Shown: positions 1 through 64,000 of the stretch, one piece after another | Layout: every line of letters starts with the position of its first letter | Position numbering within the stretch: position 1 is the first letter of the stretch | Notes under the pieces: generated by a model | Database searches by the model: none | What the model saw: only the letters and a program-made list of their open reading frames with translations | What the model was told of the DNA's origin: nothing | Made by a program: the position numbers and the translations under genes | UHGV virus genome: UHGV-0210098 | From: a virus | DNA: 64,000 nucleotides | Strand: one strand, 5' to 3'

Positions 1-387
1 ATGACAGGACAAGAACTAAGGGAGAAACTATTGATGGCAAATGTGCCATTCAATGAGATAGCAGAGAGGTTGGGCATTACTGCTCAATCTCTAAATTCGT
101 ATTTCAAAGGAAAAGATGTGCGCTCAAATACCATTGAGCGCATTGCAGAAGTTATCGGCGTAAATATGTCGTTCTTCTATCCAACGGAGAGCGGAAATGT
201 AGTTGCATCGGGTAATGGTAGCGTTGCAGTAACAGGTAACAACAATGTCGCCGGTAATGTTACTATGGGGGACAATGCAGCCGTCCTCTCCGAAAGGGTA
301 AAATCCTTGGAAGCACTTATCGAAGAAAAAAATGAACGCATCGGAGAGTTGAAAGAACGCATTGAAGAATTGAAAGGACAGAAATGA
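1..387 (+). CDS. XRE/Cro-C1-type helix-turn-helix transcriptional regulator with a C-terminal coiled coil (ERIGELKERIEELK). It may be 5'-partial because it begins at nt 1.
   Basis: HTH signature AERLGITAQSLNSYFKG...SNTIERIAEVIG in the translation; stop overlaps the next ORF (ATGA at 384-387). Confidence 0.6.
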   Translation: MTGQELREKLLMANVPFNEIAERLGITAQSLNSYFKGKDVRSNTIERIAEVIGVNMSFFYPTESGNVVASGNGSVAVTGNNNVAGNVTMGDNAAVLSERVKSLEALIEEKNERIGELKERIEELKGQK

Positions 388-686
388 TTGGATTTGGTAT
401 TGCTGGATTGATTGTTGCATTCATTGTGTTTGCAGAACTTTATTCTATCAATAACATGATGAGGCATCACTTCTGTAGAGTAGAGAAAATCCAAGAATTA
501 GAAAGACATCTGCGCGGCACTAAATATGATATGAGTGAACAAAATGATGCTCTCAAAGATTTGATAGCGATTTTAGAACACAATCAAAACGAACTTACAC
601 AAGACGAGCATGAAATTTTGAACCACGCTAAGTACATTGCAAGCAAGATAGGCCGACCGCAAGAAAACGCGATAAATCAATTTTGA
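384..686 (+). CDS. Small membrane protein of unknown function.
   Basis: ATG at 384 coupled to the upstream stop. The N-terminus is a hydrophobic helix (IGFGIAGLIVAFIVFAELY). Confidence 0.4.
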   Translation: MIGFGIAGLIVAFIVFAELYSINNMMRHHFCRVEKIQELERHLRGTKYDMSEQNDALKDLIAILEHNQNELTQDEHEILNHAKYIASKIGRPQENAINQF

Positions 687-781
687 ATGTCGAAATGATA
701 AATCCTACCACCAAGACAGAGAAAGTCGCTCAGAGTGGCAGGAAACGGCCAAATAAAGTATAAACAGGAATAGGCACTAAA

Positions 782-1027
782 ATGATAGACCAAGAAACAT
801 TGAATAAGATGGCTGCAGGAATAAATTCTGTTCCGTGTCCGTTATGCGGAGGCTCTCACCGCGTGAATCTCTCGTTGTACGAAACCCACTCCTTTGCCCA
901 ATCCTCGGCAGATTGGTTGATAATGCCGTCAGGAAGCAAGGTCTTTGTGGAGGTAGAGGACGGAGCGTGTGACGGTTTCCGCAAGCGTTTAGCAAGTTTT
1001 CTCGCCGACAAACTATTCTTCATGTGA
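782..1027 (+). CDS. Hypothetical protein with a CPLCGG motif.
   Basis: ATG-initiated 81-aa ORF with no recognisable family. Confidence 0.3.
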   Translation: MIDQETLNKMAAGINSVPCPLCGGSHRVNLSLYETHSFAQSSADWLIMPSGSKVFVEVEDGACDGFRKRLASFLADKLFFM

Positions 1028-1091
1028 TATTTCTGTTTCATGCAGCAAAGGTAAATGGATAGTGTGAACAGAAAACTATAAGTTTTGAATT

Positions 1092-1439
1092 ATGAACGGA
1101 GAATTTCAATACAACGAAACAACCACGCTGATGGACGAACTTAAAGCCGCAGCATTTGAGTATTTGCTACTCAATCCCGGCTCCGAGTTTGGAGATTGGC
1201 AGCAAGGATTGATAGAGCAATACCCCACGGAAGTTGTCGATGCACTCGGCAGCAACCCCGAGGAGGTATTTGCAGACCTCGCCGACCTGTGGGAGACTGA
1301 CTACAAAGACCCAAAGACCGGCATGGAGCAGAAGCTAAGCGAGTGGGCTATGTCATTCGCAAACGAGTATTCCGTAGGCGTTTACTACTTTCTTGTAGAC
1401 GCTTGCACAAAAATAAAAGAGCATGAGAAAAACGAGTGA
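1092..1439 (+). CDS. Hypothetical acidic protein.
   Basis: ATG-initiated 115-aa ORF followed by a strong hairpin (1548-1585) and a T-run. Confidence 0.4.
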   Translation: MNGEFQYNETTTLMDELKAAAFEYLLLNPGSEFGDWQQGLIEQYPTEVVDALGSNPEEVFADLADLWETDYKDPKTGMEQKLSEWAMSFANEYSVGVYYFLVDACTKIKEHEKNE

Positions 1440-1443
1440 TGTC

Positions 1444-1700
1444 AGATTGTTGTCCGCAAATCGCCAAGTGACTATCGACAAGGAATTCATAACCCGGGCG
1501 CAGGCTGCCATCGAATAACAGGCGATAGAACCTTATAAATAGTCACTTAGGCGATAAGTTCTCTAAATCAGAGGCTTATCGCCTAAAGTATTTTTAAGGG
1601 GTTTGCTCATTTGAACACGATAGTGTGTACCAATGAAACAAAATGTTGTCCAAAATCCGCACCATTTTCGCAGGGCTGTTGTCCGCGTGTTGTCCACTCG
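1444..1700. promoter_or_regulatory. Integrase-upstream regulatory region carrying four direct copies of TGTTGTCC (1448, 1644, 1677, 1688). Two copies extend to TGTTGTCCnnAAATCcGC.
   Basis: Repeats read directly in the 300-nt non-coding stretch immediately 5' of the integrase start at 1740. Confidence 0.35.
1548..1585. terminator. Stem-loop, likely a terminator of the leftmost rightward genes or an operator. Stem taggcgataag/cttatcgccta (11 bp perfect) plus ctct/agag, followed by tattttt.
   Basis: Perfect inverted repeat read directly at 1548-1558 and 1575-1585. A third partial copy, aggcgatagaa, lies at 1521-1531. Confidence 0.4.
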
Positions 1701-1739
1701 TAAAACTCTGATATACACAACAAAAAGATATAATTTGAT

Positions 1740-3227
1740 ATGGCTACATTCAAAGCAGTGGTAAGACGGCCTCGCTCGGATGGCTTTTACTCGGTCTACA
1801 TCCGTGTTACACACCGCCGTCAGACCCTTTTCATCAAGACCGACAAGATGCTTACCAAACGTGAACTGACACGCAATGGCGAGATTTCGGACGCTTATGT
1901 CCTGCAATTCTGTACGCAGAAAATCCTCGAATACCAGGAGCGACTGAATCGGCACGACATATCGCAGTGGACAGGTGCTAAGGTTGTGGAGTTCCTCACT
2001 ACCCCGGAGGAAGTCATGCCGTTCTCGGACTATGCGAGGAAGCACATCGACCGCATGATTGACCGTGGGCAGGAGCGCAACGCCAAGAACTACTTGCTTG
2101 CCCTGCAACACATGGAGCGTTACTTTGGGACAACACAGGTGAAGTTCGCACAACTGACCTCGGTAAACGTGAACAAGTGGATTGCCACTCTCGAAAAGAC
2201 AGCGAGAGCCAAGGAAATGTACCCGGTGTGCATCCGTCAGATATTCCGTGCAGCCATTGATGAACTGAACGACTACGACAACGGCATCATCATGGTAAAG
2301 ACCAATCCGTGGGGAAAGGTGAAGATACCTGCTGCAGACCGGCCAAACAAGAAAGCAATCACCGCTGAGGCTTGCCGGGAGTTCTTCTCGGCACCGCTGC
2401 CACCTACACGAATGATTGATCCATTGCCGGAGTTAGGCCGTGATGTGGCCATGATGTCCTTGTGCTTGGCCGGCATGAACACAATCGACATATTCAACCT
2501 GCGGAAACAGGACTACCACGGCGGCATCATCCACTACAAGCGAGCCAAGACCACCAAGAGTAGAACCGATGAGGCTTACATCGAAATGCGAGTGCCGGAG
2601 GTCATAAAGCCACTGTTTGAGAAATACAAGGCCGGTGACCACACAGACCGCCTTTTCCGTTTCTGTGACCGCTTCTCAACATCTGACAGCTTTTGCGCCA
2701 ACGCCAACACAGGCATCAAGCAAATATGCAAGTCTATGGGAATGCCCAAAGAAGAATGGTACTGCGTCTACACATTCCGGCATACATGGGCGACAACTGC
2801 TCAGAACGATTGCGGCGCAACTCTGGCCGAGGTAGGCTTTGCCATGAACCACTCCCACCGCTACACCGTGACACGCGGATATGTGCAGCTCGATTTCTCC
2901 CCGGCATGGAGGCTCAACGAAAAAGTGATTGACTTTATCCTGTTCAGTGATGCGACCTCGAGGCGCATGGAGCATGAACAGCAGGAGGACGAGGGATTGT
3001 TCCGCCTGTCGCCGAAGATGCTCATCCGCGCGGCGGCTTTCTTTCAAGGAAAATGCCTCGCCAACTTTGAGGACATCGGCTATTCCAACATCGAGGAGGT
3101 TACAAAGGCTCTTGTCGTTCATTTCCATGCCGACATTCCAAACCGCTCAATGGTGCAGTTCAAAATCGTAAACTGCGACAACGGCAAGGTCTACATCTAC
3201 GAACACCAAAAGGGCAAAGGGTTTTAA
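1740..3227 (+). CDS. int: Tyrosine site-specific integrase (phage integrase family) with an N-terminal arm-type DNA-binding domain.
   Basis: The N-terminus MATFKAVVRRPRSDGFYSVYIRV is typical of Bacteroidales integrases. C-terminal catalytic residues are present: ...R...HTWATT...H..RYTVTRGYVQLD (R-H-R-Y). Confidence 0.9.
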   Translation: MATFKAVVRRPRSDGFYSVYIRVTHRRQTLFIKTDKMLTKRELTRNGEISDAYVLQFCTQKILEYQERLNRHDISQWTGAKVVEFLTTPEEVMPFSDYARKHIDRMIDRGQERNAKNYLLALQHMERYFGTTQVKFAQLTSVNVNKWIATLEKTARAKEMYPVCIRQIFRAAIDELNDYDNGIIMVKTNPWGKVKIPAADRPNKKAITAEACREFFSAPLPPTRMIDPLPELGRDVAMMSLCLAGMNTIDIFNLRKQDYHGGIIHYKRAKTTKSRTDEAYIEMRVPEVIKPLFEKYKAGDHTDRLFRFCDRFSTSDSFCANANTGIKQICKSMGMPKEEWYCVYTFRHTWATTAQNDCGATLAEVGFAMNHSHRYTVTRGYVQLDFSPAWRLNEKVIDFILFSDATSRRMEHEQQEDEGLFRLSPKMLIRAAAFFQGKCLANFEDIGYSNIEEVTKALVVHFHADIPNRSMVQFKIVNCDNGKVYIYEHQKGKGF

Positions 3228-3735
3228 TGTAACTGACAATGTGTCAAGTCGAGCGAAACATTTGTCGGAGCTTCTTCCAAAATGTTTTCAATGTCCTTGT
3301 CGCATAGATTTTCCTCAACGACAATGGTCACGGTTGTACGACCTCGCAGTGCTGCTTTTGCCAAATTGCGAAGTTGTGTAACACTGAATGGCATTGACGG
3401 TACTTTAACCGCGCGCTACCGGCCTCAAGCAATTCTGAGATTTTGTTTTTATTCATCGCGATATAATTTTGAAATTTCAACGGCAAAGGTAAGCCACGTT
3501 CTCGGCTTTTTAACTTTGTCTTTTGAGCCTCGTCATATCTGGCGTGGCTCTTTCTTTTTGCGACGGGCTTTTTTTCCTTCTCCACTACTTGCCAAAAGGC
3601 GAAGCCTCAAAAAAGAAAATTCTCCCTCGCGTGTGTGTGTACGCGCGCGCTTCGTCGCAGAGTAATAAATTTATTTATTACGATATATTTTATTTTTAGA
3701 AATACGTTAGTATTTCTTTTTATCAAAAGAAAGGT

Positions 3736-4060
3736 TTCGGAAGAAATGTCATTTTCTTCGGAAGTTTGGGTAAGAAATAGCGATAACTTCCGAAAGAATG
3801 GCAATAACTTCGGAAGAAATAGGCATAACTTCGGAAGTTATTGCAATAAATGGGGAAGGAATTTTGCTCCAAAAACACCCGAAAAGTGCCATTTTTGAGG
3901 GGTATTTTGCCCCACTATTTTTCATGTTTTTCAAGTAAAATTTCAAAAGGGGAATTTATGCCCATTATTTCGGAAGAAATGGGAATAACTTCGGAAGAAA
4001 TACCCTTTTCTTCGGAAGAAATAATAATTATTGGGAAAGAATACCTCCAAACTTCGGAAG
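3736..4060. repeat. Array of nine copies of TTCGGAAG (consensus ATAACTTCGGAAGAAATA), one in inverted orientation (3787-3794). It contains a perfect 19-bp palindrome AATAACTTCGGAAGTTATT at 3823-3841. Best read as arm-type or operator sites, i.e. an attP or immunity-control candidate.
   Basis: Copies read at 3736, 3757, 3787 (inverted), 3809, 3830, 3969, 3990, 4011 and 4053. The region 3228-4170 has no convincing ORF and is AT-rich. Confidence 0.7.
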
Positions 4061-4173
4061 AAATACCCATTATTGGGGAAGAAATAGGTATAAATGGGGA
4101 AACAATTCCGGGAATGAAAAAGCCGAGCGAAATGCCCGGCTGTTGGTCTAAATGTAGAAGAAAATAGACGGCG

Positions 4174-4575
4174 TTAGTTGTCGTTTTCGGCGGCGAGTTG
4201 TTTCAGTCGCTCCTCTATTGTGGTGGTGACATCGCCCGATACCGACACCTCGGCGGATACAGACTGCATCTGCGGCGTGTGGTAACGTAGCAGCTTCTCC
4301 TGTATGGCCGCTCTGTCTTTGGCTTCCATCTGCATCATGTCGATTTCAAAATCAGAAATGATGAGCGGTTTGCCGTCCGGGTCGCTCAACGTAACGGTAT
4401 TGTAGAGATTTCCGTCCTTGTCGCGAAATTCCAACGTGCGAGGGCTTCCGTCTATATTAGTCTGTGGCTTCGCCTCAAAGTATGACATAGACTGAGCGCG
4501 AAGATGCTCCTTGAGCGGATTGGGTTTGTTTGGAGTGCCTTTTTGTCGGCCTCCTGTTTTTCGTCCTTGTGCCAT
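4174..4575 (-). CDS. Hypothetical protein with a basic, AT-hook-like N-terminus (GRKTGGRQKGTPNK); a possible DNA-binding regulator.
   Basis: The ORF-track start at 4584 is TTG. The first in-frame ATG is at 4575 (MAQGRKTGG...). An imperfect hairpin lies at 4120-4150 just downstream on the minus strand. Confidence 0.45.
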   Translation of the reverse strand: MAQGRKTGGRQKGTPNKPNPLKEHLRAQSMSYFEAKPQTNIDGSPRTLEFRDKDGNLYNTVTLSDPDGKPLIISDFEIDMMQMEAKDRAAIQEKLLRYHTPQMQSVSAEVSVSGDVTTTIEERLKQLAAENDN

Positions 4576-4615
4576 GTAATCCAAAAGTTAAAGATGTGAT
4601 GCAAAGGTAGGTGTT

Positions 4616-4623
4616 TACCTTTG
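4616..4623 (+). promoter_or_regulatory. Candidate Bacteroidetes sigma-AB -7 box (TAccTTTG, matching TAnnTTTG) about 35 nt upstream of the first gene of the long rightward operon.
   Basis: Motif read directly. No clean -33 TTTG at canonical spacing. Confidence 0.3.
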
Positions 4624-4657
4624 CTCAATAATTATAACTTTTTAATCACATCAAGAC

Positions 4658-5155
4658 ATGGGCATATTAGGCAGTGCAATAGGTGGCGCATTGGGCATCG
4701 GAGGAAGCATCTTCGGTGGCATCAGTGCTTCAAAGGCGATGAAGAAAGCCAAGAGGATTGTTGAAGGAGAGATGAAAGACAATCAGAATTGGTATGACCG
4801 CCGCTATAACGAGGACGCTACACAACGTGCAGACGCACAACGCATCCTCACAATGACAAATGACAATATCCGGCAACGAAACCAACAGGCAGCAGGAGCG
4901 CAAGCCGTTATGGGAGGCACGGATGAGAGTGTGGCAGCGACAAAAGCGGCAAATAATCAAGCAATTGCTGATGCTACATCGCAAATTGCTGTCAATGGTG
5001 AACGCCGCAAAGACCAAATCGAAAGTCAATATATGCAGACGAAGTCCGACCTCAACGAGAAACTGAGAAACATTGAGATAGGTAAAGCAAATGCCGTCAG
5101 TCAAGCAGTGCAAGGTGTCGCACAGGCAGGTTCTAACATGGCAGGATTATTCTAA
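4658..5155 (+). CDS. Hypothetical protein with an N-terminal glycine-zipper hydrophobic segment (GILGSAIGGALGIGGSIFGGISA).
   Basis: ATG-initiated 165-aa ORF and first gene of the rightward block. Confidence 0.5.
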   Translation: MGILGSAIGGALGIGGSIFGGISASKAMKKAKRIVEGEMKDNQNWYDRRYNEDATQRADAQRILTMTNDNIRQRNQQAAGAQAVMGGTDESVAATKAANNQAIADATSQIAVNGERRKDQIESQYMQTKSDLNEKLRNIEIGKANAVSQAVQGVAQAGSNMAGLF

Positions 5156-5168
5156 AACATTACACACA

Positions 5169-6380
5169 ATGATAGATCCAAATAAACCAATCATAGATCC
5201 ACGGACAACAGTCGTAGACGGAACTACACCGCCTACTACTGTTACTCCTACAGGTGGAACTACTCCACCGGCCACAACACCCGACAATGTTGTGCGCAGG
5301 GACGATACGCAGCCGGTTGTTCCAAGTGGAGGCTCGACAACGACCACAACAAAGACAACCACTTCTGTCCCTATATCCACCTCCATACCTGCTGAATATA
5401 CCGCGAGTAGTTATGAAGAACTTATACCGCAGCTTGAAAAACGTATGGCCGAGTATAAGCCGTTGTCTGAGGAGGAACTGAAAAAGTTACGCCGCAGACA
5501 AAAGGCCGAGGGCATTATCAGCGGCATATCTGACGCTGTTCAATCAGTTGCAAACCTTGTCTTTACCCACAACTATGCACCTAACATGTACAACCCCAAA
5601 GAGGGTATGTCAGCCAAGACAAAAGAACGGTTTGACAAAGAAAAAGCGCAACGAGAGGCTGACGCAGACAAATACCTCAACTATGCGCTTACAATCGGCA
5701 AGATGAAAGATGCCGACAAACAGAGAGGATTACAGGCATGGCAGACAGAACAGACCCTTGCCCGACAAGACCGCGCATTTGACGCAGGTAGAAAAGACCG
5801 TGAAGATGATGTCGCATTCCGCAACAAGGACTATGACGAGCGTGTTCGTCAGTGGCAAGCCAACTTCGACCGTCAAGGTGAATGGCACAAGGAAGAGGGT
5901 CAGCGTTGGGAGCGTCAGTTTAAGGAGAGCGTTCGTCAGTTCAATGTAAGTTCTTCACTTGAACGGCAACGCATCAACATCGCAGCTCAACAAGCCGCCC
6001 ACGCCATGCAGCAGGGTCAGATGACATTCAATCTCGGCTCCGGCAATGGCAATGTTACTCTGACTATGGACAAACTCAATGCGGAGACCGTTTCGCGCAT
6101 CTTTCACACGCTTCCTGAAAGTGCATTATATGAAAATGTAGAAATTAAAGATAAAGACGGCAATGTCACAGGGTACAGAAAAGAACCTAAGGTCAAGGGC
6201 GACCCGATTGTGCGGGATGGCTTTATCGTTGGCCACAAAGAGCCGACAACAGAGGCCATGCTTATAGCCATCGGTGCAAATGTGGAAAATTCTCCTGCGA
6301 CACAGAAGGCAATCAGGCAGGTTGCAGGTTTGGAGAAAGGCGACAAAACGGGAGATAATACAATGCCAGGAGTAAAGTAA
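5169..6380 (+). CDS. Hypothetical protein with a Thr/Pro-rich low-complexity N-terminal linker followed by a charged helical region.
   Basis: The in-frame ATG at 5169 avoids overlap with the upstream gene; the alternative ATG at 5091 overlaps by 65 nt. Confidence 0.5.
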   Translation: MIDPNKPIIDPRTTVVDGTTPPTTVTPTGGTTPPATTPDNVVRRDDTQPVVPSGGSTTTTTKTTTSVPISTSIPAEYTASSYEELIPQLEKRMAEYKPLSEEELKKLRRRQKAEGIISGISDAVQSVANLVFTHNYAPNMYNPKEGMSAKTKERFDKEKAQREADADKYLNYALTIGKMKDADKQRGLQAWQTEQTLARQDRAFDAGRKDREDDVAFRNKDYDERVRQWQANFDRQGEWHKEEGQRWERQFKESVRQFNVSSSLERQRINIAAQQAAHAMQQGQMTFNLGSGNGNVTLTMDKLNAETVSRIFHTLPESALYENVEIKDKDGNVTGYRKEPKVKGDPIVRDGFIVGHKEPTTEAMLIAIGANVENSPATQKAIRQVAGLEKGDKTGDNTMPGVK

Positions 6381-6391
6381 AAGACAAGATT

Positions 6392-9300
6392 ATGACGAAC
6401 CCTATAAATGAAAGTACAAAGTGGCTTTACGGAAAACTCACAGGATTAGGTTATAATGTGGGCAAGGATGTCAATGAGTTTGACAACCTTATACGCACAA
6501 ATGCAGAATCGCGCCAATGGGCGTATGATACGGCAAGGAAGAACGGTCTCAACGTGGGCAAAGATATGGACGAGTTTTCCTCGCTGGTTGGTGGTACAGT
6601 TGCCCCTCCTGCCACTGCGCAAGCGCAACCACAACAGACACCGGCCACAGCCTCAACCGTGAAACCGATAACTGATAATACCGCACAGCAAGCAACCGTA
6701 CAACCTGCACAGGCACAAGGTCAGAAACTCACTCCCATGCAGCAAATGGGCTTTCAGATGCAGATTGACGGCATGAACGCTCGCATGAAGCAGCAGAAAG
6801 AGCAGTTTGACCAACGCATGGAGGGCATAAAGAAAGGTAATAAGCCCGGTGCATTCATGGGCGAGCGTGAGTTCAACCCGACAACCGGCAAGATGGAAAC
6901 CAACTACTACACTACGCAGGGTGAACGTGTTGGCTCTATGTTTGAACAGAGCCAACGCAACACAGAATACAATCAGTGGTGGGAAAACAACACCGAGGAC
7001 GGAAAACGGCACAAGGAACAGAGGCTGCAACGCGAGTTTGACGAGCGTTTGGCCACTCTATGGCAGCGTCATAACCCAACAGAGGGAGAAAACGCAGCAG
7101 AACAGGCATGGTCAGCAGCAGAGGCACGGCAGAAGGAGGCGGCGAACCGCATCGCGAGTGAGATTTACAGAGACCGAGGCGACGTCATGAGTAATGCCGC
7201 ATTTCTTGGTGGACACGAGAACCACATCATGAATGCGGCAATGAACACCCACCGTAAACAAGTGGCTCACTACACCAACTTCGACCTCGACCGTCTGATG
7301 AATGACTCGTGGGACAATCTTGGAGAGGCAGGACAGAAAGCACTTATTGACGACTGTTATAAGATGCTCCGCTACCGCAATCCGGGATTGGATGAACTTG
7401 TGTTGTATAATCAAGCCAAACAGTTTGCTCGTCAGCAGTCAGACCTCAGACTTTATAACCTTGCTGTTGAGAAAAACCTGCCCAAGGGTAATCTTGAGTA
7501 TCTCATGCGCAAGATTGGCGACATGAATATGATTGCCAATATATCCAAAGGTATTGCAGTATCATCTGCCAACGGAAAGACCGGCGACATGGCCGCATAC
7601 GAAGCCGCCAACGAACAATACAGACAGGACGGCCACAAGATACTTGATGTAACCGGCACCGTTGCCGGATTTGCCCTCGACCCCACTACATGGCTGTCGG
7701 CAGGTGTCGGCAGTGCCGCAACAAAGGGCGCGATGTGGGCAGGTGGCCGTTATCTCGCAGGACGAGGAGCAACAGCAGCAGTTACCAATGCCGCCACTCG
7801 TCAATTTGCCACCTCCATGACCGGGCGCATTGTCGGTGGTGTGGTCGGCGGTGCTGCCAACTTCGGCACATTTGAAGGTGTCAAGGAAATGGAAAACCAA
7901 TTTGCCCACGGTGGCCATGTCGTAGGACAGGACGAAACCGGCAAATACATCAACGAGGGATATTCCGCCGGGGCAGTGGCCGGGCAGTTTGGTCATGGTC
8001 TGTTGATGGGTGGTGCCATTGGTTGGCTTGGCCCCGTGTCGGGCAATGTTTCCGACAAACTCGTCAGAGGAACATCAAGCACAGTTGGCAAGGTTGCTAC
8101 TCGCGCAGGTGTCTATACAGGCGCAACTATGGCCGAGGGTACAATCTTCTCCGTTCCCGAATGGATAGAGGGCGACCGTGACGGCTTTGACGTGTGGACT
8201 GACAACATGGCCATGATGGTAGGTTTCAAGGCCAAACACATATTAAAGAGTGCCGGTGGTGTTCTCGGCGACCTCAAAGCATCATTTGACAGCCCTGCCA
8301 ACGGAGCAAAGAACCGCCTCGACTTTGAGAGTAGACTGCGTATGCGCATGGATACTCCTTCAGACGGCGGCATGGCACTGACAAAGGACGAGGAGGCCGA
8401 ACTGAAGCGTTATGGTTACGACCTGCGCGACCTTGTGGAGAGTGCCGAGCGCACCGGCGATGCTTCCGAGGGAAACATCATTGCAAAGGACGCCCCCGAA
8501 ATCGTTAGCCGACTGACAGACATGGTAACAGACCCACGTGTCAGTGAGGCAGCGAGAGCCAAGATGTATTACTATGCCACTGGCCGCAAACTTCCGATGT
8601 CCACCATTATGAAAGGTGAACTCTATGAGGACGGAAAGGGAGGATTTATCGTGGAGTCGCAGGGTGCAAATGGCGTGATAACCTCTCGCTCATTCAAGAA
8701 CCGCAAGGAGGCCGACCTTGAATTGCAGCGCATCAACCGTCAGACCGAACTCAACAGCATAGAAATTGGCGAGCGTTATCAGCAGACAACCGACTTCGAA
8801 AACCGTTTACAGGAGGCTTGCCGCACCGTTGCATCTGAAAACGGTTGGGACATGGTGGAGGTTTACCGTACCTGCGAAGAAGCACGGCGGAATTACCTCC
8901 GTGGCGGCGACAAGCAATTTGACGAGGCACAGCAGAACATCCTCCGCAAGGTAACGGATGCAATGGGCGAATTTGAGGAAACCGGCGCAACCGATGCCAT
9001 GCGTGGCCGCATCAACGAGAAATACGGCGTGGATATTGACGCAGCAATCCGTAAGGAGGCCAACCGCCGCACACAGGCCGAGCAGACTGCCATAGACGAG
9101 TATATAGATGAACTTATCCCCGACAAAGCAAAAGACCGTCCTGTTGAGGATGCAGATGTTGAGGACATCACCAATCAGAAGAGTTTGCCCGGCGGCGAGG
9201 AAACTTTTGATGATGAATTTGGTAACGAACCTATCGACCCTCGCTTTGACGGTGGAGAGGTTGCGCTCGACTACGACCCTCATCAGCCCGGTGGTGAGCA

Positions 9301-12300
9301 GAAACCCATTGGCCGTGCCGTCATGAAATACAAAGACCGTCCTGTCGAGGTATTGAGTGGCCGTGTTGTGATGATGGAGGACGGCACCATGATTGACAAT
9401 GAACGCAGCGATAACTCTATTGTCATTCGCGACCTCGCCACCGGTGAGATTGAAATGGTTTCACCCGAAGCCATTCTTTCATACGAAGAATATGCAGCCT
9501 CTGTTGATGAGGCTGAAACGACATCAGAGCAAGGTAAAGCACCCGAAGCATCTGTCGAGGAGCAATCCAAATACACCTCCGGCCAAATCAAGATACGAAA
9601 CTCTGATGGCACCGAAACGCGCGGTGTCCTTACAGGCTATGTAGATGAGGACGGCAAACATGAGTATTATGTTGAGGGCGACCTGCAACATCTTCACTAT
9701 GCTTCAGAGTTTGAACTCGACAACATTCTTTCAGACTATCAGCCGGACGCGCCGCAAGAACCCATCACGCCGAAAGACAGTCAAGGCAACGACCTTTCCG
9801 TAGGTGATGAGATAGTTCTGTCAGCCGGTCGCACAGGCATAGTCAGCGACATACAGCCCAACGGTGCTGTAACAGTAGACCACAACGGCGAGAGTGTGAC
9901 CTATAATGAACAATTCGGCGACATTACTGCCACTGGGTTGCGCAAGGTTACGCCTACTCCTGTTGCAGAAGAAGTACCGACCACCGTTCCAGAAACCGCA
10001 GAAAGTGTTCCCACAACAGCGGAAACAACCGAAAATCCGTCTGTACCTGTTCCCAATTCTTCTGAAAATGGTAACAATGGCGGTGTAATTATTCCAACTG
10101 ATGGCAACATTGGTGCGGAGAATATTCCTGTCCCTGCGGCAGCACCTCAGAGTGAGGTGGCACAACCACAAGCAGTAGAGCCTACACCATTGCAGCGTAT
10201 TCCTCGTGATGAAAAGGGAGAACCTATCTTTGAACAGGCAGACAGCCCCGAAACCGCGTGGGATGCCCTTGTGGAGTTTAGCGAGGGTGATGCTGCCACG
10301 GCCAAAGAAATTGCAGATACTATGGCCGAGGAGAAGCGCAAAGCATTTGAAAAGGCACAGAAGCAGAAACCTAAAGGCAAGACCCCGACAGAAATCCTTG
10401 CATCGAAGAAAACCAACTCTGCCGAACTCGCAAAGGCAGAGAGTGAGTATCTCCATTGGCAAAAGATGGCAAATGTAGAACAGAGCCGTCAGAACGCAAT
10501 CCGCTCACAGCAGGAGGCCGAGGCTCGCCAACGTGCCGCTGAACGTGCAGAGGCAGAAAAGGCAGAACGTGAGGCACGAGAAGAAGCGGCAAGACTTGAG
10601 CGTGAAGCATTGGAGGGTATTCCCGAGTGGCACATGGACACTCCCGAGAATGCCCGAAAGCGTGGTGCGCGCCGTTATGGCGGTCAGATGTTCACTCGTC
10701 AAGAGCCTGTTCAGAATGTGCCTGGTAAAGAGGTTGAGGTCAAATTCTCACAGAAAGACCTCCCGAAAGGCCGTGTCGCTGTCATTGAGGCTGAGCAGTT
10801 GCAGCCCTCACACACACAGGGACAGCGCAATCCTATGTTCTTTATAGAGGAGGCACAGCCCAAGAACCGTTCCGAGGCCGTTTCCATGAACGCTGCAAGA
10901 GATATGGCCGAGGGCATCCGTCCGCAGGAAATCACCGGCAGCGCAACAGCGTACACAGGCGCGCCCACTGTGAACACTCGCGGCGAGGTCATTCAAGGCA
11001 ACAACCGTTCAGATGCACTCCGTTACCTTTGGCAGAACAATTTGCCGGAGCAACAGCAGACCTACAAGCAATATCTTCTCGACAATGCCGAGCAGTTAGG
11101 ACTTGACACTGATGCCGTTGGTGCCATGCAGCACCCTGTCCTTGTCAATATGCTTGATGTGGACGATGCAGATGCCATACGTTTAGGACAAATGACCGCA
11201 CAGGACACCGAGAGTGGAGGCATTGAACGTATCAAGCCCAAGAATGTAGCGCAGAAACTTGGTGAAGGTATGCGCTCCTTTGCCACTCGTCTACTCAGCA
11301 GCGGCGATGATGAGGCCACCTTTGGGCAGCTCGTAGACCGTAACGGAACAGAGGTGTTGAAGTGGATGAACCATGTAGGTGCAATCAGCAACACTCAATT
11401 TCAGTCCGCTTTTGACAGCAAGGGCAGTCTTACGGCAGAAGCCAAGAACGACTTGCAGAAAGTCCTCTATCAAGCCGTATTCAAGGGAGGTTCACAGCAG
11501 TTGGAAGAAATGTTTGACCGGCTCCCGGCCAAAGCACAACGCGCAATCCTCTCCACCGCGTTCCGCGATATGGACTCTCCTTTTGCCGGGAAGATGCTCC
11601 CCGAGATACAATCATCTATCATTGCCTATAATGAGTTGATGCAAGACCCGGCATTTGAGTCTGCAAAGAACTTGGAGGAAGCATTGAGGACAGTTGAGGC
11701 GTTCAAGCGTCAGATTTCTCTTGATGATAGGTTTGAACAGTATATGCCGGCCGATAATTTCAGTAACTTTGCACTGCAATTGGCGGCAATGTATAAGGCG
11801 AGCGATATGTCGCAGACCACTATCGCATCCTATTTCAATCAGATGTACGACCTTGCACAAGGCAAAAAGGCCGCTACTCTCTTTGAGGAAGCCGACACAA
11901 CGGAATATCCTCTTGCCGAGGTTATCAAACAAGTATTAGGAATAGATTATGAACCTGCAAAGAATGGAAACAACAATGTCACAGATGGAGGTGCTAATGT
12001 GGCTCTCCGTAATCAAGTCGGCCAAGGAGGGGAACTCCGAGGCAATGAACCACCTGCAAACGGAGAACAAACTCCGACAGGAACAGAACCGTCCGAGCGT
12101 GGAGCAGGAACTTCAGACAATAGCATTGAAGGAGGACGAGATACCAATGTCAACGGAGGAACAGTTGATGTTGAAGCAAATGGAGGATTGGCAGATGAAA
12201 TAACTCCTGCTATCGGTCCATTTGGGGAAATATATACACAATTCAAAGGAAAATCCCAAGAGGCAATAGCCTATTTGCTTGACAAGAAAAGTGGTGAAGC

Positions 12301-15300
12301 AGTCGGCGCACTCCACCATAAAGAGATTGGAGACATTGACCTCGTTTATGGTAAAGAAGGAACAGGACATAGTGACGGATATGGCCTTGCCAAATTAGCC
12401 AAATATCACCCCGAAGTCCTTAATAATCTGCAAGACATTCTGAATGACATGGTTGTTACCAAGCGTTCGGAAAATCGTGTACAGTTGGAGAGTGAGAAAT
12501 ACCAAGCCGCTGTTCGCCTTAAATGGGATAATAAAAAGAAAACATGGCTTTTAACCATGTTTGAAAAGAAAAACAGTGTCCTCGACAATACGACAGACAC
12601 TGGCAAGACCCTTGTGGGCAACGGGAATGACACTGCTACTCCCGAAAACACTGTTATTTCTGATGGCAAAGATAATACTTCTTTGCCAAACGAGCAAATT
12701 TCAGAGGAAGAAATTGCAACGCAACACGCTGATGTAGAGGAAGAGCAGACACTTCAAGCCTCTATTAAGGCCGCTGCGTCAGAAGTAAACACCGAGCCGA
12801 CACCTGCACAGGCAGAGGCAGGGAACTACAAGAAAGGCCATATCACCATTGGCGAGTTTGACATCACTATTGAGAACCCGGCAGGAAGCGTCCGCAAAGG
12901 TGTGGATGCTGACGGTAAGGAATGGCAGACCACAATGGCCAACACCTACGGCTACATCAAAGGTACAGAGGGAGTAGACGGCGACCACATTGATGTGTTC
13001 CTGCACTCCGACATGGACCAATGGGACGGACGAAAGGCATTTGTCGTAGACCAAACCAACACAGACGGCTCATTTGATGAGCATAAGGTGATGCTTGGCT
13101 TCAACGACAAGGACGAGGCCATGAGTGCCTACCTTGCCAACTACGATGCAGATTGGGCGCAGACGCACCCCGGGTTGCGTATCTCAGAAACCAACATCGA
13201 GGACTTCAACAAGTGGGTAGAGAGCAGCCACCGAAAGACCAAACCATTTGCGGACTACTCCACCGTCAGCAAAGTTAGTGACGATGCTCCTGCCACAAAA
13301 TCCGCTCCTGTTGTAGAGGGTAATGGTTACAAGGTAGATCCTAAGCCATACACCAACAAGCAGGGAAAGACCCTCGACACCTACCTCGTTACTTTTGACC
13401 GCGATTTTTCTAAAGAGGAATTGTCGGCTATACGTTCAAAGGCAAAGGCATTAAAAGGTTGGTATGACCGTGAAACTCGCGGTTGGATGCTTCGCAGTAG
13501 CGATGATGCCAAAGCATTTGCCGAGGATATTATTGGTAAGAGCGATGACGAGGTGGCAGATGAGGCTCCGCTGTCTATGGCCGACATGGAGCGACCCACC
13601 GAAGCACCTGTTAAAAAGGTCGATGTCCCCGGTGTGTTTGATGCACTCAAAACAAAAGGAGAAGCCAAACTGAGCGACCATGCGAAGACTGTAGAGCAGC
13701 CGAAACCGAAAAAGCGTAAATGGATTAGCGATGAGGATGCCGCCGAATTTGACAGCCTCCGCGACAATCTGCGAAACCATTTCGGAAAGTCGGGCGACAT
13801 GGTGCAAGAAGATGCAGTAGGTTACGGCCAGCCTCAACCCAAGCAGATGGACGCAGAAGTCCTGCGCATGGGTACACGCATGACATATTTAATGATGAAA
13901 GGCGGTCTGCGCTCATTCTCAGACTACTGCGAGGCAATGAAAGATGAGTTGCCCGACATCTTCGATGATATGCGTCCTCACCTCAAATCACTGTATGCCG
14001 CCGCACAGAACATGGAGGAGGTTATGCAGCTCGGTTGGGACGAGGAAATGGACGACCGCAAAACCGTCAAGGCGTTTGATGTTTACAACTTTGATAAACC
14101 AGAAGCAAAAGACATCATCGCCACCGCACAGCATACAGTTGATGAACAGGCATCACAACAACAGACCGAACAAATAATCCAAACACTCAAAGACAAACGT
14201 AATGAGCAAAGAAAAAAAGAGGCTGACGACACATCAGCAGATACAGAAATTATTGTCGACAAAGCAGAGACTACTGCAAGTGAAGTCGAAAGTAAACTCG
14301 AAGCTGCAACAACTGAGCAAGATGCCGAAAGACTCTCTCACAGCATCGACAAAGAACTCGATGAAGTAAACAAACAACTTGCCCTCCTCGGTTATTATGA
14401 AGCCGAGGAAGTAGACAAGGACTTCAACGAGGCATACGGCTATATGCGTAATGCGGAGCGTAAGGCCACGCAGGATGCTCATAACCTCGCTACTCAGTTG
14501 GCTACAGACCTCGGGCTGACCATTGACCCGAAAGACAGGGTTCGCAAGTCAAAGTATAACTTTGGCAGCAAGATTGCCCATAGTAATGTTGCTCCTGCAG
14601 GTGGTGAGGTCTATATAAAACTGCCGCTTGCAGAGGGGCGTGAATTGTCAATGACACTTAGCCTTGACAAAAATGAGCCGTGGCTTGAACGTGGCCGTGC
14701 AGAAAGACCCGACGACTTGGTGCTTACTCGTATCATGTTCCGCGTTGAAGATAAGACAGGCAAGAGTACACGCTACGTTACAAGTAACGACTTCATCAGC
14801 CCGACATCTACATACGATGAGTTGCTTGCACATATACGCAGGTCTGTTCGCCACCTATTGCCGGAGGAAACCGTACAACCGGCCACGCCTCTCACGCCTC
14901 AACCGGGCGAAGATATGGTACAGATGGCGGAGCGTGTGTCAAAAGACAGAAAAGCGAAGAAGCCTCAAGTCAAGCCGGAGCAACCTATCGGCGATTTGTT
15001 CGGCGGTCTATTCGACAACATAGATGCCGAAGCAGATAAACCTCAATCAGTAACCACAAAAACAAAAGAAAATGAGAAATCTAACGTACAACCTCGCACC
15101 AAAGAAGAAGGGCGAGGGGGACAGCAACCGCGACCTAATGAACCGTTGGGAGAGAGCGCAAAACATGAAGATGAGCGAACTGACGGAGGAAGAATGGCTG
15201 AACGTGGTGGAGAGCATACTGTGTCTGACACCGAGCGAAGCGGAAGCGTATCTCAACCACATCAGAGCGAGCGAGGCGTAACAGAACCTAAGAACACTCG

Positions 15301-18300
15301 CAACAATCATACTGAACGTGGCGTTGATTATGCCCCCAAAGGTGAAAAGGCTCGTATTGATGCCAACCTCGCAGCCATAGAACTTGCCAAGAAACTACTC
15401 GCATCCGGCGCAACGGCCACACCTAAAGAAATGGAGGTGCTTCGCCGTTATAGCGGTTGGGGTGGACTTGGTGCGGCTTTCAATGAGGGACAAGCGTGGG
15501 CACCCAATCCTATCAACAAACGCCTCCGCGAATTGCTGACACCCGAAGAATACGAGGCCGCTGTTATGAGCCGCAATAGTGCCTATTACACTCCTGCACC
15601 TGTCATTGATGCCATGTGGGATATTGCAAAGGCTCTCGGCTTCAAGGGGGGAAACATCATGGAGGGTTCAGCCGGTATCGGCAATATCATCGGCCTTATG
15701 CCCTCGGACATCAGCAAGCGCAGCGACATTCACGCAGTGGAGATTGACGACACCACCGGCGGCATACTCTCATTGCTCTACCCGGATGCAAATGTTGAGA
15801 TACATGGTTTTGAAAAGACACGCATCGGAAATGGTACGGTAGACCTTGCCATTACCAATGTGCCATTTGTAACCGGCCTCCATGTTATGGACGAGAGTGG
15901 CGACAGCGACCTTTCCAAGAAGTTCCGCGACATACACGACTTTTGCATCGCAAAGAATGTGCGCAAACTCCGTGAGGGAGGCATCGGTATCTTCATCACA
16001 TCAAGCGGCACCCTTGACAAGTCGCAGAAACTACGCAACTGGCTCGTGGGCGACAAGGAAGGCTGCGCAGATGTTGTCGGAGCATTCCGCATGAACAATC
16101 AGACATTCGGAGGTACGGCCGCAACATCAGACATTATTGTCATTCGCAAGCGTGTGAACGGACGCAAGAGTCCCAATGCCATAGATGTAAGCACCGTTTC
16201 CGTAGCGAGAACTGCATCTTTTGAAGATGATAAGGGCAAGACCAAAGACCTGCCTATGCTCATCAACCGCTACTTTATTGAGCATCCCGAAAACATGGGA
16301 GGTGAAATGTTCTTTGGTTTTGAGCAGGGCGACACCTATCGTCCTACATCTATTGGACTGTTCCCCACTCGCACGGCTGACCAAGCAGGAAGAATGGCTG
16401 CATGGGTTCAGCGTATGGCCGATATGGATTGGAAAACGGAGGCCGTCAGCAAGCCTACCGAACAGACCTCACACATCAACGAGACACTCGGTGAGGGTGT
16501 CAAAGAGGGAAGCATGGTAACAGACAGCGATGGAAACCTGTGTGTCGCCCGGATGGGTCGTGCTGTTCCTCTCACTATCAACAAGAACAAAATCAAGGGG
16601 CGCACCAAAGAGGAGTGTTTCAAAGACTATTCAGAAATCAAGGATGCACTCGCAGAAGTTCTGAAATATCAGACCGAGCACGAGGACGATGCAGGATTGC
16701 AGCCACTACTTGACCGACTGAATAAAGCCTACGACACTTTTGTGGAGCGATATGGCAATCTCAACAAGAACAACAATCTCGCATGGCTGCGCAATGATGT
16801 GGATTTCTCAAGCATCGTAGCACTTGAAACCTATTCAGAAAAAGGCAGTAAGGACGGCCAAAAGATTAAAACATACGGCAAGACAGACATCTTCAGTCGT
16901 CGTGTCGTTGAGAAAGAGAGCGAGCCCGCTCCGAAGAATGTAAAGGATGGCATCATTGCAAGTATCTACAAGTTTGGACGCATCGACCCGAAATATCTTG
17001 CCACTCAGCTGGGAAAGAGTGATGCCGAAGTTAAGCAGGAAATCATCGACAGTGGTTTAGGTTTTGAGAACCCGACCACCGGACAGATGGAGGTGTCGTA
17101 TGAGTACCTTAGTGGTAACGTGCGTGAGAAATTACGTCAAGCAAGAGAAGCCAATGAAGCCGCAGGAGGTGGATATGAAGCCAACATCAAGGCATTGGAG
17201 GCTGTTGTGCCAATGAACATCCCTGCACACCTTATAGAGTTTACTCTTGGTTCATCATGGGTAGAACCTAAACTCTACGAGCGATATATCAAGGAACGCA
17301 CAGGACTTGATGTTAAACTTACTAATGCCGGTGGTACATGGAATATGAACGAGCCATACTACACCGATGAACCCAAGAACAAAGAAATGGGAGTGCGTAG
17401 TGAAAAACTTGACATCTTCATTCCCGGTCACAAACTCATAGAAGCGGCCATCACCAACAAAACCATTACTGTAAACAGGACAGTGAAGGACACTGACGGC
17501 ACTCATACCGAAACTGACCCTGCGGCCACTACTGCGTGCGCAACAAAAGTAGACGAGATACGCCAAGACTTCAAGGATTGGGCGCGTGAGCAGATGCAAT
17601 CAGACCCGGACCTTTCTATGCGTATGGAAGAGGTCTACAATGAGCAGTTTAACAACTCCGTTCCAAAGTCTATCCCGGACGAGTTTGTCCCCGAGCATTT
17701 CGGAGGCGCGGCCACAATTGTAGGAGGCAAACCTTTCCAACTGCGGCCTCATCAAGCAAAGGCCGTTATCCGTGCCACTACACAGCCTGTATTATTGGCT
17801 CATGAGGTCGGCACCGGCAAGACCTACACCCTTATCACCACGGCAATGGAAATGCGCCGCCTCGGTACTGCACGAAAGCCCATGATTGTGGTACAGAATG
17901 CTACGGTCGGCCAATTCGTAGCAAGTGCAAAGGCACTATATCCCAACGCCAAAGTATTGACCCTTGAAGACGCAGACCGTAACGCCGAGGGTCGTAGGGC
18001 TTTCTATGCCAAAATCAAGTTCAATGATTGGGACATGATTGTTGTTCCTCAATCTGTATTTGAGCGCATCCCCGACAGCATCGAGCGTCAGACCCAGTTT
18101 ATCCAAGATGTCATTGACGAAAAACTGATGGTGCTTGAACAGATGCAGGAGGCTGACCCGAGTGGAAAGAGCCAGATAGTCAGGGCTGCGAAACAGGAGA
18201 TTGAGCGCAAGCGTAATGAACTTTCACAACTTGCCAATGGTGGCACCACCGACAAGAAGAAAGAAAAGGATGCCAAGAAAGCCGCCGTCACCCGACAGAA

Positions 18301-21300
18301 CGCGGAGGTAAAGGCAAGAGAAATGCTTGACCGTGCCACTGACGATGTGGAGGACTTCGACAGCATGGGCATTGATGCCGTCCTTGTCGATGAGGCTCAC
18401 GAATACAAGCACCTCGGATTTGCCACTGCCATGCAGCGTGGCGTGAAAGGTGTAGACCCCTCATATAGCAAAAAGTCGCAGGGAGTATTCCTCAAAGTTC
18501 AGTCCGTGCTTGAAAAGACAGGCGGCAAGAATGTAGTATTTGCAACCGGAACACCTATCAGCAATACCGCCGCAGAGATATGGACTTTCATGCGATACCT
18601 CATGCCGGCAGATGTGATGAAGGACTATGGCATCTACTACTTTGATGATTTTGTCCGCAACTTCGGCAATCTGCAACAGATGATGGAGTTCAAGACCAAC
18701 GGCAAGTTTGGCGAGGTAAACCGCTTTGCCGGTTATGTGAACTTGCCCGAGCTTGTGCGTATATGGTCTACAGTTGCTGATACCGTTCTTACACGAGAGG
18801 CCGGTGGCGTAAGCGACAAGATACCGCAGATGGAGGGTGGCAAGGCAACCGACCTTTTCATGCCACAAACTCGCGCATTACGTTCCGTCATGAAGTATGT
18901 AAAGGAGCAACTTGACGAATACGAGAAAATGAGCGGCAAGGAGAAGAAAGAGAACAGCCATATTCCCCTTACTATGTATGGTATAGCCAAGGCCGCAGCC
19001 GTTGATGCCAGGCTTGTTCAACGAGACGCGGAAGACGATGCAAACAGCAAATGCAATGAGGCTGTACGTCAGACACTCCGAACACTTGAAGAAACAAAAG
19101 ACTACAAGGGAACGGTGGCCATATTTGCCGACAACTATCAGCGGAAGAACCATGAGACCGACAAGGTAGAGTTCAACCTGTTTGAGGACATCAGAAAGAA
19201 ACTCATAGATGCCGGTGTTCCGTCTGAACAGATTGTCGTGATGAAATCCGGCATGACCGTAAACAAGAAACTCGACATCTTCAGCCGTGTAAACTCCGGC
19301 GAGGTTCGCGTTGTCATGGGCAGCACGTTTACCCTCGGCACAGGCGTGAACATACAGGAGCGTCTGCACACTCTTATCCACCTCGATGCACCTAATCGCC
19401 CAATGGACTATACACAGCGTAATGGACGCATCCTGCGACAGGGAAACCTGCACAATGAATGGGGAATGCCTGTGCGTGTACTCCGTTTCGGTGTTGAGGA
19501 CAGCCTTGATGTTACTGCATATCAGCGTCTGAAAACTAAAGGTGCTATTGCATACAGCATCATGAACGGCAAGCAACTCATGGATAATTCTATGGAGAAC
19601 CGCTCACTTGAGGAGGAGCAAGACCTGTTCGGCGACATCACCGCGCAGCTCTCCGGCTCTGAATATGCCCTGTTGAAAAATCAGATTGAGAAAGAGGTTC
19701 GCAAACTGACTGCCCAACTGAAGAATTGGGAGGCAGACCAAACCTATATCCACAACCGTAAGCGCCAGATAGCAGGACAGAACCGGGAAGCGGAACAGCG
19801 CATTGCAGCCAACAAAACCTATCTTGAAAAAGTTGAGGCCGCTACCATTGGTGACATCACGGTAGGAAAACTCTCGTTCCCGTCAATAGATGCAATGGAG
19901 GACTTCTTCACCGAGCAGAACAAGAAGAAAGCCGAGTTACAGGAGAAAGTGCGTAAAGACGGTTACTCCTCACGTCCTGCTACGAGCGATATATTTATTT
20001 CCGTTGGAGGCTTCGACTTCCATGTGCATACAGAAATCAGCAGAGAAACTAAGAGCCAACAGGGCAGTTTGTTCTATACAGCACCGGCCAAAATGACATA
20101 CTCATGTCCCGAACTCGGCATAGAAGCCATGCCTGTTAAGGAGAACAAGGTGAAGAATGCTGTAACAGAAATCATGAACGATGTTGTCAGCGGTGAAGAT
20201 TTCCGTGGCCGCATTGAAGCAGCCGAGCGTTACATAGAGCGCAACAATGCAGAGTTGCAATCCATTTCTGCACGTGACGGTGTTCCTTTCAAGGACGCGG
20301 AGGCACTTGCCAAAGCAGAGGAAAAACTTGCCGAATACGAGGAACTGATGAAGCAGGAAATGGAGGCCAAAGAAGCTAAGTATGCAGAAATGGATAAAGA
20401 TGTAGAGGCCGCATCCAACATTGAACTAACAGAGGAAGATAGTGATGATGTTGCAAGCGAGCCTGTTGCTCGATATTCAGCAGAAAACAGTAACTTTGCA
20501 AGCAGATATGAAACCAAAGACGGAAAAACAATCGGCTACACTTCCGAAAACCCCAAAGCCTACGGAGTATCAGAAGCCAAAGACGGAACTGCCAATAGCG
20601 GGACCCGAGAAGCAGACATACAACGGCAAGGAGATAATCTACTCGCCGGACGCAATAGTAGACTGAACACCGAAGCCGGAGAGTTCAGCCTTGTAGAGCG
20701 TGTATTTACAAAAAACGGTTCGTTCAATTTTACAAGCGGTGAGAAGATTGAAAGCGCGGACGATGTTGCCTTTATCTTCTCTGCCCTTGAAGATGCAGCC
20801 AAAGAACACGCATTTGTCGTCTATGTAAAGGACGGACGGCCTACGGTCGTAGAACTTGGAATGGGAACATTCACTGCAACAATGGTGGATATTCCTACCG
20901 CATCATTGGCCTACAACCGCATCCGTCCCGACCAAGTCTATTTCGTACATAACCATCCGAGTGGCAATCTGAAATGTTCCTTGCAGGATGTTCAGATGCT
21001 GCAAAAGATAGAGGGAATGTGCGATGTCCCTGTTTCGGGTGTTATTATCAATCTCAAGACAGGCAAGTACGGAACATTTGACACTTCAAACAATACAGGT
21101 GTCGGAAACAAGCGTACTCCCGAAAACGAAAGCCGTCTGACAGTCCACACTTTGGATAAACAGATATTTGCGCCGGACTACGACCCAATGGCACAGTCTT
21201 TGGTACGGATGCCGAGTGATGTTGCGCAGTTCCTAAACTCCCACCGTATGGGCGACCGTGCAAAGGTTTCATTCCTCATACTCACTCGTGCTGGCCGCAT

Positions 21301-24300
21301 TGTCGGTAACATTCACACTCCTTTCACTGAAATTTCCTCCAATCCTAAAGAGGTTGCACGTTATATCAGTGAGCGTGTTATCCAATTTGGTGGTGAGTCA
21401 GCAATCCTGTATGGCGACTTCCCGATGTCAAGTAGCGATGGAAAAGACTACAAGCGGCTGAAAGACTTGTTGGCGCAAGTAGGCGGAAACACTCTGCTCG
21501 ATGTTATGCGTGTGGAGGGCAACCATACGAGAAGTGCCAATGATGAAGGACTACTCTATGAACCAGGCAGCGAATATGGAGCATCACAGAACGGTGATAT
21601 TCGTTTCCGTGAAGTTGAGGATGATGCCATATTGACAGAGTTCGCAGAGGGCAAGACCGTAAAGGCATATCGCACCATGCAGGTGATTGACGGCAAACTC
21701 TACTCGCCTATGGCTACAAAGGTGGGCGGCAAGTCTACGCCGGAAATCAAACTCGGAGTGCCGGAACAGAGCGAGGAACACCCGGAAATCATCAAAGGCA
21801 CAAAGGTAGGTCGTGACGGTATCGAACAAGGTTATGTTGTAATTGACAAAGGACTTGGCAAGGGTACTCTTACTGTGGCCTACAATCCGTATGCCCATAC
21901 CTCGCGTACTGTGCTCAACGACCAATTCTCATCTGCCTATATCCGTCCGAACCTTGTCACCGTAGAGGTGGAGGTGCCGGAGAGCGAACTGACAAGCGGA
22001 TACCGCGCACCGATGGCCAAAGACGCTGTAGGTGAAATCTCATGGCATAGCGGTAGTGTAAGCGGACAGTTGGCCGAACTCGGTCAGCCTCGCCGCGTTA
22101 TCCTCACCCGGTACGACAGACCTGTACGCATCGTTCCATTCCGTGAGGTTGCCGAAATGATTGCAGCGCAACTTGACGGAACAGACATTGCCATACCTTA
22201 CAATGTTGTGCAGCCGCAGTTGCGCTCCGAATTGGAACGCCTCGGGATTGCCGTCAGTGAAGAAGCCACCGGCACCGTTGCCGATGCTTCCGATTTTGGC
22301 AAAGCCGAATATGTTACAGACCAAGAGATAGAGCGCATCAATGCTCATCAGCAGGAAATGGCTCAGACTTCCAATGATGCCAAGACAGGCCATGCAGAAA
22401 GGCTTTCAAAGAAGTTTGGCACTCCTGTACGCATTGTTACAGATGCCAATGAACTGACTAACGCAAATGCGGAGCAACAAGCGCGTATGCGTAAGAGCAA
22501 GGGCTTCTATGACCCTGCCACAGGTGAGGTTGTTGTCGTGCTGCCCAACAATGCAAATGTGGAAGATGTGGCAGAGACCGTATTCCATGAAGTCGTAGCC
22601 CACAAGGGACTGCGTGAAATGATAGGCGATGAAAACTACGATACCTTCTGCGATGAGGTGTACGACCACCTTAAAGACGACTTGAAAAAACAGGTAGACG
22701 AAGAAAGTACACGCCGCTTCATGGGAGAACCGGGAAAGGACTATCAGCATCACCGCCGTGTGGCTATTGATGAAATGTTCGGTCGCATGTCAGAGAAAGG
22801 TTTTGAGGACTTCACCAAGGCAGAGCGCGGAATTTGGGCGAAACTCAAAGCAAAGGTATTAGAGGCCATCAACAAGTTCCTCGGCTCGCTGAAACTACCG
22901 AAATGGGTAAAACTCGGTGATAATGAGTTGCGCTATATTCTGTGGCGCAGCCATGAGAAACTGCGCTCAAAAGGCGACTATGTGGACATGGCTCGTGATG
23001 CAGCAAAACGCAACGAGTTAGGCCTGTCAAACGATGTCCGTTTCCGTGATAGTGAGACCGGCGATATTTGGAATGACAGAAGTGTTGGCTTGGAAGAACG
23101 TATCACCAACGCAGCCATAAGATTGAGCAACAATCAAAGTGGCGACCTCACACTGCGCAATGATGCAATGAAAGCAATTGGTGGAAACCTTACCTCTCTC
23201 CGTAGAGCAATGGCCATTCAGAAGCAGTTCGACCAATCCACCGTTAAACGAGTGGCAGACCTTGCCCGAATACTGATGCAGAATGGCTATCTCTCCGGCA
23301 TGAGTTCCGGGGAAATGCAGCGATTGATTTCTGCTGTAAAAAATTCCGTCGGCCATGCTGCTGTAAAGGAAAGCACTCAGAAGATTATGGACATCATGGT
23401 TGATAATCAACTGCGTAATGGTGAGGCCACACTTCGCAAACTCCTTACTATTCGTGGAAGCAAGGTCGATGCAAGAGGTGTCGAAGTGCAGGGCGCACTC
23501 GATGTAGACGGACAGCGCACTATGGAGGTTGTCAAGAAAGCCATGTCACTCAAGGAGGACGACATTAACGACCGAATAGCAGATGCACTAAACCGTATGA
23601 GCGACCCCGACCAAACTATTGCAGACAAAGCCGCAATAGAATATACCGGCCTCAACATGGCTCTCGACTATGTTCAAAACATTGCCGACAGTAAGGCCGA
23701 GGAGAAAGCATTGCGTGACGGACTGAAAACTGTCAAAGAAGATAAGGATGCCGGACGCATGACTGAAGATGCCTACAAACAGTTTGTAGATGCTACGGAG
23801 AATGCAATCCGCAAGAATAAGATTGAAAGAGCTGAGGCTTACTTCAACCTTGTTGGCCGTCTGTCAGACTCCCTGCGAGGAAGCATTGAGAATGCAAAAG
23901 CATTCCGCGAGGCAGAAAAAGCACGTATCAACGAGATACACCACAATGCCAACTCCGACATGGAGGGCAGACCGACCAACGAGCACCATAAGGACAATTG
24001 GAAAGACAAGTTTGTCAACAATGGTTTCATTCAGTCACTGTTCGCTCCTCTCGGCACCTTTGACCAGATACTCCGCGTGTTCGGCAACAAGAGTGCGGGC
24101 GGCGAGGGCTACCTGTGGAACCGCTTCATGCGCGGTTGGGTAGATTGCCGCAACAAGGAGTTACTCGGTGTCAAAGAGAAATTCGCACGTCTGGACGAGA
24201 AGGCCGCTGAATTGTTCGGTAAGGGCAAGATATGGGGCAATCTCATCAGAATGGAAGCGAAGATGCCGAAGGCTACCGTTTCATTCTGGGACGGTGGAGA

Positions 24301-26746
24301 AATGCGCGACCATGAACTGACACAGGGCAACCTGCTCTACATCTACATGGTTGACAAAATGACGGACGGACGCATGAAGCTGCGCCGTATGGGTATCACG
24401 GAGGACGATATAACAAGCATCGAAAACTTCCTCGACCCACGTTTCAAGGTACTTGGCGATTGGTTGCAGAATGAATTTCTTGTTTCCACTCGCAACGAGT
24501 ATAACGAAACACACAAGCGTATGTTCGGCGCATCAATGGCCGCGATTGAGAACTACTTCCCTCTGAAGATATTGGCAAATGCCAGGATAGACAAAGAGGA
24601 AGATGTCAATCAGCCCAACAAGCCGGACGGTATCACTACAAAGACAGGCAGCATCATCAAACGCCGTGTGAACAATCTCGCGCTCGACATTACAGGCGCG
24701 GACGCACTGAGCGTGATACTCGACCATATTACACAGATGGAGCATTGGAGCGCATACGCCGAATGGAACAGGGACCTCAACACCCTGCGCACATACAAGC
24801 GTTTCCGCAACCAAGTTATCAACATGACAACCGTCTATGGTGGAGGCCGTAAGCTGTGGGAGAATTTCAACGACCTGTGTCTTATGGCCGCAGGAGAATA
24901 CCGTCCTTCTGTGTCGAAACTCAACAAGAGCGCGGTCAACCTCGCCAAAGGTGTAACCGCCGCAAAGGTCAGCTTCCGAATGTACACAGCATTGAAGCAG
25001 TTCCTTTCCGCTCCTGCCTATATCCCAGAGGTGAGCACAGCCGCCATAGCAAAGAGCATCGCAAATCCCTATGGTGATTTCAAGTGGTGTCTTGAGAATA
25101 TGCCGATATTCCGTGAGCGTTGGCACTCGCGTATCAGTGGCGACCCGCGACTTCTCAAATCAGATATGGATTGGAATATGTGGCGTAGTCGTGTGATGGA
25201 AATATCCTCCCGCATCGGTATGACCCCAAACGCATTTGTGGATGCCGTAACAGTGAGCATCGGCGCACGAGCCATGTATGAAACCCGACTGAAACAATAT
25301 CTCAAGGAGGGTTATCCGACTGATTCCGCCGAGAAACGAGCCATGCAGGACGCCACAATTCTGTTCAACCAGACACAGCAGTCCTCAGAGTCACCTTTCA
25401 TGTCAACTATGCAAGCAGATAAGGATTGGTTTAGCACCATCTTCACCGTGTTCCGTAACTCGGCCATGTCATACACCCGGCAGCAGTATGACGCTATGCG
25501 TAATCTCAAGCGTAACCTCACACCCGGACAGCGGGCCAAGAGCATTGAGTTTATGACAAAGCAGATACTCCGCGATTGGGACGTTGACCCCGACACTGCC
25601 ACGGATGCAGAGCGTGACCAAGCACAGGGCGCAGCCCAGAAGCGTTTCCGCAGACAACTCAAAAAAGACGTCCTACGAGTTGCCACATTCGGCTATATCC
25701 TTGAATGGCTATGGAACCTCGGTCCATATCTTCCATATCTCATCTTCGGATATTATCTTCTTGAAAAAGATAAGATGTGGGAGGATGCTTTCACACACGC
25801 CTATTTCGGAAGTGTAGAGGGTCTGACCGGCGGTGACGTAATTAGCAGTTTCGGCAATATGTGGGCAAGCGGTGAATGGAATTGGAACCAACTCAGCAAG
25901 GATATGCCGTTGGCGAGCGACATCAACACTATTGCCAACAAATTTATCGGAGGCAAGAATGCCGAGGCCATCAATGACATCATCAACCTGTTGGTACAGT
26001 CGGGTGTTGGTATGAACCCACAGAGCATTACAGATGCAGCAGTGGCCATTACCGATGCTTGCGGCGACGACCCGGCATTGAGCCATGAAGCAGCCATATT
26101 CGTTATGCGTGTCCTGCAAGTACCGCAAAGCCAAATCGACAAAATGTATTTTGACGAGATTGGATTGAGTGGTGAGGAGGCAAGCAAACTCACGCCGGAG
26201 CAGTTGGCACAGCGTTATGCCGAGTACAAGGTCAAGCGCGGCACCCCTCTTGCTCCGTGGTCGTGGGGCGATGAGGAACGCCTCGACAAATATCACAAGG
26301 TTGTTGAGGACAAGATGAAAGAGCGTTTGGATAGCCGAGGTGATGCCGCTGTAAATGAGGCATACGCCGACTTTGAGGCACGTTACAAGGCCGTTGATGA
26401 AAAGGCTAAAGAGGCAAGAGCCTTAATGAGAACAGACTATGCCGCAGCAGCCCAAGCACACGCAGCTCTGCAACAAGACCCCGACTTTACGCTGTATCAG
26501 CGTTTCGGAAGCCTTGACAAGCAACTCGGACGCATTTCCAAGATGTGGCTTACCTCCAAGACCCCGGAAGAAGCAAACCTCGTGGCATCTGCCGTAACCT
26601 CATATCGCGCCGGCATGGTGAAAGTATTGCAAGCAGAAACCGTAGAAAGCCAACAGTCAGCCATGAAAGAACTGACTGACCTCCTTAACGATTTCTACTC
26701 CAAATATCAAGCCATGCAGCCAAAACCGAGCCAACTCAACAGATAA
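6392..26746 (+). CDS. Giant 6784-aa multidomain 'polyvalent' protein (DarB-like: methyltransferase plus helicase, with additional enzymatic modules). Likely a virion-packaged, injected counter-defence protein.
   Basis: A single uninterrupted ATG-to-TAA ORF of 20,355 nt. Recognisable motifs read in the translation are ParB-like, inorganic-pyrophosphatase-like, N6-adenine-methyltransferase-like, SNF2 helicase (GTGKT/DEAH/TGTP/QRNGRILRQGN), RadC-like JAB (HNHPSG) and zincin (HEVVAH). It is followed by a perfect 10-bp-stem hairpin. Confidence 0.85.
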   Translation: MTNPINESTKWLYGKLTGLGYNVGKDVNEFDNLIRTNAESRQWAYDTARKNGLNVGKDMDEFSSLVGGTVAPPATAQAQPQQTPATASTVKPITDNTAQQATVQPAQAQGQKLTPMQQMGFQMQIDGMNARMKQQKEQFDQRMEGIKKGNKPGAFMGEREFNPTTGKMETNYYTTQGERVGSMFEQSQRNTEYNQWWENNTEDGKRHKEQRLQREFDERLATLWQRHNPTEGENAAEQAWSAAEARQKEAANRIASEIYRDRGDVMSNAAFLGGHENHIMNAAMNTHRKQVAHYTNFDLDRLMNDSWDNLGEAGQKALIDDCYKMLRYRNPGLDELVLYNQAKQFARQQSDLRLYNLAVEKNLPKGNLEYLMRKIGDMNMIANISKGIAVSSANGKTGDMAAYEAANEQYRQDGHKILDVTGTVAGFALDPTTWLSAGVGSAATKGAMWAGGRYLAGRGATAAVTNAATRQFATSMTGRIVGGVVGGAANFGTFEGVKEMENQFAHGGHVVGQDETGKYINEGYSAGAVAGQFGHGLLMGGAIGWLGPVSGNVSDKLVRGTSSTVGKVATRAGVYTGATMAEGTIFSVPEWIEGDRDGFDVWTDNMAMMVGFKAKHILKSAGGVLGDLKASFDSPANGAKNRLDFESRLRMRMDTPSDGGMALTKDEEAELKRYGYDLRDLVESAERTGDASEGNIIAKDAPEIVSRLTDMVTDPRVSEAARAKMYYYATGRKLPMSTIMKGELYEDGKGGFIVESQGANGVITSRSFKNRKEADLELQRINRQTELNSIEIGERYQQTTDFENRLQEACRTVASENGWDMVEVYRTCEEARRNYLRGGDKQFDEAQQNILRKVTDAMGEFEETGATDAMRGRINEKYGVDIDAAIRKEANRRTQAEQTAIDEYIDELIPDKAKDRPVEDADVEDITNQKSLPGGEETFDDEFGNEPIDPRFDGGEVALDYDPHQPGGEQKPIGRAVMKYKDRPVEVLSGRVVMMEDGTMIDNERSDNSIVIRDLATGEIEMVSPEAILSYEEYAASVDEAETTSEQGKAPEASVEEQSKYTSGQIKIRNSDGTETRGVLTGYVDEDGKHEYYVEGDLQHLHYASEFELDNILSDYQPDAPQEPITPKDSQGNDLSVGDEIVLSAGRTGIVSDIQPNGAVTVDHNGESVTYNEQFGDITATGLRKVTPTPVAEEVPTTVPETAESVPTTAETTENPSVPVPNSSENGNNGGVIIPTDGNIGAENIPVPAAAPQSEVAQPQAVEPTPLQRIPRDEKGEPIFEQADSPETAWDALVEFSEGDAATAKEIADTMAEEKRKAFEKAQKQKPKGKTPTEILASKKTNSAELAKAESEYLHWQKMANVEQSRQNAIRSQQEAEARQRAAERAEAEKAEREAREEAARLEREALEGIPEWHMDTPENARKRGARRYGGQMFTRQEPVQNVPGKEVEVKFSQKDLPKGRVAVIEAEQLQPSHTQGQRNPMFFIEEAQPKNRSEAVSMNAARDMAEGIRPQEITGSATAYTGAPTVNTRGEVIQGNNRSDALRYLWQNNLPEQQQTYKQYLLDNAEQLGLDTDAVGAMQHPVLVNMLDVDDADAIRLGQMTAQDTESGGIERIKPKNVAQKLGEGMRSFATRLLSSGDDEATFGQLVDRNGTEVLKWMNHVGAISNTQFQSAFDSKGSLTAEAKNDLQKVLYQAVFKGGSQQLEEMFDRLPAKAQRAILSTAFRDMDSPFAGKMLPEIQSSIIAYNELMQDPAFESAKNLEEALRTVEAFKRQISLDDRFEQYMPADNFSNFALQLAAMYKASDMSQTTIASYFNQMYDLAQGKKAATLFEEADTTEYPLAEVIKQVLGIDYEPAKNGNNNVTDGGANVALRNQVGQGGELRGNEPPANGEQTPTGTEPSERGAGTSDNSIEGGRDTNVNGGTVDVEANGGLADEITPAIGPFGEIYTQFKGKSQEAIAYLLDKKSGEAVGALHHKEIGDIDLVYGKEGTGHSDGYGLAKLAKYHPEVLNNLQDILNDMVVTKRSENRVQLESEKYQAAVRLKWDNKKKTWLLTMFEKKNSVLDNTTDTGKTLVGNGNDTATPENTVISDGKDNTSLPNEQISEEEIATQHADVEEEQTLQASIKAAASEVNTEPTPAQAEAGNYKKGHITIGEFDITIENPAGSVRKGVDADGKEWQTTMANTYGYIKGTEGVDGDHIDVFLHSDMDQWDGRKAFVVDQTNTDGSFDEHKVMLGFNDKDEAMSAYLANYDADWAQTHPGLRISETNIEDFNKWVESSHRKTKPFADYSTVSKVSDDAPATKSAPVVEGNGYKVDPKPYTNKQGKTLDTYLVTFDRDFSKEELSAIRSKAKALKGWYDRETRGWMLRSSDDAKAFAEDIIGKSDDEVADEAPLSMADMERPTEAPVKKVDVPGVFDALKTKGEAKLSDHAKTVEQPKPKKRKWISDEDAAEFDSLRDNLRNHFGKSGDMVQEDAVGYGQPQPKQMDAEVLRMGTRMTYLMMKGGLRSFSDYCEAMKDELPDIFDDMRPHLKSLYAAAQNMEEVMQLGWDEEMDDRKTVKAFDVYNFDKPEAKDIIATAQHTVDEQASQQQTEQIIQTLKDKRNEQRKKEADDTSADTEIIVDKAETTASEVESKLEAATTEQDAERLSHSIDKELDEVNKQLALLGYYEAEEVDKDFNEAYGYMRNAERKATQDAHNLATQLATDLGLTIDPKDRVRKSKYNFGSKIAHSNVAPAGGEVYIKLPLAEGRELSMTLSLDKNEPWLERGRAERPDDLVLTRIMFRVEDKTGKSTRYVTSNDFISPTSTYDELLAHIRRSVRHLLPEETVQPATPLTPQPGEDMVQMAERVSKDRKAKKPQVKPEQPIGDLFGGLFDNIDAEADKPQSVTTKTKENEKSNVQPRTKEEGRGGQQPRPNEPLGESAKHEDERTDGGRMAERGGEHTVSDTERSGSVSQPHQSERGVTEPKNTRNNHTERGVDYAPKGEKARIDANLAAIELAKKLLASGATATPKEMEVLRRYSGWGGLGAAFNEGQAWAPNPINKRLRELLTPEEYEAAVMSRNSAYYTPAPVIDAMWDIAKALGFKGGNIMEGSAGIGNIIGLMPSDISKRSDIHAVEIDDTTGGILSLLYPDANVEIHGFEKTRIGNGTVDLAITNVPFVTGLHVMDESGDSDLSKKFRDIHDFCIAKNVRKLREGGIGIFITSSGTLDKSQKLRNWLVGDKEGCADVVGAFRMNNQTFGGTAATSDIIVIRKRVNGRKSPNAIDVSTVSVARTASFEDDKGKTKDLPMLINRYFIEHPENMGGEMFFGFEQGDTYRPTSIGLFPTRTADQAGRMAAWVQRMADMDWKTEAVSKPTEQTSHINETLGEGVKEGSMVTDSDGNLCVARMGRAVPLTINKNKIKGRTKEECFKDYSEIKDALAEVLKYQTEHEDDAGLQPLLDRLNKAYDTFVERYGNLNKNNNLAWLRNDVDFSSIVALETYSEKGSKDGQKIKTYGKTDIFSRRVVEKESEPAPKNVKDGIIASIYKFGRIDPKYLATQLGKSDAEVKQEIIDSGLGFENPTTGQMEVSYEYLSGNVREKLRQAREANEAAGGGYEANIKALEAVVPMNIPAHLIEFTLGSSWVEPKLYERYIKERTGLDVKLTNAGGTWNMNEPYYTDEPKNKEMGVRSEKLDIFIPGHKLIEAAITNKTITVNRTVKDTDGTHTETDPAATTACATKVDEIRQDFKDWAREQMQSDPDLSMRMEEVYNEQFNNSVPKSIPDEFVPEHFGGAATIVGGKPFQLRPHQAKAVIRATTQPVLLAHEVGTGKTYTLITTAMEMRRLGTARKPMIVVQNATVGQFVASAKALYPNAKVLTLEDADRNAEGRRAFYAKIKFNDWDMIVVPQSVFERIPDSIERQTQFIQDVIDEKLMVLEQMQEADPSGKSQIVRAAKQEIERKRNELSQLANGGTTDKKKEKDAKKAAVTRQNAEVKAREMLDRATDDVEDFDSMGIDAVLVDEAHEYKHLGFATAMQRGVKGVDPSYSKKSQGVFLKVQSVLEKTGGKNVVFATGTPISNTAAEIWTFMRYLMPADVMKDYGIYYFDDFVRNFGNLQQMMEFKTNGKFGEVNRFAGYVNLPELVRIWSTVADTVLTREAGGVSDKIPQMEGGKATDLFMPQTRALRSVMKYVKEQLDEYEKMSGKEKKENSHIPLTMYGIAKAAAVDARLVQRDAEDDANSKCNEAVRQTLRTLEETKDYKGTVAIFADNYQRKNHETDKVEFNLFEDIRKKLIDAGVPSEQIVVMKSGMTVNKKLDIFSRVNSGEVRVVMGSTFTLGTGVNIQERLHTLIHLDAPNRPMDYTQRNGRILRQGNLHNEWGMPVRVLRFGVEDSLDVTAYQRLKTKGAIAYSIMNGKQLMDNSMENRSLEEEQDLFGDITAQLSGSEYALLKNQIEKEVRKLTAQLKNWEADQTYIHNRKRQIAGQNREAEQRIAANKTYLEKVEAATIGDITVGKLSFPSIDAMEDFFTEQNKKKAELQEKVRKDGYSSRPATSDIFISVGGFDFHVHTEISRETKSQQGSLFYTAPAKMTYSCPELGIEAMPVKENKVKNAVTEIMNDVVSGEDFRGRIEAAERYIERNNAELQSISARDGVPFKDAEALAKAEEKLAEYEELMKQEMEAKEAKYAEMDKDVEAASNIELTEEDSDDVASEPVARYSAENSNFASRYETKDGKTIGYTSENPKAYGVSEAKDGTANSGTREADIQRQGDNLLAGRNSRLNTEAGEFSLVERVFTKNGSFNFTSGEKIESADDVAFIFSALEDAAKEHAFVVYVKDGRPTVVELGMGTFTATMVDIPTASLAYNRIRPDQVYFVHNHPSGNLKCSLQDVQMLQKIEGMCDVPVSGVIINLKTGKYGTFDTSNNTGVGNKRTPENESRLTVHTLDKQIFAPDYDPMAQSLVRMPSDVAQFLNSHRMGDRAKVSFLILTRAGRIVGNIHTPFTEISSNPKEVARYISERVIQFGGESAILYGDFPMSSSDGKDYKRLKDLLAQVGGNTLLDVMRVEGNHTRSANDEGLLYEPGSEYGASQNGDIRFREVEDDAILTEFAEGKTVKAYRTMQVIDGKLYSPMATKVGGKSTPEIKLGVPEQSEEHPEIIKGTKVGRDGIEQGYVVIDKGLGKGTLTVAYNPYAHTSRTVLNDQFSSAYIRPNLVTVEVEVPESELTSGYRAPMAKDAVGEISWHSGSVSGQLAELGQPRRVILTRYDRPVRIVPFREVAEMIAAQLDGTDIAIPYNVVQPQLRSELERLGIAVSEEATGTVADASDFGKAEYVTDQEIERINAHQQEMAQTSNDAKTGHAERLSKKFGTPVRIVTDANELTNANAEQQARMRKSKGFYDPATGEVVVVLPNNANVEDVAETVFHEVVAHKGLREMIGDENYDTFCDEVYDHLKDDLKKQVDEESTRRFMGEPGKDYQHHRRVAIDEMFGRMSEKGFEDFTKAERGIWAKLKAKVLEAINKFLGSLKLPKWVKLGDNELRYILWRSHEKLRSKGDYVDMARDAAKRNELGLSNDVRFRDSETGDIWNDRSVGLEERITNAAIRLSNNQSGDLTLRNDAMKAIGGNLTSLRRAMAIQKQFDQSTVKRVADLARILMQNGYLSGMSSGEMQRLISAVKNSVGHAAVKESTQKIMDIMVDNQLRNGEATLRKLLTIRGSKVDARGVEVQGALDVDGQRTMEVVKKAMSLKEDDINDRIADALNRMSDPDQTIADKAAIEYTGLNMALDYVQNIADSKAEEKALRDGLKTVKEDKDAGRMTEDAYKQFVDATENAIRKNKIERAEAYFNLVGRLSDSLRGSIENAKAFREAEKARINEIHHNANSDMEGRPTNEHHKDNWKDKFVNNGFIQSLFAPLGTFDQILRVFGNKSAGGEGYLWNRFMRGWVDCRNKELLGVKEKFARLDEKAAELFGKGKIWGNLIRMEAKMPKATVSFWDGGEMRDHELTQGNLLYIYMVDKMTDGRMKLRRMGITEDDITSIENFLDPRFKVLGDWLQNEFLVSTRNEYNETHKRMFGASMAAIENYFPLKILANARIDKEEDVNQPNKPDGITTKTGSIIKRRVNNLALDITGADALSVILDHITQMEHWSAYAEWNRDLNTLRTYKRFRNQVINMTTVYGGGRKLWENFNDLCLMAAGEYRPSVSKLNKSAVNLAKGVTAAKVSFRMYTALKQFLSAPAYIPEVSTAAIAKSIANPYGDFKWCLENMPIFRERWHSRISGDPRLLKSDMDWNMWRSRVMEISSRIGMTPNAFVDAVTVSIGARAMYETRLKQYLKEGYPTDSAEKRAMQDATILFNQTQQSSESPFMSTMQADKDWFSTIFTVFRNSAMSYTRQQYDAMRNLKRNLTPGQRAKSIEFMTKQILRDWDVDPDTATDAERDQAQGAAQKRFRRQLKKDVLRVATFGYILEWLWNLGPYLPYLIFGYYLLEKDKMWEDAFTHAYFGSVEGLTGGDVISSFGNMWASGEWNWNQLSKDMPLASDINTIANKFIGGKNAEAINDIINLLVQSGVGMNPQSITDAAVAITDACGDDPALSHEAAIFVMRVLQVPQSQIDKMYFDEIGLSGEEASKLTPEQLAQRYAEYKVKRGTPLAPWSWGDEERLDKYHKVVEDKMKERLDSRGDAAVNEAYADFEARYKAVDEKAKEARALMRTDYAAAAQAHAALQQDPDFTLYQRFGSLDKQLGRISKMWLTSKTPEEANLVASAVTSYRAGMVKVLQAETVESQQSAMKELTDLLNDFYSKYQAMQPKPSQLNR
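10725..11040 (+). other. ParB-like nuclease (ParBc) domain within the giant protein.
   Basis: ...RVAVIEAEQLQPSH... and GEVIQGNNRSDALRYL match the ParB N-terminal-domain pattern (I.p..lqP.. / ..i.G..R..Aa..l). Confidence 0.5.
12835..13160 (+). other. Family-I inorganic-pyrophosphatase-like domain within the giant protein.
   Basis: IENPAGSVRKGVDADGKEW...MANTYGYIKGTEGVDGDHIDVFL parallels the E. coli Ppa segments IEIP.GS..KYE.D and YPCNYGYI..T...DGDPVDVLV. The signature is D-G-D-H-I-D-V, with His where Pro or Glu is expected. Confidence 0.5.
15310..16160 (+). other. N6-adenine DNA-methyltransferase-like domain (gamma-class order) within the giant protein.
   Basis: YYTPAPVIDAMW (motif X), MEGSAGIGNIIG (AdoMet motif I), and LAITNVPFVTG at the motif IV position. 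Motif IV reads NVPF rather than the canonical (N/D)PP(Y/F). Confidence 0.6.
17690..19560 (+). other. SNF2/DEAH-box superfamily-2 helicase domain within the giant protein.
   Basis: Motif I LAHEVGTGKTYT, motif II LVDEAHEYK, motif III FATGTPISNT, motif VI QRNGRILRQGN. Confidence 0.85.
20685..21090 (+). other. RadC-like JAB/MPN metalloprotease domain within the giant protein.
   Basis: YFVHNHPSGNLKCSLQDVQ contains the H-x-H-P-S-G...S..D JAB signature found in RadC. Confidence 0.65.
22440..22700 (+). other. Zincin-like (HExxH) metallopeptidase motif region within the giant protein.
   Basis: ETVFHEVVAHKGLREMIGDENYDTFCDEV shows HExxH with a downstream acidic residue. Confidence 0.45.
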
Positions 26747-26756
26747 AGTTCAAAAT

Positions 26757-26788
26757 GTGTCGGTGGTGATTAACTTTGCCACCGACAC
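26757..26788 (+). terminator. Hairpin (10-bp perfect stem GTGTCGGTGG/CCACCGACAC, 12-nt loop) directly after the giant-gene stop; a candidate terminator or attenuator.
   Basis: Inverted repeat read directly and followed by an AT-rich stretch. Confidence 0.45.
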
Positions 26789-26806
26789 TAATATAATCCT
26801 CCCGAT

Positions 26807-28786
26807 ATGGCTATTAAATTGAATAGACTAAGTAAGGTAAAACCTGCGAGCATTGAGGAAATGGACAGTGTTGCATACGCACGGTCACAATGTGATGATA
26901 TGCGCAGAGCAACAGAAGTCCTGCTCCAAGCACAGACACTATACCAAAATATGTACCGTTTTCGCCGTGAGCGAGAGCGGAACAAGCGTTATAACTACGG
27001 CGACCAATGGAGCGACATTGTGTGCGTGAACGGTAAGAAAATGACCGAGGAGCAGTACATTATGAAGCAAGGAAACATTCCGCTGAAGAATAACCTCATT
27101 CGCCGGCTTGTGCGCAATGTTATCGGCGTATACAGGAGTCAGGCAACCGAGCCGACCTGTTACGCTCGTGACCGTGATGAGCAAAAGTTGGCCGAAACCA
27201 TGTCTACTGTTCTTCAGTACAATATGCAGTTGAACCGCATGACGGAACTCTATGCACGAACAATGGAGGAGTTTCTGATTTCCGGCATGATAGTTCATCG
27301 CAAATGGTTTGGCCGCTTGAACGATAAGGAAGATTGTTGGACGGAGTATGTGCAACCCAACAATTTCTTTATCGACAATAATATGCGCGACTTCCGTACA
27401 TGGGATTGCTCGTGTGTGGGAGAAATTCATGATGTCAGCTTTGAGGATGTATGCCATGAGTTTGCCAAATCTCCGAGCGACTACGCAAAATTAGCGGAAA
27501 TATATCGTAACGCGCGAGAAAGAACGGTATTCACACAAGCATGGGAACAGTTTGGATATACCCAATCCCCCGAGATGGATTTCCTTGTTCCTCGTGACGA
27601 AAGCCGATGCAGGGTTATTGAGGTATGGAGAAAGGAAACGAAGCCCCGGTATTGGTGCCACGACTACAACAATGGTGATGTTTTCAAGATTGAACTTGAA
27701 GATTATCAAGAAATGGTTGTAGAAGAAAATGCAAACCGTCTTATGCAGGGACTGGCCGCAGGTATGGAAAAGAGCGATATTCCTCTCATTCGTGCAGAGT
27801 GGTTCATGGACTCATTTTGGTATTACTACTACCTCACTCCGTTTGGCGACATTCTGAGCGAGGGAGAAACCCCATACGAACATAAGAGCCACCCTTACGT
27901 GTTCAAGGCATACCCATTCATTGATGGCGAAATTCATTCATTCGTCAGTGATGTAATTGACCAACAGCGTTACACCAACCGCCTCATCACACTATACGAT
28001 TGGATAATGCGAGCCTCTGCCAAAGGTGTGCTGATGATACCAAGCGACTGTATTCCCAAAGGAATGTCGCCGGAGGACTTTGCCGATATGTGGAGCAGAC
28101 ATGACGGTGTTATTGTCTACACCCCATCCAAGAACCACCGAGACCTGCCCCAACAGGTACAGGCAAACTCTACCAATATAGGCATCAACGAGTTACTGAA
28201 CCTGCAACTGAAATTCTTTGAGGATATATCCGGCGTGAACGGTGCGCTTCAAGGAAAGCCCGGTTATGCTGGTATGTCGGCAGCACTCTACAATCAGCAG
28301 ACGCAGAACGCCACCACCTCATTGCTTGACTTGCTCGACACTTTCAGCGAGTTTGTGCGTGATGCTGCCTACAAGGATGTGAAGAACATTCAGCAGTTCT
28401 ACGATAGTAAGAGAGTGTTCAACATTGCCGGTCGTGCCGGAGCGCAGGTTGAGTATGATCCACGCAAAATTCGTGATGTTGAGTTTGACCTGTCTATTGT
28501 TCCGAGTACGGCAACACCGGCATACAGAGCAATGGCAAATGATTTCCTAATGCAGTTGTGGCAACAGCAAGCCATATCGTTGGAGCAACTTCTACAGGCC
28601 GGAAACTTCCCGTTTGCGGACGAGTTGTTGCAGTCTATCCAATCGCAGAAAGAACAGTTGGAGGCCGGGCAGGTGCCGGAGGGCGTATCACCGCAACTCA
28701 TGGCACAGGCACAGCAAGGCGCAAACATGGATGCCGTCAACCAACTTCAAGGAGCAATGAAAGGCCAACAGCCGCAGGTTGCATAG
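26807..28786 (+). CDS. Putative portal protein (659 aa).
   Basis: The size and its position next to the terminase fit a portal. No motif confirmation was possible. Confidence 0.4.
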   Translation: MAIKLNRLSKVKPASIEEMDSVAYARSQCDDMRRATEVLLQAQTLYQNMYRFRRERERNKRYNYGDQWSDIVCVNGKKMTEEQYIMKQGNIPLKNNLIRRLVRNVIGVYRSQATEPTCYARDRDEQKLAETMSTVLQYNMQLNRMTELYARTMEEFLISGMIVHRKWFGRLNDKEDCWTEYVQPNNFFIDNNMRDFRTWDCSCVGEIHDVSFEDVCHEFAKSPSDYAKLAEIYRNARERTVFTQAWEQFGYTQSPEMDFLVPRDESRCRVIEVWRKETKPRYWCHDYNNGDVFKIELEDYQEMVVEENANRLMQGLAAGMEKSDIPLIRAEWFMDSFWYYYYLTPFGDILSEGETPYEHKSHPYVFKAYPFIDGEIHSFVSDVIDQQRYTNRLITLYDWIMRASAKGVLMIPSDCIPKGMSPEDFADMWSRHDGVIVYTPSKNHRDLPQQVQANSTNIGINELLNLQLKFFEDISGVNGALQGKPGYAGMSAALYNQQTQNATTSLLDLLDTFSEFVRDAAYKDVKNIQQFYDSKRVFNIAGRAGAQVEYDPRKIRDVEFDLSIVPSTATPAYRAMANDFLMQLWQQQAISLEQLLQAGNFPFADELLQSIQSQKEQLEAGQVPEGVSPQLMAQAQQGANMDAVNQLQGAMKGQQPQVA

Positions 28787-28810
28787 TTTAAGAACATAAT
28801 CAATACGACA

Positions 28811-29272
28811 ATGAAAGATAACAAAACAAAGAAAACGATTTGCATCGACTTTGATGGTGTGCTCCATGATTACTCAAACGGTTTTCAAGGTAAAGATGTA
28901 TTCGGCGACATGATACCGAATGCTGACGATGGCACACAGGTACTACACGAAAAAGGGTGGAAGATTATTATCTACACTACACGCCCTAAGACGGCTGCTC
29001 TCGAAAAATGGCTTAAAGACCACAAGATTGCATACGACTACATTAACGAGAACCCCGACCAACCCGATGACTCAAAGGGTGGAAAGCTCATTGCCGACAT
29101 CTATCTTGATGATAGAGGTATGACATTCCGAGGCCGTTGGGATAAATGGCTTATTGGAGATATTGCTGCTTTCAAACCAAGTGGCAGTCCTGGTGTAAAG
29201 GACGAAATGGAGAAAGAATATAATGTCGCCAAGAAAAGCATCATCGAACTTGCAAAGTGCGCTAAATGCTAA
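28811..29272 (+). CDS. HAD-superfamily hydrolase-like protein (nucleotidase or phosphatase type).
   Basis: Motif I ICIDFDGVLHDY (DxDG) near the N-terminus and IYLDDR near the C-terminal third. The protein is 153 aa. Confidence 0.5.
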   Translation: MKDNKTKKTICIDFDGVLHDYSNGFQGKDVFGDMIPNADDGTQVLHEKGWKIIIYTTRPKTAALEKWLKDHKIAYDYINENPDQPDDSKGGKLIADIYLDDRGMTFRGRWDKWLIGDIAAFKPSGSPGVKDEMEKEYNVAKKSIIELAKCAKC

Positions 29273-31437
29273 AACGAAGCCGCCGACACTACTTTTGGGA
29301 CATATTTGAGATTGCTACTGCCGCGAGTTACGACTTGCGGCAGTTCCATTTCACGGAAACAGATATGCAGACCAATGGCTCGTGTCATTAACAAGTCGTC
29401 ATGTTTTCCTGTGATAGCACCGTATGCACCGTTTTGTTTCCTCTCATAGCATAAATACTCGTCAAGACATCGTCCGTCACGTTCGATATAACTTCCCTCA
29501 CGGATAACTTTAACGAGGGTAGAGATAACCATTGGCTTTGTGCTGACATTAGTATGAAAGCCATAGTTGAGAGGCAACCCTTCGAGAATTGCTTCTTCGG
29601 ATTGTTTTCTTGCATAGAGATTGGGATATACGTCCTTAATCTGATTTAATATGTAATGCGATTGGTCTCCGTCTACTTGACGTTCCCTATCGTGTGTCTC
29701 AAGAGTATTGCTCTCAATAACGAGTTTAGAGCAATCATAGAATGCTGCTATTTGAGCAGCTTTCCATGCCAACAAGTCCATATCAATGTGACCATACCAT
29801 TGAGCCACGACAGACGGTTTTCCTCCGTCCATCATCAGCAGACGGTCGAATACGACAATTACGGACCAGTCCGCTTTATTTGAGCGTCCTCCGACATCGA
29901 CAACCGTAAGGTAGCGGTTTATTACTTCTTCAGTATCGTTAGGGTTTACCTGGTCGGGCAAGTTCCATACCCATAGCATACCTTGTGAGTCTGCCTTAAA
30001 GCGCAGGTCTCGTAATGCATCCTCTCCCTCGTCACCGTAAGCATATACATCACCTATGTAACGTGGAGTCCTACATGTGTTCCGCAACTTGTGTACATTA
30101 TATTTATCGAACACACGTGCTCCCGAATTAACAAACGCCTCCACATCGTCAGACGGGAACTCTGCGGCAATTAACCCATGCTCTGTGTACTTCTTTCGTT
30201 CATTGATGTACCAATGAATAGCCTCTAATGTGGCACCAATTTGCCACAAATACCAAAGGTACTTTCCACTTTCCTCTCTATTAGATGTTACATTCTCGTT
30301 GTTCCTGTTGTTATATAAATTAGCTGCAAACTCTTCTACATTATCTATCGGCAAAGAATACTGTTCGATGTCGAACCATGAAACGAACATCGCCTCAAAT
30401 TGCGATTTCTCCTCCTTTGCATCATCGTATTCCTTTTGGAAGAAGTTACCTGTACCATTGGCCGTACTCTCATACACAATCATCGTATATGGTTTGTACA
30501 AAACTCCTGAACAAGCAGAGCGTACAATGTCCTCCGGCTTCTTTCCGTCAGTGACTTTCCATAGTCCAACCTCAGAAAGGTGTACGAGATTATAGTCTCC
30601 ACCACGACAACTATCCGGGCGTTCAGCAGTACCAATTTTAATTTTGCAATTTCGTTGAGGTACACGATGAATGCTTCCCGATTTACCAACGCCAACTAAT
30701 TTTGGCTCGTTCTCATTATATGTTTCTCCTATCTCATGGAGCATTTCGACAGGGTAAGCCTTAATCATACGGTCGAACATATCCTTTATCTCGTCCGAAC
30801 CAGAGCCTTGATGTGCAATAATAAGGGAGTTTAAGCCTACTTTGTGCATCAACTGCAACCACGCCATATAGATTTGTGACGTGGTAGAACCACCCCATTG
30901 ACGTGCTTTTAACAAGATAAGACGTATAGGCTTACCAGCCTTTCTCAACCGTTCTAATCTTTCCACAAACCTACGTTGTGGTCTTGTCAGTCGGAATAAT
31001 ACATCTTCTCCACCTCCCTTATTCTTAATGAAAACGTATAAAGCAGCCCAAAATGCAAAGTCATATTTACAGCGTAATCGGACAAACTGCTTAATAACCT
31101 TATGCCTGTCAGCATCCCACTCATCTTCATGTTCAAAATAATACTCCTCTGCACTGAACGATTCATCTTCTCCATATTCTTCCTGTTTAATTTGGAACAG
31201 AAATTTATCAATAGAGCCAAGTTCAATTATCGCTCGTACAAGTGGTATTTGAAGCATCTCCACAGGAAGATACTGAACAGAAATCGAAAAATCTCCTATG
31301 ACTACACGCTTCCTTTCTCCAATAGAACCTTCGCCGGTTATTGGATTAAATTTTGCATAGACTTCTGCATTTCGCCTATTATTTTCAGTTAAAATATCAG
31401 AGATTGCGATTTCCTTTGCCGTAGTCATACCACCCAT
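29269..31437 (-). CDS. terL: Terminase large subunit (722 aa).
   Basis: A P-loop-like LKARQWGGSTTSQ preceded by the typical RQ. C-terminal RNase-H-like nuclease acidic motifs are present: VVDVGGRSNKADWSVIVVFD, LVIESNTLE and YGAITGKHDDLLMTRAIGLH. Confidence 0.7.
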   Translation of the reverse strand: MGGMTTAKEIAISDILTENNRRNAEVYAKFNPITGEGSIGERKRVVIGDFSISVQYLPVEMLQIPLVRAIIELGSIDKFLFQIKQEEYGEDESFSAEEYYFEHEDEWDADRHKVIKQFVRLRCKYDFAFWAALYVFIKNKGGGEDVLFRLTRPQRRFVERLERLRKAGKPIRLILLKARQWGGSTTSQIYMAWLQLMHKVGLNSLIIAHQGSGSDEIKDMFDRMIKAYPVEMLHEIGETYNENEPKLVGVGKSGSIHRVPQRNCKIKIGTAERPDSCRGGDYNLVHLSEVGLWKVTDGKKPEDIVRSACSGVLYKPYTMIVYESTANGTGNFFQKEYDDAKEEKSQFEAMFVSWFDIEQYSLPIDNVEEFAANLYNNRNNENVTSNREESGKYLWYLWQIGATLEAIHWYINERKKYTEHGLIAAEFPSDDVEAFVNSGARVFDKYNVHKLRNTCRTPRYIGDVYAYGDEGEDALRDLRFKADSQGMLWVWNLPDQVNPNDTEEVINRYLTVVDVGGRSNKADWSVIVVFDRLLMMDGGKPSVVAQWYGHIDMDLLAWKAAQIAAFYDCSKLVIESNTLETHDRERQVDGDQSHYILNQIKDVYPNLYARKQSEEAILEGLPLNYGFHTNVSTKPMVISTLVKVIREGSYIERDGRCLDEYLCYERKQNGAYGAITGKHDDLLMTRAIGLHICFREMELPQVVTRGSSNLKYVPKVVSAASF

Positions 31438-31828
31438 TTCTTATTTTGAACAACCTCTCAAGTGCTGATGAAGCCTCCATGTAGAATTTTGGTGCAGGAG
31501 AATTAACGACCTTAAAGACCAACTGACACAGATGCCAATCGGGATGTGCCTCCTTCAGTGCAACGACACGGCGATGTATCTCCTCAAACATTTCACGTTT
31601 TGTCGGACGCATTGTTTCCAATACAGGCTTCCCTCGCATGATAGCTGACACGACAGCAGCAGCCCTCTCCTCCGACACCCAAAACCGGGGAGCAGGAGAA
31701 TTTACAATTTTCTCACCAATTTCGTTCAAACGAACAAATTTTACTGCACTTATTTGTTCACGATATGCCTTTAGCAACGCCGCATTTCGCTCGCGAGTAA
31801 AGGACAAGACACTTCCGAAAGACTTCAT
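31397..31828 (-). CDS. Candidate terminase small subunit or DNA-binding packaging protein, with an internal duplication (VNSPAPRFW... and VNSPAPKFY...).
   Basis: ATG at 31828. Overlaps the terL start by 41 nt on the same strand, the classic terS-terL arrangement. Confidence 0.35.
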   Translation of the reverse strand: MKSFGSVLSFTRERNAALLKAYREQISAVKFVRLNEIGEKIVNSPAPRFWVSEERAAAVVSAIMRGKPVLETMRPTKREMFEEIHRRVVALKEAHPDWHLCQLVFKVVNSPAPKFYMEASSALERLFKIRNGWYDYGKGNRNL

Positions 31829-31926
31829 TGCGCTGCACTTTAAGGGTTTAACTCCTTACAAAGGTACTAAATGCAACTCAAAAGATAACGATGATAACCG
31901 ACTTTCTCAACTTAACTTTGCCCATA

Positions 31927-31934
31927 TAAATTTG
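31927..31934 (+). promoter_or_regulatory. Candidate -7 box TAAATTTG (matching TAnnTTTG) 25 nt upstream of the scaffold-gene ATG, in the divergent intergenic region between terS(-) and the head genes(+).
   Basis: Motif read directly. The upstream TTTG at 31917-31920 is too close for a canonical -33 element. Confidence 0.25.
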
Positions 31935-31958
31935 AAAATCTTACCACAAATTAAAATT

Positions 31959-32699
31959 ATGGCTGAGGAAAAGCAAGTTAAGAGCAGACGTGACCAATTC
32001 GGTGAACGACTGAAAAAGAAATATCCCGACCGGGAGTATGCCGATGATGAAGCCTTATTCGGTCAAATCAATGACGATTATGACGAATATGACAAGCAGT
32101 TGTCGGGTTACAAGGAGCGTGAGAGCAAGTTGACGGATATGTTCACTAACGACCCTCGAAGCGCACAGTTCATAACAGACATGGCGCAGGGCAAAGACCC
32201 TTGGGCATCGCTCATTAACCGCATCGGTATTGACGGTGTTAAAGAAATGCTTGACGACCCTGCCAAGATGGACGAGTTTGCAGCAAGCAACAAGGAGTAT
32301 GTCGACCGCATGGCCAAACAGAAAGGTTTGGAAGAAGAATGGCAGAAGAATATGACAGCCACACTCTCCATGCTTGAACAGAAGCAGCAGGAACTCGGCC
32401 TCACCGATGAGCAGATTGACGAAGCCGCCGATTTGATTAAGGAGATAACGAATGATGCTGTTATCGGTATCATTAAGCCCGAGACAATCGACATGGTACT
32501 CAAAGCCATCAATCATGATGCAGACATGGCGGCTGCAAGCGAGGAGGGGGAAATTCGTGGCAAGAACGCCAAGGCCGAGGCGCAACTGCGCAAGCCAAAG
32601 CGTGGTGACGGTACTCCGACACTTGCCGGCGCGAACAATGCCCCTGCGCCATCTCGTAAGAAAGACTCAATCTTTGACATTGCAGACGAGGCACGATAA
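31959..32699 (+). CDS. Candidate scaffolding protein (highly charged, helical).
   Basis: First in-frame ATG at 31959 (MAEEKQVKSRRDQ...). Lies immediately upstream of the capsid candidate, with charged or coiled-coil composition. Confidence 0.4.
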   Translation: MAEEKQVKSRRDQFGERLKKKYPDREYADDEALFGQINDDYDEYDKQLSGYKERESKLTDMFTNDPRSAQFITDMAQGKDPWASLINRIGIDGVKEMLDDPAKMDEFAASNKEYVDRMAKQKGLEEEWQKNMTATLSMLEQKQQELGLTDEQIDEAADLIKEITNDAVIGIIKPETIDMVLKAINHDADMAAASEEGEIRGKNAKAEAQLRKPKRGDGTPTLAGANNAPAPSRKKDSIFDIADEAR

Positions 32700-32886
32700 T
32701 GGGAGAGCATATCAAATTCGTAGATAAGCCTAAGCGTCCTACCAAAGGAAGTGCAGGATTGCAAACCCAACTACCGGGATGCGCTACAACTGTAGGCAAT
32801 CTCGCATCGGCCACCGGCGGCATTAAACCAGGCAATATAGTATCAACAGATAAATAACATTTTATCATCATAAAATTTTACAAACT

Positions 32887-34419
32887 ATGGCAGCAGAAGA
32901 AACCGTAATCGTAGGTTCGGGAGCAGCAGTTCCCACCTCTCCCGGTTCAGCAGGGGTACAATCCCAAGCACCGGGTCAATCAACCACCGTCAGCACTGTT
33001 GCAGGAGCAACAGGAGGTATTGCACCGGGCAACCTTGTAGAAACCGACATTGACGAGCAACTGTTCCGCTTTCAGAGCGAGGACACCGCCCTTATGTCGC
33101 TTATGCTCAAAGCAAAGAAAGTCAAGGTAAACAGCCCGGAAGTTGAACACTTCATGATTGACGAGCAGCGCAGCACCCTCACAACGGACACCGCCGTCGC
33201 CAAGGGTAACGCAGCGCAGTTTGTTCTCCCTCTCAATGCGAGCGACCAAAGCATTCCTCGTGATTATCACACGCTCCTTGTCCCCGATGTAGACGGCTAC
33301 ACGCAGGACGGTCAGACCGTTACGCCCGGAAAGTGCCTCATGCTCTTTGTAACAGGCCGCGACACCACCAGCGACAACCCTGTTGTTCGTGCCGTCAATG
33401 GTCCCAAAGCAAATGCCTCTGACGCATTCTGCACCACACCTGCCATTCCTGCCGGTAGCAAGGTGAAACTCCTTGCCAACGCGATGTATGAGACGCAGAA
33501 GGAAGTAGACCCCGACCTCATCGTTCCTCGTCCCTCTATCGTGTATCTTCAGAAGCGCGGCATGAACCAAGTCGTTTCCGACTACTTCGAGGCGCAGAAG
33601 AAGCACATTCCTTTCACGCAGAGCCTCATCGCAGAACAGGCCATCCTCAACTTCAAGCGTGCCGGCAACCGCACTCTGTGGGCAGGTCACAAGGGCAAGC
33701 TTCCTGTCAAGGTTCCCAAGCTCGGCGAGCAGATGGTTTACTTCACTGAGGGTATCCGTTGGCAGTTCAAGCGCGAGCTTCAGCATACAGGAACGTGGAC
33801 ATACGAGAAACTCATCGCCCTTGCCAAGATGTATTTCACCGGCGAAGATGTGCCTAAGACCGCCCTCTTGCTTGCAGGTAAGAACCTGCTTGAGGAACTT
33901 CAGTGCATCGACTTCAGCAAGCACAAGGAGATACAGATTATCACCAAGACCAACCCCGTAGGTTGGACGGTGACAAGTATTCACACCGTGTTCGGCGACA
34001 TCGACATTAAGCGTGAGCCTACCCTTGACACGCTCGGTTGGTCTAACTCCGGCGCGCTTATCGGAGAAGACCGCCTCGTCCACTACATCTATTCGCAGCA
34101 GCACGAGTTCAACGACCGTGTTGAGGGCGAAGAAGCAACTCGCAAGGGCATTGTAGTATGGGACGGCCTCGGCCTCAAGGGTGCTTGTCACATTTGGATT
34201 GACGGTGAGGGCGACAAGGCAAATGCCGGTGCTACCACTTATACCATTTGGGACAGCGAGGAAGCCCCCGCAGACGATGACCTCGTAGAAGGACGTGTCT
34301 ACCTGTTGACTGTTGATTGTCCGGGTATCAACGCATCTGCACAGAACGGTCAGATGTGGCAGTACAAGGGAGAAACAGGCGGTTGGAGTGAGTTCACCGG
34401 CGAAATCATCGCAGAGTAA
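32887..34419 (+). CDS. Candidate major capsid protein (510 aa).
   Basis: Size and position after the scaffold candidate within the head module. No diagnostic motif. Confidence 0.45.
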   Translation: MAAEETVIVGSGAAVPTSPGSAGVQSQAPGQSTTVSTVAGATGGIAPGNLVETDIDEQLFRFQSEDTALMSLMLKAKKVKVNSPEVEHFMIDEQRSTLTTDTAVAKGNAAQFVLPLNASDQSIPRDYHTLLVPDVDGYTQDGQTVTPGKCLMLFVTGRDTTSDNPVVRAVNGPKANASDAFCTTPAIPAGSKVKLLANAMYETQKEVDPDLIVPRPSIVYLQKRGMNQVVSDYFEAQKKHIPFTQSLIAEQAILNFKRAGNRTLWAGHKGKLPVKVPKLGEQMVYFTEGIRWQFKRELQHTGTWTYEKLIALAKMYFTGEDVPKTALLLAGKNLLEELQCIDFSKHKEIQIITKTNPVGWTVTSIHTVFGDIDIKREPTLDTLGWSNSGALIGEDRLVHYIYSQQHEFNDRVEGEEATRKGIVVWDGLGLKGACHIWIDGEGDKANAGATTYTIWDSEEAPADDDLVEGRVYLLTVDCPGINASAQNGQMWQYKGETGGWSEFTGEIIAE

Positions 34420-34512
34420 GTCTGCATTATGGATTAAACGTGAATGTGGCGGAGGGCGGCCAACGCCTTACCGCCACATTTTTATTTGAACAATATAAAA
34501 CCATATAACACA

Positions 34513-35184
34513 ATGGAAAAAAGAACTTATGGCGCGCCCCGACTTGTGGATTGGGTCGCACAGATTAAAGCAGGAGCAGCCACCGTAAGAGTACACTTCA
34601 CCGGCGGCGCATTAACCTCCTACGGCGTTACCCCTGCCGAGTACACAACGGACAGTCCTTTCATTCAGAAAGTGATTGAGCAAAGCAAATACTACAAGGA
34701 GGGACGTATCGTCCTGTTGCGCAAGACAGAGATTGCCGAACCTGCCAAGCCTACCAAAACCAAAAAGGTGAAGCCTCAACAGCCACGTCAGCAAGTCCCC
34801 GAAGAACCGGGGTCGACACACGCATCACCGGCTACTCCTCAGCCTGCCGAAACTCCTGTATCCAAGGAGCAGGAAGAAACACAGTCTCCTGCCGAAGCCG
34901 GTACTGAAACCGTTGAAAATCCAACAAATGACGAGCAGCAAGCCGAGCAAGTTTCCGATGATACGGAAGCGGCTGACGGCCTCAGCAAAGTAGAGGTTAG
35001 TTGCTTACAGGACGCACAGGCATATCTGCAAGAGCAATTCAACATCGCCTCCTACAAGGTACGATCATACGATGCCGCACAGCGAGCAGCATCTGAACAT
35101 GGTGTCGTGTTCGTAGGTGCCAAGTTCGACACCTTGAAAGGTGGTGATGAGGTAGAGGGAGAAACTACTGAAGCAGAAGAATAA
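34513..35184 (+). CDS. Hypothetical head-associated protein with an acidic Glu/Thr/Pro-rich C-terminal tail.
   Basis: First ATG at 34513 (MEKRTYGAPRL...). Confidence 0.4.
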   Translation: MEKRTYGAPRLVDWVAQIKAGAATVRVHFTGGALTSYGVTPAEYTTDSPFIQKVIEQSKYYKEGRIVLLRKTEIAEPAKPTKTKKVKPQQPRQQVPEEPGSTHASPATPQPAETPVSKEQEETQSPAEAGTETVENPTNDEQQAEQVSDDTEAADGLSKVEVSCLQDAQAYLQEQFNIASYKVRSYDAAQRAASEHGVVFVGAKFDTLKGGDEVEGETTEAEE

Positions 35185-35198
35185 ATCTCATAGACGCT

Positions 35199-35834
35199 AT
35201 GGTATATAACATTCACGATGTAATGCGCGATGTCCGCGTATGCCTCGACCAAAACATGACGAGCGAACAGTTGTTGCAGACTGACGATATAGACACACTT
35301 GCCCTTGATGATATAATCAGAAGCAAGATTTTGGAAGCAGTTGTCAGAGTGCATACCAACGCTCCGACATATCTGTTGGAGCAGGGTCACAACTTCGGCG
35401 ATGCCGTGTATTGGGGTGACCTTGAAAGCGGTTGGGTGTTGTTGCCGCAGGACTTCATGCGCCTAATCGTTTTTGAAATGAGCGATTGGGAGCGAGCTGT
35501 TTTCACGGCCATAAGCACCACCGACCCGGAATATGAGTTGCAGCGTCAGCGCATCAAAGCATTGCGCGGCACCGCACAGAAGCCGGTATGTGTAATCTCA
35601 GTGCGGCCAGAGGGAAGAGCGTTAGAGTTCTACTCATGCAAGAGTGAGAGCGCATACGTTCGCCGTGCGCAATATCTTCCTTACCCGAAGATAGATAAGG
35701 ACGAGGGCATAGACATCTGTGAACGCTGTTATACAGGCGTGGTGTATGCCGCAGCGTCATTAGTATTACTCACATTGGGCGAGGCCGAGAAGTCATCGGC
35801 ACTCTCCGAAATATCTAAAACAGCATTACAATGA
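35199..35834 (+). CDS. Hypothetical structural protein (211 aa).
   Basis: ATG-initiated. The stop overlaps the start of the tail-fibre gene (ATGA at 35831). Confidence 0.45.
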   Translation: MVYNIHDVMRDVRVCLDQNMTSEQLLQTDDIDTLALDDIIRSKILEAVVRVHTNAPTYLLEQGHNFGDAVYWGDLESGWVLLPQDFMRLIVFEMSDWERAVFTAISTTDPEYELQRQRIKALRGTAQKPVCVISVRPEGRALEFYSCKSESAYVRRAQYLPYPKIDKDEGIDICERCYTGVVYAAASLVLLTLGEAEKSSALSEISKTALQ

Positions 35835-38800
35835 GTTCAATTCCAACAAAACAAATAGATGGTGATGTTGCGGTTGGGCGCAATGTGTCAGCCGGAGGCG
35901 ATGCCAACGTACAAGGTAATGCCCGAATAGGCCACGACTTGGTTGTTGAGGGTTGGCTTGAAGCGAAGAACATCAAAGGGGTAAACAAAGGACTGTTTGC
36001 TACCGTTGCTGCTTTGCGCGAAGCTTATCCCCAACCACATGATGGTTGGTTTGCCGGAGTGTCAGCCTCGGATAAGGACATTGCAGACCTCGGACTCACC
36101 GTCCAACAGGGAAAGGCACTGTTCAGAATGTATGTCGGCAGTGGCGGTGATTGGGTGTGCGAACCTATCGACAAACTCTATGAGATTGTAGTGGACAACG
36201 AGCAAGTAGACAACCTCAGAGACGAATTGTCTACCCTGCGCGGCCAGCATGAAAATCTTGAAAAGCGCGTTGATGCCCACGACACCGAAATCAGCGGTAT
36301 CAAGACACAGCAGACCACACTCGGAAACAGCATCAACACCAACACCGGCAACATCGCAACCCTCAAAGTAAGAGTAGACGGCCACGACACATCTATATCG
36401 AAGAACGCAGCCGCAATCAAGGCTATTACTGATAGCATTGGTGCGCCTAATGGTATTGCCCCGATAGATGAGAACGGCCATATTCCAACCCGTTTTATCC
36501 CCGGGGCAATGGATGATGTCAAAGAGTTTGACGGTTTTGTCGAAGTATCTACAATAAATGCCGCTTCATTGACAGGTGAAGTTCTTGTCATGTTCAACAC
36601 CACGTCAAGGACATTTGTTGCGTGTGCCAAGAATACCATACCTCCACAGTATGCCAATAATTGGATAGGAGCAGAAAACTACGGTGACTTTTCTATCAAT
36701 GGCCGTATGCCACAAGATGATAAAGTCTACGTAGACCGTTCTACCAATAAAACCTATCGTTGGAGTGGTAGCCGCATGGCTGTTATCGGCACTGACCTTG
36801 CACTTGGCGAAACCGAGAACACCGCATATCCCGGTAACAAGGGTAAAGCAAATGCAGAAAATATAGCGTTACTCAAAAAGGCATTCTCAATTACCACGTT
36901 TGTAAACATCAACGAATTGTTTGAGAGTACCGGCAGCATGACATTTACGGATGTCGTTACGCTGCTTGACAGCGTAACAGAAGTGATTAAGCCCGGTAGC
37001 GTTGTAACATACCTCGACACGGAAAACGGTTGGAAGTCATTGCAATTTATAGGAAACGACCCCGACAACGGCATAGGTTTCGATGAAAATTGGAAAGCGT
37101 TTGGTAACGGTTCATCTGTAGGAAACTGCTACAATGTAACCGCCGCTCGACTTGCCAACGGTGATGAATTGCCGACCAATCCACCGACATACGACACAAA
37201 GCAGAGTGCCATTGAGTATGCTATTGCTAAGGGAGCAGTCAGCATCGGTGTTCAAATCACTTTTGCAGCAAGTTCCAAAGGTTGGCGAACATTCCAATAT
37301 ATCGGACTTAGCGAAGATGCCGATAGTTATTCCAACCTTGACAATTGGCTTGATGTAGCCGGTCAAAGCGCAGGAGAGGAAACTATACTCAACATCAACG
37401 AACTTTGCAAGGAACAGACAGGAAGTAGCGAATACTCTTTGCTGAGTGCTGTTGCAGCCTTGCTCAAGTTGTGTGAGAGCAAGGGTATTGACTATTTTAA
37501 GGACGGCCTTGTTATTACTTACTGCGTTAATGCCGGTGAACACGTATGGGAAGCAAAGCAACTACTTGACAAGGCAAGTGCCGATAATTCCGAAGCATGG
37601 AAAGATTTCGGTGGTGGTGGCAATGACCTTGAGGCAAACGATGTGCCGACCGAGGGAGGTAAAGACGCATTCAGTACCGGCGGCGCATACGAGCGCATGA
37701 TAGTAGACTTCGAGGAAAGTTTCAGCGAGGACGGTAATTCCAAAACCTATCAGCCTGTAAATGCAAAGAGAAAGCCAATAGGCAGTCCCATTACCGTACC
37801 TCTCGGCGGTGGAGGAGGCAGCACAGATGCAACCTCATTCGCAGTGCGCTTTGAGAGTCAGACAATTTACGGCGCAGCAGGAGGCAAGATAATCGGACGA
37901 TTTGCAGCCCGAAGCGTTACGCGCATGGGCGAGGAAGAAGTCGTAAACAACATTACCGAAATATCAGTCAGTGATGCTAATACCGGCGTATTGCTCAAGA
38001 CAGAAATTCTCACCAACGAGCGCAGTTCTGCCTCACTACAAGATTTCAAGTTCTCAGTAGACTTCACAGATTGGTTTGACGGTGCCGGGCAGCGCAGCTT
38101 CATCGTTGCCGTAAAAGACCAAGAAAGCAACGTGCGCCGTGTTGATGTAAGCGTGAACTGCGTTGATGTTACTGTTGAAATATCCAAGGCACTGAATGAA
38201 TGTCGTATTTCTACCGGTGCAGGTATGACAACTCTTAATAGTTTCTACATCTTTCCGCGCAACACCCTCGGAGGAGCAGGAGGCGGTATAGATGCTATCA
38301 TTGAAATTCTGTGGGATGGAGAATGGAAGGAACTCGGCAGAGCCAACATCCAAAAGACATTCTCGCAGGACATCAGCATAAATCCTACCAACGTACTCGG
38401 CGGCGGCGAAAAAATGCAGCATGGCTCATATTTGCTCCGCATACATGGCTATGCACCACAGGCAAAGGTTACCGGCAACTATGTCTATACCTCAATAATG
38501 TGCATAGATAGTTCTAAGTCCACAGAGCCTATTGTGTCAATCCGATACGATGCAAATACCTATGACGAAGAACTGAATGGCACTGTTGCGCTATACGATA
38601 CAGCCATATTGCAGGTAGCCGCGTACACCGCTGCAAGTATCAGTGGCAATACGCAGGTATCAGTCAAAGCCAACGGAGAAACGATACAGACATTCAATGC
38701 TGCATCTTCCTCAACCTACCAAGTAAAGTATCAAATACAGGGCTATACCAATGGCGACAACATCGAATTTGTTGCAGAAGGAACGTGGACAGAGGCCAAT

Positions 38801-41800
38801 GGTAAGAAACACAGAGGCCAAAGCCACACAATCAATGTTACGGTCGATGGAAGTGCAATAGATGTGCAACTGAAAGGTGGCGCAGCTTTTGCCTACGACT
38901 TCGCACTACGAACCAATGCGGATGTGGACAAGACCATCAAAGACAACAATGTTACGATGTCTGTAACCGGCGCAAATTGGCGTACTAACGGTTTTGTTCA
39001 GTACCTTGGGCAAAATTCTCTGCGCATTGCCGAGAACATGAAAGCCACAATCCCATACTATCCTTACTCCAAGCAGACTAACGAGAGCGCAGGAAACGCT
39101 GTGCAATTTTCCTTTGCCACTGACAATATCAAGGATAAAGACGCCTTGCTCATGCACTGTTACGACCCTGCCACCGGCACCGGCTTCTATGTCAAAGGAA
39201 ACGTGGCCGGCATATATTGCTCTAAAGGTGTAAAACATCAGCGACAGGAGCGCAAGTTCCGAAGCAAGGAGCAAATCACTATGGCAGTAGTTGTAGAACC
39301 TGCGAGCCGGGCATACGAGCGTGGTAATGAAAAATACTCCACCATTAAGATGTACCTCAACGGTGAGGAGGTCGCTTGTTTGGGTTATATACCAGGACAG
39401 AACGCAATCTCGCAGAACAAGCCCATCATGTTTGACGGTACGCAGGGCGACCTGTATCTCTACTACATCATGGCATACGAGAGTTACTATGAGTGGTCGC
39501 AAGCCTTTAACAACTATCTTGCAAAACAAACCAATGTAACTGCAATGATGGCCGAGTTTGAAAGCGAAGATGTGCTTGACACACTAAACCGTCCGAGCCT
39601 CGACAAACTCAAAGCAAAGGGTATGCCGTATTATGTTGTGGTGGCTCCGCAGAAAGTGTTTGATGAATTTGACAGTGATACCAACACGTCTACCAAATTC
39701 ACCTGCACCCTGTTCTACTTCAACCCTCAGCACCCAGAGTTGAACTTCATGGCCACCAACGTACAGTGGCGCAGACAAGGAACTACATCGGCGAAACGAC
39801 CAATTAAAAATGACCGTTTCTATCTCAACAAGCCCGTCAATAAAGCGGACAAGATTGTTATCACGCTGCTCAATCCAAACGAGGACACCGAACTCGGACG
39901 GAAGGCCATTGCACTTGCCGCCAAGAACTATGTACTTGTTCAACCTAATGCAATCCCCGTTCAGATTATTACCGTCAAGGTAGACTTTTCAGACAGCAGC
40001 AACGCAAACGATTGCGGCGTATGCGACATGATGAACAACACGTTTAAGGCAATGGGCAGCGCATATCAGACACCTGCCCAAAGAGCCTATGACGGAACAT
40101 TCACCAAAGGCGACCTGCATATAGAGGGATGTCAAATGGACCACTCGACCAAGAACCATCCTATTGCTGCTTTCCGTGCCACAAACGAACAACTGACAGA
40201 CGCATGGTTTCATGCGAAAGGCAATTGGAAAGAGGATAAGGGAGAACAACTTGCACTCGGTTTCAAAGACACACCCGGCTATAATAAAGGCTGCTTGAAC
40301 TATGGTGATTTCATAGAGTTCTTCGGTAATCGCAATGAAACACTCTCGCAAATTGAGGCACGTTTCAAGACAACAGACGGTTTAGACACAGATAGCATCT
40401 ACCTGTTGAGCCAATACTGCGGTCGTGACTATCTCATCATGCGCCATAATGGTACAGCATGGCAGCGCAGTACCGGCTCAATGAAACAAGTAGGCGGGAA
40501 ATGGGTAGTTACCGGCGATGTCCTTAACCCTGTTACCGGCTTTGAGTTGCTCTCTTATCAAGGTTTCTGCTGGTGGAAAGGAGTATCGAGCGTTGACGAT
40601 ATGATGAAGATGGAGGCCGATAAATCCTCATGGGTTCAGAAACTCGTCAATAGCGGTGATGTGTCTGCCGACACATTCCCGAAGTGGACGCAATACTTTG
40701 AATGCATGGTAGACGACGACCAATTGCAGATTGACCTTGCATACGGTCGCAAAGTTCCATACGAACTTTACAGAATGTTGAGGTTCTGCCACGACTGCGA
40801 CATGATTGCATCCGTAGAAGGTAAAGAAAACCGTTGGCAGATAATCGAGAACACCACAAAGATGGCGAATTGGAGAAACAATCTGTGGCAATACGTATCG
40901 CCGCAGAGCCTGTACGCCTATACATTGTTCACCGATTATCTTGCAGCCACCGACCAACGCGCCAAGAATATGCAGCCTATGTGGTTTTTGGAGGACGGCC
41001 AGAGTGTTACCAACGGTGTCTATTCTGCCGAACACGCCGTGAGAATGTATCTCAACAAGGTATATGACTGCGACACCTGTAACGGCAAGGACAATGACGG
41101 CGGTTGCACCGTAGATCCCGAAGCAGACCCCAACCGCATGACTGACGACAACTATGTCAATCCATACGCAGGTTATGGTTCAATCCTGTTCAACAATGTG
41201 GCCATCGTTCCAACTGTTTATCTTGACGCAACACACAGCGGAAGTCAGCAACTTTCACTCGGAACTGTTGCAGCCGCCATGCGCTCTGCAAAGACCAATG
41301 TGGACGGTGTGGACATGGTGCCGTTCTCCCCGGAGGGCGCACAATACTTCTTCGTTGAAAAGCGTCTGAAGTTTTGGAAGAAACTCATATCGTCCTTTGA
41401 CGGCGAACGTAAGTACATCGAGAGTGTAGGCACGAGTGATGATATTTACTTCTATGCTCTGCAAGGCTTGGGACTTACAGCCCTGCCGCAGTTCATCGAA
41501 CAGCGTTGGCGCATCCGTGACGGTTACTATCAGACCGGCCAATTCTTCAGTGGTGTGTTGAGTGGCCGTACATCATGTGCAAGCAGTAACGCGCGTATCC
41601 GTATCGTTGCCGCAATGACCGGCTATTTCGGTGTAGGCCATGATGCAAGCGGCCAACTTGACGAGGTAGTGTTCCTCGAAGCAGGACAGGAGCATTACTT
41701 TACAAAGTTCAGCCACACAGAGTATGCCTTGCTCTACATCTATCAAGCAGACCGCATCAAAGAGATAGACTTGAGCGAGATAAGCCTTGACAGCAGTTTC

Positions 41801-44167
41801 AACTTCCAAGTAATGAAACTTGCTGAGAAGATTATCATCGGAAGCGAAAGCAGACAGGATGTATCAATCGGTGCCGCCGTCCCTATCAGTTCTCTTCCTC
41901 TCGGGCAATTGCCGTTCCTTCGTGAACTCGACACACGCAACACAACCGTTGCGAGCATTGACGCGAGCAGTTGCCCACGAATAGAGATAATCAGAGCCGG
42001 AAATTCGCCGCTGCAAAACTGCCTTATTGCAGAAACAGCTCCTATCAGCGTGTTGGAATTGCCCGACACCATGACGGAAATTTCTCTTGTCAATCTTCCC
42101 AACCTGTCATATCCCGGCGGTCTGACTATTGCAGGATTGAGCAATATAACAAAACTCATGATTAGCGGTAGCCCGAAGATTGACGCAATGACAATGATTA
42201 AGAACATCGTTGACGAGGCCGGACAGATTAAAAGTATCGGACTACGCGATGTGAATATCACGGCCAGCGTTGAAATCCTGCGCTCTTTGAAAGCAACCAA
42301 TGCCTACGGCCTCGATGAATACGGAAACGACATCGCGGCCGATAAGAATGTCGAAGGCGTAGGAAAACAATGCTCCGGCCTTACAGGCCGTTGGATATTG
42401 TCAGAACTGATAAAGGATGAGGACGAAAACGGAGTAGCCGGTCTTAACAGCCTCAAAGCCTACTTCCCGGCTCTTGACCTCTACAACTCTCAGTTCTCTA
42501 TCGTGAAATGTTCTGATGTGGTGGATGCACCGGGTGAGAAATGGGGAAACCTTGACAACCTGACCGGCGCACTGTTCTCAGCCGCCTATAAGCGTTCGGG
42601 ACATCCATTGCGCATCTTTGAAAACACTTGGGCGTGCCGTGCAGACTACAACGCAAAGTTGCAACGCCTTGAACTACGCCGATTGAGCCGTGCCAACTTC
42701 AATTTCATGCTTGACGGCAGCGAAATTGACCTTGCAGACGTAGCCGGTGCCGGTTATGACATCATGCACTTACTTGGTCATGGTTGGTATAAAGGCGTGA
42801 GCGACTATAAGAACCAAGACAAATACTATATATGGTCGAGCTGCGACAATGAACCTCTCTCAACGGCCAACGTGAGAAAGATATACAGCCTCGCAGACCT
42901 ACTGTATTCCGATAGTCAAGGTGTATATGTAGATGCAGACACCACAAACGGCATGAATGTCGCAGAACTACTCGGACAAGGTTCTAATGTCAATGTCTAC
43001 CGTGTGGATGTAGACGGTATGAAGCAAGTACGTTGGCCGGGCATGAACAATCAGACAATGGGCTGCGTGTTCACAGATGCAGACGGAAAAGTCGTTGGAG
43101 TGTTCCAAATGGCCGTAAGCAATACGAACTTTGACTTCACAATAGGCAACTACATCTACGAGAAAGTTCCGCAGGGTGCAAAATGGTTCTACTTTACCAC
43201 GTTCAAAGACCTTGACAATAGCGAAGTTCATGTTGTAGATAGTGACAGCATCGAAGCAATCGAGCCGGAATGGACGGAGATTAAAACTCCGAAAGCACTC
43301 AATGAGCAGATAGAGGACGGTTCTGTGTTCGGTACATACCCGATTACGATTGACGGCCTCGGTATGCCGCGAAGCATCAGCAGTGGACGCTCACGCAAAG
43401 GCACAGGCACATCTACCATAAATCCTAATTGGCTTTATGATGACGATGGCAATGCTGTAGAGTTGCCGACCGGCACAATCAACTACTGCATGAAAGATTT
43501 CCAAAACCTTGCAAGGCTCAGAGGCAAGGGGTATCAACTCCAAGACTATGAGCAACACAAGGAAACATCAATCCTGTGGTGGGCTTTGAACGGACACAGC
43601 GATGAGCAAAGCATTGTCGGTCGTGGTCAGCATGACGGCCTCCTCAACCAAGCCGATAATATCGGTATGGCAGACACACAAAGTAGTAGTAACATTTGGA
43701 ATTCAATACTCGGCATTAAAGGTTATGTCGGATGTGACTCAGAATGGTTAGACAACCTTGCGCTTAATGTAACCTCATTCAAAGAGTTCTTCAAAAACAA
43801 AGGCGTTGAGGTGTCGTCATTCCCTCTTGACGGAGTTGCACACATATTCAATCCTATCACAGGAGAAGAACGTACCGTGCAATGTCTGACAACCGGCGGA
43901 GGAAACTGTATCGTTCGCCTTGTGCATGGTGCCAAGTGTGATATATTACCGTCACGAACAATCGGCGACACAAGCCAATACATTGTGGCATTTTGCGCCG
44001 GTTGGTGGTACACACATTCGCGCAGCCGCGTGGTTTTGCGGTCGGGCGGCGGTTCGAGTGCGTTTAGCGGCCTCGCTTGTGCGAGTGCGAATCACGCTTG
44101 CTCGTACTCGTACGCGAGCTTCGGCGCGCGTCTGGCCTTCCGTGGGCGACTAATCGTTCTCTCGTAG
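35831..44167 (+). CDS. Giant (2778-aa) tail-fibre or receptor-binding protein that is the DGR target. The C-terminal ~40 residues (C-type-lectin-like fold) are encoded by the VR.
   Basis: N-terminal fibre-like region with coiled-coil heptads and GIAPIDENGHIPTRFIPG. The last 120 nt before the stop are homologous to the TR, with adenine-specific mismatches. Confidence 0.8.
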   Translation: MSSIPTKQIDGDVAVGRNVSAGGDANVQGNARIGHDLVVEGWLEAKNIKGVNKGLFATVAALREAYPQPHDGWFAGVSASDKDIADLGLTVQQGKALFRMYVGSGGDWVCEPIDKLYEIVVDNEQVDNLRDELSTLRGQHENLEKRVDAHDTEISGIKTQQTTLGNSINTNTGNIATLKVRVDGHDTSISKNAAAIKAITDSIGAPNGIAPIDENGHIPTRFIPGAMDDVKEFDGFVEVSTINAASLTGEVLVMFNTTSRTFVACAKNTIPPQYANNWIGAENYGDFSINGRMPQDDKVYVDRSTNKTYRWSGSRMAVIGTDLALGETENTAYPGNKGKANAENIALLKKAFSITTFVNINELFESTGSMTFTDVVTLLDSVTEVIKPGSVVTYLDTENGWKSLQFIGNDPDNGIGFDENWKAFGNGSSVGNCYNVTAARLANGDELPTNPPTYDTKQSAIEYAIAKGAVSIGVQITFAASSKGWRTFQYIGLSEDADSYSNLDNWLDVAGQSAGEETILNINELCKEQTGSSEYSLLSAVAALLKLCESKGIDYFKDGLVITYCVNAGEHVWEAKQLLDKASADNSEAWKDFGGGGNDLEANDVPTEGGKDAFSTGGAYERMIVDFEESFSEDGNSKTYQPVNAKRKPIGSPITVPLGGGGGSTDATSFAVRFESQTIYGAAGGKIIGRFAARSVTRMGEEEVVNNITEISVSDANTGVLLKTEILTNERSSASLQDFKFSVDFTDWFDGAGQRSFIVAVKDQESNVRRVDVSVNCVDVTVEISKALNECRISTGAGMTTLNSFYIFPRNTLGGAGGGIDAIIEILWDGEWKELGRANIQKTFSQDISINPTNVLGGGEKMQHGSYLLRIHGYAPQAKVTGNYVYTSIMCIDSSKSTEPIVSIRYDANTYDEELNGTVALYDTAILQVAAYTAASISGNTQVSVKANGETIQTFNAASSSTYQVKYQIQGYTNGDNIEFVAEGTWTEANGKKHRGQSHTINVTVDGSAIDVQLKGGAAFAYDFALRTNADVDKTIKDNNVTMSVTGANWRTNGFVQYLGQNSLRIAENMKATIPYYPYSKQTNESAGNAVQFSFATDNIKDKDALLMHCYDPATGTGFYVKGNVAGIYCSKGVKHQRQERKFRSKEQITMAVVVEPASRAYERGNEKYSTIKMYLNGEEVACLGYIPGQNAISQNKPIMFDGTQGDLYLYYIMAYESYYEWSQAFNNYLAKQTNVTAMMAEFESEDVLDTLNRPSLDKLKAKGMPYYVVVAPQKVFDEFDSDTNTSTKFTCTLFYFNPQHPELNFMATNVQWRRQGTTSAKRPIKNDRFYLNKPVNKADKIVITLLNPNEDTELGRKAIALAAKNYVLVQPNAIPVQIITVKVDFSDSSNANDCGVCDMMNNTFKAMGSAYQTPAQRAYDGTFTKGDLHIEGCQMDHSTKNHPIAAFRATNEQLTDAWFHAKGNWKEDKGEQLALGFKDTPGYNKGCLNYGDFIEFFGNRNETLSQIEARFKTTDGLDTDSIYLLSQYCGRDYLIMRHNGTAWQRSTGSMKQVGGKWVVTGDVLNPVTGFELLSYQGFCWWKGVSSVDDMMKMEADKSSWVQKLVNSGDVSADTFPKWTQYFECMVDDDQLQIDLAYGRKVPYELYRMLRFCHDCDMIASVEGKENRWQIIENTTKMANWRNNLWQYVSPQSLYAYTLFTDYLAATDQRAKNMQPMWFLEDGQSVTNGVYSAEHAVRMYLNKVYDCDTCNGKDNDGGCTVDPEADPNRMTDDNYVNPYAGYGSILFNNVAIVPTVYLDATHSGSQQLSLGTVAAAMRSAKTNVDGVDMVPFSPEGAQYFFVEKRLKFWKKLISSFDGERKYIESVGTSDDIYFYALQGLGLTALPQFIEQRWRIRDGYYQTGQFFSGVLSGRTSCASSNARIRIVAAMTGYFGVGHDASGQLDEVVFLEAGQEHYFTKFSHTEYALLYIYQADRIKEIDLSEISLDSSFNFQVMKLAEKIIIGSESRQDVSIGAAVPISSLPLGQLPFLRELDTRNTTVASIDASSCPRIEIIRAGNSPLQNCLIAETAPISVLELPDTMTEISLVNLPNLSYPGGLTIAGLSNITKLMISGSPKIDAMTMIKNIVDEAGQIKSIGLRDVNITASVEILRSLKATNAYGLDEYGNDIAADKNVEGVGKQCSGLTGRWILSELIKDEDENGVAGLNSLKAYFPALDLYNSQFSIVKCSDVVDAPGEKWGNLDNLTGALFSAAYKRSGHPLRIFENTWACRADYNAKLQRLELRRLSRANFNFMLDGSEIDLADVAGAGYDIMHLLGHGWYKGVSDYKNQDKYYIWSSCDNEPLSTANVRKIYSLADLLYSDSQGVYVDADTTNGMNVAELLGQGSNVNVYRVDVDGMKQVRWPGMNNQTMGCVFTDADGKVVGVFQMAVSNTNFDFTIGNYIYEKVPQGAKWFYFTTFKDLDNSEVHVVDSDSIEAIEPEWTEIKTPKALNEQIEDGSVFGTYPITIDGLGMPRSISSGRSRKGTGTSTINPNWLYDDDGNAVELPTGTINYCMKDFQNLARLRGKGYQLQDYEQHKETSILWWALNGHSDEQSIVGRGQHDGLLNQADNIGMADTQSSSNIWNSILGIKGYVGCDSEWLDNLALNVTSFKEFFKNKGVEVSSFPLDGVAHIFNPITGEERTVQCLTTGGGNCIVRLVHGAKCDILPSRTIGDTSQYIVAFCAGWWYTHSRSRVVLRSGGGSSAFSGLACASANHACSYSYASFGARLAFRGRLIVLS
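44021..44140 (+). repeat. DGR variable repeat (VR), in frame at the 3' end of the tail-fibre gene. It encodes RSRVVLRSGGGSSAFSGLACASANHACSYSYASFGARLA.
   Basis: A 120-nt alignment to the TR at a constant +326 offset. All 18 mismatches occur at TR adenines (A to G, T or C). Confidence 0.9.
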
Positions 44168-44346
44168 CACGACTGCTCGCCACTCGTCCTTTTCGTTTGG
44201 TGCAGAGCCGTGGGTTTATCCCCGGCTGCTGCACCTTATTTTTCTCGCGAAGCGAGTTTTTTATATTTGTTTCATACGGCAATATGCTGATTTTTCATGA
44301 TATTTTAGTAATTTTGCAGCGGATTTACTCCAAGGCGGAAAACCCT

Positions 44347-44466
44347 CACAGCCGCGTGGTTTTGCGGTCGGGCAACAATTCGAATGCGAATAGCGGCCTC
44401 GCTTATGCGAATGCGAATAACGCTTGCTCGAACTCGAACACGAACTACGGCGCGCGTCTGAACTTA
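44347..44466 (+). repeat. DGR template repeat (TR), rich in AAY codons. It encodes HSRVVLRSGNNSNANSGLAYANANNACSNSNTNYGARLN.
   Basis: Non-coding copy of the VR located between the target gene and the RT. Adenines sit at every VR-variable position. Confidence 0.9.
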
Positions 44467-44611
44467 CTAAGGTTAAAATCGTGTGACCCTGCACGGCAAC
44501 GAGATTGCCAAAGCACTCCTCGAAGGGTTTGAGCCTCGGCAACAGCAATTCTTTTCCAATCTTGAAAACATTGGAGAGTTTTGGAAAGCCGAAAAATGAC
44601 GATAACCTTAA

Positions 44612-44638
44612 TGTGGGGTGTCGCTACGGCGACCCCCA
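44612..44638 (+). other. Stem-loop between the TR and the RT start (GTGGGG-T-GTCGC tacg GCGAC-CCCCAC). A candidate structured element of the DGR RNA.
   Basis: Inverted repeat read directly (6 + 5 bp with a one-nt bulge). Confidence 0.35.
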
Positions 44639-44668
44639 CGGGACCGGAAGGCCATTAAACAATTGACA

Positions 44669-46108
44669 ATGGACGCAGTAACTGCCCATAACATCAAATA
44701 TGATTTGATACCGCAGGAATGCTCCAATCTTCCTGCGGCGTTGAAACGTGCAGGTTTCCCAATCAGCAACATATTAGACGAGATAACCTCGGACGAGAAT
44801 TTGTCTGAGGGTTTTGATTATGTAATCAGTCATTTGGAAACCGCACAACAACGCGAAAAGTATTACTCTAAACTTGACCCTGCAAAAGGGCAACGCGACA
44901 AGCGACAACTCCTTGCCCGACTAAAAAAAGAACTCCAAGACGGTACATTTAGAATACGCCCGGAGAACATCAGAGAAATGATTGTCGATGATGGCCCAAA
45001 GGTGCGGATTGTTCAAGCTCCGAGAGTATATCACCGTATCGGATGCCATGTGATAATGGTAGTCGTGGAGAAGTATGTTAATCCCACTCTCATCACGAAC
45101 ACAGCCGCAAGTATCAAAGGCCGTGGTATGCACTGGCTATTTCATCGCATAGTAGATGATTACAATGCCGTGCCGGAGTTGATGCAGGATTATTATCAGA
45201 ACGACATACAAGGCTATTACGACAATATCGAGCAAGAGGGAATGAAATCCGTTATAAGGCTGTATATTGCAGACCTTGTTGTGTTGGGCTTCCTTGATAA
45301 CTTCATCACTTTAATGCCGAGAGGACTGTCAAAAGGCTTGCGGTCAAGTCAATGTTTCGCCAACCTCTATTTGTCGCCGGTTGACCATGTGATGTGCTGC
45401 CATGTTCCTAAATATATAGCAGAGGACGGCGAGGTTAGGTATCTTTACCAAAGATATATGGACGATGCGGCCATGTGGGGAGCAGAGAAAAGGCAACTAT
45501 GGAAACTGCGCGACATATACCATTCGGAAGTTGCCAAATTGGGGTTGACCGTAAAGAATACCGAAGCGATAAGACCGATAACCGAGGGGATAGATTACCT
45601 CGGTTTCGTTTTTTATGGTACTCATTCAAGACTGAGAAAGCGTACAAAGAAAAAGGCCGCTCGTCATTTGTCGGAGGTAAAATCACGCAAACGGCGGCAA
45701 GAACTTATCGGCTCATTCAAGGGCATGGCCTGTCATGCCGATTGCAAGCATTTGTATTATAAACTAACACATAAATATATGAAGAAATTCGGAGAGTTAG
45801 GCATAGCCTATAAGCCGGAGGACGGTAAGAAGCGTTTTCCCGGTAAGGTAGTACCTATCCGCAGTATCGCGAACAGACCTATCGAGATACACGATTATGA
45901 AGCAGACCTCACCACGGCACACGGAGAGGGACGCTACCTTGTCAGCTTCAGAAACGTGGACGATGGCATATTCAATAAGTTCTTCACTGCAAGTAAGGAA
46001 ATGCAGAATATCCTTGACAAAATCAGCGACTTGGAGGACGGATTTCCGTTTGAAACCACAATAGTCATGGACTACTATGACGGAAAGACAATACCCAAGT
46101 TCACATGA
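44669..46108 (+). CDS. DGR-type reverse transcriptase.
   Basis: RYMDDAAMW (RT motif C, YxDD) and GLRSSQCFANLYLSPVD (the DGR-specific SQ motif 4). The ORF-track start at 44618 is GTG; the first ATG is at 44669. Confidence 0.9.
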   Translation: MDAVTAHNIKYDLIPQECSNLPAALKRAGFPISNILDEITSDENLSEGFDYVISHLETAQQREKYYSKLDPAKGQRDKRQLLARLKKELQDGTFRIRPENIREMIVDDGPKVRIVQAPRVYHRIGCHVIMVVVEKYVNPTLITNTAASIKGRGMHWLFHRIVDDYNAVPELMQDYYQNDIQGYYDNIEQEGMKSVIRLYIADLVVLGFLDNFITLMPRGLSKGLRSSQCFANLYLSPVDHVMCCHVPKYIAEDGEVRYLYQRYMDDAAMWGAEKRQLWKLRDIYHSEVAKLGLTVKNTEAIRPITEGIDYLGFVFYGTHSRLRKRTKKKAARHLSEVKSRKRRQELIGSFKGMACHADCKHLYYKLTHKYMKKFGELGIAYKPEDGKKRFPGKVVPIRSIANRPIEIHDYEADLTTAHGEGRYLVSFRNVDDGIFNKFFTASKEMQNILDKISDLEDGFPFETTIVMDYYDGKTIPKFT

Positions 46109-46161
46109 TAGTCAAAAGATAAAGAAGCGGTAACGCATATAGGTAGTAACTTTGCCGTACT

Positions 46162-46635
46162 ATGAACAAGGTATATGGCACATCAGTACGGCAGGACGGC
46201 TTACAACAGGTAGGCCGCAGGACTTTTACGCTCTTTTACGGACTATACACCGATGAGCGCGGCGGCACTTATGAATATCGCCACATCTTCGACCATAAAC
46301 CCACATGGGAAGAAGTTAAGGCCGTGTTAGTTGAGGCCATCAATGAGCATACACATGAGACTATCATCAATGGCTTTATATGGAACGGACTACGTATATG
46401 GCTCTCTGACGAAAACCAACGCAACTTTATGATGATAGAGAAACTCACAAACGAGTCTTATCCTCTTAAAGTCAAAATCAACGAGGACGCAGACGGCCAG
46501 CCAATCTATTACACCTTTGTGAGCGAAGAAGAGTTTGCCGCTTTCAGCAAACTTGGTTCACAGCACGTTATTGACACATGGGCTGCAGGTTGGAAAGAAA
46601 AGGACAACCTCGACCCAAAGACATTCGGATGTTAG
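46162..46635 (+). CDS. Hypothetical protein (157 aa) downstream of the RT. It is not Avd-like.
   Basis: ATG-initiated with no recognisable motif. Followed by a GC-rich segment and T6 (46662-46692). Confidence 0.45.
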   Translation: MNKVYGTSVRQDGLQQVGRRTFTLFYGLYTDERGGTYEYRHIFDHKPTWEEVKAVLVEAINEHTHETIINGFIWNGLRIWLSDENQRNFMMIEKLTNESYPLKVKINEDADGQPIYYTFVSEEEFAAFSKLGSQHVIDTWAAGWKEKDNLDPKTFGC

Positions 46636-46767
46636 ATTAGACCACATATATACATGAAAAAGAACGCTCGACCGTGAGGCCGGGCGTTTTTTGTAACTCA
46701 AAAGATAAAGAGAAGCAACGACAAGTACAGGCTACCTTTGCATCAAACTCAAAAATTTATATACAAT

Positions 46768-47031
46768 ATGAAGATAGCAAAAGACAAAATGCAGCACATT
46801 ATCGTCTGCGCAATCGTGGCGGTAGTTATCGCCTTAGTAGTAGCCTACACCTGTGCGCTTCCGTTACCGTCCTGCGTGGCAGGTTTTTTAGGAGCAACGG
46901 CGTGTGGTTTGGGTAAGGAATACGGCGACAGCAAGGCGCACGGAAACACTTGGAGTTGGCCGGACATCGCCGCAGACATGGCCGGAGCAGCCATTGGATG
47001 CCTTGCAGGTTTTGTAGCACCCTTAATCTAA
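46768..47031 (+). CDS. Small membrane protein, a class-II holin-like candidate (two transmembrane segments).
   Basis: First ATG at 46768; the track start at 46738 is TTG. Hydrophobic segments IIVCAIVAVVIALVVAY and AGAAIGCLAGFVAPLI. Lies immediately upstream of the lysis genes. Confidence 0.4.
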   Translation: MKIAKDKMQHIIVCAIVAVVIALVVAYTCALPLPSCVAGFLGATACGLGKEYGDSKAHGNTWSWPDIAADMAGAAIGCLAGFVAPLI

Positions 47032-47040
47032 TCAGACGGC

Positions 47041-47517
47041 ATGAACGAAACCAACAATCTTTTCTCGGCTACAATGGCCGCATTAGGGATGGCACTTTCC
47101 GGGTTCTACGGGCACCTTGCCCCTTGGCTCATGCTTGGCATGGTGTTGGTGATGGTAGACCTCCGTTTCGGCCTCCTCGCGGCCAAAGCTCGTAAAGAGG
47201 ACATCCGTCCCTCGCGAGCATGGCGCAGGACGTTCAATAAGATGGTGGATTACCTCTGTTGGGTTACACTCGCTGAGGTATGCAGTAGGACTTTCGGAAT
47301 AACAATCGGTGCGCCGGTTGTGAGTATGGCCATGCTGTTTATTATCTACGGCATTGAATTGAACTCATGCGTCAATAATTACCTTGAGTACAAGGGTATC
47401 AAAAAAAAGTGGAACTTCTTCAAACTTGTAGGCAAGGAAAATTTGCTTGAAGATAGCAACACAGAGTCAGAAACTGACAAATCCAATGACAATGGGAAAA
47501 ATAAAAGTCTTGATTGA
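47041..47517 (+). CDS. Multi-pass membrane protein, a holin-like candidate.
   Basis: Three or four hydrophobic helices. Its stop overlaps the amidase start by 32 nt. Confidence 0.45.
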   Translation: MNETNNLFSATMAALGMALSGFYGHLAPWLMLGMVLVMVDLRFGLLAAKARKEDIRPSRAWRRTFNKMVDYLCWVTLAEVCSRTFGITIGAPVVSMAMLFIIYGIELNSCVNNYLEYKGIKKKWNFFKLVGKENLLEDSNTESETDKSNDNGKNKSLD

Positions 47518-48094
47518 CAACGGCCACGGCGAGGACACGCCCGGGAAATGCAGCCCCGACAAGCGGCTGAAAGAATACCGCTATTGCCGTGAGATAGCAC
47601 AGCGCGTCAGCAGAGAGTTGTCGCTCCGTGGTATAGACGCATTACTCCTTACGCCGGAAACCACCGACACACCACTCAAAGAACGTGTGCGTAAAGCCAA
47701 CGCATGGGCGCGCAAACTCGGTTCAAAGAATGTGGTGCTTGTGTCGATACACAACAATGCCGCCGGCTCAGATGGCCAATGGTATACGGCCTCCGGCTTC
47801 TCTGTATTCATCAGCAAGAACGCATCGGCCAACTCCAAACGCCTGGCACAAATCTTCACAGAGAACGCCACGGCAATGGGACTTATGGGCAACCGCAGTG
47901 TTCCTGCCGAAAAGTATTGGGTTCAATCGCTTGCCATGACACGCGACACTATTTGCCCGGCAGTGCTCACAGAGAACCTTTTCCAAGACAATGAGGAGGA
48001 GGTGAAATTTCTGCTTTCGGAGGATGGAAAGAAAGCCATTACAAACTTGCACGTTAATTCAATCATTCAATACATCAACAGTATTAAGTCATGA
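47486..48094 (+). CDS. N-acetylmuramoyl-L-alanine amidase (Amidase_3 family) endolysin.
   Basis: KVLIDNGHGEDTPG, VSIHNNAAGS and TENLFQDNEEE match Amidase_3 zinc-binding and catalytic motifs. The in-frame ATG is at 47486; the track start at 47447 is TTG. Confidence 0.85.
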   Translation: MTMGKIKVLIDNGHGEDTPGKCSPDKRLKEYRYCREIAQRVSRELSLRGIDALLLTPETTDTPLKERVRKANAWARKLGSKNVVLVSIHNNAAGSDGQWYTASGFSVFISKNASANSKRLAQIFTENATAMGLMGNRSVPAEKYWVQSLAMTRDTICPAVLTENLFQDNEEEVKFLLSEDGKKAITNLHVNSIIQYINSIKS

Positions 48095-48336
48095 ACAGAG
48101 AAGAAGAAATTGTTGCTAACAAGCAACTGAGAAAGGACATTGACGAGATTATCCAAAGAGTTAAGGAATTGCCTGCTTCGCGTGAGCGTAGTCTTTCCAT
48201 CACCAAACTACAAGAGGGCGTTATGTGGCTTGGTATGGATTTGAAACGACTTAACAGCGACAATCCCTATCCTTCAAGTAAAGACCCCTCTACAGGTTCA
48301 AAGATTGAACCAACTGCAGACGGTCTCAAACTCTAA
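48091..48336 (+). CDS. Hypothetical small protein (81 aa).
   Basis: ATG overlaps the amidase stop (ATGA). Confidence 0.35.
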   Translation: MNREEEIVANKQLRKDIDEIIQRVKELPASRERSLSITKLQEGVMWLGMDLKRLNSDNPYPSSKDPSTGSKIEPTADGLKL

Positions 48337-48348
48337 AAATCAATCGTC

Positions 48349-48951
48349 ATGAAAGCAAAACATTATGTGCTTGCAGCCCTTGCAGGACTTGTAACATTCT
48401 TTGTCGGTTACTTCATCGGCAAAGACCGCACGGAGAAGCCTCCCGGAACCGTTGTGGAAACAAAAGAAACGACCGTGGACACCATACCGTACCGCGCACC
48501 GATGCCGCAGTCGGAGTTGGCGTTAGGCACACACCTTTATACTCTGCCGACTTATCGTTTCATCGGTGGAGGGTCAGGAGGCGAGCCGCGACCACGTGGG
48601 GACAATGACATCATTCGTGAGGATACCATTCATGCAGGCACCATCAAGACTTTGCCATATGGCACCGGCGCAGGGGGTGAACCTCGATGTTGCGAGGACA
48701 GTACAATCGTAGAACTTCCCGTTGTTCAACGCCACTATGCCGACAGTACATACGAGGCATGGGTAAGTGGACCGATAGACCCACGGCTCGACAGCGTGAG
48801 AGTATTCGCACCAACAACCATCATCACCAAAAGGGAATGGAAGCCTCCCAAACGATGGCATATAGGAATAACCGCCGGATATGGCTACGGTTCAAAAGGC
48901 TTTCAGCCGTATGTCGGTGTCGGTATTACTTATTCTATATTCAGTTTTTAA
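48349..48951 (+). CDS. N-terminally membrane-anchored protein; a possible spanin or lysis accessory candidate.
   Basis: Single N-terminal transmembrane helix (VLAALAGLVTFFVGYFIG) next to the lysis cassette. The remainder is Gly/Pro-rich. Confidence 0.3.
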   Translation: MKAKHYVLAALAGLVTFFVGYFIGKDRTEKPPGTVVETKETTVDTIPYRAPMPQSELALGTHLYTLPTYRFIGGGSGGEPRPRGDNDIIREDTIHAGTIKTLPYGTGAGGEPRCCEDSTIVELPVVQRHYADSTYEAWVSGPIDPRLDSVRVFAPTTIITKREWKPPKRWHIGITAGYGYGSKGFQPYVGVGITYSIFSF

Positions 48952-48952
48952 T

Positions 48953-49480
48953 ATGGAGATAACACTATCAATCAATAAGGACGATGTGATGCAGGAAATC
49001 GCCGTTACCACGGCCTACACAGGTGGGAAGATGGACAATGACGAGAACGCCCTGCACCGCATATCAACAGTAGACGAGGACGAGAACCACCTTGAAAGAT
49101 TTTGGGAGGAAAGCCGAGCCGACATCTGCCAAGAACTTATCGGCCTTGTAACTTTTGAGGGCATGGTAAACGGCATCATCATAAAGCCGAATGACCCGGA
49201 AATTCCGATACAACCCAGCCCCAATGCTTTGCCCCCAATCGTGAAACCGCATTATGAGTTGAGACTTGATGTGTCAAAGTCCTTTGATGAGGCATTACTG
49301 CCAAGCATGAAACTCAGCCTCCGCAGTTTCTTTGTGCATAACATAGTGGCCAAGTGGTATGTCTATACGAACAAAACTGAAGCCGGTGACTATGCAGACA
49401 AGGCGGCCACGCTGCTTGACGACATACACCGCAAGGCCGTATATAAGAAAAAGCCGACACGCCCCACCTACGATGACTAA
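48953..49480 (+). CDS. Paralogous small protein 1 of 3 (C-terminal ...KKKPTRPTYDD).
   Basis: Shares the C-terminal block W(Y/F)V.TNK.(E/D)A..YA(D/N)....LD.....A.YK(K/R)..PTRPTY.D with the next gene. Confidence 0.5.
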   Translation: MEITLSINKDDVMQEIAVTTAYTGGKMDNDENALHRISTVDEDENHLERFWEESRADICQELIGLVTFEGMVNGIIIKPNDPEIPIQPSPNALPPIVKPHYELRLDVSKSFDEALLPSMKLSLRSFFVHNIVAKWYVYTNKTEAGDYADKAATLLDDIHRKAVYKKKPTRPTYDD

Positions 49481-49499
49481 TTTATAAACTTACATCACA

Positions 49500-50012
49500 A
49501 TGGAACAGAAAAAGACCATTACAGTAACGCTTGAGTCGAAGGAAATCAAGTTTGATGTGATGAACAAATCGCACCTCACCGGCCAAGCGCGGAACGCAGA
49601 GGGCAAGGACTATCGTTCCACGGCCTATATGCAAGCGAGTGAGGACGATGAACACGCCTATCAGATACTCCGCTCCATCAGCAATGCTTTTTCGCATCTG
49701 AAGGTGGAACTCGGCGAGTACCTGCATGAGGACGGCTCGACCTCCAACAACCGCATCAACAAGGCCGTGGAGGACGGAGACAAGTTGCAGCTTTCATTCC
49801 TTCTGCCATCAAACTTCAACAACTCGGCTTGCGACAGCCTCGGCGGTATGCTCCACGAGTATATCGTAGACCGTACCCTTTCCGAATGGTTTGTAATCAC
49901 CAACAAGGAAGATGCACAGAGCTACGCCAACCTCGCCACTGATGCCCTCGACAGAGCCAAACAAGCCCTCTATAAGAGGGAAAGACCCACACGTCCAACT
50001 TATACTGATTAA
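49500..50012 (+). CDS. Paralogous small protein 2 of 3 (C-terminal ...KRERPTRPTYTD).
   Basis: See paralog 1. Confidence 0.5.
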   Translation: MEQKKTITVTLESKEIKFDVMNKSHLTGQARNAEGKDYRSTAYMQASEDDEHAYQILRSISNAFSHLKVELGEYLHEDGSTSNNRINKAVEDGDKLQLSFLLPSNFNNSACDSLGGMLHEYIVDRTLSEWFVITNKEDAQSYANLATDALDRAKQALYKRERPTRPTYTD

Positions 50013-50015
50013 GCC

Positions 50016-50573
50016 ATGTACCATATCGGATGCAGCGAGGACTGCTACAACAGCGATGCAGGGAGCAGTAAGGCCACTAAGAAGGTCACATTGACATTCA
50101 AACGTGATGAGCTGCTGTACGACATCAAGAACTACGCCTATATCGAGGGACACGTGTGGGGCGAAGAAAACCAACACGCCCAGCACACCCTCGTTGAAAT
50201 TGGCGAAGAGGGAAATGTCGACCGTGTGAACCGCATACTCGGTGTAGTCCACGCCGCAGCCGTTGAAATGCTTTATCCGTACACCAAGCAAGACCCGGAG
50301 GAGGAAGAAGAAATCGACGACCGTATGTGGGCACCGACAGACTACAAGATAGTCATGAAAGTACCGGTCACGATGTCACGCACCACTCTCCACCTGCTTA
50401 ACAAACTCATCCATGAGTTTATGGTTTATCGTGTGATTTATGATTGGCTAAGCATCACGCACCCCGAAGCCGCGCGAAATTGGCTCGACAAGGCACTCGA
50501 AGCCCAGGAGGAAATAAACAGTGTCAAGAACAGCCGCACAGGTGTGTTGAGGCGACCATCGCACCCATTTTAA
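50016..50573 (+). CDS. Paralogous or related small protein 3 of 3 (more divergent; C-terminal ...WLDKALEAQEEI...RRPSHPF).
   Basis: Related C-terminal helix (LSITHPEAARNWLDKALEA versus LATDALDRAKQALYK). Last gene on the plus strand before the strand switch. Confidence 0.4.
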   Translation: MYHIGCSEDCYNSDAGSSKATKKVTLTFKRDELLYDIKNYAYIEGHVWGEENQHAQHTLVEIGEEGNVDRVNRILGVVHAAAVEMLYPYTKQDPEEEEEIDDRMWAPTDYKIVMKVPVTMSRTTLHLLNKLIHEFMVYRVIYDWLSITHPEAARNWLDKALEAQEEINSVKNSRTGVLRRPSHPF

Positions 50574-50615
50574 GATTTACCTATCCGGGGCAACCCGGAA
50601 CTACCCGACAAGGAC

Positions 50616-50665
50616 GAGAGCCGAGACGCATCACGCGCCCCGGCTCTCTTTTTACAATCTTTTTA
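50616..50665. terminator. Bidirectional terminator-like hairpin (8-bp stem GAGAGCCG/CGGCTCTC, 17-nt loop) flanked by T-runs, at the convergence point of the plus and minus blocks.
   Basis: Inverted repeat at 50616-50623 and 50641-50648, followed by tttttacaatcttttta. Confidence 0.45.
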
Positions 50666-50693
50666 CCTAATACTAATTCTACCTATGTATGTC

Positions 50694-53531
50694 TTATCTT
50701 GGTTGATTGGTCAATCGTGGCGTGAACTGCAGAGAAGCCCCGAAGATACTCTCATCGGGAGAAAGATTGCAGAGCAACGCGATACGGAAATACTTGTAGG
50801 GAGTGCCACGGAAACCTCGCAGGTAGTGGTCTTTGCTCGACCATACCAAATGCCAATTATAGAGGTCGCGAGAGCCGTAGAGGACAGACTGAACGTGTCC
50901 CTTTTGGAAGTGGCCGCGCTGTATAACCGTGTCCATTGTCTTGAGAACATCCGGCGTTTCAAGTTTGATAGGACGGGTAACGAATAATCCCTTTGTCGCC
51001 TCACCCTCCATAGCGGAGAAATTCAGTAATGCGCCGTCATGGTCCACGGCCAATGCTTCCGGGTAAGAATTGATGCCGGCCTCGATTGTGGAATACATCA
51101 TGCCCCATTCCTTAGACTTTAGGGAATAAACATAAGCATAGGTGTAATGAGGGTTATATACAATCACTCGTTGATGCACATAGTCGTAGAGCATACCGCA
51201 CTCAGCAATAAACTCCAAGAAAGGAGCGGTCGGCAGACAGGTGTCAGCATTATGGCCGAGCATCGAGTGAAGTTTTGCCATGCCGGGGAGCTGCAATACA
51301 TCGAAAGGCTCTTTGGAGTTGATAACATCAGTTATACATTGTGTTTGCGAACCGGAAATAAGCATGATGCCTCTATCTGTCGCGAAAAGCACAGCATTAT
51401 CCATCTGCAAAGGTTCAGTATCATTGAGAATAACATCGCGTGTTATAGGTTGTTTTGCTGAATACGAACCAGTAGAAGATACCTCCAATGCCCAAACTCC
51501 TTCATCGGTAAACGCATATAGTGGAAATTGTCCGAACTGTCCCTCTGAAAGAGCCTTTGCAGCCGTACAAATGCCAAGTATCTTACCTGTCCCTACTGTA
51601 TTTATGCCAAGCAAAGGAAAATAGAACGGATTATTTACTTCTGAGGTATATATTTTATTTATTGAATTTATAAAGGTTGTACTATTTTCTGTAGAACTAT
51701 AAAAATTTTCCGATGAATTACGTATCAAATCGTAATCAAGCAAAGCATAGGCACCATTCAAAAAGTCGTGAGGTAGCAAATTTATGTCGTAACATTTTCC
51801 ATTTTGTACTCCGGAATTATACCCTAAAGGAACTATTCTCATCTTATATGCGTTGACATTAGGATAAAAAAAGTAACATCCCCACGACTCGCCTCTATTA
51901 AGACTGTTTCCCTCATCAGTCAAAAAGTTGCACAAGACTTTATCATAACTTCCATTGCAACAGACAGTCTTATCCTCTCCATTCTCTTTAATATAAACAA
52001 TGATAGAGTATCTGTCAGTCAAATGTGACCAATTTATTGTAGGACGAGATAATTCTATCGTTGTTCCATTTATACGGAAGTTCATTCTCGTATTACAAAA
52101 AGACAACATAGAAGACATCTGAAATCCTTTGAAAAGTTGCCTTTTAATATTTGCAAAATTTATACGACTGTTATAACAGAAGGTGTATTTCGGAACTATT
52201 CTGTCATGTGTTTGATAATCATCTGTCATGACCTCTCTTGTAACGAGAGATTGTAAATAATCCTCCTTTACAGGTATTACTTTACGTTCACGACTCAAAT
52301 CTGAAAGTTTTATAGAATGCAATAAATAAAACGAATTGCAACTCTTTATTCCTTCAGCATTTTTCTCGTTACTATATTCGGGAAGCCTAAACACGCTCCA
52401 AGGACGCTTTCTGTTAGCGGAGAAATACATTGCATAAATTTGCTCATACAGCCATTGATTATAATAACTATCTAACAATTCTGCACCCGAAACAGGAGAA
52501 AGGACTTTGTCGTCAGCAATAGAACCGCTTTGTCCATTTGACAATAGTCTACCTACAAAAACAGAGTCAAAGTCATTACTGTCTTTACAGGATTTGATTT
52601 TACCGTTTTGGTCATAAGGGTAAATAGGCTTTGAAATAAATATATCAACGCTTTTCACAATATCTCCCCATTGGTCTATATCGTCTGATGTGACATTATC
52701 ATACGCATAATCCAAGTCACAAGCCACAAGCATCATATTGCATACCGCATTCTTAACTCCCGTATTTGTATCACTACTATATGCCTCTGTCCAATATACA
52801 ATAGGGTTGTTAGTCGTACAAGGGCTCATCAAAATTGGAGCAGAGTGCATAACCAAAGAACCGTCATATAACCTTAATCCATAGCGTACGAAAAAAGGCA
52901 ACGCAAAACGTCCTTTATTCACAGATTGTTCTGCAAGGAATTTATTAACCTTTGCCATAATCTGTTCTGTAATTTGGTTTTTCTGCGTATCAGGAAATTC
53001 TCCAAGCATGTCACTAACTTTCATTTCATTAAAAGTAATAGTGAACGTAGATTTGCTTGAGTCGGATTTAGAAAACAAACGAGGATGTCCTTGCAGACCG
53101 AAAGACAAGTTTATTTCGGGAAGATGCCGGCCAAGATTTGTATATTTTGTGCCATTCCAAAGGCAATAATATACTGTATCATTTGCCACCATAACAAGGG
53201 TATTACCTATTGAATTAACAGATAATACCTCTAATGTCGTCAAGATTAAAATCCTTTCTTTATTCTTGCTTTCCCCATCATAATACCACAACTCATTATA
53301 GTATTGTTCGGCATTAAATCGTAGATAAATGTAATGTGTAAATGCAGATGTTTTGTGGATGTGAAAGAACCTCAACAGCCCTTCTATCCGCAGTTCTTCT
53401 ATTGGAGCAAGAATTGGCTTTATTTGACTCTCCTCACTTATAAGATTGAGTGATGCGGCGAGTTCACCATCATGACATTCATAGTCGGACGGTTGTGCCG
53501 TATAACCATTGTATTTTATATCTTTTATCAT
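50694..53531 (-). CDS. Large (945-aa) Asn-rich protein of unknown function. The N-terminal two thirds are encoded by a strongly AT-rich segment.
   Basis: ATG at 53531. No catalytic motif was recognised. The composition shifts sharply at about 51600. Confidence 0.55.
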   Translation of the reverse strand: MIKDIKYNGYTAQPSDYECHDGELAASLNLISEESQIKPILAPIEELRIEGLLRFFHIHKTSAFTHYIYLRFNAEQYYNELWYYDGESKNKERILILTTLEVLSVNSIGNTLVMVANDTVYYCLWNGTKYTNLGRHLPEINLSFGLQGHPRLFSKSDSSKSTFTITFNEMKVSDMLGEFPDTQKNQITEQIMAKVNKFLAEQSVNKGRFALPFFVRYGLRLYDGSLVMHSAPILMSPCTTNNPIVYWTEAYSSDTNTGVKNAVCNMMLVACDLDYAYDNVTSDDIDQWGDIVKSVDIFISKPIYPYDQNGKIKSCKDSNDFDSVFVGRLLSNGQSGSIADDKVLSPVSGAELLDSYYNQWLYEQIYAMYFSANRKRPWSVFRLPEYSNEKNAEGIKSCNSFYLLHSIKLSDLSRERKVIPVKEDYLQSLVTREVMTDDYQTHDRIVPKYTFCYNSRINFANIKRQLFKGFQMSSMLSFCNTRMNFRINGTTIELSRPTINWSHLTDRYSIIVYIKENGEDKTVCCNGSYDKVLCNFLTDEGNSLNRGESWGCYFFYPNVNAYKMRIVPLGYNSGVQNGKCYDINLLPHDFLNGAYALLDYDLIRNSSENFYSSTENSTTFINSINKIYTSEVNNPFYFPLLGINTVGTGKILGICTAAKALSEGQFGQFPLYAFTDEGVWALEVSSTGSYSAKQPITRDVILNDTEPLQMDNAVLFATDRGIMLISGSQTQCITDVINSKEPFDVLQLPGMAKLHSMLGHNADTCLPTAPFLEFIAECGMLYDYVHQRVIVYNPHYTYAYVYSLKSKEWGMMYSTIEAGINSYPEALAVDHDGALLNFSAMEGEATKGLFVTRPIKLETPDVLKTMDTVIQRGHFQKGHVQSVLYGSRDLYNWHLVWSSKDHYLRGFRGTPYKYFRIALLCNLSPDESIFGASLQFTPRLTNQPR

Positions 53532-53902
53532 AACGAGCTGCGGTATATGATTGTGATGTACTTAATGTTGTCGCGTATAACCTCCATGCCGCAGGGACAA
53601 CGCAAACGAGTTCCCTTTACTTCGGCACCGGAAAGGACAGCCCTTGCCAACTTCTTGGAGCAGGTGCGGAACGTGCCTTTTCCGTGAGCCGTAGCCCATA
53701 CACGTCCTATGTGCCGACCTGTATATTGGCCGGCACGTAGTTTGACATAGAGGTAGAGTTCGCCATACTCATACGCAATGTCTATCACATCGCCAACGGA
53801 CAGTGATAGTTTCCGGGCAACGTGGGCTGATATATCAATCTGGCCGGAGGCATCGAATGATATGTCGTGCTTGCGAGAGTTTGACAATATACTTTTCATC
53901 AT
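53528..53902 (-). CDS. Hypothetical protein (about 124 aa).
   Basis: The track start at 53908 is TTG; ATG at 53902 (MMKSILSN...). Overlaps the start of the 945-aa gene by 4 nt. Confidence 0.4.
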   Translation of the reverse strand: MMKSILSNSRKHDISFDASGQIDISAHVARKLSLSVGDVIDIAYEYGELYLYVKLRAGQYTGRHIGRVWATAHGKGTFRTCSKKLARAVLSGAEVKGTRLRCPCGMEVIRDNIKYITIIYRSSL

Positions 53903-53937
53903 TGGCAAAATTAGTTAGGATGATTGGTAAACCCACG

Positions 53938-54132
53938 TTAAGTTGTGGGAGAGAATAAATTTGGTTGTTGCGGTTCTGTGTAGCCTAAATCGCGTACACG
54001 CTTAATCTCCGCGTCTATCTCGGCCTCGAGAGCCTTAGACTTGCGCAGGACATCATGCGACCGGGTGCGGAAATACTCTTTTTGCGACTCGCGCATGAGA
54101 GCAACCTTTTCAAAGAATTGTCGTTTGTTCAT
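53938..54132 (-). CDS. Small helical hypothetical protein (64 aa).
   Basis: ATG-initiated ORF lying between the methyltransferase remnant and the 124-aa ORF. Confidence 0.3.
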   Translation of the reverse strand: MNKRQFFEKVALMRESQKEYFRTRSHDVLRKSKALEAEIDAEIKRVRDLGYTEPQQPNLFSPTT

Positions 54133-54134
54133 TG

Positions 54135-54320
54135 TTACGCAACGTTTTTATGATGATGTCTCTCGATTTCTGCACATAGAGCCTCGCACCAGGAGCGAGC
54201 CATATTTACCTCAACTGCATTTCCGATGAATTTCTTTTTGTCGGCCTGTGTACCTATCAGCACATAGTCCTCGGGGAAGCCCATTATCAACTTCAACTCT
54301 GTTTCTTTGAGCATCCGCAT
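54135..54320 (-). pseudogene. C-terminal fragment of a DNA cytosine-5 methyltransferase.
   Basis: ELKLIMGFPEDYVLIGTQADKKKFIGNAVEVNMA is the conserved C5-methyltransferase C-terminal block (motifs IX-X, ...GNAV...). No upstream catalytic-domain ORF exists. Confidence 0.55.
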
Positions 54321-54389
54321 CGTTATGTCAATGATATTTTTCCATTTGGTTGAAAATAAAATCAGCCAAAGAATATCCGTTACTTTTAC

Positions 54390-54719
54390 TCATTTCGTCA
54401 GATACTTCCACCAAGAATAATGTTTGCGATAGTCGAGGTAAGTTGTGCGATACTGATTGGAGTACGCCTCACGCTCAAAGCTGATGTTTCTATATGCCAT
54501 GTGGCTGTCAAGATACTGTATGAGCCGGACGATCCATTCAACGAAATACCACACATAGAAAAACACATAGGCCATTTCACGCATCTGTGCGGTATGGATG
54601 CACTCATGCCTCATGTCGGAGGCCGTCATTACGCTATGTTTGCGGACGAACAGCACTCCGAAAAGGTTTATCGCCTTGAAACCCTCAAAGGGGATGATGT
54701 TGTTATAGATTATCTTCAT
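54390..54719 (-). CDS. Small HExxH-motif protein (a possible minimal zincin-like protein).
   Basis: DMRHECIHTAQMRE contains HExxH. The protein is Tyr/Trp-rich and 109 aa long. Confidence 0.35.
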   Translation of the reverse strand: MKIIYNNIIPFEGFKAINLFGVLFVRKHSVMTASDMRHECIHTAQMREMAYVFFYVWYFVEWIVRLIQYLDSHMAYRNISFEREAYSNQYRTTYLDYRKHYSWWKYLTK

Positions 54720-55416
54720 TGTCGTTATTAAAAAGGTTCGGTTCTTGTTGGAATTTCATAATACGTTCTCTGGCCGCAGTGTAATAGTGAGCATCTTTTT
54801 CTATGCCAAGTAAAGAATAGCCTAAACTCTCACAGGCGATTGCTATGCTACCACTACCAAGATGTGTGTCAAGTATTGTCCACTTTTCTTTTGCGAATTT
54901 AGTCAATAGCCACGCATAAAGGGCTACCGGCTTCTGAGTCGGATGTATTCTTTTCTCGTTCAGTTTCTTATTACCCTGCATGATGCGTCCCTCTGACATA
55001 CTTTTCCCTTGCAGCATACCATTCCACATAAATGGAAATAGTCTAACAGAAGTAAACAGATTTGTAGCAGCAATCTCACAATCTGAGAAAGAGGATAAAC
55101 CATTACATTTGTCCCAAACAATCCGTCCCGGAGCAAAGATGTAGTCGAAGTAGTTACATCCCCAAACGATATAATACTGTGCGACTCGCTGCAATTCATC
55201 AAAATATTCTGTTGTTGGAACTTCCCATTTTTCTGATTTCTCATATAACCGTTTCACACCGATATTGCTAATACGGCAACCGTAAAACATTCGGCGTTCG
55301 GGTCCCGAATAATACGGAGGGTCTACGATTGCAAGGTCAAAGGACTTGTCGGGCATATCTTTCAATACGTCCATACAATCACCCAAGTGCAATGTTATAT
55401 TTTTGAGTTGTTCCAT
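54703..55416 (-). CDS. DNA methyltransferase, beta-class (N6-adenine or N4-cytosine).
   Basis: LAIVDPPYY (motif IV) precedes ILDTHLGSGSIAIACESLG (motif I), with HPTQKP between. This circularly permuted beta-class order is typical of phage orphan methyltransferases. Confidence 0.85.
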   Translation of the reverse strand: MEQLKNITLHLGDCMDVLKDMPDKSFDLAIVDPPYYSGPERRMFYGCRISNIGVKRLYEKSEKWEVPTTEYFDELQRVAQYYIVWGCNYFDYIFAPGRIVWDKCNGLSSFSDCEIAATNLFTSVRLFPFMWNGMLQGKSMSEGRIMQGNKKLNEKRIHPTQKPVALYAWLLTKFAKEKWTILDTHLGSGSIAIACESLGYSLLGIEKDAHYYTAARERIMKFQQEPNLFNNDNEDNL

Positions 55417-55902
55417 TTATTTCAGTTTCTCACTCAAACGGTTCATCTTGAAATCCAACCATTGCCCAACGCATTTCACACCATAGATTTGCGCCATCTG
55501 TAAGCACATAATCATGACATCGGCAATCTCCTCGCAGACATGGTGGTTTTTATCACGGCCACGAGAGTGTTTACAGATAGCGTCCTGCAGTTCGGCCATT
55601 TCCTCGAACAACATCAGCGTTTGGGCATCCTTGCCGTATGTCTGAATGGCAAACCGGATGGTTTCGTCAGTACCATTCGTGCATATCTGCTGAAGAATAT
55701 CCGATACAGGACATCCGTAAGGCGTGGCCGGGTCGGCGGTGTGAGTGTCGCTTTCTTCTGTTGCGGCCAGCCTCATCTTTGCATCATGCCGGCTCTGACG
55801 AGTGAGTTCCGCAACACATTTCTTGCAGCGGTGCCGGTAAGACTTCGACATATCAGATTGAGGAACATACTCCCCACAGATTTCACATTGTACTTTTTTC
55901 AT
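55417..55902 (-). CDS. N-terminal Zn-ribbon fused to a MazG-like nucleotide pyrophosphohydrolase domain.
   Basis: CEICGE...CKKC zinc ribbon. LMLFEEMAELQDAI...VCEEIADVMIMCLQMA matches the MazG E-x-x-E-L / E-E-x-x-D pattern. Confidence 0.55.
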   Translation of the reverse strand: MKKVQCEICGEYVPQSDMSKSYRHRCKKCVAELTRQSRHDAKMRLAATEESDTHTADPATPYGCPVSDILQQICTNGTDETIRFAIQTYGKDAQTLMLFEEMAELQDAICKHSRGRDKNHHVCEEIADVMIMCLQMAQIYGVKCVGQWLDFKMNRLSEKLK

Positions 55903-55914
55903 ATTTTTGCTTGT

Positions 55915-56805
55915 TTATCTCCGGCTTTCGCCACCGAGAGGAATTACATTATAGGTTTTGAAGCGGTCAATCAGTCGCCCGAAGCCGTCCGCATATTTCT
56001 TTTTGAGTTGCTCAATGGAAAGGTTTGTCGTTACGTGTGCCTTGAGGTGATACTGCGACCAAATTTCATTACGCGCATGGAGAAATTCATCGGTCAGCAC
56101 CTTTGTATCCATGCCGTAAAAGGTGGTTGTCTGTACTCCGATGTCGTTGAGGCAGATATTGACCGGCTTACACTGAAAACCTTTGTTCTCCTCCTCGTTG
56201 AATGTGTATCGGTCGAGGTTGTTGTGCAACGTGTAGTAGTTTATCATCTGCGTAACCGATAGGTTATAGAAGAAGTTAGGGTTGCCTGTGTAGTGCAGGT
56301 ATTCCGAGAAAATCTCCATCAATAGCGTTTTGCCGGTGCCGACATTGCCATGCAACATGATATGCTTGTGCAGCTTGTAACCACGCTCGGGAAATACTTT
56401 CTCAGCGAGCGGACAATCGTTGAAGTAATACAGGAGGAAGCGCAGCACATCACGGTTATTGTCGTCAATGACAAACTTACGATGCTGATACGCGAGTACC
56501 TTGTTGGCTATCGTGACGAGCAACCTTGCGTGTGCTTGGTACACCTCCGGGATTTCAAGGAGCTGCCGTTTCTGTTCTGCCTTTCGCACATCATTGAGTA
56601 CGCGAGCCATGACGGTCTCAACAGACGAGACACCCATATTGACAAGGGCAGCGCGTTTCCGTTCCTCCTCGGTCTTAGGTTCTGCGGCCATACGCTTTTC
56701 ATGTTCCTGTTGTGCAATCTTCAAGGCTTCTCTGTCGGCACGTTCTTTGCGTGCGGCCTCATCACGAGCCACCCAATCCTGCATTATATCTCCAAACTTT
56801 TCCAT
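55915..56805 (-). CDS. DnaC/IstB-like AAA+ ATPase (replicative helicase loader-like).
   Basis: Walker A HGNVGTGKTLLME. Positioned in the replication module next to the replisome-organizer gene. Confidence 0.6.
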   Translation of the reverse strand: MEKFGDIMQDWVARDEAARKERADREALKIAQQEHEKRMAAEPKTEEERKRAALVNMGVSSVETVMARVLNDVRKAEQKRQLLEIPEVYQAHARLLVTIANKVLAYQHRKFVIDDNNRDVLRFLLYYFNDCPLAEKVFPERGYKLHKHIMLHGNVGTGKTLLMEIFSEYLHYTGNPNFFYNLSVTQMINYYTLHNNLDRYTFNEEENKGFQCKPVNICLNDIGVQTTTFYGMDTKVLTDEFLHARNEIWSQYHLKAHVTTNLSIEQLKKKYADGFGRLIDRFKTYNVIPLGGESRR

Positions 56806-56807
56806 AA

Positions 56808-57629
56808 TCAGATGTCTTGTCCACCAAAGCCACCACCAAAGGAGTAATCTGTGGGTGCGGCCTCCGCCTGTTTGTTATTATTCTGTGCCTCTGTCTTATC
56901 GCGGCTCTTAATCCTCATTGAAGATATGAGGTGACGCGACCAATCGCTATAATCACGATGTGCTGTATCTGATAACTCCCATTCGGCCACAACTGCATCG
57001 GCCAACGTGCGCAAGCGGTCTATATCACCGGGGCCAAATCCGAAGTTCTTGCATAACAGTTGCAGGTTTGCACTGTGATTGTTGGCGAAGAACTCTTTTA
57101 GCCATTCTGCATTGCTGTCAGATGTTTGTTGCACGGCAGGTGCTTTAGGTTCGGGCGGAGGTGCCACCGGCGGTTTGGGAGTTGTCTGTTTCTCTGCCTT
57201 TGCAGGTTTAGCAGCCGCTTTGCTTGCAGCCTTTTGGCGAGGCTCATCCGCTAACAAGGAATACTTGTCAATCCGGCTCATGCGCTTGTTGAGGCGTTGA
57301 ATGTTGCAATAGCGAACCTGAATACCTTTTGATGTCAAGACTTTCTCTGTTTCATACAGATTTTTGTCAAACACCCCCAACGCCAGGCAGGTGTTAATAA
57401 CTTCCGATACATACGCCTCATCAAAGCCCGATATTTCCGAACCAATGAAAGGCAACTCATCATCCCACTGCATGAAGTACCCATTTTTGTAGATAAGACA
57501 GAGCAGGAGAGCATATACCGTAACAGCTTTGCCACCTTGACGCTTGATTAGTTTGCGTATCTTGATGTCCTGGAAGAAGTCTATATCAAAGGGGAAGTAT
57601 TCAAGCCCCGATTTTGCTATTCGTGCCAT
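56808..57629 (-). CDS. Phage replisome organizer or replication initiator (Lin1244-type N-terminal domain).
   Basis: The N-terminus GLEYFPFDIDFFQDIKIRKL...GGKAVTVYALLLCLIYKNGY fits the replisome-organizer N-terminal domain pattern. A basic Ala/Lys/Pro-rich linker follows. Confidence 0.55.
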   Translation of the reverse strand: MARIAKSGLEYFPFDIDFFQDIKIRKLIKRQGGKAVTVYALLLCLIYKNGYFMQWDDELPFIGSEISGFDEAYVSEVINTCLALGVFDKNLYETEKVLTSKGIQVRYCNIQRLNKRMSRIDKYSLLADEPRQKAASKAAAKPAKAEKQTTPKPPVAPPPEPKAPAVQQTSDSNAEWLKEFFANNHSANLQLLCKNFGFGPGDIDRLRTLADAVVAEWELSDTAHRDYSDWSRHLISSMRIKSRDKTEAQNNNKQAEAAPTDYSFGGGFGGQDI

Positions 57630-57640
57630 AGCCGTACTGA

Positions 57641-58009
57641 TTAAATTTCTACGATTGATATTCCATGAACATGGAGCATCAACTTTCGTTTGATTACATA
57701 TTCTTTTGTGCGGACTCCCTTTGTGTCCTCGACCACCGTAACGCCACCACGGTCATAGACGAAGTCGGCGTAGTAGGAACACTCCCTTTCCAAAAGGTTT
57801 CCATTGGTGTCGCGTTGCGCAGGGATAAGCACATACTTAACTTGCTCGCGGAGATTAGAGATAAGGCCGGCGCGTTGCATCATCTTCAGTTCGTTGGCAC
57901 GGCGGTGTTCTTTTCGGGAGTCGTAGCCGCCGGACTTCTTGGCACCGTACTTGCTGTGCTTGGTGGACGGTGGTGCAACACGCATAGCCTTAAATTCGTC
58001 AATCGTCAT
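57641..58009 (-). CDS. DUF1064-like protein (PD-(D/E)xK-fold phage protein).
   Basis: SKYGAKK...YDSRKE.RRANEL......G.I..L..Q......ERE..YYADFVY matches the DUF1064 pattern. ATG at 58009; the track start at 58033 is TTG. Confidence 0.5.
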   Translation of the reverse strand: MTIDEFKAMRVAPPSTKHSKYGAKKSGGYDSRKEHRRANELKMMQRAGLISNLREQVKYVLIPAQRDTNGNLLERECSYYADFVYDRGGVTVVEDTKGVRTKEYVIKRKLMLHVHGISIVEI

Positions 58010-58721
58010 CGCTCTTTGGTTGAGATTTATCAACGAGAACAGTTTCCGGGACTATCTCAGTGCCGTCCGGCCCCATGACTTTGGCAGATACTTTCATGCC
58101 ATCGGGGACGGTGTTACGGAAATTCTTTGCTGCACGTTGCAGTTTCTTGTCAGAAGTAACAGCATCCAATATGGCTTTTGTCGTTCTCTTGGAATTAACA
58201 GACTTAACTCCTACGGACTTGGTGCCGTCAGCGGAATAGACATACACGTCCATGATGCGTGTTTCATCGAGTGTCGCAATCTCATAATCGGCCATTGTTC
58301 CTTTCATGTGAGAAACCAAAGTGTCGTGTGCTGCTTTGACAGAACCGGCATTGATGATATAATGAACAGCCTGTTTCTTCTCCTTTCCTGTCTTTTCATC
58401 TACCAATATGAGATTGATTTTAGCCTTGAACCATTTGTCTGCCACCTCGGACGCACGAGAGTTGGCGCGCGTGAGTTTCTGAACATTTGCGTCCGTTTCA
58501 GAATTAAGATTGTACTCGTCAAATACAATTTCAGAGTAATTTGTGCGCTTGATAGTAACGACATCAAACTCGCCGGAGATAAACGGTGTTACCTCACTGA
58601 TTATTCTCGCCTCTGCCTCTGTGAATGTCAAAGCGTCCACCAAGTAGAGTTCCGTTACTTTCTTTACCATGCCGTTCTCCATCATCTTGTCGAACCGCAC
58701 ACCACATTCATAGAGCATCAT
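57999..58721 (-). CDS. Hypothetical protein (240 aa).
   Basis: ATG-initiated with no motif recognised. Confidence 0.4.
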   Translation of the reverse strand: MMLYECGVRFDKMMENGMVKKVTELYLVDALTFTEAEARIISEVTPFISGEFDVVTIKRTNYSEIVFDEYNLNSETDANVQKLTRANSRASEVADKWFKAKINLILVDEKTGKEKKQAVHYIINAGSVKAAHDTLVSHMKGTMADYEIATLDETRIMDVYVYSADGTKSVGVKSVNSKRTTKAILDAVTSDKKLQRAAKNFRNTVPDGMKVSAKVMGPDGTEIVPETVLVDKSQPKSDDD

Positions 58722-58995
58722 TGTTCAAATGTTTTTTAAGTTGGCTACTGATTTTGAATTTCACTGTACGCTGTGCCGGCACCACCACGGTAGTACCCGC
58801 GTTGATGTTACGCGCCTTGCGCTCCTTTGTGGTCTTGACTTCGAGAGAGCCAAAGCCACGGAGGTACACGTTCTCGCCACGAGCGAAAGCGTCTGTAAGA
58901 ATGTCGGTCACACCGTCAACGACATGGAGAGCCGTAGACTTAGGCAGGTCGGCGATACGTTTGCAGAGTTCTGCTGCGATGTCATTTCTTGTCAT
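58708..58995 (-). CDS. HU/IHF-family histone-like DNA-binding protein.
   Basis: VYLRGFGSLEVKTTKERKARNINAGTTVVVPAQRTVKFKIS matches the HU beta-arm signature (GFG.F......R.GRNP.TG....I.A..V.FK.). Confidence 0.8.
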   Translation of the reverse strand: MTRNDIAAELCKRIADLPKSTALHVVDGVTDILTDAFARGENVYLRGFGSLEVKTTKERKARNINAGTTVVVPAQRTVKFKISSQLKKHLNNDAL

Positions 58996-59230
58996 GATTA
59001 GATGAATTTGAAAGTTGTTTTTTGATTTTACGATTTATCTTATCTCTTAATTGGGCTATTGCCCAGGCATGAGTGCTATTCCGTAGTCCTTTCAACGACT
59101 TGTAGTGTTGTTCTGCAATATCAAGGCAGGAGAGAATGCGATCCATATCGGAGTTACTGACTTCAACCATAGTCGAGGAAAGAATTAACAAGTTCGTCAA
59201 AGTACATTTCATCGGTCGGTATATCATCAT
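58982..59230 (-). CDS. Hypothetical small protein (82 aa).
   Basis: ATG-initiated. Confidence 0.3.
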   Translation of the reverse strand: MMIYRPMKCTLTNLLILSSTMVEVSNSDMDRILSCLDIAEQHYKSLKGLRNSTHAWAIAQLRDKINRKIKKQLSNSSNHDKK

Positions 59231-60569
59231 CGGAGGCCATTATCTGATTGGCTATGCTCCGTTTCTTATGGATGATGTTATAGAGAACCGGGTCAATGGT
59301 ATTGCGTCCGATAAGGTAGTAGCAGTTCACGTTGTTCTTTTGGCCTATGCGGTGCGCTCTGTCCTCACATTGGCAGCAGTCGGCATAAGTCCAAGGAAAT
59401 TCAACGAAAGCCACGTTTGATGAGGCTGTGAGCGTAAGACCCACACCTGCGGCCTTGATGGAGCAGATTATCAGTTGTGCCTTGCCGGACTGAAAGGCAT
59501 CGACAGCGGCCTGTTTCTCTGCAAGGCTATCATCGCCGGTTACACGGACGGCATCCGGGAACTGTTTTTGCAGAGCCTTTACAATCTCTTTGAGCGAGCA
59601 GAACACGATGAGAGGTTTTCCGTTGGCAAGGAAGTTGCGAATGAAGTCCGTTGCCTGTTTCACTTTGCCCTTTGAAGCGAGCGAGCGCAGTGTCATGAAC
59701 TTGACAAGAGCCTCCATGCGCATCTTGCGGCGTATCTCTCGGTCTGAGCACTGGGTGTATTCACGGAGATAGGCGGCGAGGTCGGCGGCTGCAAGGTCGT
59801 ATTCCTCACGGTTGGAAATCTCGACATGGAGGTCGGTGCGCTGCTTGTCGGGCAACTGCGTGAGGACTTTTGCTTTCTCGCGGCGTATCATACAGGTGTC
59901 GTAGAGTTTTGCCGACAACTCCGAAAGGTTCTCATTCTCGCCGTAGTCGGCAAGAAACTTGCCCCGGCCACCGAAATCAGAGAGCAACCGCCCCATGATG
60001 GCGAGCTGCGCCACGAGGTCTTGTGCATGATTGACAACCGGGGTGCCGGAGAGCAGTATGCGCCACTCCTTACCCTCTACAATTCCTCGTGTGAACATAG
60101 TCTGTTGTGCGGAGGGGTCTTTGAGGCGGTGGGACTCGTCCATGATTACAGACTTGAAAATGTTGATGTCGCGATTGAACACAACATCTTTGAGGGAGAA
60201 TGTCTTGCCGCCCTTGATGTCCCACACAAAGAACTTCTTCAGACTTTCATAATTGACGATGGCCACACTAAACATACCCATACCGAGAAGATACGGCCAC
60301 GATGTGCGAGTAGCATTGTCAAGCACAAGAGCCTTTTTGTTTGTGAACTTCTCAAACTCGCGCTGCCAATTGATTTTCAGAGAGGACGGACAGATTACCA
60401 AGCAAGGGTAAGCGGAGGCAGTATCGACAATGCCAATGCTCTGCAAGGTCTTTCCAAGTCCCGGCTCGTCACCAATCAACAGACGGCGGCGGTCGAGGCC
60501 GAAGCGAATACCGTCTTTCTGATATTCGTAAGGCTCTACACGGAGGTTATGTTTTAAGGCTGTTGTCAT
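59163..60569 (-). CDS. SNF2-family DEAD/DEAH-box helicase (stand-alone).
   Basis: IGDEPGLGKTLQ (motif I), IMDESHRLK (motif II), LLSGTPVVN (motif III) and CEDRAHRIGQ (motif VI). ATG at 60569; the track start at 60584 is TTG. Confidence 0.85.
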   Translation of the reverse strand: MTTALKHNLRVEPYEYQKDGIRFGLDRRRLLIGDEPGLGKTLQSIGIVDTASAYPCLVICPSSLKINWQREFEKFTNKKALVLDNATRTSWPYLLGMGMFSVAIVNYESLKKFFVWDIKGGKTFSLKDVVFNRDINIFKSVIMDESHRLKDPSAQQTMFTRGIVEGKEWRILLSGTPVVNHAQDLVAQLAIMGRLLSDFGGRGKFLADYGENENLSELSAKLYDTCMIRREKAKVLTQLPDKQRTDLHVEISNREEYDLAAADLAAYLREYTQCSDREIRRKMRMEALVKFMTLRSLASKGKVKQATDFIRNFLANGKPLIVFCSLKEIVKALQKQFPDAVRVTGDDSLAEKQAAVDAFQSGKAQLIICSIKAAGVGLTLTASSNVAFVEFPWTYADCCQCEDRAHRIGQKNNVNCYYLIGRNTIDPVLYNIIHKKRSIANQIMASDDDIPTDEMYFDELVNSFLDYG

Positions 60570-61228
60570 AGGGCTAAACACCAATACTGAAATGCCAATT
60601 CAAGATACTTATCACGTCCACGCTGATATACAGGGTCGTCGCGGCGTATGCGAGTGGTGAACACGTTGCAGTTGCGCTTGCTGATTGCATAGATGAAATC
60701 GCAGTCGGAGTGTGCGATGTCCATGTACCAAGCGCGGCTCCTGTCCCAATCGAAAAAGTCTATTGCGTCCTCAAATTCCTTTTGAGTTGAGGCTGCACAG
60801 GTCTTTAGGTCGCCGCCGAAGTGGTAGAGAGGTAGCCACCAATCCCATTTGCAGCGCGTATCGAGGGAGAAAGGAAAACCGCCATACTCAAACGCCTGGG
60901 CTTGATTAACCATGAACCGCTGAGTTTCGGCCTCCTCCAACACTTTTGCGAGAAAAGGGTCATGCCGGGCTGTCATTCGCAGGGAACGGTACATTTCCTT
61001 TGCATGGCGGAACTCCTCATCGGTGTATTGCTCATTATCTACCGTCAGTTGGTAGTAGTTCACTCTGTCCGGCTCAGTGATGATGGCATCAACGAGAGAA
61101 CCGAAGCGGAAAGCGGCCTCCTTTACACCCGGCGGCATGGGCACCGGGTGTAACATATTCTTTAGTTCCGTTAGGTCTGAGTTGCTGACCTCGGTACGGT
61201 TGTAGTATTCATCGGGATTGTGGCTCAT
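60566..61228 (-). CDS. PD-(D/E)xK-family nuclease-like protein (Cas4/RecB-type fold).
   Basis: ...FGSLVDAIITEP... and ...GGDLKTCAAS... supply the D...D-x-K arrangement. Confidence 0.45.
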   Translation of the reverse strand: MSHNPDEYYNRTEVSNSDLTELKNMLHPVPMPPGVKEAAFRFGSLVDAIITEPDRVNYYQLTVDNEQYTDEEFRHAKEMYRSLRMTARHDPFLAKVLEEAETQRFMVNQAQAFEYGGFPFSLDTRCKWDWWLPLYHFGGDLKTCAASTQKEFEDAIDFFDWDRSRAWYMDIAHSDCDFIYAISKRNCNVFTTRIRRDDPVYQRGRDKYLELAFQYWCLAL

Positions 61229-61494
61229 AACATGATATTGTGTGGAATTTGCAGATTACCTTTATATCCTAAAGCCGAAAGATGTTCCATGAGCATACGA
61301 GGTGGGAACTTACTCAACTCCTCATGATATATCGGCTCAATTCTGCTTTTAGAGCCAGTTTCAGATATACGTTTAGCTCTGCAAGCCTTACACTCGTTAG
61401 TGTACCCATCCTTGGATTTACCATGACGAAGAAACTCCGTTACAGGCTTCTCAACGCCGCAGCATGAGCACCTCTTTGTCTTTATATCTTCCAT
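61225..61494 (-). CDS. Zinc-ribbon protein (CSCCG...CKAC).
   Basis: ATG-initiated 89-aa ORF with two Cys pairs. Confidence 0.4.
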   Translation of the reverse strand: MEDIKTKRCSCCGVEKPVTEFLRHGKSKDGYTNECKACRAKRISETGSKSRIEPIYHEELSKFPPRMLMEHLSALGYKGNLQIPHNIML

Positions 61495-61496
61495 AA

Positions 61497-62702
61497 TTAC
61501 TTGGCTTTAACTTCGTCCCTGTATTCTACACCACCAATTAACACGGGATCGTCTTTTGAATTGGCTGCTTTGTTGGCAAAGGTGATTTGCTTCTTAAACT
61601 CCTTAGCAAGTTCTTCAACGGTCTTTTTGCAGCCCTCCTGTGAGAACCAAAAGGCTACGACTTTCATGATGTCCTCGGCTGATGAAATGACGACCTCCTT
61701 TTTAACCTGCGTTTTAGGTTGGTAGGTTGCTGGAGTGGCAATCGGCATACCGAAAAGGCCGTCCATCTGCTGCTTCTCCGCAGCGAGTTTGGCTGCTGCT
61801 GCTTCCTGCTTTTCGCGTTCAAGTCGTTCAGCCTCTTTGCGAGCAGCCTCCTCGCGTTCCTTTGCTTCCATATCCGCCTTAATCCTTGCGGCTTCCTCGG
61901 CTGAGGCTTTGGCAATGCGCTCAAGTTCCTTCTTCTTTGATGGCATACGGTCGAAAATATCATCACGAGTGCTTTGTACCTCAAAGGGGAACTGCTCCTT
62001 GAAACGGTTGGTAAGGCCGGCCATTACGTTGGCTTGGATAGCGCGACACTCGTCCGGGGTGAGTTCCGCAGGACGGTAGGCATTACTTACAACAGTCTGA
62101 CACCATGTTTCGGGCAGTTCGCAGTTGTACTCCTTGATGCCATCAAAGATGATTTCGTAGTTGTCGAGGGTGAGCTGCTTATCCATGTCGGTAAGTTCAT
62201 TGATGCTCTTATTGACAAGCGCATTGAACTGTTTGAGGTAATCTTCCTCAACATCGGAACGGTAACGCGCCTTTGCGTTCTCCTTTGCCTGTCGTGCAGC
62301 TTCAGCACGGCGGCGGCGTTCCTCCTCCTCATGTTTCTTCTTGGCGAAAGCGTTGCGGTATGCCTGTAACTGATTGGGGATAGAGTCGGCCTTTGTTGGG
62401 TCTACATCATTCTCCATTGAGGTGTAGACCTTGCGTATTTGGTCGAACAGTTGTGTTACGGGAGTTCGCTTACCGTTCATCTTCTTTACGGTAACCTTTG
62501 CCTTTTCGATGAACTTTGCTATCTCCATGTCGAGGGCATCTGACATACCCTCTGTCTTTGCTCTTTCAAGCAGTTGTCTACCGGCTTCCAAACAGCGGAA
62601 GTGGGAAAGTGAGTTGTCTTTGTAAGACTGCGGAGCGAGTTCTGCAATCTGTTGCACATTCTTCGGCTCGAAGATGGTTAGTGCCTGTGAGTTGTCTGCC
62701 AT
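61497..62702 (-). CDS. Hypothetical coiled-coil protein (401 aa) in the recombination/replication module.
   Basis: ATG-initiated with a long ER/AK-rich helical centre. No catalytic motif. Confidence 0.4.
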   Translation of the reverse strand: MADNSQALTIFEPKNVQQIAELAPQSYKDNSLSHFRCLEAGRQLLERAKTEGMSDALDMEIAKFIEKAKVTVKKMNGKRTPVTQLFDQIRKVYTSMENDVDPTKADSIPNQLQAYRNAFAKKKHEEEERRRRAEAARQAKENAKARYRSDVEEDYLKQFNALVNKSINELTDMDKQLTLDNYEIIFDGIKEYNCELPETWCQTVVSNAYRPAELTPDECRAIQANVMAGLTNRFKEQFPFEVQSTRDDIFDRMPSKKKELERIAKASAEEAARIKADMEAKEREEAARKEAERLEREKQEAAAAKLAAEKQQMDGLFGMPIATPATYQPKTQVKKEVVISSAEDIMKVVAFWFSQEGCKKTVEELAKEFKKQITFANKAANSKDDPVLIGGVEYRDEVKAK

Positions 62703-62830
62703 GATTGATAATGTTTTATGGATTACACGGTTTTGTTTTGCTGTATTCTGTCATGATGCGAAGCCGTGTGCAGTAGTGTCCGTTGAGAGTGTTACGCACA
62801 AGCGGACACCCACTGCACGGCCTATTGTCG

Positions 62831-63994
62831 TTAGAAGCCCTCCTCGTCATCTGTGTTTACGGTTACACCCTGCGGCGGCTCGTTGTCGCCGAAAGGCTGA
62901 GGTGCAGCGTCCTGGGGCTTGTCTATTACTTCGCCGGTTTCCGGGTCTACTCCGTAGATGTCCTCGTCAGAGAGTTGTGGCTGCTCGTCTACCTGCTGTG
63001 ATTGGAGTTCGGTGCCACGACCGATACGAACCTTGGGATAAGACTTGAAAGCGTGTTTGATGCACTTGGCCATCAAGAAACCGGGGTCAATGTGGACGAT
63101 GCCTTTCTCGTCCATTCCGTAGAGGTCGTTGGCCTTTCCGTTGGGATTAGCCTTGGAGCGGTTCTGTTTCATGGAATAACCGGCGAGGCGACACCAATCC
63201 TCGGGGAACATCACGGCATAGTCAATAGATCCATCAGCGCGAGTGATGCGCAGATAACAGGCCGTGATTGTGTGGCCGGTGTGCGGCAGGTTGCAGGTGT
63301 AGGACACTGATTTGCGACCGTCCACATCCTTGAAAGAAAACTCGTCATTGTCGTAGACAAGCACAGGGTTGTCAGCATGGCGTATCTGGCCGGCGCGTGT
63401 ACGCATTACCAATTCTCCATAGGCCGACACGGTGAGGACGCAACGACCCTCCCACTTGGCATTTTCTCTTGTTCCGATATTGACATTGCGACCCATGAGG
63501 TAAGCAAGGGCGCGTGTTCCGGGTTCAAGCGACAGGCCACAGACAGCAAGGTCGATAAACGCGGTGAAGATGCTGAACGGTGTGGCACGTTGCAGCTTTC
63601 CGTTGTCGTTATCTCGGAGAGCCTTGTTGAAGTGGATGCTTTCACGCTGATAGGCTGCTTCGCCATTGCCCCACAGGGTTTCGTAGATTTGCGTGAAGCG
63701 TTCACGCACCACATGATGCTCGACAATTTCGAGCGGCTTGAGTTGGTTGATTTCCTCAACCGTCATTTGTAGGTTGCCCATGATTGATGATGTTAAATTG
63801 TTAAACTTCTGCGGATTGCCATGATTGAAAATGGAGGCCACGCTTTGGTCGGCTGTTACCTCGCTGTCTGCGCAGCCTCCGTGGTTATCAATCATGTAGC
63901 AACTACCGCTACATTGTAGCCTCTGAGGGAGTCGAACCCTCTCTCCAAGAACCAAAATCTTGTGTGCGACCGTCACACCGAGAGGCTGAGCCAT
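62831..63994 (-). CDS. RecT-like single-strand annealing recombinase.
   Basis: ...AYLMGRNVNIGTRENAKWEGRCVLTVSAYGELVMRTRAGQIRHADNPVLVYDNDEF... is consistent with the RecT-family core. An alternative internal ATG lies near 63780 (MGNLQMTVEE...). The gene ends 6 nt from the window edge. Confidence 0.55.
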   Translation of the reverse strand: MAQPLGVTVAHKILVLGERVRLPQRLQCSGSCYMIDNHGGCADSEVTADQSVASIFNHGNPQKFNNLTSSIMGNLQMTVEEINQLKPLEIVEHHVVRERFTQIYETLWGNGEAAYQRESIHFNKALRDNDNGKLQRATPFSIFTAFIDLAVCGLSLEPGTRALAYLMGRNVNIGTRENAKWEGRCVLTVSAYGELVMRTRAGQIRHADNPVLVYDNDEFSFKDVDGRKSVSYTCNLPHTGHTITACYLRITRADGSIDYAVMFPEDWCRLAGYSMKQNRSKANPNGKANDLYGMDEKGIVHIDPGFLMAKCIKHAFKSYPKVRIGRGTELQSQQVDEQPQLSDEDIYGVDPETGEVIDKPQDAAPQPFGDNEPPQGVTVNTDDEEGF

Positions 63995-64000
63995 TACATT

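Follow-up and report, generated by a model that had tools for sequence, protein, structure and literature searches.

A 21-bp-phased palindromic repeat array beside the integrase gene as a candidate replication origin of a Bacteroidales phage

It was found that the integrase gene (int, 1740-3227) of a temperate Bacteroidales phage is followed by an array of ~15 palindromic units, which is probably an iteron-type replication origin that was relocated beside int, expanded, and is read by the initiator encoded at 56808-57629. From the sequence comparisons described below, the probability of this reading was estimated to be roughly 0.7. The window, i.e. the whole 64-kb stretch of DNA that was analysed, represents the genome of a podovirus-like phage in nearly complete, non-integrated form. 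A preliminary description of the array had proposed three readings: arm-type sites of the phage attachment site, operators of an immunity region, and an iteron-type origin.

The last reading was supported by the repeats inside the initiator genes of relatives. It draws on the anatomy of the array, the finding that the intragenic repeats have an identical motif and spacing, the complementary distribution of the two arrangements, the association with the type of initiator, and the exclusion of other readers. Initiator binding, melting and origin firing at the array are proposed by analogy with known origins.

Anatomy of the array and its flanks

Within 3736-4060, TTCGGAAG occurs nine times, with eight copies on the plus strand and one on the minus strand. 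The whole 64-kb window contains 15 copies compared with ~2 expected, and none of 100 shuffled sequences reached 15. The period obtained by TRF and repeat finding was 21 bp, and each unit comprised an imperfect 17-bp palindrome, ATWWCTTCnGAAGWWAT, and after it a G/C-rich linker of 4 bp. When degenerate units such as ATTATTGGGGAAGAAAT and ATAAATGGGGAAACAAT were counted, ~15 units were obtained, ~7 in 3731-3862 and ~8 in 3943-4106, with a spacer of ~80 bp between them. The 18-mer ATAACTTCGGAAGAAATA was exact at 3804 and 3985 only, and four further copies had 2-3 mismatches. The search of the rest of the genome that had been suggested earlier confined the full 17-bp motif to the array, with no other site in 64 kb. 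The array thus is a helically phased, multi-copy short motif far above chance, as in iteron origins.

These results modified the preliminary description in several respects. Its count of nine repeats was reproduced, but the array is larger than the interval given for them. The perfect 19-bp palindrome AATAACTTCGGAAGTTATT reported at 3823-3841 has no exact copy; the sequence at 3824-3842 is CATAACTTCGGAAGTTATT, with one mismatch, and the perfect part covers 17 bp (3825-3841). Copies were indeed present on both strands (8 versus 1), but their description as half sites was misleading, because every unit is itself an imperfect 17-bp palindrome. The palindromic units are consistent with the dimeric DNA-binding protein that had been expected.

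Block 1 (3731-3862) holds ~7 units at 21-bp spacing, the best of which are at 3752-3768, 3783-3799, 3804-3820 and 3825-3841 (perfect), and it ends with a degenerate unit at 3846-3862. At 3760/3770 the register shifts by 10 bp, so that no reading frame continues through the array. In block 2 (3943-4106), 8 units keep strictly to the 21-bp register, at 3943, 3964, 3985, 4006, 4027, 4048, 4069 and 4090. The spacer between the blocks (3863-3942) is rich in A/T tracts and contains a small hairpin, GGGGTATTTTGCCCC, at 3899-3913; it is dispensable, since relatives of the L354 type have a single fused block without it. Register shifts, together with deletions in relatives, ruled out the repeats as coding sequence and confirmed that the open reading frame at 3850-4167 is spurious, as suspected before. 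One frame of the array translates to ITSEEI-like heptads, similar to the ISSEEK linker of the initiators of relatives.

On the int side, the array is preceded by two compositionally distinct elements. The first is a G+C-rich, perfectly alternating pyrimidine/purine tract of 23 bp, CGCGTGTGTGTGTACGCGCGCGC (3628-3650), which is predicted to be Z-DNA-prone and is followed by TTCGTCGC triplets. A counterpart, a (CG/TG)n tract of 20-35 bp with GTC/GAC/GTA triplets, was observed in most of the array-bearing relatives examined, although its sequence drifts. Two relatives (L062 and L063) have another G+C-rich stretch in its place, and the alternating tract is missing from relatives without an array. 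The second is an A+T-rich region resembling a DNA unwinding element (3660-3735) with two perfect inverted repeats, AGAAATAC-GTTA-GTATTTCT at 3698-3717 and TTTCTTTT-TATC-AAAAGAAA at 3713-3732. The G+C content of 3670-3729 is 15% (85% A+T), compared with ~48% in the window, and easy melting of this segment is predicted. Analogous A+T-rich hairpins were present in all motif classes described below. The order of G+C-rich tract, 85% A+T segment and phased repeats is that of iteron origins, in which an A+T-rich segment adjoins the repeats.

The cassette lies between two inward-facing terminators, one a hairpin at 3491-3508 on the plus strand and the other, at 4121-4141 on the minus strand, the intrinsic terminator of the convergent gene at 4174-4575. 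In relatives, equivalent hairpins are located directly 3' of int and of the gene for a 136-aa protein. No Bacteroides promoter box (-7, TAnnTTTG) was found inside the array or the cassette, so that an invertible promoter or a small RNA was rejected for the array; a search of 3200-4700 against Rfam gave no family.

Several other features were observed around the cassette. The gap after int is 946 bp long and, as described before, largely non-coding, but not wholly so: 3224-3457 on the minus strand is a frame-disrupted copy of a small open reading frame of ~75-80 aa, with its own Bacteroides-type promoter TAccTTTG at 3484-3491. This frame is intact, and sometimes duplicated, in relatives (L017, L032 and L033). 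Located between int and the candidate origin, it is optional cargo. A pyrimidine-rich sequence, GGCTCTTTCTTTTTGCGACGGGCTTTTTTTCCTTCTCC (3545-3585), upstream of the Z-DNA-prone tract is conserved in the close relatives L054-L065. On the other side, TCTAAATGTAGAAGAAAATAGA (4147-4168), with an inverted TCTA/TAGA and a third TAGA ~11 bp further on, is situated between the stop codon of the 136-aa gene and its terminator. It is kept in every relative whatever the array class, including the array-less BKO1-TP3 and L240, which suggests a site, or a hairpin in the RNA, connected with the N-terminus GGRQKGTPNK of the 136-aa protein, a sequence that is equally conserved.

Relatives, initiators and intragenic repeats

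A megablast search of positions 1-8000 against GenBank phages gave no match. The cultured relatives in GenBank are the Bacteroides phages BS-TP4 (PQ571277) and BKO1-TP3 (PQ571269), whose genomes are organised like that of the window, whose int is 62-64% identical to its int and which both encode the portal, the large terminase subunit (TerL), the diversity-generating retroelement (DGR) and a giant DarB-like protein. In BS-TP4, the position beside int is occupied by the same array. BKO1-TP3 has no array, and its homologue of the 136-aa gene is separated from int by 151 bp only. The passages on repeats or origins identified in PMC12694917 concern other things than this array, and no relevant description was obtained when the literature was searched for iterons in Bacteroides phages or for DUF4373.

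The exact 18-mer ATAACTTCGGAAGAAATA was present in 20 IMG/VR stretches, 15 of which were homologous arrays at the int-proximal position; two more (L010 and L016) were initiator genes of the Lin1244_N family that encode EITSEEIPISSEEIPISSEK. Integrase-anchored searches of genomes, IMG/VR and metagenomes provided >100 loci. Their conserved order was int, G+C tract, A+T hairpins, repeats, terminator and 136-aa gene, although the repeats themselves fell into at least 11 motif classes, mostly palindromic, examples being TTCSGAAG with or without TGTACA, AGTTATAACT, ATGGCAttTGCCAT, ATGCGttCGCAT, ATCGCAttTGCGAT, ATTATTCSGGAATAAT, AACCCCAAA, TTTGGTTTG and CGCGGAAAC. The copy number ranged from 3 to ~15, and some relatives lacked the cassette altogether. 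Single blocks without spacer were found at 11700-11890 of L354 and 2500-2620 of L331; these look like recombinational deletions between two blocks, implying that the copy number changes easily.

The replication initiator, or replisome organizer, of the window is a 273-aa protein encoded on the minus strand (56808-57629) within the leftward early/replication module at 50.7-64 kb. Its residues 11-103 match Lin1244_N, that is DUF4373 (Pfam, 3e-26), and it matches the PHROG 'replication initiation protein'; PHROG matches to 'replisome organizer' were obtained as well. A DnaC-like helicase loader (55915-56805, minus strand; PHROG 3277/50) follows immediately downstream. The initiator gene contained neither the array motif nor internal repeats, and no other repeat cluster was found in or near the replication module.

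When the array was compared with plasmids (PLSDB) by blastn, the sole match was in a DUF4373 initiator gene on a circular P. distasonis element of 14.6 kb, where two copies of TTATTTCTTCCGAAGAAAAG at a distance of 21 bp are accompanied by degenerate units on their flanks and by an A-rich tract. Similarly, the initiator gene gp19 of BKO1-TP3 contains TTATTTCTTCCGAAGATAAAC and GCATTTCTTCCGAAGAAAAGC with a spacing of 21 bp and, after them, an A-rich tract, whereas the initiator gene gp46 of BS-TP4 has no repeats and its array lies beside int instead. The initiator N-domains of BS-TP4 and BKO1-TP3 are 74% identical, and those of the window and BKO1-TP3 gp19 66%. Among the loci L122-L147, ~12 distinct initiator sequences have TTCSGAA at nt 380/401, and the initiator of L145 has units of the TGTACA type, the second unit type of BS-TP4-like arrays. 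TTCSGAAG repeats thus lie inside the initiator gene in BKO1-TP3, L480, L010, L016 and the loci L122-L147; these intragenic versions comprise 2-5 repeats and an A-rich tract and are located in the linker that follows the DNA-binding domain. As they are also constrained by coding (I-S-S-E-E), the shared DNA could partly reflect a shared peptide.

The distribution of the two arrangements was complementary, with BKO1-TP3 as the one array-less genome with a known initiator. In all nine IMG/VR contigs with an array and a known initiator, as well as in the window and BS-TP4, the initiators were of the shorter FPFDIDFFQD type (248-294 aa) without internal repeats. TTCSGAAG repeats were therefore associated with FPFDIDFFQD-type Lin1244_N initiators in 11 of 11 array-bearing genomes with a known initiator. 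The close relatives L062 and L063, with CGCGGAAAC arrays, were not among the 84 matching stretches of the initiator scan.

The exception to this association was the subfamily of L231, L232 and L330, in which the cassette motif varies (AGTTATAACT, ATGGCAttTGCCAT, ATGCGttCGCAT). The N-domains of the YFSHDS-type initiators of L231 and L232 are ~88% identical, with a KQG-to-RHN cluster at residues 30-32, suggesting that a few residues retarget the initiator or that another factor reads those repeats. Unrelated motifs at the same site, despite int DNA of ~95% identity and such similar N-domains, might mean that the origin acts as a specificity cassette that is hypervariable and can be exchanged, a proposal that we regard as tentative and rather unlikely. 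If it were true, a handful of residues (e.g. 30-32) would retarget a Lin1244_N initiator, or a second reader would exist; the Z-DNA-prone tract and the A+T cruciform would form an obligatory supercoil-sensing origin element, of a kind which to our knowledge is not described for phage origins.

With the array as a relocated iteron origin, replication might start as follows. Each 17-bp palindrome would bind one dimer of the N-terminal Lin1244_N domain of the initiator, and the spacing of 21 bp, two helical turns, would align the ~7-8 dimers of a block along the same face of the helix. The dimers may assemble cooperatively and wrap the DNA, upon which the neighbouring 85% A+T, hairpin-prone segment would melt and the DnaC-like loader would bring the host helicase. 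The origin presumably left the initiator gene and came to lie ~11 kb away beside int, with ~15 sites in two blocks. Because 21 bp corresponds to seven codons as well as to two helical turns, the period fits an origin that was formerly within a reading frame. The GC skew of the window was dominated by transcription direction and was uninformative.

Other parts of the genome were noted during the comparison. The virion genes start from 4658. A 6784-aa protein of the virion module (6392-26746) combines motifs of methyltransferases, SNF2 helicases, JAB/RadC-like proteins and metalloproteases, and the BKO1-TP3 homologue bears the annotation DarB-like antirestriction. The 6784-aa protein is preceded by a T7 gp14-like protein (4658-5155) and a 429-aa protein, a position suggestive of a polyvalent protein that is ejected. 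The portal, TerL and a DGR reverse transcriptase are encoded too. The open reading frame upstream of TerL (31397-31828, minus strand; 143 aa, PHROG 27246) has an internal duplication (…SPAPRFWVSE… / …SPAPKFYME…) and occupies the usual position of the small terminase; in BS-TP4 and BKO1-TP3, its counterpart is separated from TerL by an additional gene. In the DGR (35831-46108), the reverse transcriptase (44618-46108) is downstream of a 2778-aa protein, the homologue of which is named as the DGR target in the BS-TP4 paper (PMC12694917). The 81-aa protein at 48091-48336 matches the Acb2/Tad1 hairpin domain (Pfam, 9.7e-09) and is a candidate anti-CBASS/Thoeris nucleotide sponge.

IMG/VR contig 108962 (L178) is 94-99% identical to the window, but at 1-1090 the HTH regulator and two small open reading frames are swapped for unrelated genes. 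At least eight HTH types, all with the same C-terminal coiled-coil architecture, were found in the phage family, which indicates that the immunity module is exchangeable. In 54135-54722, the 61-aa frame represents no more than the C-terminal part of a C5 cytosine methyltransferase; contig 108962 carries an insertion of 1.6 kb here and has no counterpart of the 237-aa methyltransferase of 54703-55416, so that the methyltransferase content varies between near-identical phages. A tRNA-Gln(ttg) gene (63916-63987, minus strand) overlaps the 5' extension of the longest RecT-family frame (62831-63994), and the true RecT start is therefore probably further downstream.

Other readings of the array

The array might instead be a copy-control, titration or centromere-like locus that is read by the initiator or by another protein and is not a start site, for which P1 incA and sopC are parallels. 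Its ~15 sites compared with 2-5 in the intragenic origins, the second block, the variation in copy number and the presence or absence among relatives would suit such a locus. However, array-bearing phages show no other candidate origin, with a replication module devoid of repeats, and the repeats never occur without the A+T-rich and G+C-rich elements. Pfam and PHROG scans of most predicted genes gave no ParA/ParB or ParR/ParM family, which argues against a centromere. We consider this alternative unlikely, although part of the array may serve in copy control or titration.

Since one frame of the array resembles the ISSEEK linker, the repeats could also be a functionless remnant of the initiator-gene linker, or a selfish simple repeat derived from it. 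This is very unlikely given that the site architecture is conserved over at least 60 loci and at least 11 motif classes, and that palindromic units and flanking elements persist despite complete turnover of the sequence.

A packaging site was considered as well. In the pac sites of SPP1 and P1, two blocks of terminase sites surround the cleavage region, and the two-block layout of the array, its position at the border of the lysogeny and virion modules, and the ends of several IMG/VR contigs nearby would suit a pac/cosB-like site for the small terminase. The repeat motif did not covary with the open reading frame upstream of TerL, which was 87% identical in phages of the L062/L063 type with a different motif but 43% identical in phages with the same motif. 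The inducible phage BKO1-TP3 does without an array, and single-block variants lack the spacer. As contig 108962 ends at attR, prophage trimming explains the contig ends near the array, which were rejected as physical genome termini. Packaging is accordingly an improbable function, about as improbable as that of a mere remnant.

Palindromic units would also suit dimeric regulators, and the genes for the HTH regulator (1-387) and the basic 133-aa protein (4174-4575) both lie less than 4 kb from the array; the preliminary description had proposed that either protein uses it as operators. Covariation contradicted this. Four unrelated HTH recognition regions (those of the window, contig 108962, L155 and L017) occur with the same array, and none of the eight immunity intergenic regions examined contained the motif, which also disposed of the array as a titrator of the repressors of related phages. 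The 133-aa protein is only 33% identical in L001, L004 and L017, where the motif is the same, but 73% identical in L062 and L063 and 92% between L231 and L232, where the motifs differ. In addition, the array lies between convergent genes and overlaps no TAnnTTTG promoter box. Operators for these proteins are thus highly improbable. For the 133-aa protein, neither its AlphaFold model (pLDDT 71) nor its sequence gave a significant match in the PDB.

Further candidate readers failed the covariation test: the 429-aa protein; SNF2, Exo, p401 and RecT (L330 versus L231); and the integrase (L231 versus L232). The 115-aa frame at 1092-1439 was rejected because it is missing from L017. For the AbrB-like protein at 53528-53902, seven loci were found.

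The attachment site was located elsewhere. Phage-host alignment placed the attP core, GCGCAGGCTGCCATCGAA, at 1498-1515 upstream of int, where it rebuilds the 3' end of ppdK, and at 27 prophage loci the host ppdK (pyruvate phosphate dikinase) ends at a junction just upstream of int. These prophages were found in Muribaculaceae, Bacteroides, Phocaeicola and Prevotella, and contig 108962 ends at the corresponding attR. Four arm-type sites, TGTTGTCC (1448, 1644, 1677 and 1688), lie around the core within 200 bp. The arm motif follows the lineage of the integrase, being TGTTGTCC in the window, ATTCAAC in L026 and GGTTTACC in L017, while the TTCGGAAG array is constant. Within prophages the array stays beside int wherever downstream sequence is available. 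A complete attP is thus contained in 1440-1740, together with a hairpin (1546-1574) that probably acts as terminator of ppdK once the phage has integrated.

The idea that the array provides arm-type sites for the SAM-like, arm-binding N-terminal region of the adjoining integrase is therefore scarcely credible: the prophage junctions, which had been named as the check, map to the core, which is separated from the array by int and by a distance of 2.2 kb, beyond the ~200 bp expected of arm sites, a complete arm set is already there, and the arrays of L231 and L232 are unrelated despite int DNA of ~95% identity.

Implications and comparison with known origins

BS-TP4 was detected in 31% of 930 viromes (PMC12694917), and phages of this family are common in the guts of humans and animals. 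No description of an origin of this family was found in the searchable literature. The array would provide a candidate origin paired with a Lin1244_N/DUF4373 initiator, a domain annotated just as 'unknown function / replication initiation', and this protein-DNA pair is directly testable in two cultured sister phages that differ in origin position. It would aid the annotation of Bacteroidales phages and phage-plasmids, offer candidate replicons for Bacteroides genetic tools, and represent a natural system for the evolution of origin specificity and position.

Among known origins, that of phage lambda lies inside gene O, with four dyad sites for O dimers spaced about two turns apart beside an A+T-rich segment. 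The candidate origin shares with it the dyad repeats for an initiator dimer, the spacing of about two turns, the A+T-rich neighbour and the loader gene beside the initiator gene. The likeness extends to position in BKO1-TP3, L122-L147 and L480, which have the repeats within the initiator gene, where they occupy the linker that follows the N-terminal DNA-binding domain. On the other hand, the initiator belongs to the Lin1244_N/DUF4373 fold family instead of that of lambda O, and the origin of the window is located outside the gene, ~11 kb off, with ~15 sites in two blocks compared with four, and with a Z-DNA-prone tract and perfect A+T hairpins in addition.

In the Bacillus phage SPP1, the replisome organizer G38P has oriL inside gene 38 and a distant oriR among late genes. 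The two phages are alike in that a replisome-organizer initiator is followed by a loader and that one cognate origin of repeats plus A+T-rich DNA is remote from the initiator gene. However, SPP1 has both origins in one genome, whereas the intragenic and remote versions described here are in different genomes, and the repeats differ in sequence and structure.

Iteron plasmids (RK2 oriV, P1 oriR/incA, F ori2) carry directional sites for Rep monomers, with rep adjacent. G+C-rich DNA, A+T-rich DNA and phased repeats of 17-22 bp follow in the same order as here, a second cluster is present, and the repeat sequence diversifies between related replicons. In contrast to these plasmids, the array consists of palindromic units, has no rep gene adjacent, and belongs to an integrating phage.

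Follow-up and report, generated by a model that had tools for sequence, protein, structure and literature searches.

The window, that is, the whole stretch of DNA analyzed (64,000 nucleotides of virus genome UHGV-0210098), comes from a temperate phage of Bacteroidales in the gut, one with a P22-type portal, and its closest genome match was a Duncaniella MAG. Its dominant feature is a single ORF, referred to here as the giant, which takes up 31.8% of the window and encodes a protein with a pI of 5.2 (Table 1). The sequence-only reading had described one uninterrupted ORF of 6,784 codons, and it proved intact: its translation contains a single, terminal stop, the other two forward frames contain 250 and 440 stops, the window holds no N characters, and the frame is open in more than 100 related loci. 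By our own arithmetic, such a run of sense codons would arise by chance in random sequence with a probability of about (61/64)^6784, or 1e-141.

Table 1. Features of the giant ORF and of its neighborhood (positions in the window)
Feature	Positions	Strand	Evidence or remarks
165-aa ORF, T7 gp14-like internal virion protein (weak), Gly-rich N terminus	4658..5155	+	PF24072, E = 0.001
429-aa ORF, directly upstream of the giant (11-nt gap)	5091..6380	+	No assigned function
Giant ORF, polyvalent protein	6392..26746	+	6784 aa, 755.6 kDa; ATG start
N-terminal region, aa 1-1450	6392..10741	+	Two short N-terminal helical repeats; conserved Gly-rich segment, aa ~400-620
ddrB-like ParB domain, aa 1462-1587	10775..11152	+	PF18763, 4.9e-23; QGNNR motif, aa 1535
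PBECR1 predicted RNase domain, aa 1973-2062	12308..12577	+	PF18809, 1e-6
InPase, inorganic-pyrophosphatase-like OB-fold domain, aa 2139-2277	12806..13222	+	PF18823, 2.6e-53
DarB-like block, aa 2486-4751	13847..20644	+	phrog_10089; ResIII, SNF2-rel, Helicase_C; colinear BLASTP to P1 DarB
RadC-like JAB domain, aa 4788-4878	20753..21025	+	PF04002, 2.9e-6; 8.5e-8 on sub-segment
HExxxH domain, putative metallopeptidase, aa 5315-5560	22334..23071	+	Motif, conservation, phrog_14770
C-terminal all-alpha module, aa 5561-6784	23072..26743	+	AF2 pLDDT 77.7, pTM 0.65
Last ~110 aa, aa 6643-6753	26318..26650	+	Only stretch common to both alternative C-terminal tail types
P22-like portal protein	26807..28786	+	phrog_156, 3.5e-100; PF16510 P22_portal, 1.8e-45; 60 nt after the giant
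Terminase large subunit	29269..31437	-	phrog_2, 3.7e-18

Six modules had been proposed for the chain from its motifs. Profile HMM searches recovered five of them, namely, ParB, pyrophosphatase, N6-methyltransferase (N6-MTase), SNF2 helicase and RadC, and added the PBECR1 domain, which the first reading had missed; the sixth, an HExxH zincin, turned out to carry a different motif (see below). The ParB domain scored 82 to 86 bits against a gathering cutoff of 27.6, contains a ParB GxxR-type motif, and showed 29% identity to residues 15 to 164 of P1 DdrB in BLASTP (2e-13). The InPase domain reached 179.9 bits (cutoff, 26.8) over profile positions 2 to 135 of 135 and bears the acidic metal-binding signature DGDHIDV. 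PBECR1 passed its cutoff marginally (29.7 against 27.6 bits; profile positions 1 to 103 of 104), while the RadC-like domain scored 27.7 to 32.6 bits (cutoff, 22.1) and preserves an intact JAMM motif, HxH-x7-S-xx-D (HNHPSGNLKCSLQD, aa 4853). At least two unrelated effector domains of the polyvalent repertoire thus lie in one chain (Pfam/PHROG), which supports the earlier assignment to the phage-type polyvalent proteins. The remark that over half of the sequence has no recognizable motif also holds, since about 44% of the residues fall under HMM-supported domains.

The DarB-like block matched phrog_10089, annotated as DarB-like antirestriction, with 885 and 1,449 bits. The DNA MTase was identified through phrog_11801 together with phrog_10089, the match to the Eco57I MTase being weak. 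The order of the parts is that of the DarB-like dyad, LPD36 (GxG[GAS]), an EcoKI/TaqI-like N6-adenine MTase and an SF2 SWI2/SNF2 helicase. Thus, the LPD36 motif SGWGG (aa 3021) is followed by MTase motif I (EGSAGIG, aa 3091) and predicted motif IV (NVPF, aa 3156), and then by the SNF2/DEAH helicase motifs GTGKT (aa 3807), DEAH (aa 4000), TGTP (aa 4052) and QRNGRILRQG (aa 4342). Motif IV reads NVPF instead of NPP(Y/F), and TNVPFV was invariant in eight relatives (alignment A3); NVPF is therefore regarded as a putative conserved variant of this motif. The phage encodes a further small DNA MTase elsewhere in the window, at positions 54703-55416.

In the peptidase-like domain, what is conserved is an HExxxH motif (HEVVAH, aa 5399) instead of the canonical HExxH, with invariant H, E and H residues and downstream E5461 and E5468. 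Although HEVVAH does not fit the canonical zincin motif, it does fit a variant, since HEXXXH is on record among the metallopeptidases (MPTases) of polyvalent proteins (Iyer 2017, PMC5512222). A zincin fold was not recovered for the domain in fold searches, a sequence search against the PDB gave no match, and hhalign found no profile similarity to the P1 DdrB peptidase. The domain was present in 100% of the related giants, with 1,698 representatives in the 1.84 G library, and its motif suggests that it is probably a metallopeptidase.

Neither of the two terminal regions contained a Pfam or PHROG family. Residues 1 to 900 were matched by only 18 to 23% of the related giants, the AF2 model of residues 1 to 1100 was poor (pLDDT, 56.8), and no transmembrane helix of the classical type was found in a hydropathy scan. 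For the C-terminal module, no relatives were found in the PDB, either by sequence or by fold search of the model, while the 65 BFVD matches (best, 1e-30) were to viral polyvalent proteins, in pieces from their C termini, and one of these proteins bears the name "Structural protein." The C-terminal 1,245 aa were considered as a universal anchor and rejected in that role, as only about 25% of the related giants have this module and most others end in an LPD38-containing tail. The last ~110 aa of tail types A1 and A7 aligned with a probability of 88.9% (E = 2.4e-6; hhalign), and a weak shared pattern was present in 41 giants; we infer that this element might act as a packaging signal.

The sequence-only reading had placed the giant immediately upstream of the portal and terminase. 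The portal gene is indeed adjacent, and the terminase large subunit lies on the minus strand. Of 118 related loci, 105 had the portal gene directly 3' of the giant and in the same orientation, with a median gap of 77 nt, and a homologue of the 429-aa ORF lay upstream in 27 of 56 loci. The 165-aa ORF, two genes upstream of the giant, matched PF24072 with 19.5 bits, below the gathering cutoff of 27; 10 of 10 diverged members of its family matched the same profile at E <= 0.1 (best, 2.2e-7), and hhalign found no match between the family and the single T7 gp14 sequence. The window also encodes an integrase and an SU10-like MCP. The setting is that of phage-type polyvalent proteins, a (pro)phage that packages its DNA by portal and terminase, with the giant among late or virion genes.

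Relatives of the giant were numerous, 289 in IMG/VR and 109 in GTDB genomes, all within Bacteroidales-type (pro)phages of about 60 to 66 kb. ORF lengths were measured directly at these loci; the protein-homologue database was unusable for the question of size, because all its matches were <=2,170 aa and its gene table for one locus (L002) omits an upstream ORF of at least 3,331 aa. The complete homologous ORFs had a median of 5,745 aa and a maximum of 6,990 aa in IMG/VR (n = 56), where two open-ended ones reached at least 7,126 and 7,389 aa. In GTDB genomes, cultured isolates included, the median was 6,018 aa and the maximum 7,471 aa (n = 45). At 80 independent IMG/VR loci, retrieved via the C-terminal module, the frame was nearly always open across the full 10 kb of upstream flank. 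The mass of about 750 kDa estimated earlier was correct. The size, said to be extreme for the class, is striking, yet within its own phage lineage the giant is typical.

The presence map separated a shared core, made up of the ParB, InPase, MTase-helicase and HExxxH parts, from swappable ones, namely PBECR1, RadC, the N-terminal 900 aa and the C-terminal 1,200 aa. In the core, residues ~2900 to 4700 were found in 100% of relatives and the InPase domain in 87 to 97%. Among the accessory parts, PBECR1 occurred in about 25% (it is absent in loci L002, L163 and L088) and the RadC-like domain in about 10%. Relatives also carry MuF_C, PBECR2/3, ART-PolyVal, Kinase-PolyVal, LPD3, LPD23 and LPD38 domains. 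Comparison with three relatives gave dN/dS values of 0.03 to 0.21 (rough, as dS was saturated) in every alignable segment, the motif-less N- and C-terminal parts included (about 0.09 to 0.10 in the N-terminal region). Purifying selection thus acts on the gene from end to end.

These comparative and dN/dS data led us to reject the view, scarcely credible to us, that the giant is a pseudogene in decay or an artefact of assembly or annotation in which sequencing errors fused several genes. This view could appeal to a frameshift in L002 at aa ~4403-4420 of the giant and to ORFs of only 907 to 3,833 aa at some loci. However, intact ORFs of 5,000 to 7,471 aa occur in more than 100 independent assemblies, isolate genomes among them, library representatives reach 7,236 aa, dN/dS is far below 1 throughout, and both the start (MTNP/MANP) and the end of the giant are conserved among relatives.

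Taken together, the giant is probably a phage-type polyvalent protein that is packaged in the virion and co-injected, providing DarB-like DNA protection plus further effector activities. This reading draws on the domain content, the colinear similarity to P1 DarB and DdrB and the purifying selection on the whole chain, as well as on the fixed position beside the portal, which P1 darB shares, and the (weakly) gp14-like internal-virion gene two genes upstream. It is also consistent with the pattern of core and accessory modules, with an HExxxH domain universal in the lineage, and with a C-terminal fold that recurs at the same end of numerous viral polyvalent proteins. Finally, P1 DarB and DdrB are packaged (PMC5512222) and gp69 of phage JC1 is found in virions (PMC9144972).

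In the mechanism that we infer, the giant would be expressed late from an operon comprising the gp14-like gene, the 429-aa ORF, the giant and the portal gene, and would be loaded into the procapsid close to the portal as an internal virion protein. At the next infection it would leave through the portal and tail channel together with the DNA. The MTase-helicase might then translocate on the incoming genome and methylate it in cis, shielding it from restriction as P1 DarB does, while the ParB, InPase, PBECR1 and RadC domains could target host-response nucleotides or nucleic acids. Cleavage of the giant into functional pieces, whether prior to ejection or afterwards, may be the task of the HExxxH domain, an idea in line with the proposal that MPTases autoprocess polyvalent proteins (Iyer 2017, PMC5512222). 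Carriage or encapsidation would fall to the helical C-terminal module, and perhaps to its last ~110 aa, with effector cassettes being exchanged on this part.

More tentatively, the giant may be a modular chassis for effector delivery, in which a fixed core (ParB, InPase, MTase-helicase and HExxxH peptidase) and a helical carrier, which has the shared ~110-aa element at its C-terminal end, dock at the portal beside the gp14-like ejection protein. Interchangeable cassettes (RadC, PBECR1/2/3, MuF_C, ART, kinase, Schlafen-AlbA2 and alternative N- and C-terminal modules) would be exchanged among phages like polymorphic-toxin tips and freed by the peptidase after ejection. If so, the 1,450-aa N-terminal and 1,200-aa C-terminal modules would represent new families of ejection or encapsidation domains.

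Two other functions were weighed. It is rather unlikely that the giant serves mainly as a structural protein of ejection (internal core), equivalent to T7 gp16, and that its helical N- and C-terminal modules form a trans-envelope conduit with the enzymatic domains as secondary passengers. The order of the gp14-like gene, 429-aa ORF, giant and portal resembles the T7 gp14-gp15-gp16 cassette, the Gly-rich segment and the large all-alpha C-terminal module would suit such a role, and in the published DarB-like giants of Bcep22 and Atu_ph08, as in gp16, transglycosylase or cell-wall hydrolase domains are found at the N terminus. Still less probable is an unpackaged giant, working as a cytoplasmic multi-enzyme in the infected or lysogenic cell, for example in methylation of progeny or prophage DNA, host remodelling or exclusion of other phages. 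The case for packaging is built on context and precedent, the further small DNA MTase shows that modification matters to this phage, and some polyvalent-type domains also exist as cellular proteins (Iyer 2017, PMC5512222). Against this, the giant is fixed in the head-morphogenesis block next to the portal in more than 100 loci, the weakly gp14-like gene is nearby, relatives of its MTase-helicase block have been proven in P1 and JC1 to be virion proteins, and a 20-kb gene would be costly where small free-standing enzymes could serve.

The packaged and injected effector protein thus remains the preferred reading, and its consequences would be considerable. Few viruses of the human and animal gut are as common as temperate Bacteroidales phages, and about one-third of the genome in this lineage goes to one gene. 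As an injected multi-enzyme counter-defence package, the giant would be a main determinant of which Bacteroidales strains can be entered. It would likewise offer a wealth of uncharacterized anti-defence activities (HExxxH peptidase, InPase, ParB-NTPase and RadC), joined by the two large unassigned families of the N- and C-terminal modules, and a natural example of a protein of more than 700 kDa delivered through a phage portal. Its role is open to experiment because cultured relatives exist (BKO1-TP3 and BS-TP4). The discovery itself is incremental, since earlier publications cover the class, the DarB-like annotation and the association of 4.5-kaa homologues with virions; the giant is a very large new addition to the DarB-like giants, previously known at 4,515 to 4,877 aa.

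The internal core proteins gp14-gp15-gp16 of T7 and the N4 virion RNA polymerase are large proteins that reside in the head at the portal until they leave it before or together with the DNA. The comparison with these proteins concerns how the giant might work, and a gp14-family gene (weak match) does precede it; neither sequence nor fold similarity of the giant to gp15, gp16 or an RNA polymerase was found. Comparable in composition are the phage-type polyvalent proteins of Iyer 2017 (PMC5512222), in which one giant chain likewise joins unrelated enzymatic domains beside portal and terminase genes; their hub domains, DdrB-ParB, InPase, PBECR1, the LPD36-MTase-SNF2 dyad and an MPTase-like HEXXXH domain, all occur in the window giant. 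Those proteins are described as "often >2000 aa," compared with 6,784 aa here, and RadC, present in the giant, is listed in that paper as confined to the polyvalent proteins of conjugative elements. About 56% of the giant, including aa 1-1450 and 5561-6784, matches no Pfam LPD or other family.

P1 DarB is a component of the virion head and shields DNA in cis against type I restriction, and P1 DdrB is processed and packaged (Iyer 2017, PMC5512222). The order of MTase and then helicase, likened to DarB in the first reading, was confirmed by colinear BLASTP matches (27% identity, 1e-19; 4e-14; 2e-4), and darB adjoins the portal gene as the giant does. In P1, however, DarB (2,255 aa) and DdrB (995 aa) are separate, whereas the window protein, three times the length of DarB, unites homologues of the DdrB ParB and of the DarB LPD36/N6-adenine-MTase/SNF2-helicase in one chain, fused with four further domains. 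The peptidase of DdrB is of the HExxH type (HELGH), in contrast to HExxxH in the giant.

Among podophages, Bcep22/JC1 gp69 (4,515 aa), Agrobacterium Atu_ph08 gp21 (4,877 aa) and the protein of Serratia Parlo (3,764 aa) are also encoded by huge MTase-helicase genes in the virion morphogenesis module, occupying at least one-fifth of a genome of ~60 kb. The DarB-like gp69 of Burkholderia podophage JC1 was detected in CsCl-purified virions by mass spectrometry, with 51 unique peptides (PMC9144972). Atu_ph08 matches the InPase region of the window giant with 44% identity; the N-terminal hydrolase-type domains of Bcep22 and Atu_ph08 were not found in the latter, which is about 40 to 50% longer, accounts for 32% of the window and, unlike them, belongs to a lineage of Bacteroidales temperate phages with a DGR.

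The closest cultured relatives are Bacteroides phages BKO1-TP3, with gp55 (5,553 aa; PQ571269.1), and BS-TP4. In GenBank, BKO1-TP3 gp55 is annotated as DarB-like antirestriction, and the paper on this phage does not discuss it. These phages gave no detectable match to window aa 1-970, PBECR1, RadC or the C-terminal 1,200 aa. They share 33 to 60% identity with the giant over the ParB, InPase, MTase-helicase and HExxxH domains, and their synteny, with integrase, small ORFs, giant and portal, is that of the window.

The DarB-like gene, here called the giant, was a single ORF of 6784 aa with an ATG start (plus strand, 6392..26746 in the ORF listing of the window), accounting for 31.8% of the 64-kb window and encoding a product of 755.6 kDa with a pI of 5.2. 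Its translation contained one stop only, at its end, with 250 and 440 stops in the two other forward frames across the same interval; no N occurred anywhere in the window, and by our own arithmetic the chance of 6784 sense codons in a row is ~1e-141. A first IMG/VR scan, seeded with aligned sequences of the C-terminal module (aa 5561-6784), gave 227 relatives, and in the 80 loci kept the upstream frame was almost always open across the full 10-kb flank. Nei-Gojobori dN/dS against three relatives was 0.03-0.21 across every alignable segment (about 0.09-0.10 in the motif-less N-terminus, 0.04-0.09 in the C-terminus), ratios that are rough because dS exceeded 1, although their direction is clear. 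Thus, the giant is real and under purifying selection, and the uninterrupted frame described in the sequence-only reading was upheld.

Whole-gene scans, for which the query was an alignment covering the central MTase-helicase part, returned 289 relatives from IMG/VR and 109 from GTDB species genomes. Complete ORFs had a median of 5745 aa in the former (n=56, range 2114-6990) and 6018 aa in the latter (n=45, maximum 7471 aa), while two open-ended IMG/VR ORFs reached at least 7126 and at least 7389 aa. The size of the giant, previously placed at the extreme of its class, is therefore not exceptional in its lineage. Bacteroidales overwhelmingly dominated the genome matches (Duncaniella, Muribaculaceae, Prevotella, Bacteroides, Parabacteroides and Leyella), the closest being from Duncaniella (89%), and giants were present in cultured isolates of Prevotella sp. 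MGM2 (6613 aa), Bacteroides congonensis (5786 aa), Leyella stercorea (6368 aa) and Muribaculaceae (6340 and 6441 aa). With the HExxxH domain alone, phmmer matched 1698 proteins among 1.84 billion cluster representatives, the best 150 being mostly 4000-7236 aa long.

A few relatives were broken, such breaks being the exception. In locus L002 (ENA ERZ28572483 scaffold_32), whose giant is 71-84% identical, a frame change at 9686-10007, in the helicase/RadC linker (aa ~4403-4420 of our giant), yielded one ORF of at least 3331 aa and one of 2151 aa; possible causes are misassembly, a real split of the gene and a programmed shift. All matches in both searches of the homologue protein database were of 2170 aa or less, and its gene table for L002 listed small antisense ORFs and lacked the upstream ORF of at least 3331 aa. 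Giant genes thus appear under-represented in that database; the 50%-identity representative library does hold giants, up to 7236 aa.

Features of the giant (aa; Pfam and PHROG profile searches) and of the window (nt), with module frequency among 49 unique complete related giants
Feature	Position	Strand	Evidence or remark	Relatives
N-terminal segment	aa 1-900			~18-23%
ddrB-ParB	aa 1462-1587	+	4.9e-23	~85% (aa ~1300-1600)
ParB motif QGNNR	aa 1535
PBECR1	aa 1973-2062	+	1e-6, just over threshold	~25% (aa ~1900-2100)
InPase	aa 2139-2277	+	2.6e-53, full length	~87-97% (aa ~2100-2300)
PPase-like motif DGDHIDV	aa 2196
phrog_10089 'DarB-like antirestriction'	aa 2486-4751	+	885 + 1449 bits
DNA MTase	within aa 2486-4751	+	phrog_11801; weak Eco57I
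ResIII/SNF2/Helicase_C	within aa 2486-4751	+	Pfam
MTase-helicase	aa ~2900-4700			~100%
LPD36-type motif SGWGG	aa 3021
MTase motif I EGSAGIG	aa 3091
MTase motif IV NVPF	aa 3156
Helicase motifs GTGKT, DEAH, TGTP, QRNGRILRQG	aa 3807, 4000, 4052, 4342
RadC	aa 4788-4878	+	2.9e-6	~10%
JAMM motif HNHPSGNLKCSLQD	aa 4853
HExxxH	aa 5300-5560			~100%
C-terminal segment	aa ~5600-6784			~24-30%
Tyrosine-integrase-like gene	1740-3227		left edge of window
165-aa ORF	4658-5155		Gly-rich N-terminus; weak T7 gp14-family match
153-aa ORF	28811-29272		between portal and terminase; PHROG 'phosphoheptose isomerase', 'polynucleotide kinase', 8e-24
Terminase		-	past HAD/PNK-like ORF
2778-aa ORF, retroelement target	35831-44167		phrog_14959, weak minor-tail matches
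Variable repeat	44023-44139		3' end of 2778-aa ORF
Template repeat	44349-44465
Reverse transcriptase	44618-46108
Small DNA methyltransferase gene	54703-55416	-	phrog_23224, 6e-62
tRNA-Gln, anticodon TTG	63916-63987	-	right edge of window

The domain content placed several polyvalent-type domains with intact catalytic motifs, motif IV of the MTase having the variant form NVPF, in one chain, in agreement with the class proposed from the sequence alone. Five of the modules then named (ParB, InPase, MTase, SNF2 helicase and RadC) were recovered by HMM, the HExxH zincin was not, and PBECR1 and LPD36 had been missed. About 56% of residues lay outside HMM-supported domains, as anticipated for more than half of the protein, and aa 1-1450 and 5561-6784 gave no Pfam or PHROG match, even at E<=1.

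The sole literal HExxH of the giant, HEYKH at aa 4003, belongs to the end of the helicase DEAH box. What was originally meant was presumably HEVVAH (aa 5399), a motif of the HExxxH form. It lies within a ~250-aa domain found in 49 of 49 related complete giants, sometimes twice (aa 4530-4651 and 5049-5220 in L161, an IMG/VR locus), in accordance with the remark of Iyer et al. (2017) that several peptidase domains may occur in a polyvalent protein. Its invariants were K, G, G, N and D, followed by H-E-x3-H-x-G-L-R, with a pair of glutamates further downstream, and in the predicted model the motif sits in a helix following three short strands. Since HEXXXH metallopeptidases with a bent helix form a described set among polyvalent proteins (Iyer et al. 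2017, PMC5512222), assignment as a putative metallopeptidase is reasonable. PF18818 matched neither the giant nor 28 homologues, and the domain gave no profile match to the HExxH peptidase of P1 DdrB and no sequence match in the PDB.

Modules were swapped among relatives. Directly upstream of the shared C-terminal module lay domains as varied as MuF_C, PBECR1/2/3, LPD3, LPD23, Kinase-PolyVal, ART-PolyVal, Schlafen-AlbA2 and RadC, and most relatives carried another tail, of ~1000 aa with Pfam LPD38. The two tail types aligned only in the last ~110 aa (aa 6643-6753, window 26318-26650; hhalign probability 88.9%, E 2.4e-6), a stretch that may serve in docking at the portal or in encapsidation. 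A model of aa 5300-6499 built from 32 sequences was nearly all helical (pLDDT 77.7, pTM 0.65) and had 65 matches at E<=1e-3 among BFVD viral predicted structures (best 1e-30, TM 0.59). The matches listed were pieces of large phage proteins, mostly second or third segments, with names including 'ART-PolyVal-like', 'Large polyvalent protein associated domain', 'MuF C-terminal domain', 'PolyVal ADP-ribosyltransferase', 'Nuclease' and 'Structural protein'. These predicted similarities suggest that the motif-less C-terminus is a carrier module that has no name but is widespread among phage polyvalent proteins. Modelling of aa 1-1100 gave a poor result (pLDDT 56.8), and a hydropathy scan of the giant found no TM helix.

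Overall, the window resembles an almost complete temperate phage or prophage, ~62 kb in size. After the integrase come the 165-aa ORF, a 429-aa ORF, the giant, the portal gene, the HAD/PNK-like ORF, the terminase, an SU10-like capsid protein, the 2778-aa ORF, the reverse transcriptase, a holin-like gene, replication genes and the tRNA-Gln. The giant starts 11 nt after the stop of the 429-aa ORF and ends 60 nt before a P22-like portal gene; a same-strand portal homologue followed in 105 of 118 related loci (median gap 77 nt), confirming the proposed adjacency. The 165-aa ORF matched Pfam T7_gp14 (internal virion protein) over its full length but weakly (E 0.001, under the cutoff); 10 of 10 diverged members of its family also matched T7_gp14 (best 2.2e-7), and comparison of its family with the single T7 gp14 sequence was negative. 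These weak but consistent matches point to a possible gp14-gp15-gp16-like cassette of the two ORFs and the giant upstream of the portal, an order recalling that of T7. The 153-aa HAD-like ORF, without a Pfam match, is an odd occupant of the head-gene block. The small DNA methyltransferase gene comes on top of the MTase domain of the giant, and a complete diversity-generating retroelement lies within 35831-46108, all 17 of its TR/VR mismatches falling at template adenines.

The giant is almost certainly a phage-type polyvalent DarB/DdrB-like protein, and probably a packaged, injected counter-defence protein. In such a scheme it would be expressed late, packaged as an internal virion protein and ejected along with the DNA, and would methylate in cis and translocate on the entering genome. 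ParB, InPase, PBECR1 and RadC may target nucleotides or nucleic acids, the HExxxH domain may process its own chain, and the C-terminal module would serve as a carrier or encapsidation part.

The giant is very large, yet its class is already known, being defined by 2-15 domains in proteins often >2000 aa long, the largest cited a 12,242-aa plasmid protein (Iyer et al. 2017, PMC5512222). In P1, DarB is part of the head and shields the DNA in cis against type I restriction; DdrB undergoes processing and is packaged (PMC5512222). BLASTP matches of P1 DarB 10-274, 1041-1184 and 1483-1592 to giant 2949-3253, 3989-4128 and 4317-4434 were colinear, bearing out the MTase-then-helicase order; the ParB part of DdrB also matched, and in P1 darB too adjoins the portal gene. 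The nearest cultured relatives of the window phage are Bacteroides phages BKO1-TP3 and BS-TP4; in the former, synteny is the same and the corresponding gene, of 5553 aa, carries the annotation 'DarB-like antirestriction'; this gene goes unmentioned in the paper describing both phages. For this Bacteroidales lineage, we found no literature on its genes of 5-7.5 kaa. The value of the finding lies in a lineage-wide picture and two large uncharacterised modules rather than in a new principle. Giant DarB-like proteins have already been published for several podophages, such as Atu_ph08 gp21 (4877 aa), that of Parlo (3764 aa) and JC1 gp69, which at 4515 aa takes up 22.1% of its genome and was detected in purified virions by 51 unique peptides (PMC9144972).

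Follow-up and report, generated by a model that had tools for sequence, protein, structure and literature searches.

The DGR of Bordetella phage BPP-1 (mtd-avd-TR-brt) is the prototype of these elements and requires the accessory protein Avd. However, avd is absent from about 26% of catalogued DGRs and from one entire lineage in Bacteroides (Wu et al., 2018, PMC5758913). The DGR of Hankyphage (Bacteroides phage p00, BK010646; Benler et al., 2018, PMC6199706) has been shown experimentally to diversify a tail fibre (PLoS Biol 2025, PMC12135933). The DNA analysed here, a stretch of 64 kb referred to as the window, derives from a temperate phage of Bacteroidales of about 64 kb that encodes a P22-like portal, a tyrosine integrase, and a 6784-aa polyvalent protein; its host likely is a member of the Muribaculaceae or another Bacteroidales bacterium. 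An earlier note on this sequence had described a complete VR-TR-RT DGR, and this reading is supported: the repeats differ at TR adenines only, the reverse transcriptase (RT) is DGR-like, and no avd is detectable. The same VR-gap-TR-RT layout recurs in about 49 related viral loci with an ORF-free gap of 115-226 nt. The novelty that the note had implied for the missing avd was too strong, because DGRs without Avd are already documented and the locus thus is a further case of a known kind. We consider it highly probable that this is an intact DGR of the Hankyphage type with recent activity, which has no detectable Avd and for which a domain fused to the RT C-terminus is proposed as the accessory.

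Repeats, target gene, and recent activity

The target gene and the two repeats have the following positions.

35831-44167, + strand: DGR target gene, an ORF for a 2778-aa putative tail-fibre / receptor-binding protein with a full-length PHROG match (phrog_14959)
44023-44141, + strand: variable repeat (VR), in frame, encoding target residues 2731-2771
44349-44467, + strand: template repeat (TR), with 28 adenines, 11 AAY codons in the VR frame, and an IMH*-type 3' end at 44461-44467

VR and TR align without gaps in a constant 326-nt register, and a search of the 64-kb window for further copies of the VR, as suggested in the earlier note, retrieved these two only. The note had paired 44021-44140 with 44347-44466; the repeat exists and was correctly placed, but a recount gives 19 instead of 18 differences. 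Tabulated by TR base, every one of them falls on a TR adenine, as claimed (11 A>G, 5 A>T, and 3 A>C), and the hypergeometric chance of 19/19 mismatches on A in a TR with 28 A in 119 nt is 1.4e-15. The attribution of all differences to adenine mutagenesis went too far, however. The last three (AA at TR 44461-2 versus GC in the VR, and A at TR 44466 versus C) are identical in every related VR and are therefore fixed IMH/IMH*-type boundary differences. After their removal, mutagenesis accounts for about 15-16 substituted sites among 25 mutable adenines. The mutagenised part of the VR spans about 44023-44122, past which the GC-rich element GGCGCGCGTCTG (44123-44134) marks the 3' boundary, together with the fixed IMH-type differences at 44135, 44136, and 44140. 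The TR is indeed rich in AAY codons, and its adenines occupy almost exclusively codon positions 1 and 2 (14 and 13, respectively), the lone position-3 A being within IMH*. The VR-TR gap, previously given as about 200 nt, measures 207 nt, and no conserved ORF was found in it.

The VR lies in frame at the extreme C-terminus of the target, as the note had stated. The target gene has the capsid genes on one side and the lysis cassette on the other. A direct search of the protein for a tail-fibre domain was negative, phrog_14959 is a family of unknown function, and a structure model of the variable domain (pLDDT 33) left the fold unconfirmed. The last 400 aa, including the VR-encoded segment, are similar to the C-terminus of the Hankyphage DGR target (25% identity, E 4e-23). 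The annotation of Hankyphage and the position of the gene suggest that the target is a tail fibre.

The earlier note had proposed that VR heterogeneity should be confined to A-derived positions, and a comparison of relatives agrees with this expectation. In the near-identical phage L008, 1499 of 1500 nt 5' of the VR, all 126 nt 3' of it, and the TR (also identical in L009) match the window. Yet the two VRs differ at 19 of 25 A-templated sites, whereas 86 of 87 other sites are identical. Moreover, non-adenine TR substitutions in five further relatives (L001, L002, L004, L006, and L007) are mirrored in the cognate VRs. These data demonstrate information flow from TR to VR and A-site-only divergence between near-identical phages. 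Because the A-templated sites differ while the flanks are 99.9-100% identical, the comparison with relatives indicates that the DGR of this genome was recently active. That the cassette is an inactive relic, an old VR/TR duplication whose differences merely appear adenine-specific, is exceedingly improbable: the pattern would arise by chance at about 1e-15, the RT, catalytic motifs included, is intact, an identical TR accompanies the divergent VRs, and TR changes have been passed on to VRs.

RNA and DNA elements around the template repeat

Several structured or conserved elements lie between the VR and the RT gene.

44199-44256, + strand: GC-rich bulged hairpin (44199-44235), then a T-run and a second small hairpin (44244-44256); fold z-score -4.1
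44309-44316, + strand: putative Bacteroidota-type -7 promoter box TAATTTTG for a TR-spacer-RT transcript
44340-44346, + strand: 5' strand (AAACCCT) of a long-range helix closing around the TR, shown by covariation
44524-44530, + strand: 3' strand (AGGGTTT) of this helix, shown by covariation, directly 5' of the conserved GAGCCTCGGCAAC
44477-44647, + strand: structured TR-RT spacer RNA, Rfam RF03068 'RT-3 RNA' (51 bits versus a gathering score of 40.5, full-length model)

The hairpin element begins 58 nt past the VR. Comparable GC-rich hairpins occur 3' of the VR in most related loci, many with a common GAGCC...GGCTGCT core, and a T-run follows in just 15 of 43 loci. The element probably is a terminator of the target gene and/or an inverted repeat that assists retrohoming; an inverted repeat has a role in BPP-1 (PMC5758913, PMC12875486). 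Upstream of the TR, a -7 box is found in 25 of 45 distinct loci at a distance of 26-44 nt (two outliers to 66), against a background expectation of 0.03 per window. The Bacteroides -7 promoter consensus is TAnnTTTG. We infer a promoter just 5' of the TR for the TR-spacer-RT RNA.

The 7-bp helix clamping the TR covaries strongly. Among 36 sequences, 95.2% of the cells are paired, compensatory changes affect 7/7 pairs, and double-change cells number 90 versus 22.8 +/- 6.2 in shuffles, whereas slid registers reach at most 54% pairing. The RT-3 RNA is found at the same position in Hankyphage (146.6 bits), Bacteroides phage BS-TP4, and 7 of 9 other relatives tested. The subclade of the window differs from Hankyphage in lacking the first stem-loop directly 3' of the TR.

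Reverse transcriptase and candidate accessory functions

The coding sequences downstream of the spacer are as follows.

44669-46108, + strand: DGR reverse transcriptase, 479 aa (core residues 1-370; YMDD at 45455-45466)
45779-46105, + strand: RT C-terminal extension, residues 371-479 (phrog_19665), beta-rich with one helix and starting at the invariant M371
46162-46635, + strand: acidic 157-aa ORF (pI 5.2) with a weak DUF4376 family match, directly 3' of the RT gene

Both RT motifs reported earlier are present: besides YMDD, the DGR-specific motif GLRSSQCFANLYL, which includes SQxFAN, lies at 45335-45373. The conserved start codon is ATG 44669; GTG 44618 was considered and rejected. The protein matches phrog_1423 (E 9e-78), and its best PDB match in phmmer is the Bordetella DGR RT (8ub7_A, E 2.3e-14). 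The five best Foldseek matches of its AF2 model (pLDDT 80.6) are all the RT of the DGR RNP (TM 0.81). Group II intron RTs are weaker matches both by sequence (E 5e-3) and by fold (1e-11), which places the enzyme in the DGR clade.

The apparent lack of an avd gene was borne out. Among some 30 small ORFs in the window, none matched the Avd profiles PF22296, PF05635, or NCBIfam, although PF22296 recognises the BPP-1 Avd used as positive control. A phmmer search with BPP-1 Avd was likewise empty, and tblastn with this query found matches in Bordetella phages only. Neither the 64-kb window nor the VR-TR interval of about 49 related loci contains a detectable Avd homologue.

The C-terminal extension of the RT (~108 residues) may take the place of Avd. 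The 328-aa Bordetella bRT lacks it, no homologue was found in the Avd-dependent BPP-1, and it matches no Pfam or PDB sequence and no recognised nucleic-acid-binding relative. However, it is homologous to ~105-aa proteins that other phage DGRs without Avd encode in separate genes right 3' of the RT. There are 141 representative homologues, and the domain has a GKKRFPG motif among its 26 invariant columns. Of 40 loci, 37 encode it as a separate ORF and three as a fusion. (A supposed stand-alone representative, P0200, was rejected as a gene-calling artefact of a fused gene.) The 37 separate genes are tightly linked to the RT, often overlapping its 3' end, and follow bRT-like RTs of a different lineage (30-39% identical to bRT) in loci that also lack a detectable Avd. 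Because the domain recurs as a separate post-RT gene in such systems, gene fusion and neighbourhood make it a candidate Avd substitute.

Alternatively, the RT and its RNA might suffice, no protein would replace Avd, and the extension would serve an unrelated role, for example in stability or virion association. Consistent with this view, accessory genes are missing entirely from 29% of DGRs and about 20% of DGR RTs carry C-terminal extensions of unassigned function (Wu et al., PMC5758913); the domain also has no recognisable nucleic-acid-binding signature. Moreover, the VR of the closest relative, L008, is diversified although its RT reading frame is broken 5' of the domain; if this break is real, diversification came earlier or the domain is dispensable. 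Nevertheless, the high conservation of the domain, and its recurrence as an RT-linked separate gene in a different RT lineage, would be hard to explain unless its function is shared with the RT, and we regard this alternative as rather unlikely.

The DUF4376 protein is a comparably doubtful replacement for Avd. It would correspond to CH1, a protein of 160-169 aa (pI 4.7) confined to avd-less DGRs, in a Bacteroides lineage (Wu et al., 2018, PMC5758913). The size and pI of the homologues (157-168 aa, pI 5.0-5.2) fit CH1, to which they are likened by published description only. In 72/72 loci with sufficient sequence past the RT, the gene comes next, even where RT identity drops to 41%. In Hankyphage, its start and the RT stop overlap, and the homologue (29% identity, E 7e-22) bears the note 'Avd' in GenBank PV107405. 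This homologue, however, passes the DUF4376 threshold, and the protein shows no similarity to Avd profiles and, unlike the basic Avd (pI 9.5, PMC5758913), is acidic, in agreement with the earlier statement that the ORF is not Avd-like. DUF4376 is the family of gp27, the required tail-fibre chaperone of Alteromonas phage V22, and occurs 3' of fibre genes in phages without a DGR (PMC7289586, PMC10579305). Synteny cannot separate the accessory and chaperone roles, because all these loci also have a homologous fibre gene. The bRT-like Avd-less DGRs (L198-L240) lack the gene, which is therefore not a general requirement. Its product probably is a tail-fibre chaperone and/or a 'CH1' candidate accessory, not Avd, and more likely acts as chaperone of the diversified fibre than in reverse transcription. 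Because Avd proteins are very poorly conserved, an Avd too divergent for sequence profiles or encoded on the host chromosome retains a small probability. Several unannotated basic ORFs of 109-127 aa (3282-3665, pI 11.6; 53528-53908, pI 9.8; 54390-54719, pI 9.4) could be considered, but they lie 8-40 kb from the DGR and match none of the Avd profiles. The avd-less layout is also kept over about 49 loci and in Hankyphage, and Wu et al. found no avd elsewhere in genomes with avd-less DGRs (PMC5758913). A missed Avd thus appears quite improbable.

With the fused domain as the favoured accessory, the following mechanism is proposed. Transcription from the putative promoter would yield an RNA in which a short 5' flank precedes the 119-nt TR, followed by the structured RT-3 spacer and then the RT message. 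Pairing of the 5' flank with the spacer in the covarying helix holds the TR in a closed loop. Judging from homology and the substitution pattern, the RT would copy the TR into cDNA with misincorporation opposite adenines, perhaps aided by its C-terminal domain instead of Avd. The cDNA would then replace the VR via the GC-rich IMH-like 3' boundary, probably with the downstream hairpin. Up to about 13 codons could thereby be rewritten in the last 48 residues of the 2778-aa putative receptor-binding fibre.

Relation to described DGRs

BPP-1 and the window share adenine-specific TR-to-VR transfer into the C-terminus of a (putative) receptor-binding protein, a GC-rich IMH-like boundary with a downstream inverted repeat, a structured TR-RT spacer, and the RT fold. 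In both, a duplex joins sequences 5' and 3' of the TR; the helix of the window has the topology of the 'cPRT Stop' duplex, its analogue in the Bordetella DGR RNA (bioRxiv 10.1101/2023.10.23.563531). In contrast to the window, BPP-1 needs its Avd (128 aa, basic, encoded between VR and TR), has an RT-10 spacer in place of RT-3, and lacks the RT C-terminal domain. The window agrees with the Avd-less classes of Wu et al. (2018, PMC5758913; Architecture A1 'TR-RT' / E1 with CH1, Lineage 3/3A in Bacteroides) in having no avd, HRDC, or MSL, target-TR-RT on one strand, a Bacteroidales host, an RT C-terminal extension, and a small acidic flanking ORF that fits CH1, the likeness to Lineage 3/CH1 being by description. 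That study gives the extensions neither function nor homology.

The closest deposited phages are Bacteroides phages BS-TP4 (PQ571277) and BKO1-TP3 (PQ571269). Their genomes have 64-65 kb, their RTs are 48-50% identical to that of the window (50% in BS-TP4), and the gene order is the same, including the DUF4376 and lysis genes; the records are annotated 'reverse transcriptase' only, with the DGR repeats unmarked. Unlike in the window, VR and TR of BS-TP4 (and also of L002 and L003) have a RelE/XRE toxin-antitoxin pair inserted between them. Hankyphage, a 43-kb Mu-like transposable phage of Bacteroides/Phocaeicola, differs from the window phage in genome type and likely host, and the sequences are only 25-41% identical. 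Nevertheless, both have the same order of a giant target with C-terminal VR, short gap, TR, RT-3, RT, and DUF4376 ORF, and neither has an Avd homologue. The target C-termini are homologous, the RTs (41% identical over the full length) end in the same C-terminal domain, and the TR-clamping helix is kept in Hankyphage with compensatory changes.

Repeat pair, target gene and phage

The diversity-generating retroelement (DGR) and the genes on either side of it comprise the following parts.

35831-44167, (+): ORF of 2778 aa, the target gene, a putative tail fibre
44023-44141: variable repeat (VR), at the 3' end of the target ORF
44349-44467: template repeat (TR)
44669-46108: reverse transcriptase (RT)
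46162-46635: ORF following the RT

VR and TR align without gaps in a register of 326 nt. An earlier note on this DNA had reported 18 differences between the two repeats, all of them at TR adenines. When the mismatches within its 120-nt coordinates were tabulated by TR base, the confinement to adenines held for 19 of 19, and the count had to be raised accordingly; 11 are A-to-G, five A-to-T and three A-to-C changes. With 28 adenines in the 119-nt TR, the hypergeometric probability of all 19 falling on A is 1.4e-15. The 5' 25-mer of the repeat has two matches in the 64-kb window, where 0.00 are expected, and no further copies of either repeat end were found there beyond VR and TR. The VR is in frame with the target ORF and codes for residues 2731-2771 of 2778. 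Of the TR adenines, 14 fall at first, 13 at second and one at third codon positions, and 11 codons are of the AAY type, which bears out the previous description of an AAY-rich TR and a VR at the C-terminus of the target. The three 3'-most differences (TR AA versus VR GC at 44461-2/44135-6, and TR A versus VR C at 44466/44140) come after a GC-rich GGCGCGCGTCTG common to both repeats. Because they are the same in every related VR, they represent a fixed asymmetry between IMH and IMH* and not products of mutagenesis. Once they are set aside, about 15-16 of the 25 mutable adenines are substituted, a proportion compatible with the density of approximately 50% per round reported for other DGRs. Judged from the sequence, two features by which DGRs are recognized, the IMH/IMH* asymmetry at the 3' ends of the repeats and an inverted repeat 3' of the VR, are both present.

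The last 400 residues of the target are homologous to the target of Hankyphage (Bacteroides phage p00, BK010646; 25% identity, E 4e-23), and the homology takes in the VR-encoded segment and the ...GxRLAFRGRL... tail. The Hankyphage protein was reported as a C-type lectin (Benler et al., PMC6199706), and homology to it is the sole support for this fold in the window target: an AlphaFold model of the last 240 residues, based on a 19-sequence alignment, reached a pLDDT of 33, and a PDB profile search with the C-terminus returned noise only. No fibre domain was detected in the 2778-aa protein. Its position and the way the Hankyphage protein is annotated make the designation as a tail fibre plausible.

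The window appears to be an almost complete temperate phage, with these landmarks.

1740-3227, (+): tyrosine integrase (phrog_1)
26807-28786: P22-like portal
32887-34419: SU10-like capsid protein
47041-47517: holin, in the lysis cassette after the DGR
47447-48094: amidase, in the same cassette
63916-63987, (-): tRNA-Gln(ttg), at the far end of the window

The tRNA at one end and the integrase near the other are consistent with a prophage or attachment site, or else with a tRNA carried by the phage; chromosomes of Muribaculaceae contain integrated relatives. A single ORF of 6784 aa (6392-26746, +) carries Pfam InPase, ddrB-ParB, PBECR1 nuclease, SNF2/helicase C, ResIII and RadC-JAB domains, a make-up that would mark it as a giant 'polyvalent protein'. 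Its position after a protein weakly similar to the T7 gp14 internal virion protein (4658-5155) raises the possibility that it is injected along with the DNA. Directly after holin and amidase, an 81-aa ORF (48091-48336, +) contains the Acb2/Tad1 hairpin domain PF24729 (E 1e-8, above threshold) and is a candidate anti-CBASS/anti-Thoeris nucleotide sponge. The lysis genes are also followed by tandem paralogues of 199, 170 and 185 aa (48881-49480, 49500-50012 and 50016-50573, +; phrog_35482/phrog_19255), and 54135-54320 (-) may be a fragment of a methylase gene or a frameshifted one.

Reverse transcriptase, relatives and activity

The RT starts at a conserved ATG (44669) and has 479 aa. It scores below the threshold of Pfam RVT_1 and matches phrog_1423 ('reverse transcriptase') with E 9e-78. 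Its best sequence match of solved structure is 8ub7_A (E 2.3e-14, residues 34-370); group II intron and retron-type RTs of known structure give E values of at least 5e-3. In Foldseek searches with the AlphaFold model (pLDDT 80.6), the five best matches were Bordetella 'DGR ribonucleoprotein reverse transcriptase' entries (E 4e-17, TM 0.81), and group II RTs started at 1e-11. Both YMDD and the DGR-typical GLRSSQCFANLY (SQxFAN motif), which had been noticed in this ORF beforehand, are indeed found in it. By sequence as well as by fold the enzyme is thus closest to bRT, the RT of Bordetella phage BPP-1, and its assignment to the DGR clade is made from these matches and motifs. The alternative that the protein is a group II intron maturase, a retron RT or a Drt/Abi RT was rejected, all scores being far below the NCBIfam cut-offs (TIGR04416, 50.8 bits versus 300; Drt2, 30 versus 390; Drt3a, 29.5 versus 200; retron St85, 23 versus 235). 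NCBIfam holds no model for DGR RTs and its best RT match is a group II RT far below threshold, so this collection served as a negative test only.

Megablast of 43000-47000 against deposited phages gave no match, and relatives were found at the protein level only. RT relatives number 71 in IMG/VR and 41 in species-representative genomes, the latter mostly Bacteroidales (Muribaculaceae, Duncaniella, Prevotella, Bacteroidaceae), and 2,361 of 8,000 scored candidates from the protein collection are homologues at E <= 1e-5, the mark of a very abundant family. In tblastn, the RT is 48-50% identical to those of Bacteroides phages BS-TP4 and BKO1-TP3 (64-65 kb) and, over its full length, 41% identical to the Hankyphage RT. 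Of the 71 viral loci, 55 have a pair of A-biased repeats 5' of the RT according to a simple detector. In the 49 loci detailed, the TR-RT spacer is typically 140-210 nt long and the VR-TR gap measures 115-226 nt and is free of ORFs, with the exceptions of L002, L003, BS-TP4 and L040, the last having one 89-aa ORF in the gap. In L002 (5045-5666), L003 and BS-TP4 (5010-5670 of its locus, L072), a RelE-like toxin/XRE antitoxin pair is inserted between VR and TR; it stretches the gap to approximately 835 nt and leaves the TR/VR relationship undisturbed.

The activity of the element can be judged from its closest VR-bearing relative, the near-identical phage L008 (6001-7436; RT 92-99% identical). 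Window and L008 are identical at 1499 of 1500 sites upstream of the VR, at 126 of 126 sites downstream of it and throughout the TR, which is also the same in the related locus L009. Within the VR, 86 of 87 other sites agree (one differs), but only six of the 25 A-templated sites do, 19 being different. In five further loci (L001, L002, L004, L006, L007), non-adenine changes of the TR recur in the cognate VR, and A sites differ freely. The contrast between window and L008 is in effect a population experiment set up by nature and points to mutagenic retrohoming in the recent past, the evidence being comparative and not read-level; the one-way transfer from a constant TR to a variable VR is likewise seen by comparison of loci. 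The L008 VR differs at its 19 A sites although the RT frame of that phage is broken, leaving a 411-aa ORF and the C-terminal module in another frame (also seen as the protein representative P0034). This break may be an assembly error or a recent inactivation.

Accessory protein Avd and the gene after the RT

The Avd of canonical DGRs is a basic four-helix bundle protein of approximately 128 aa, and in this respect the window differs, as no such protein is detectable in it. The Pfam bAvd model PF22296, which picks up the BPP-1 Avd at 123 bits as a positive control, gave no match at E <= 10 to the roughly 30 small ORFs tested over the entire window, and PF05635 and the NCBIfam models gave none either. 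When 9,950 open segments from window and related loci were searched by phmmer with the BPP-1 Avd, the best E was 2.2; tblastn with the same query matched Bordetella phages only and is uninformative for distant Avds. The earlier suspicion that avd is absent, and that the space between VR and TR has no room for it, is therefore upheld by these searches and by the ORF-free gap of the relatives. One basic candidate, an ORF of 151 aa (44077-44532, pI 10.5) that overlaps the TR, was rejected as a gene because it is open only by virtue of the stop-free TR copying coding sequence, the length left open ranges between 4 and 333 nt in related loci, and Pfam gives no match. The arrangement of a canonical BPP-1-type DGR (Architecture B), with avd beside the TR, is not found here. 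Avd is essential in BPP-1 (PMC5758913, PMC12875486), and avd is present in only 74% of 372 DGRs (Wu et al. 2018, PMC5758913); its absence as such is not new and was already documented in the latter study.

A homologue of the acidic ORF that follows the RT (157 aa, pI 5.2) occupies the corresponding position in each of the 72 loci with enough downstream sequence. The post-RT ORF of Hankyphage is a full-length homologue of the window ORF (29% identity, E 7e-22). With a gathering threshold of 25 bits for DUF4376 (PF14301), the window ORF scores 18.7 and the Hankyphage protein 29.7; more distant homologues carry PF14301, and the BKO1-TP1 and BS-TP4 records call theirs 'DUF4376 domain-containing protein'. 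In a GenBank record of Hankyphage (PV107405, 40044-40529; 4832-5317 of our locus L115), the gene bears the note 'Avd'. This label is unsupported, because the protein is acidic (pI 5.0), in contrast to a pI of 9.5 +/- 0.7 for Avd (PMC5758913), and because Avd profiles match neither it nor the window ORF, both of which recover DUF4376 only. The label is probably a mis-annotation, and the judgement that the window ORF is not Avd-like proved right.

Two readings of this gene deserve comparison. It fits the description of CH1, a candidate accessory gene restricted to avd-less DGRs of Architecture E1 in Lineage 3a, with products of 160-169 aa and pI 4.7 (Wu et al. 2018, PMC5758913): length, acidity, Bacteroidales affiliation and lack of avd all agree, the match being one of description and not of sequence. 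Against an accessory role, the gene is absent from another group of Avd-less DGRs, those with a separate module ORF discussed below. Moreover, gp27 of Alteromonas phage V22 is a DUF4376 tail-fibre chaperone, and in phages without any DGR such a chaperone gene lies directly 3' of the fibre gene (PMC7289586, PMC10579305). By analogy, the more economical reading would be that TR and RT are flanked by a fibre gene on one side and the gene for its chaperone on the other.

RNA elements, C-terminal module and known systems

The spacer between TR and RT (44477-44647) matches Rfam RF03068, 'RT-3 RNA', over the entire model (1-148 of 148; 51 bits, gathering score 40.5). RT-3 occurs in the equivalent position in Hankyphage (146.6 bits), BS-TP4 and seven of nine other relatives tested. 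Weinberg et al. (2017) left RT-3 without an assigned function, identified RT-10 as the BPP-1 spacer and raised as a speculation that further RT motifs might be parts of DGRs; we assign RT-3 as a DGR spacer RNA. In addition, and outside what the Rfam model describes, 44340-44346 (AAACCCT), directly 5' of the TR, can pair with 44524-44530 (AGGGTTT), which directly precedes the invariant GAGCCTCGGCAAC. This long-range helix, which would clamp the TR, was spotted by eye and then tested on segments whose anchors were sequence motifs, chosen without regard to pairing. Four rows with wrong anchors were adjusted manually, and the set excludes L020, L022 and L042. Across 36 distinct sequences, 95.2% of cells are standard pairs and all seven pairs show compensatory changes. 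Double-change cells number 90, compared with 22.8 +/- 6.2 after shuffling (0 of 500 shuffles reach 90), and sliding the register by 1-3 nt lowers pairing to 20-54%. The helix conflicts with a small GG...CC hairpin drawn there by Rfam, and on this covariation it is the better supported of the two. RNAalifold on the raw MAFFT spacer alignment recovered one hairpin only.

The 5' strand of the clamp comes after a conserved GGYRGA (44334-44339; GGCGGA here, mostly AAGGTAGA elsewhere), which directly precedes it in all relatives and probably lies close to where the DGR RNA begins. The -7 box of Bacteroidota-type promoters has the consensus TAnnTTTG. Such a box, TAATTTTG, is located at 44309-44316, and 25 of 45 distinct loci have the consensus 5' of the TR, versus 0.03 expected per window, which suggests a dedicated promoter with a transcript starting just before the clamp strand. 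On the other side of the gap, the VR is followed by a strong, bulged GC-rich hairpin (44199-44235) and a T-run. Most relatives have similar hairpins 3' of the VR, as scored by a scan limited to even lengths and single hairpins that mis-scored window, L008 and some other loci (the window hairpin is taken from a separate fold). Since a T-run is present in only 15 of 43, the hairpin may serve as more than a terminator, in analogy to BPP-1, where an inverted repeat after the IMH promotes retrohoming (PMC5758913, PMC12875486).

A further peculiarity is the C-terminus of the RT. The 328 aa of bRT align with residues 34-370, and residues 371-479 (45779-46105) are modelled as an extra domain of five strands and one helix (pLDDT ~80-88). 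This module matches phrog_19665; GKKRFPG and KFFT are among its 26 invariant columns, and no sequence relatives were found in Pfam or PDB. When 1.84 billion representatives were searched exhaustively with HMMER, 141 homologues were obtained, some of them C-termini of 430-580-aa proteins and many of them proteins of 102-109 aa that match from residue 2. For several families the genomic context was looked up in IMG/VR. P0200, seemingly stand-alone, turned out to be a gene-calling artefact, all 73 loci of its family having an in-frame fusion, and the stand-alone form therefore rests on the P0246, P0219 and P0245 families; no viral locus was found for P0232. In these three families the module is a genuine separate ORF on the same strand, 3' of a 328-aa-type RT (30-39% identical to bRT) at a distance of 5-30 nt, sometimes 0.4-1 kb. 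It is separate in 37 of their 40 RT-bearing loci and fused in the other three. Loci L198-L240 form a separate, compact group of phage DGRs with two small targets (~158 and ~125 aa), each with a VR, followed by TR, 328-aa bRT-like RT and module ORF of ~105 aa. In L198 (2947-5312), VR1 and VR2 lie in the two targets, the TR at 3813-3932, the RT at 4031-5017 and a 103-aa ORF at 5001-5312, which begins, in a different frame, before the RT gene ends. Neither tblastn with bAvd in the separate-module loci nor Avd Pfam models against ten ORFs directly upstream of their RTs gave a match, and the Avd-dependent BPP-1 has no module homologue.

That the module is fused to the RT in one lineage and closely linked to it in another is classic evidence for a function shared with the RT, and on this basis the module might replace Avd. 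It is conceivable, and we advance it tentatively as the less probable outcome, that the ~105-residue module is an undescribed accessory protein substituting for Avd in many Avd-less phage DGRs and that, with TR clamp and RT-3 RNA, it would define an alternative and more compact route to cDNA synthesis, effectively a DGR enzyme made of one polypeptide. The L008 RT, whose frame is broken before the module, is a caveat to a role of the module as an Avd substitute. If true, a one-protein enzyme would be attractive for DGR-based directed evolution, as present tools need both bRT and Avd. TR clamp, RT-3 as spacer and the fused or adjacent module offer three testable leads on Avd-independent retrohoming, and the locus is an entry point to the question raised by Wu et al. 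(2018) of how roughly one quarter of DGRs achieve mutagenic retrohoming without Avd.

Complete, active and Avd-less is the correct call for this DGR, its activity being judged by comparison with relatives. Like the 'cPRT Stop' duplex of the Bordetella DGR ribonucleoprotein, the window helix encloses the TR; equivalents of that duplex were reported in 207 of 278 Avd-containing DGRs, a survey that did not include Avd-less ones (Handa et al., bioRxiv 10.1101/2023.10.23.563531), and the clamp would be their analogue outside this group. By description, not by sequence, the element fits the avd-less Lineage 3/Architecture A1-E1 of Wu et al. (2018). Its gene order is that of Hankyphage, with a giant target carrying a C-terminal VR, a short gap, the TR, a spacer of ~210 nt, the RT and a 161-aa ORF. 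The Hankyphage DGR was described in 2018 (PMC6199706) and experimentally shown to diversify the tail fibre (PMC12135933). The element is thus not a new kind but another Hankyphage-type, Avd-less DGR of a gut Bacteroidales phage.
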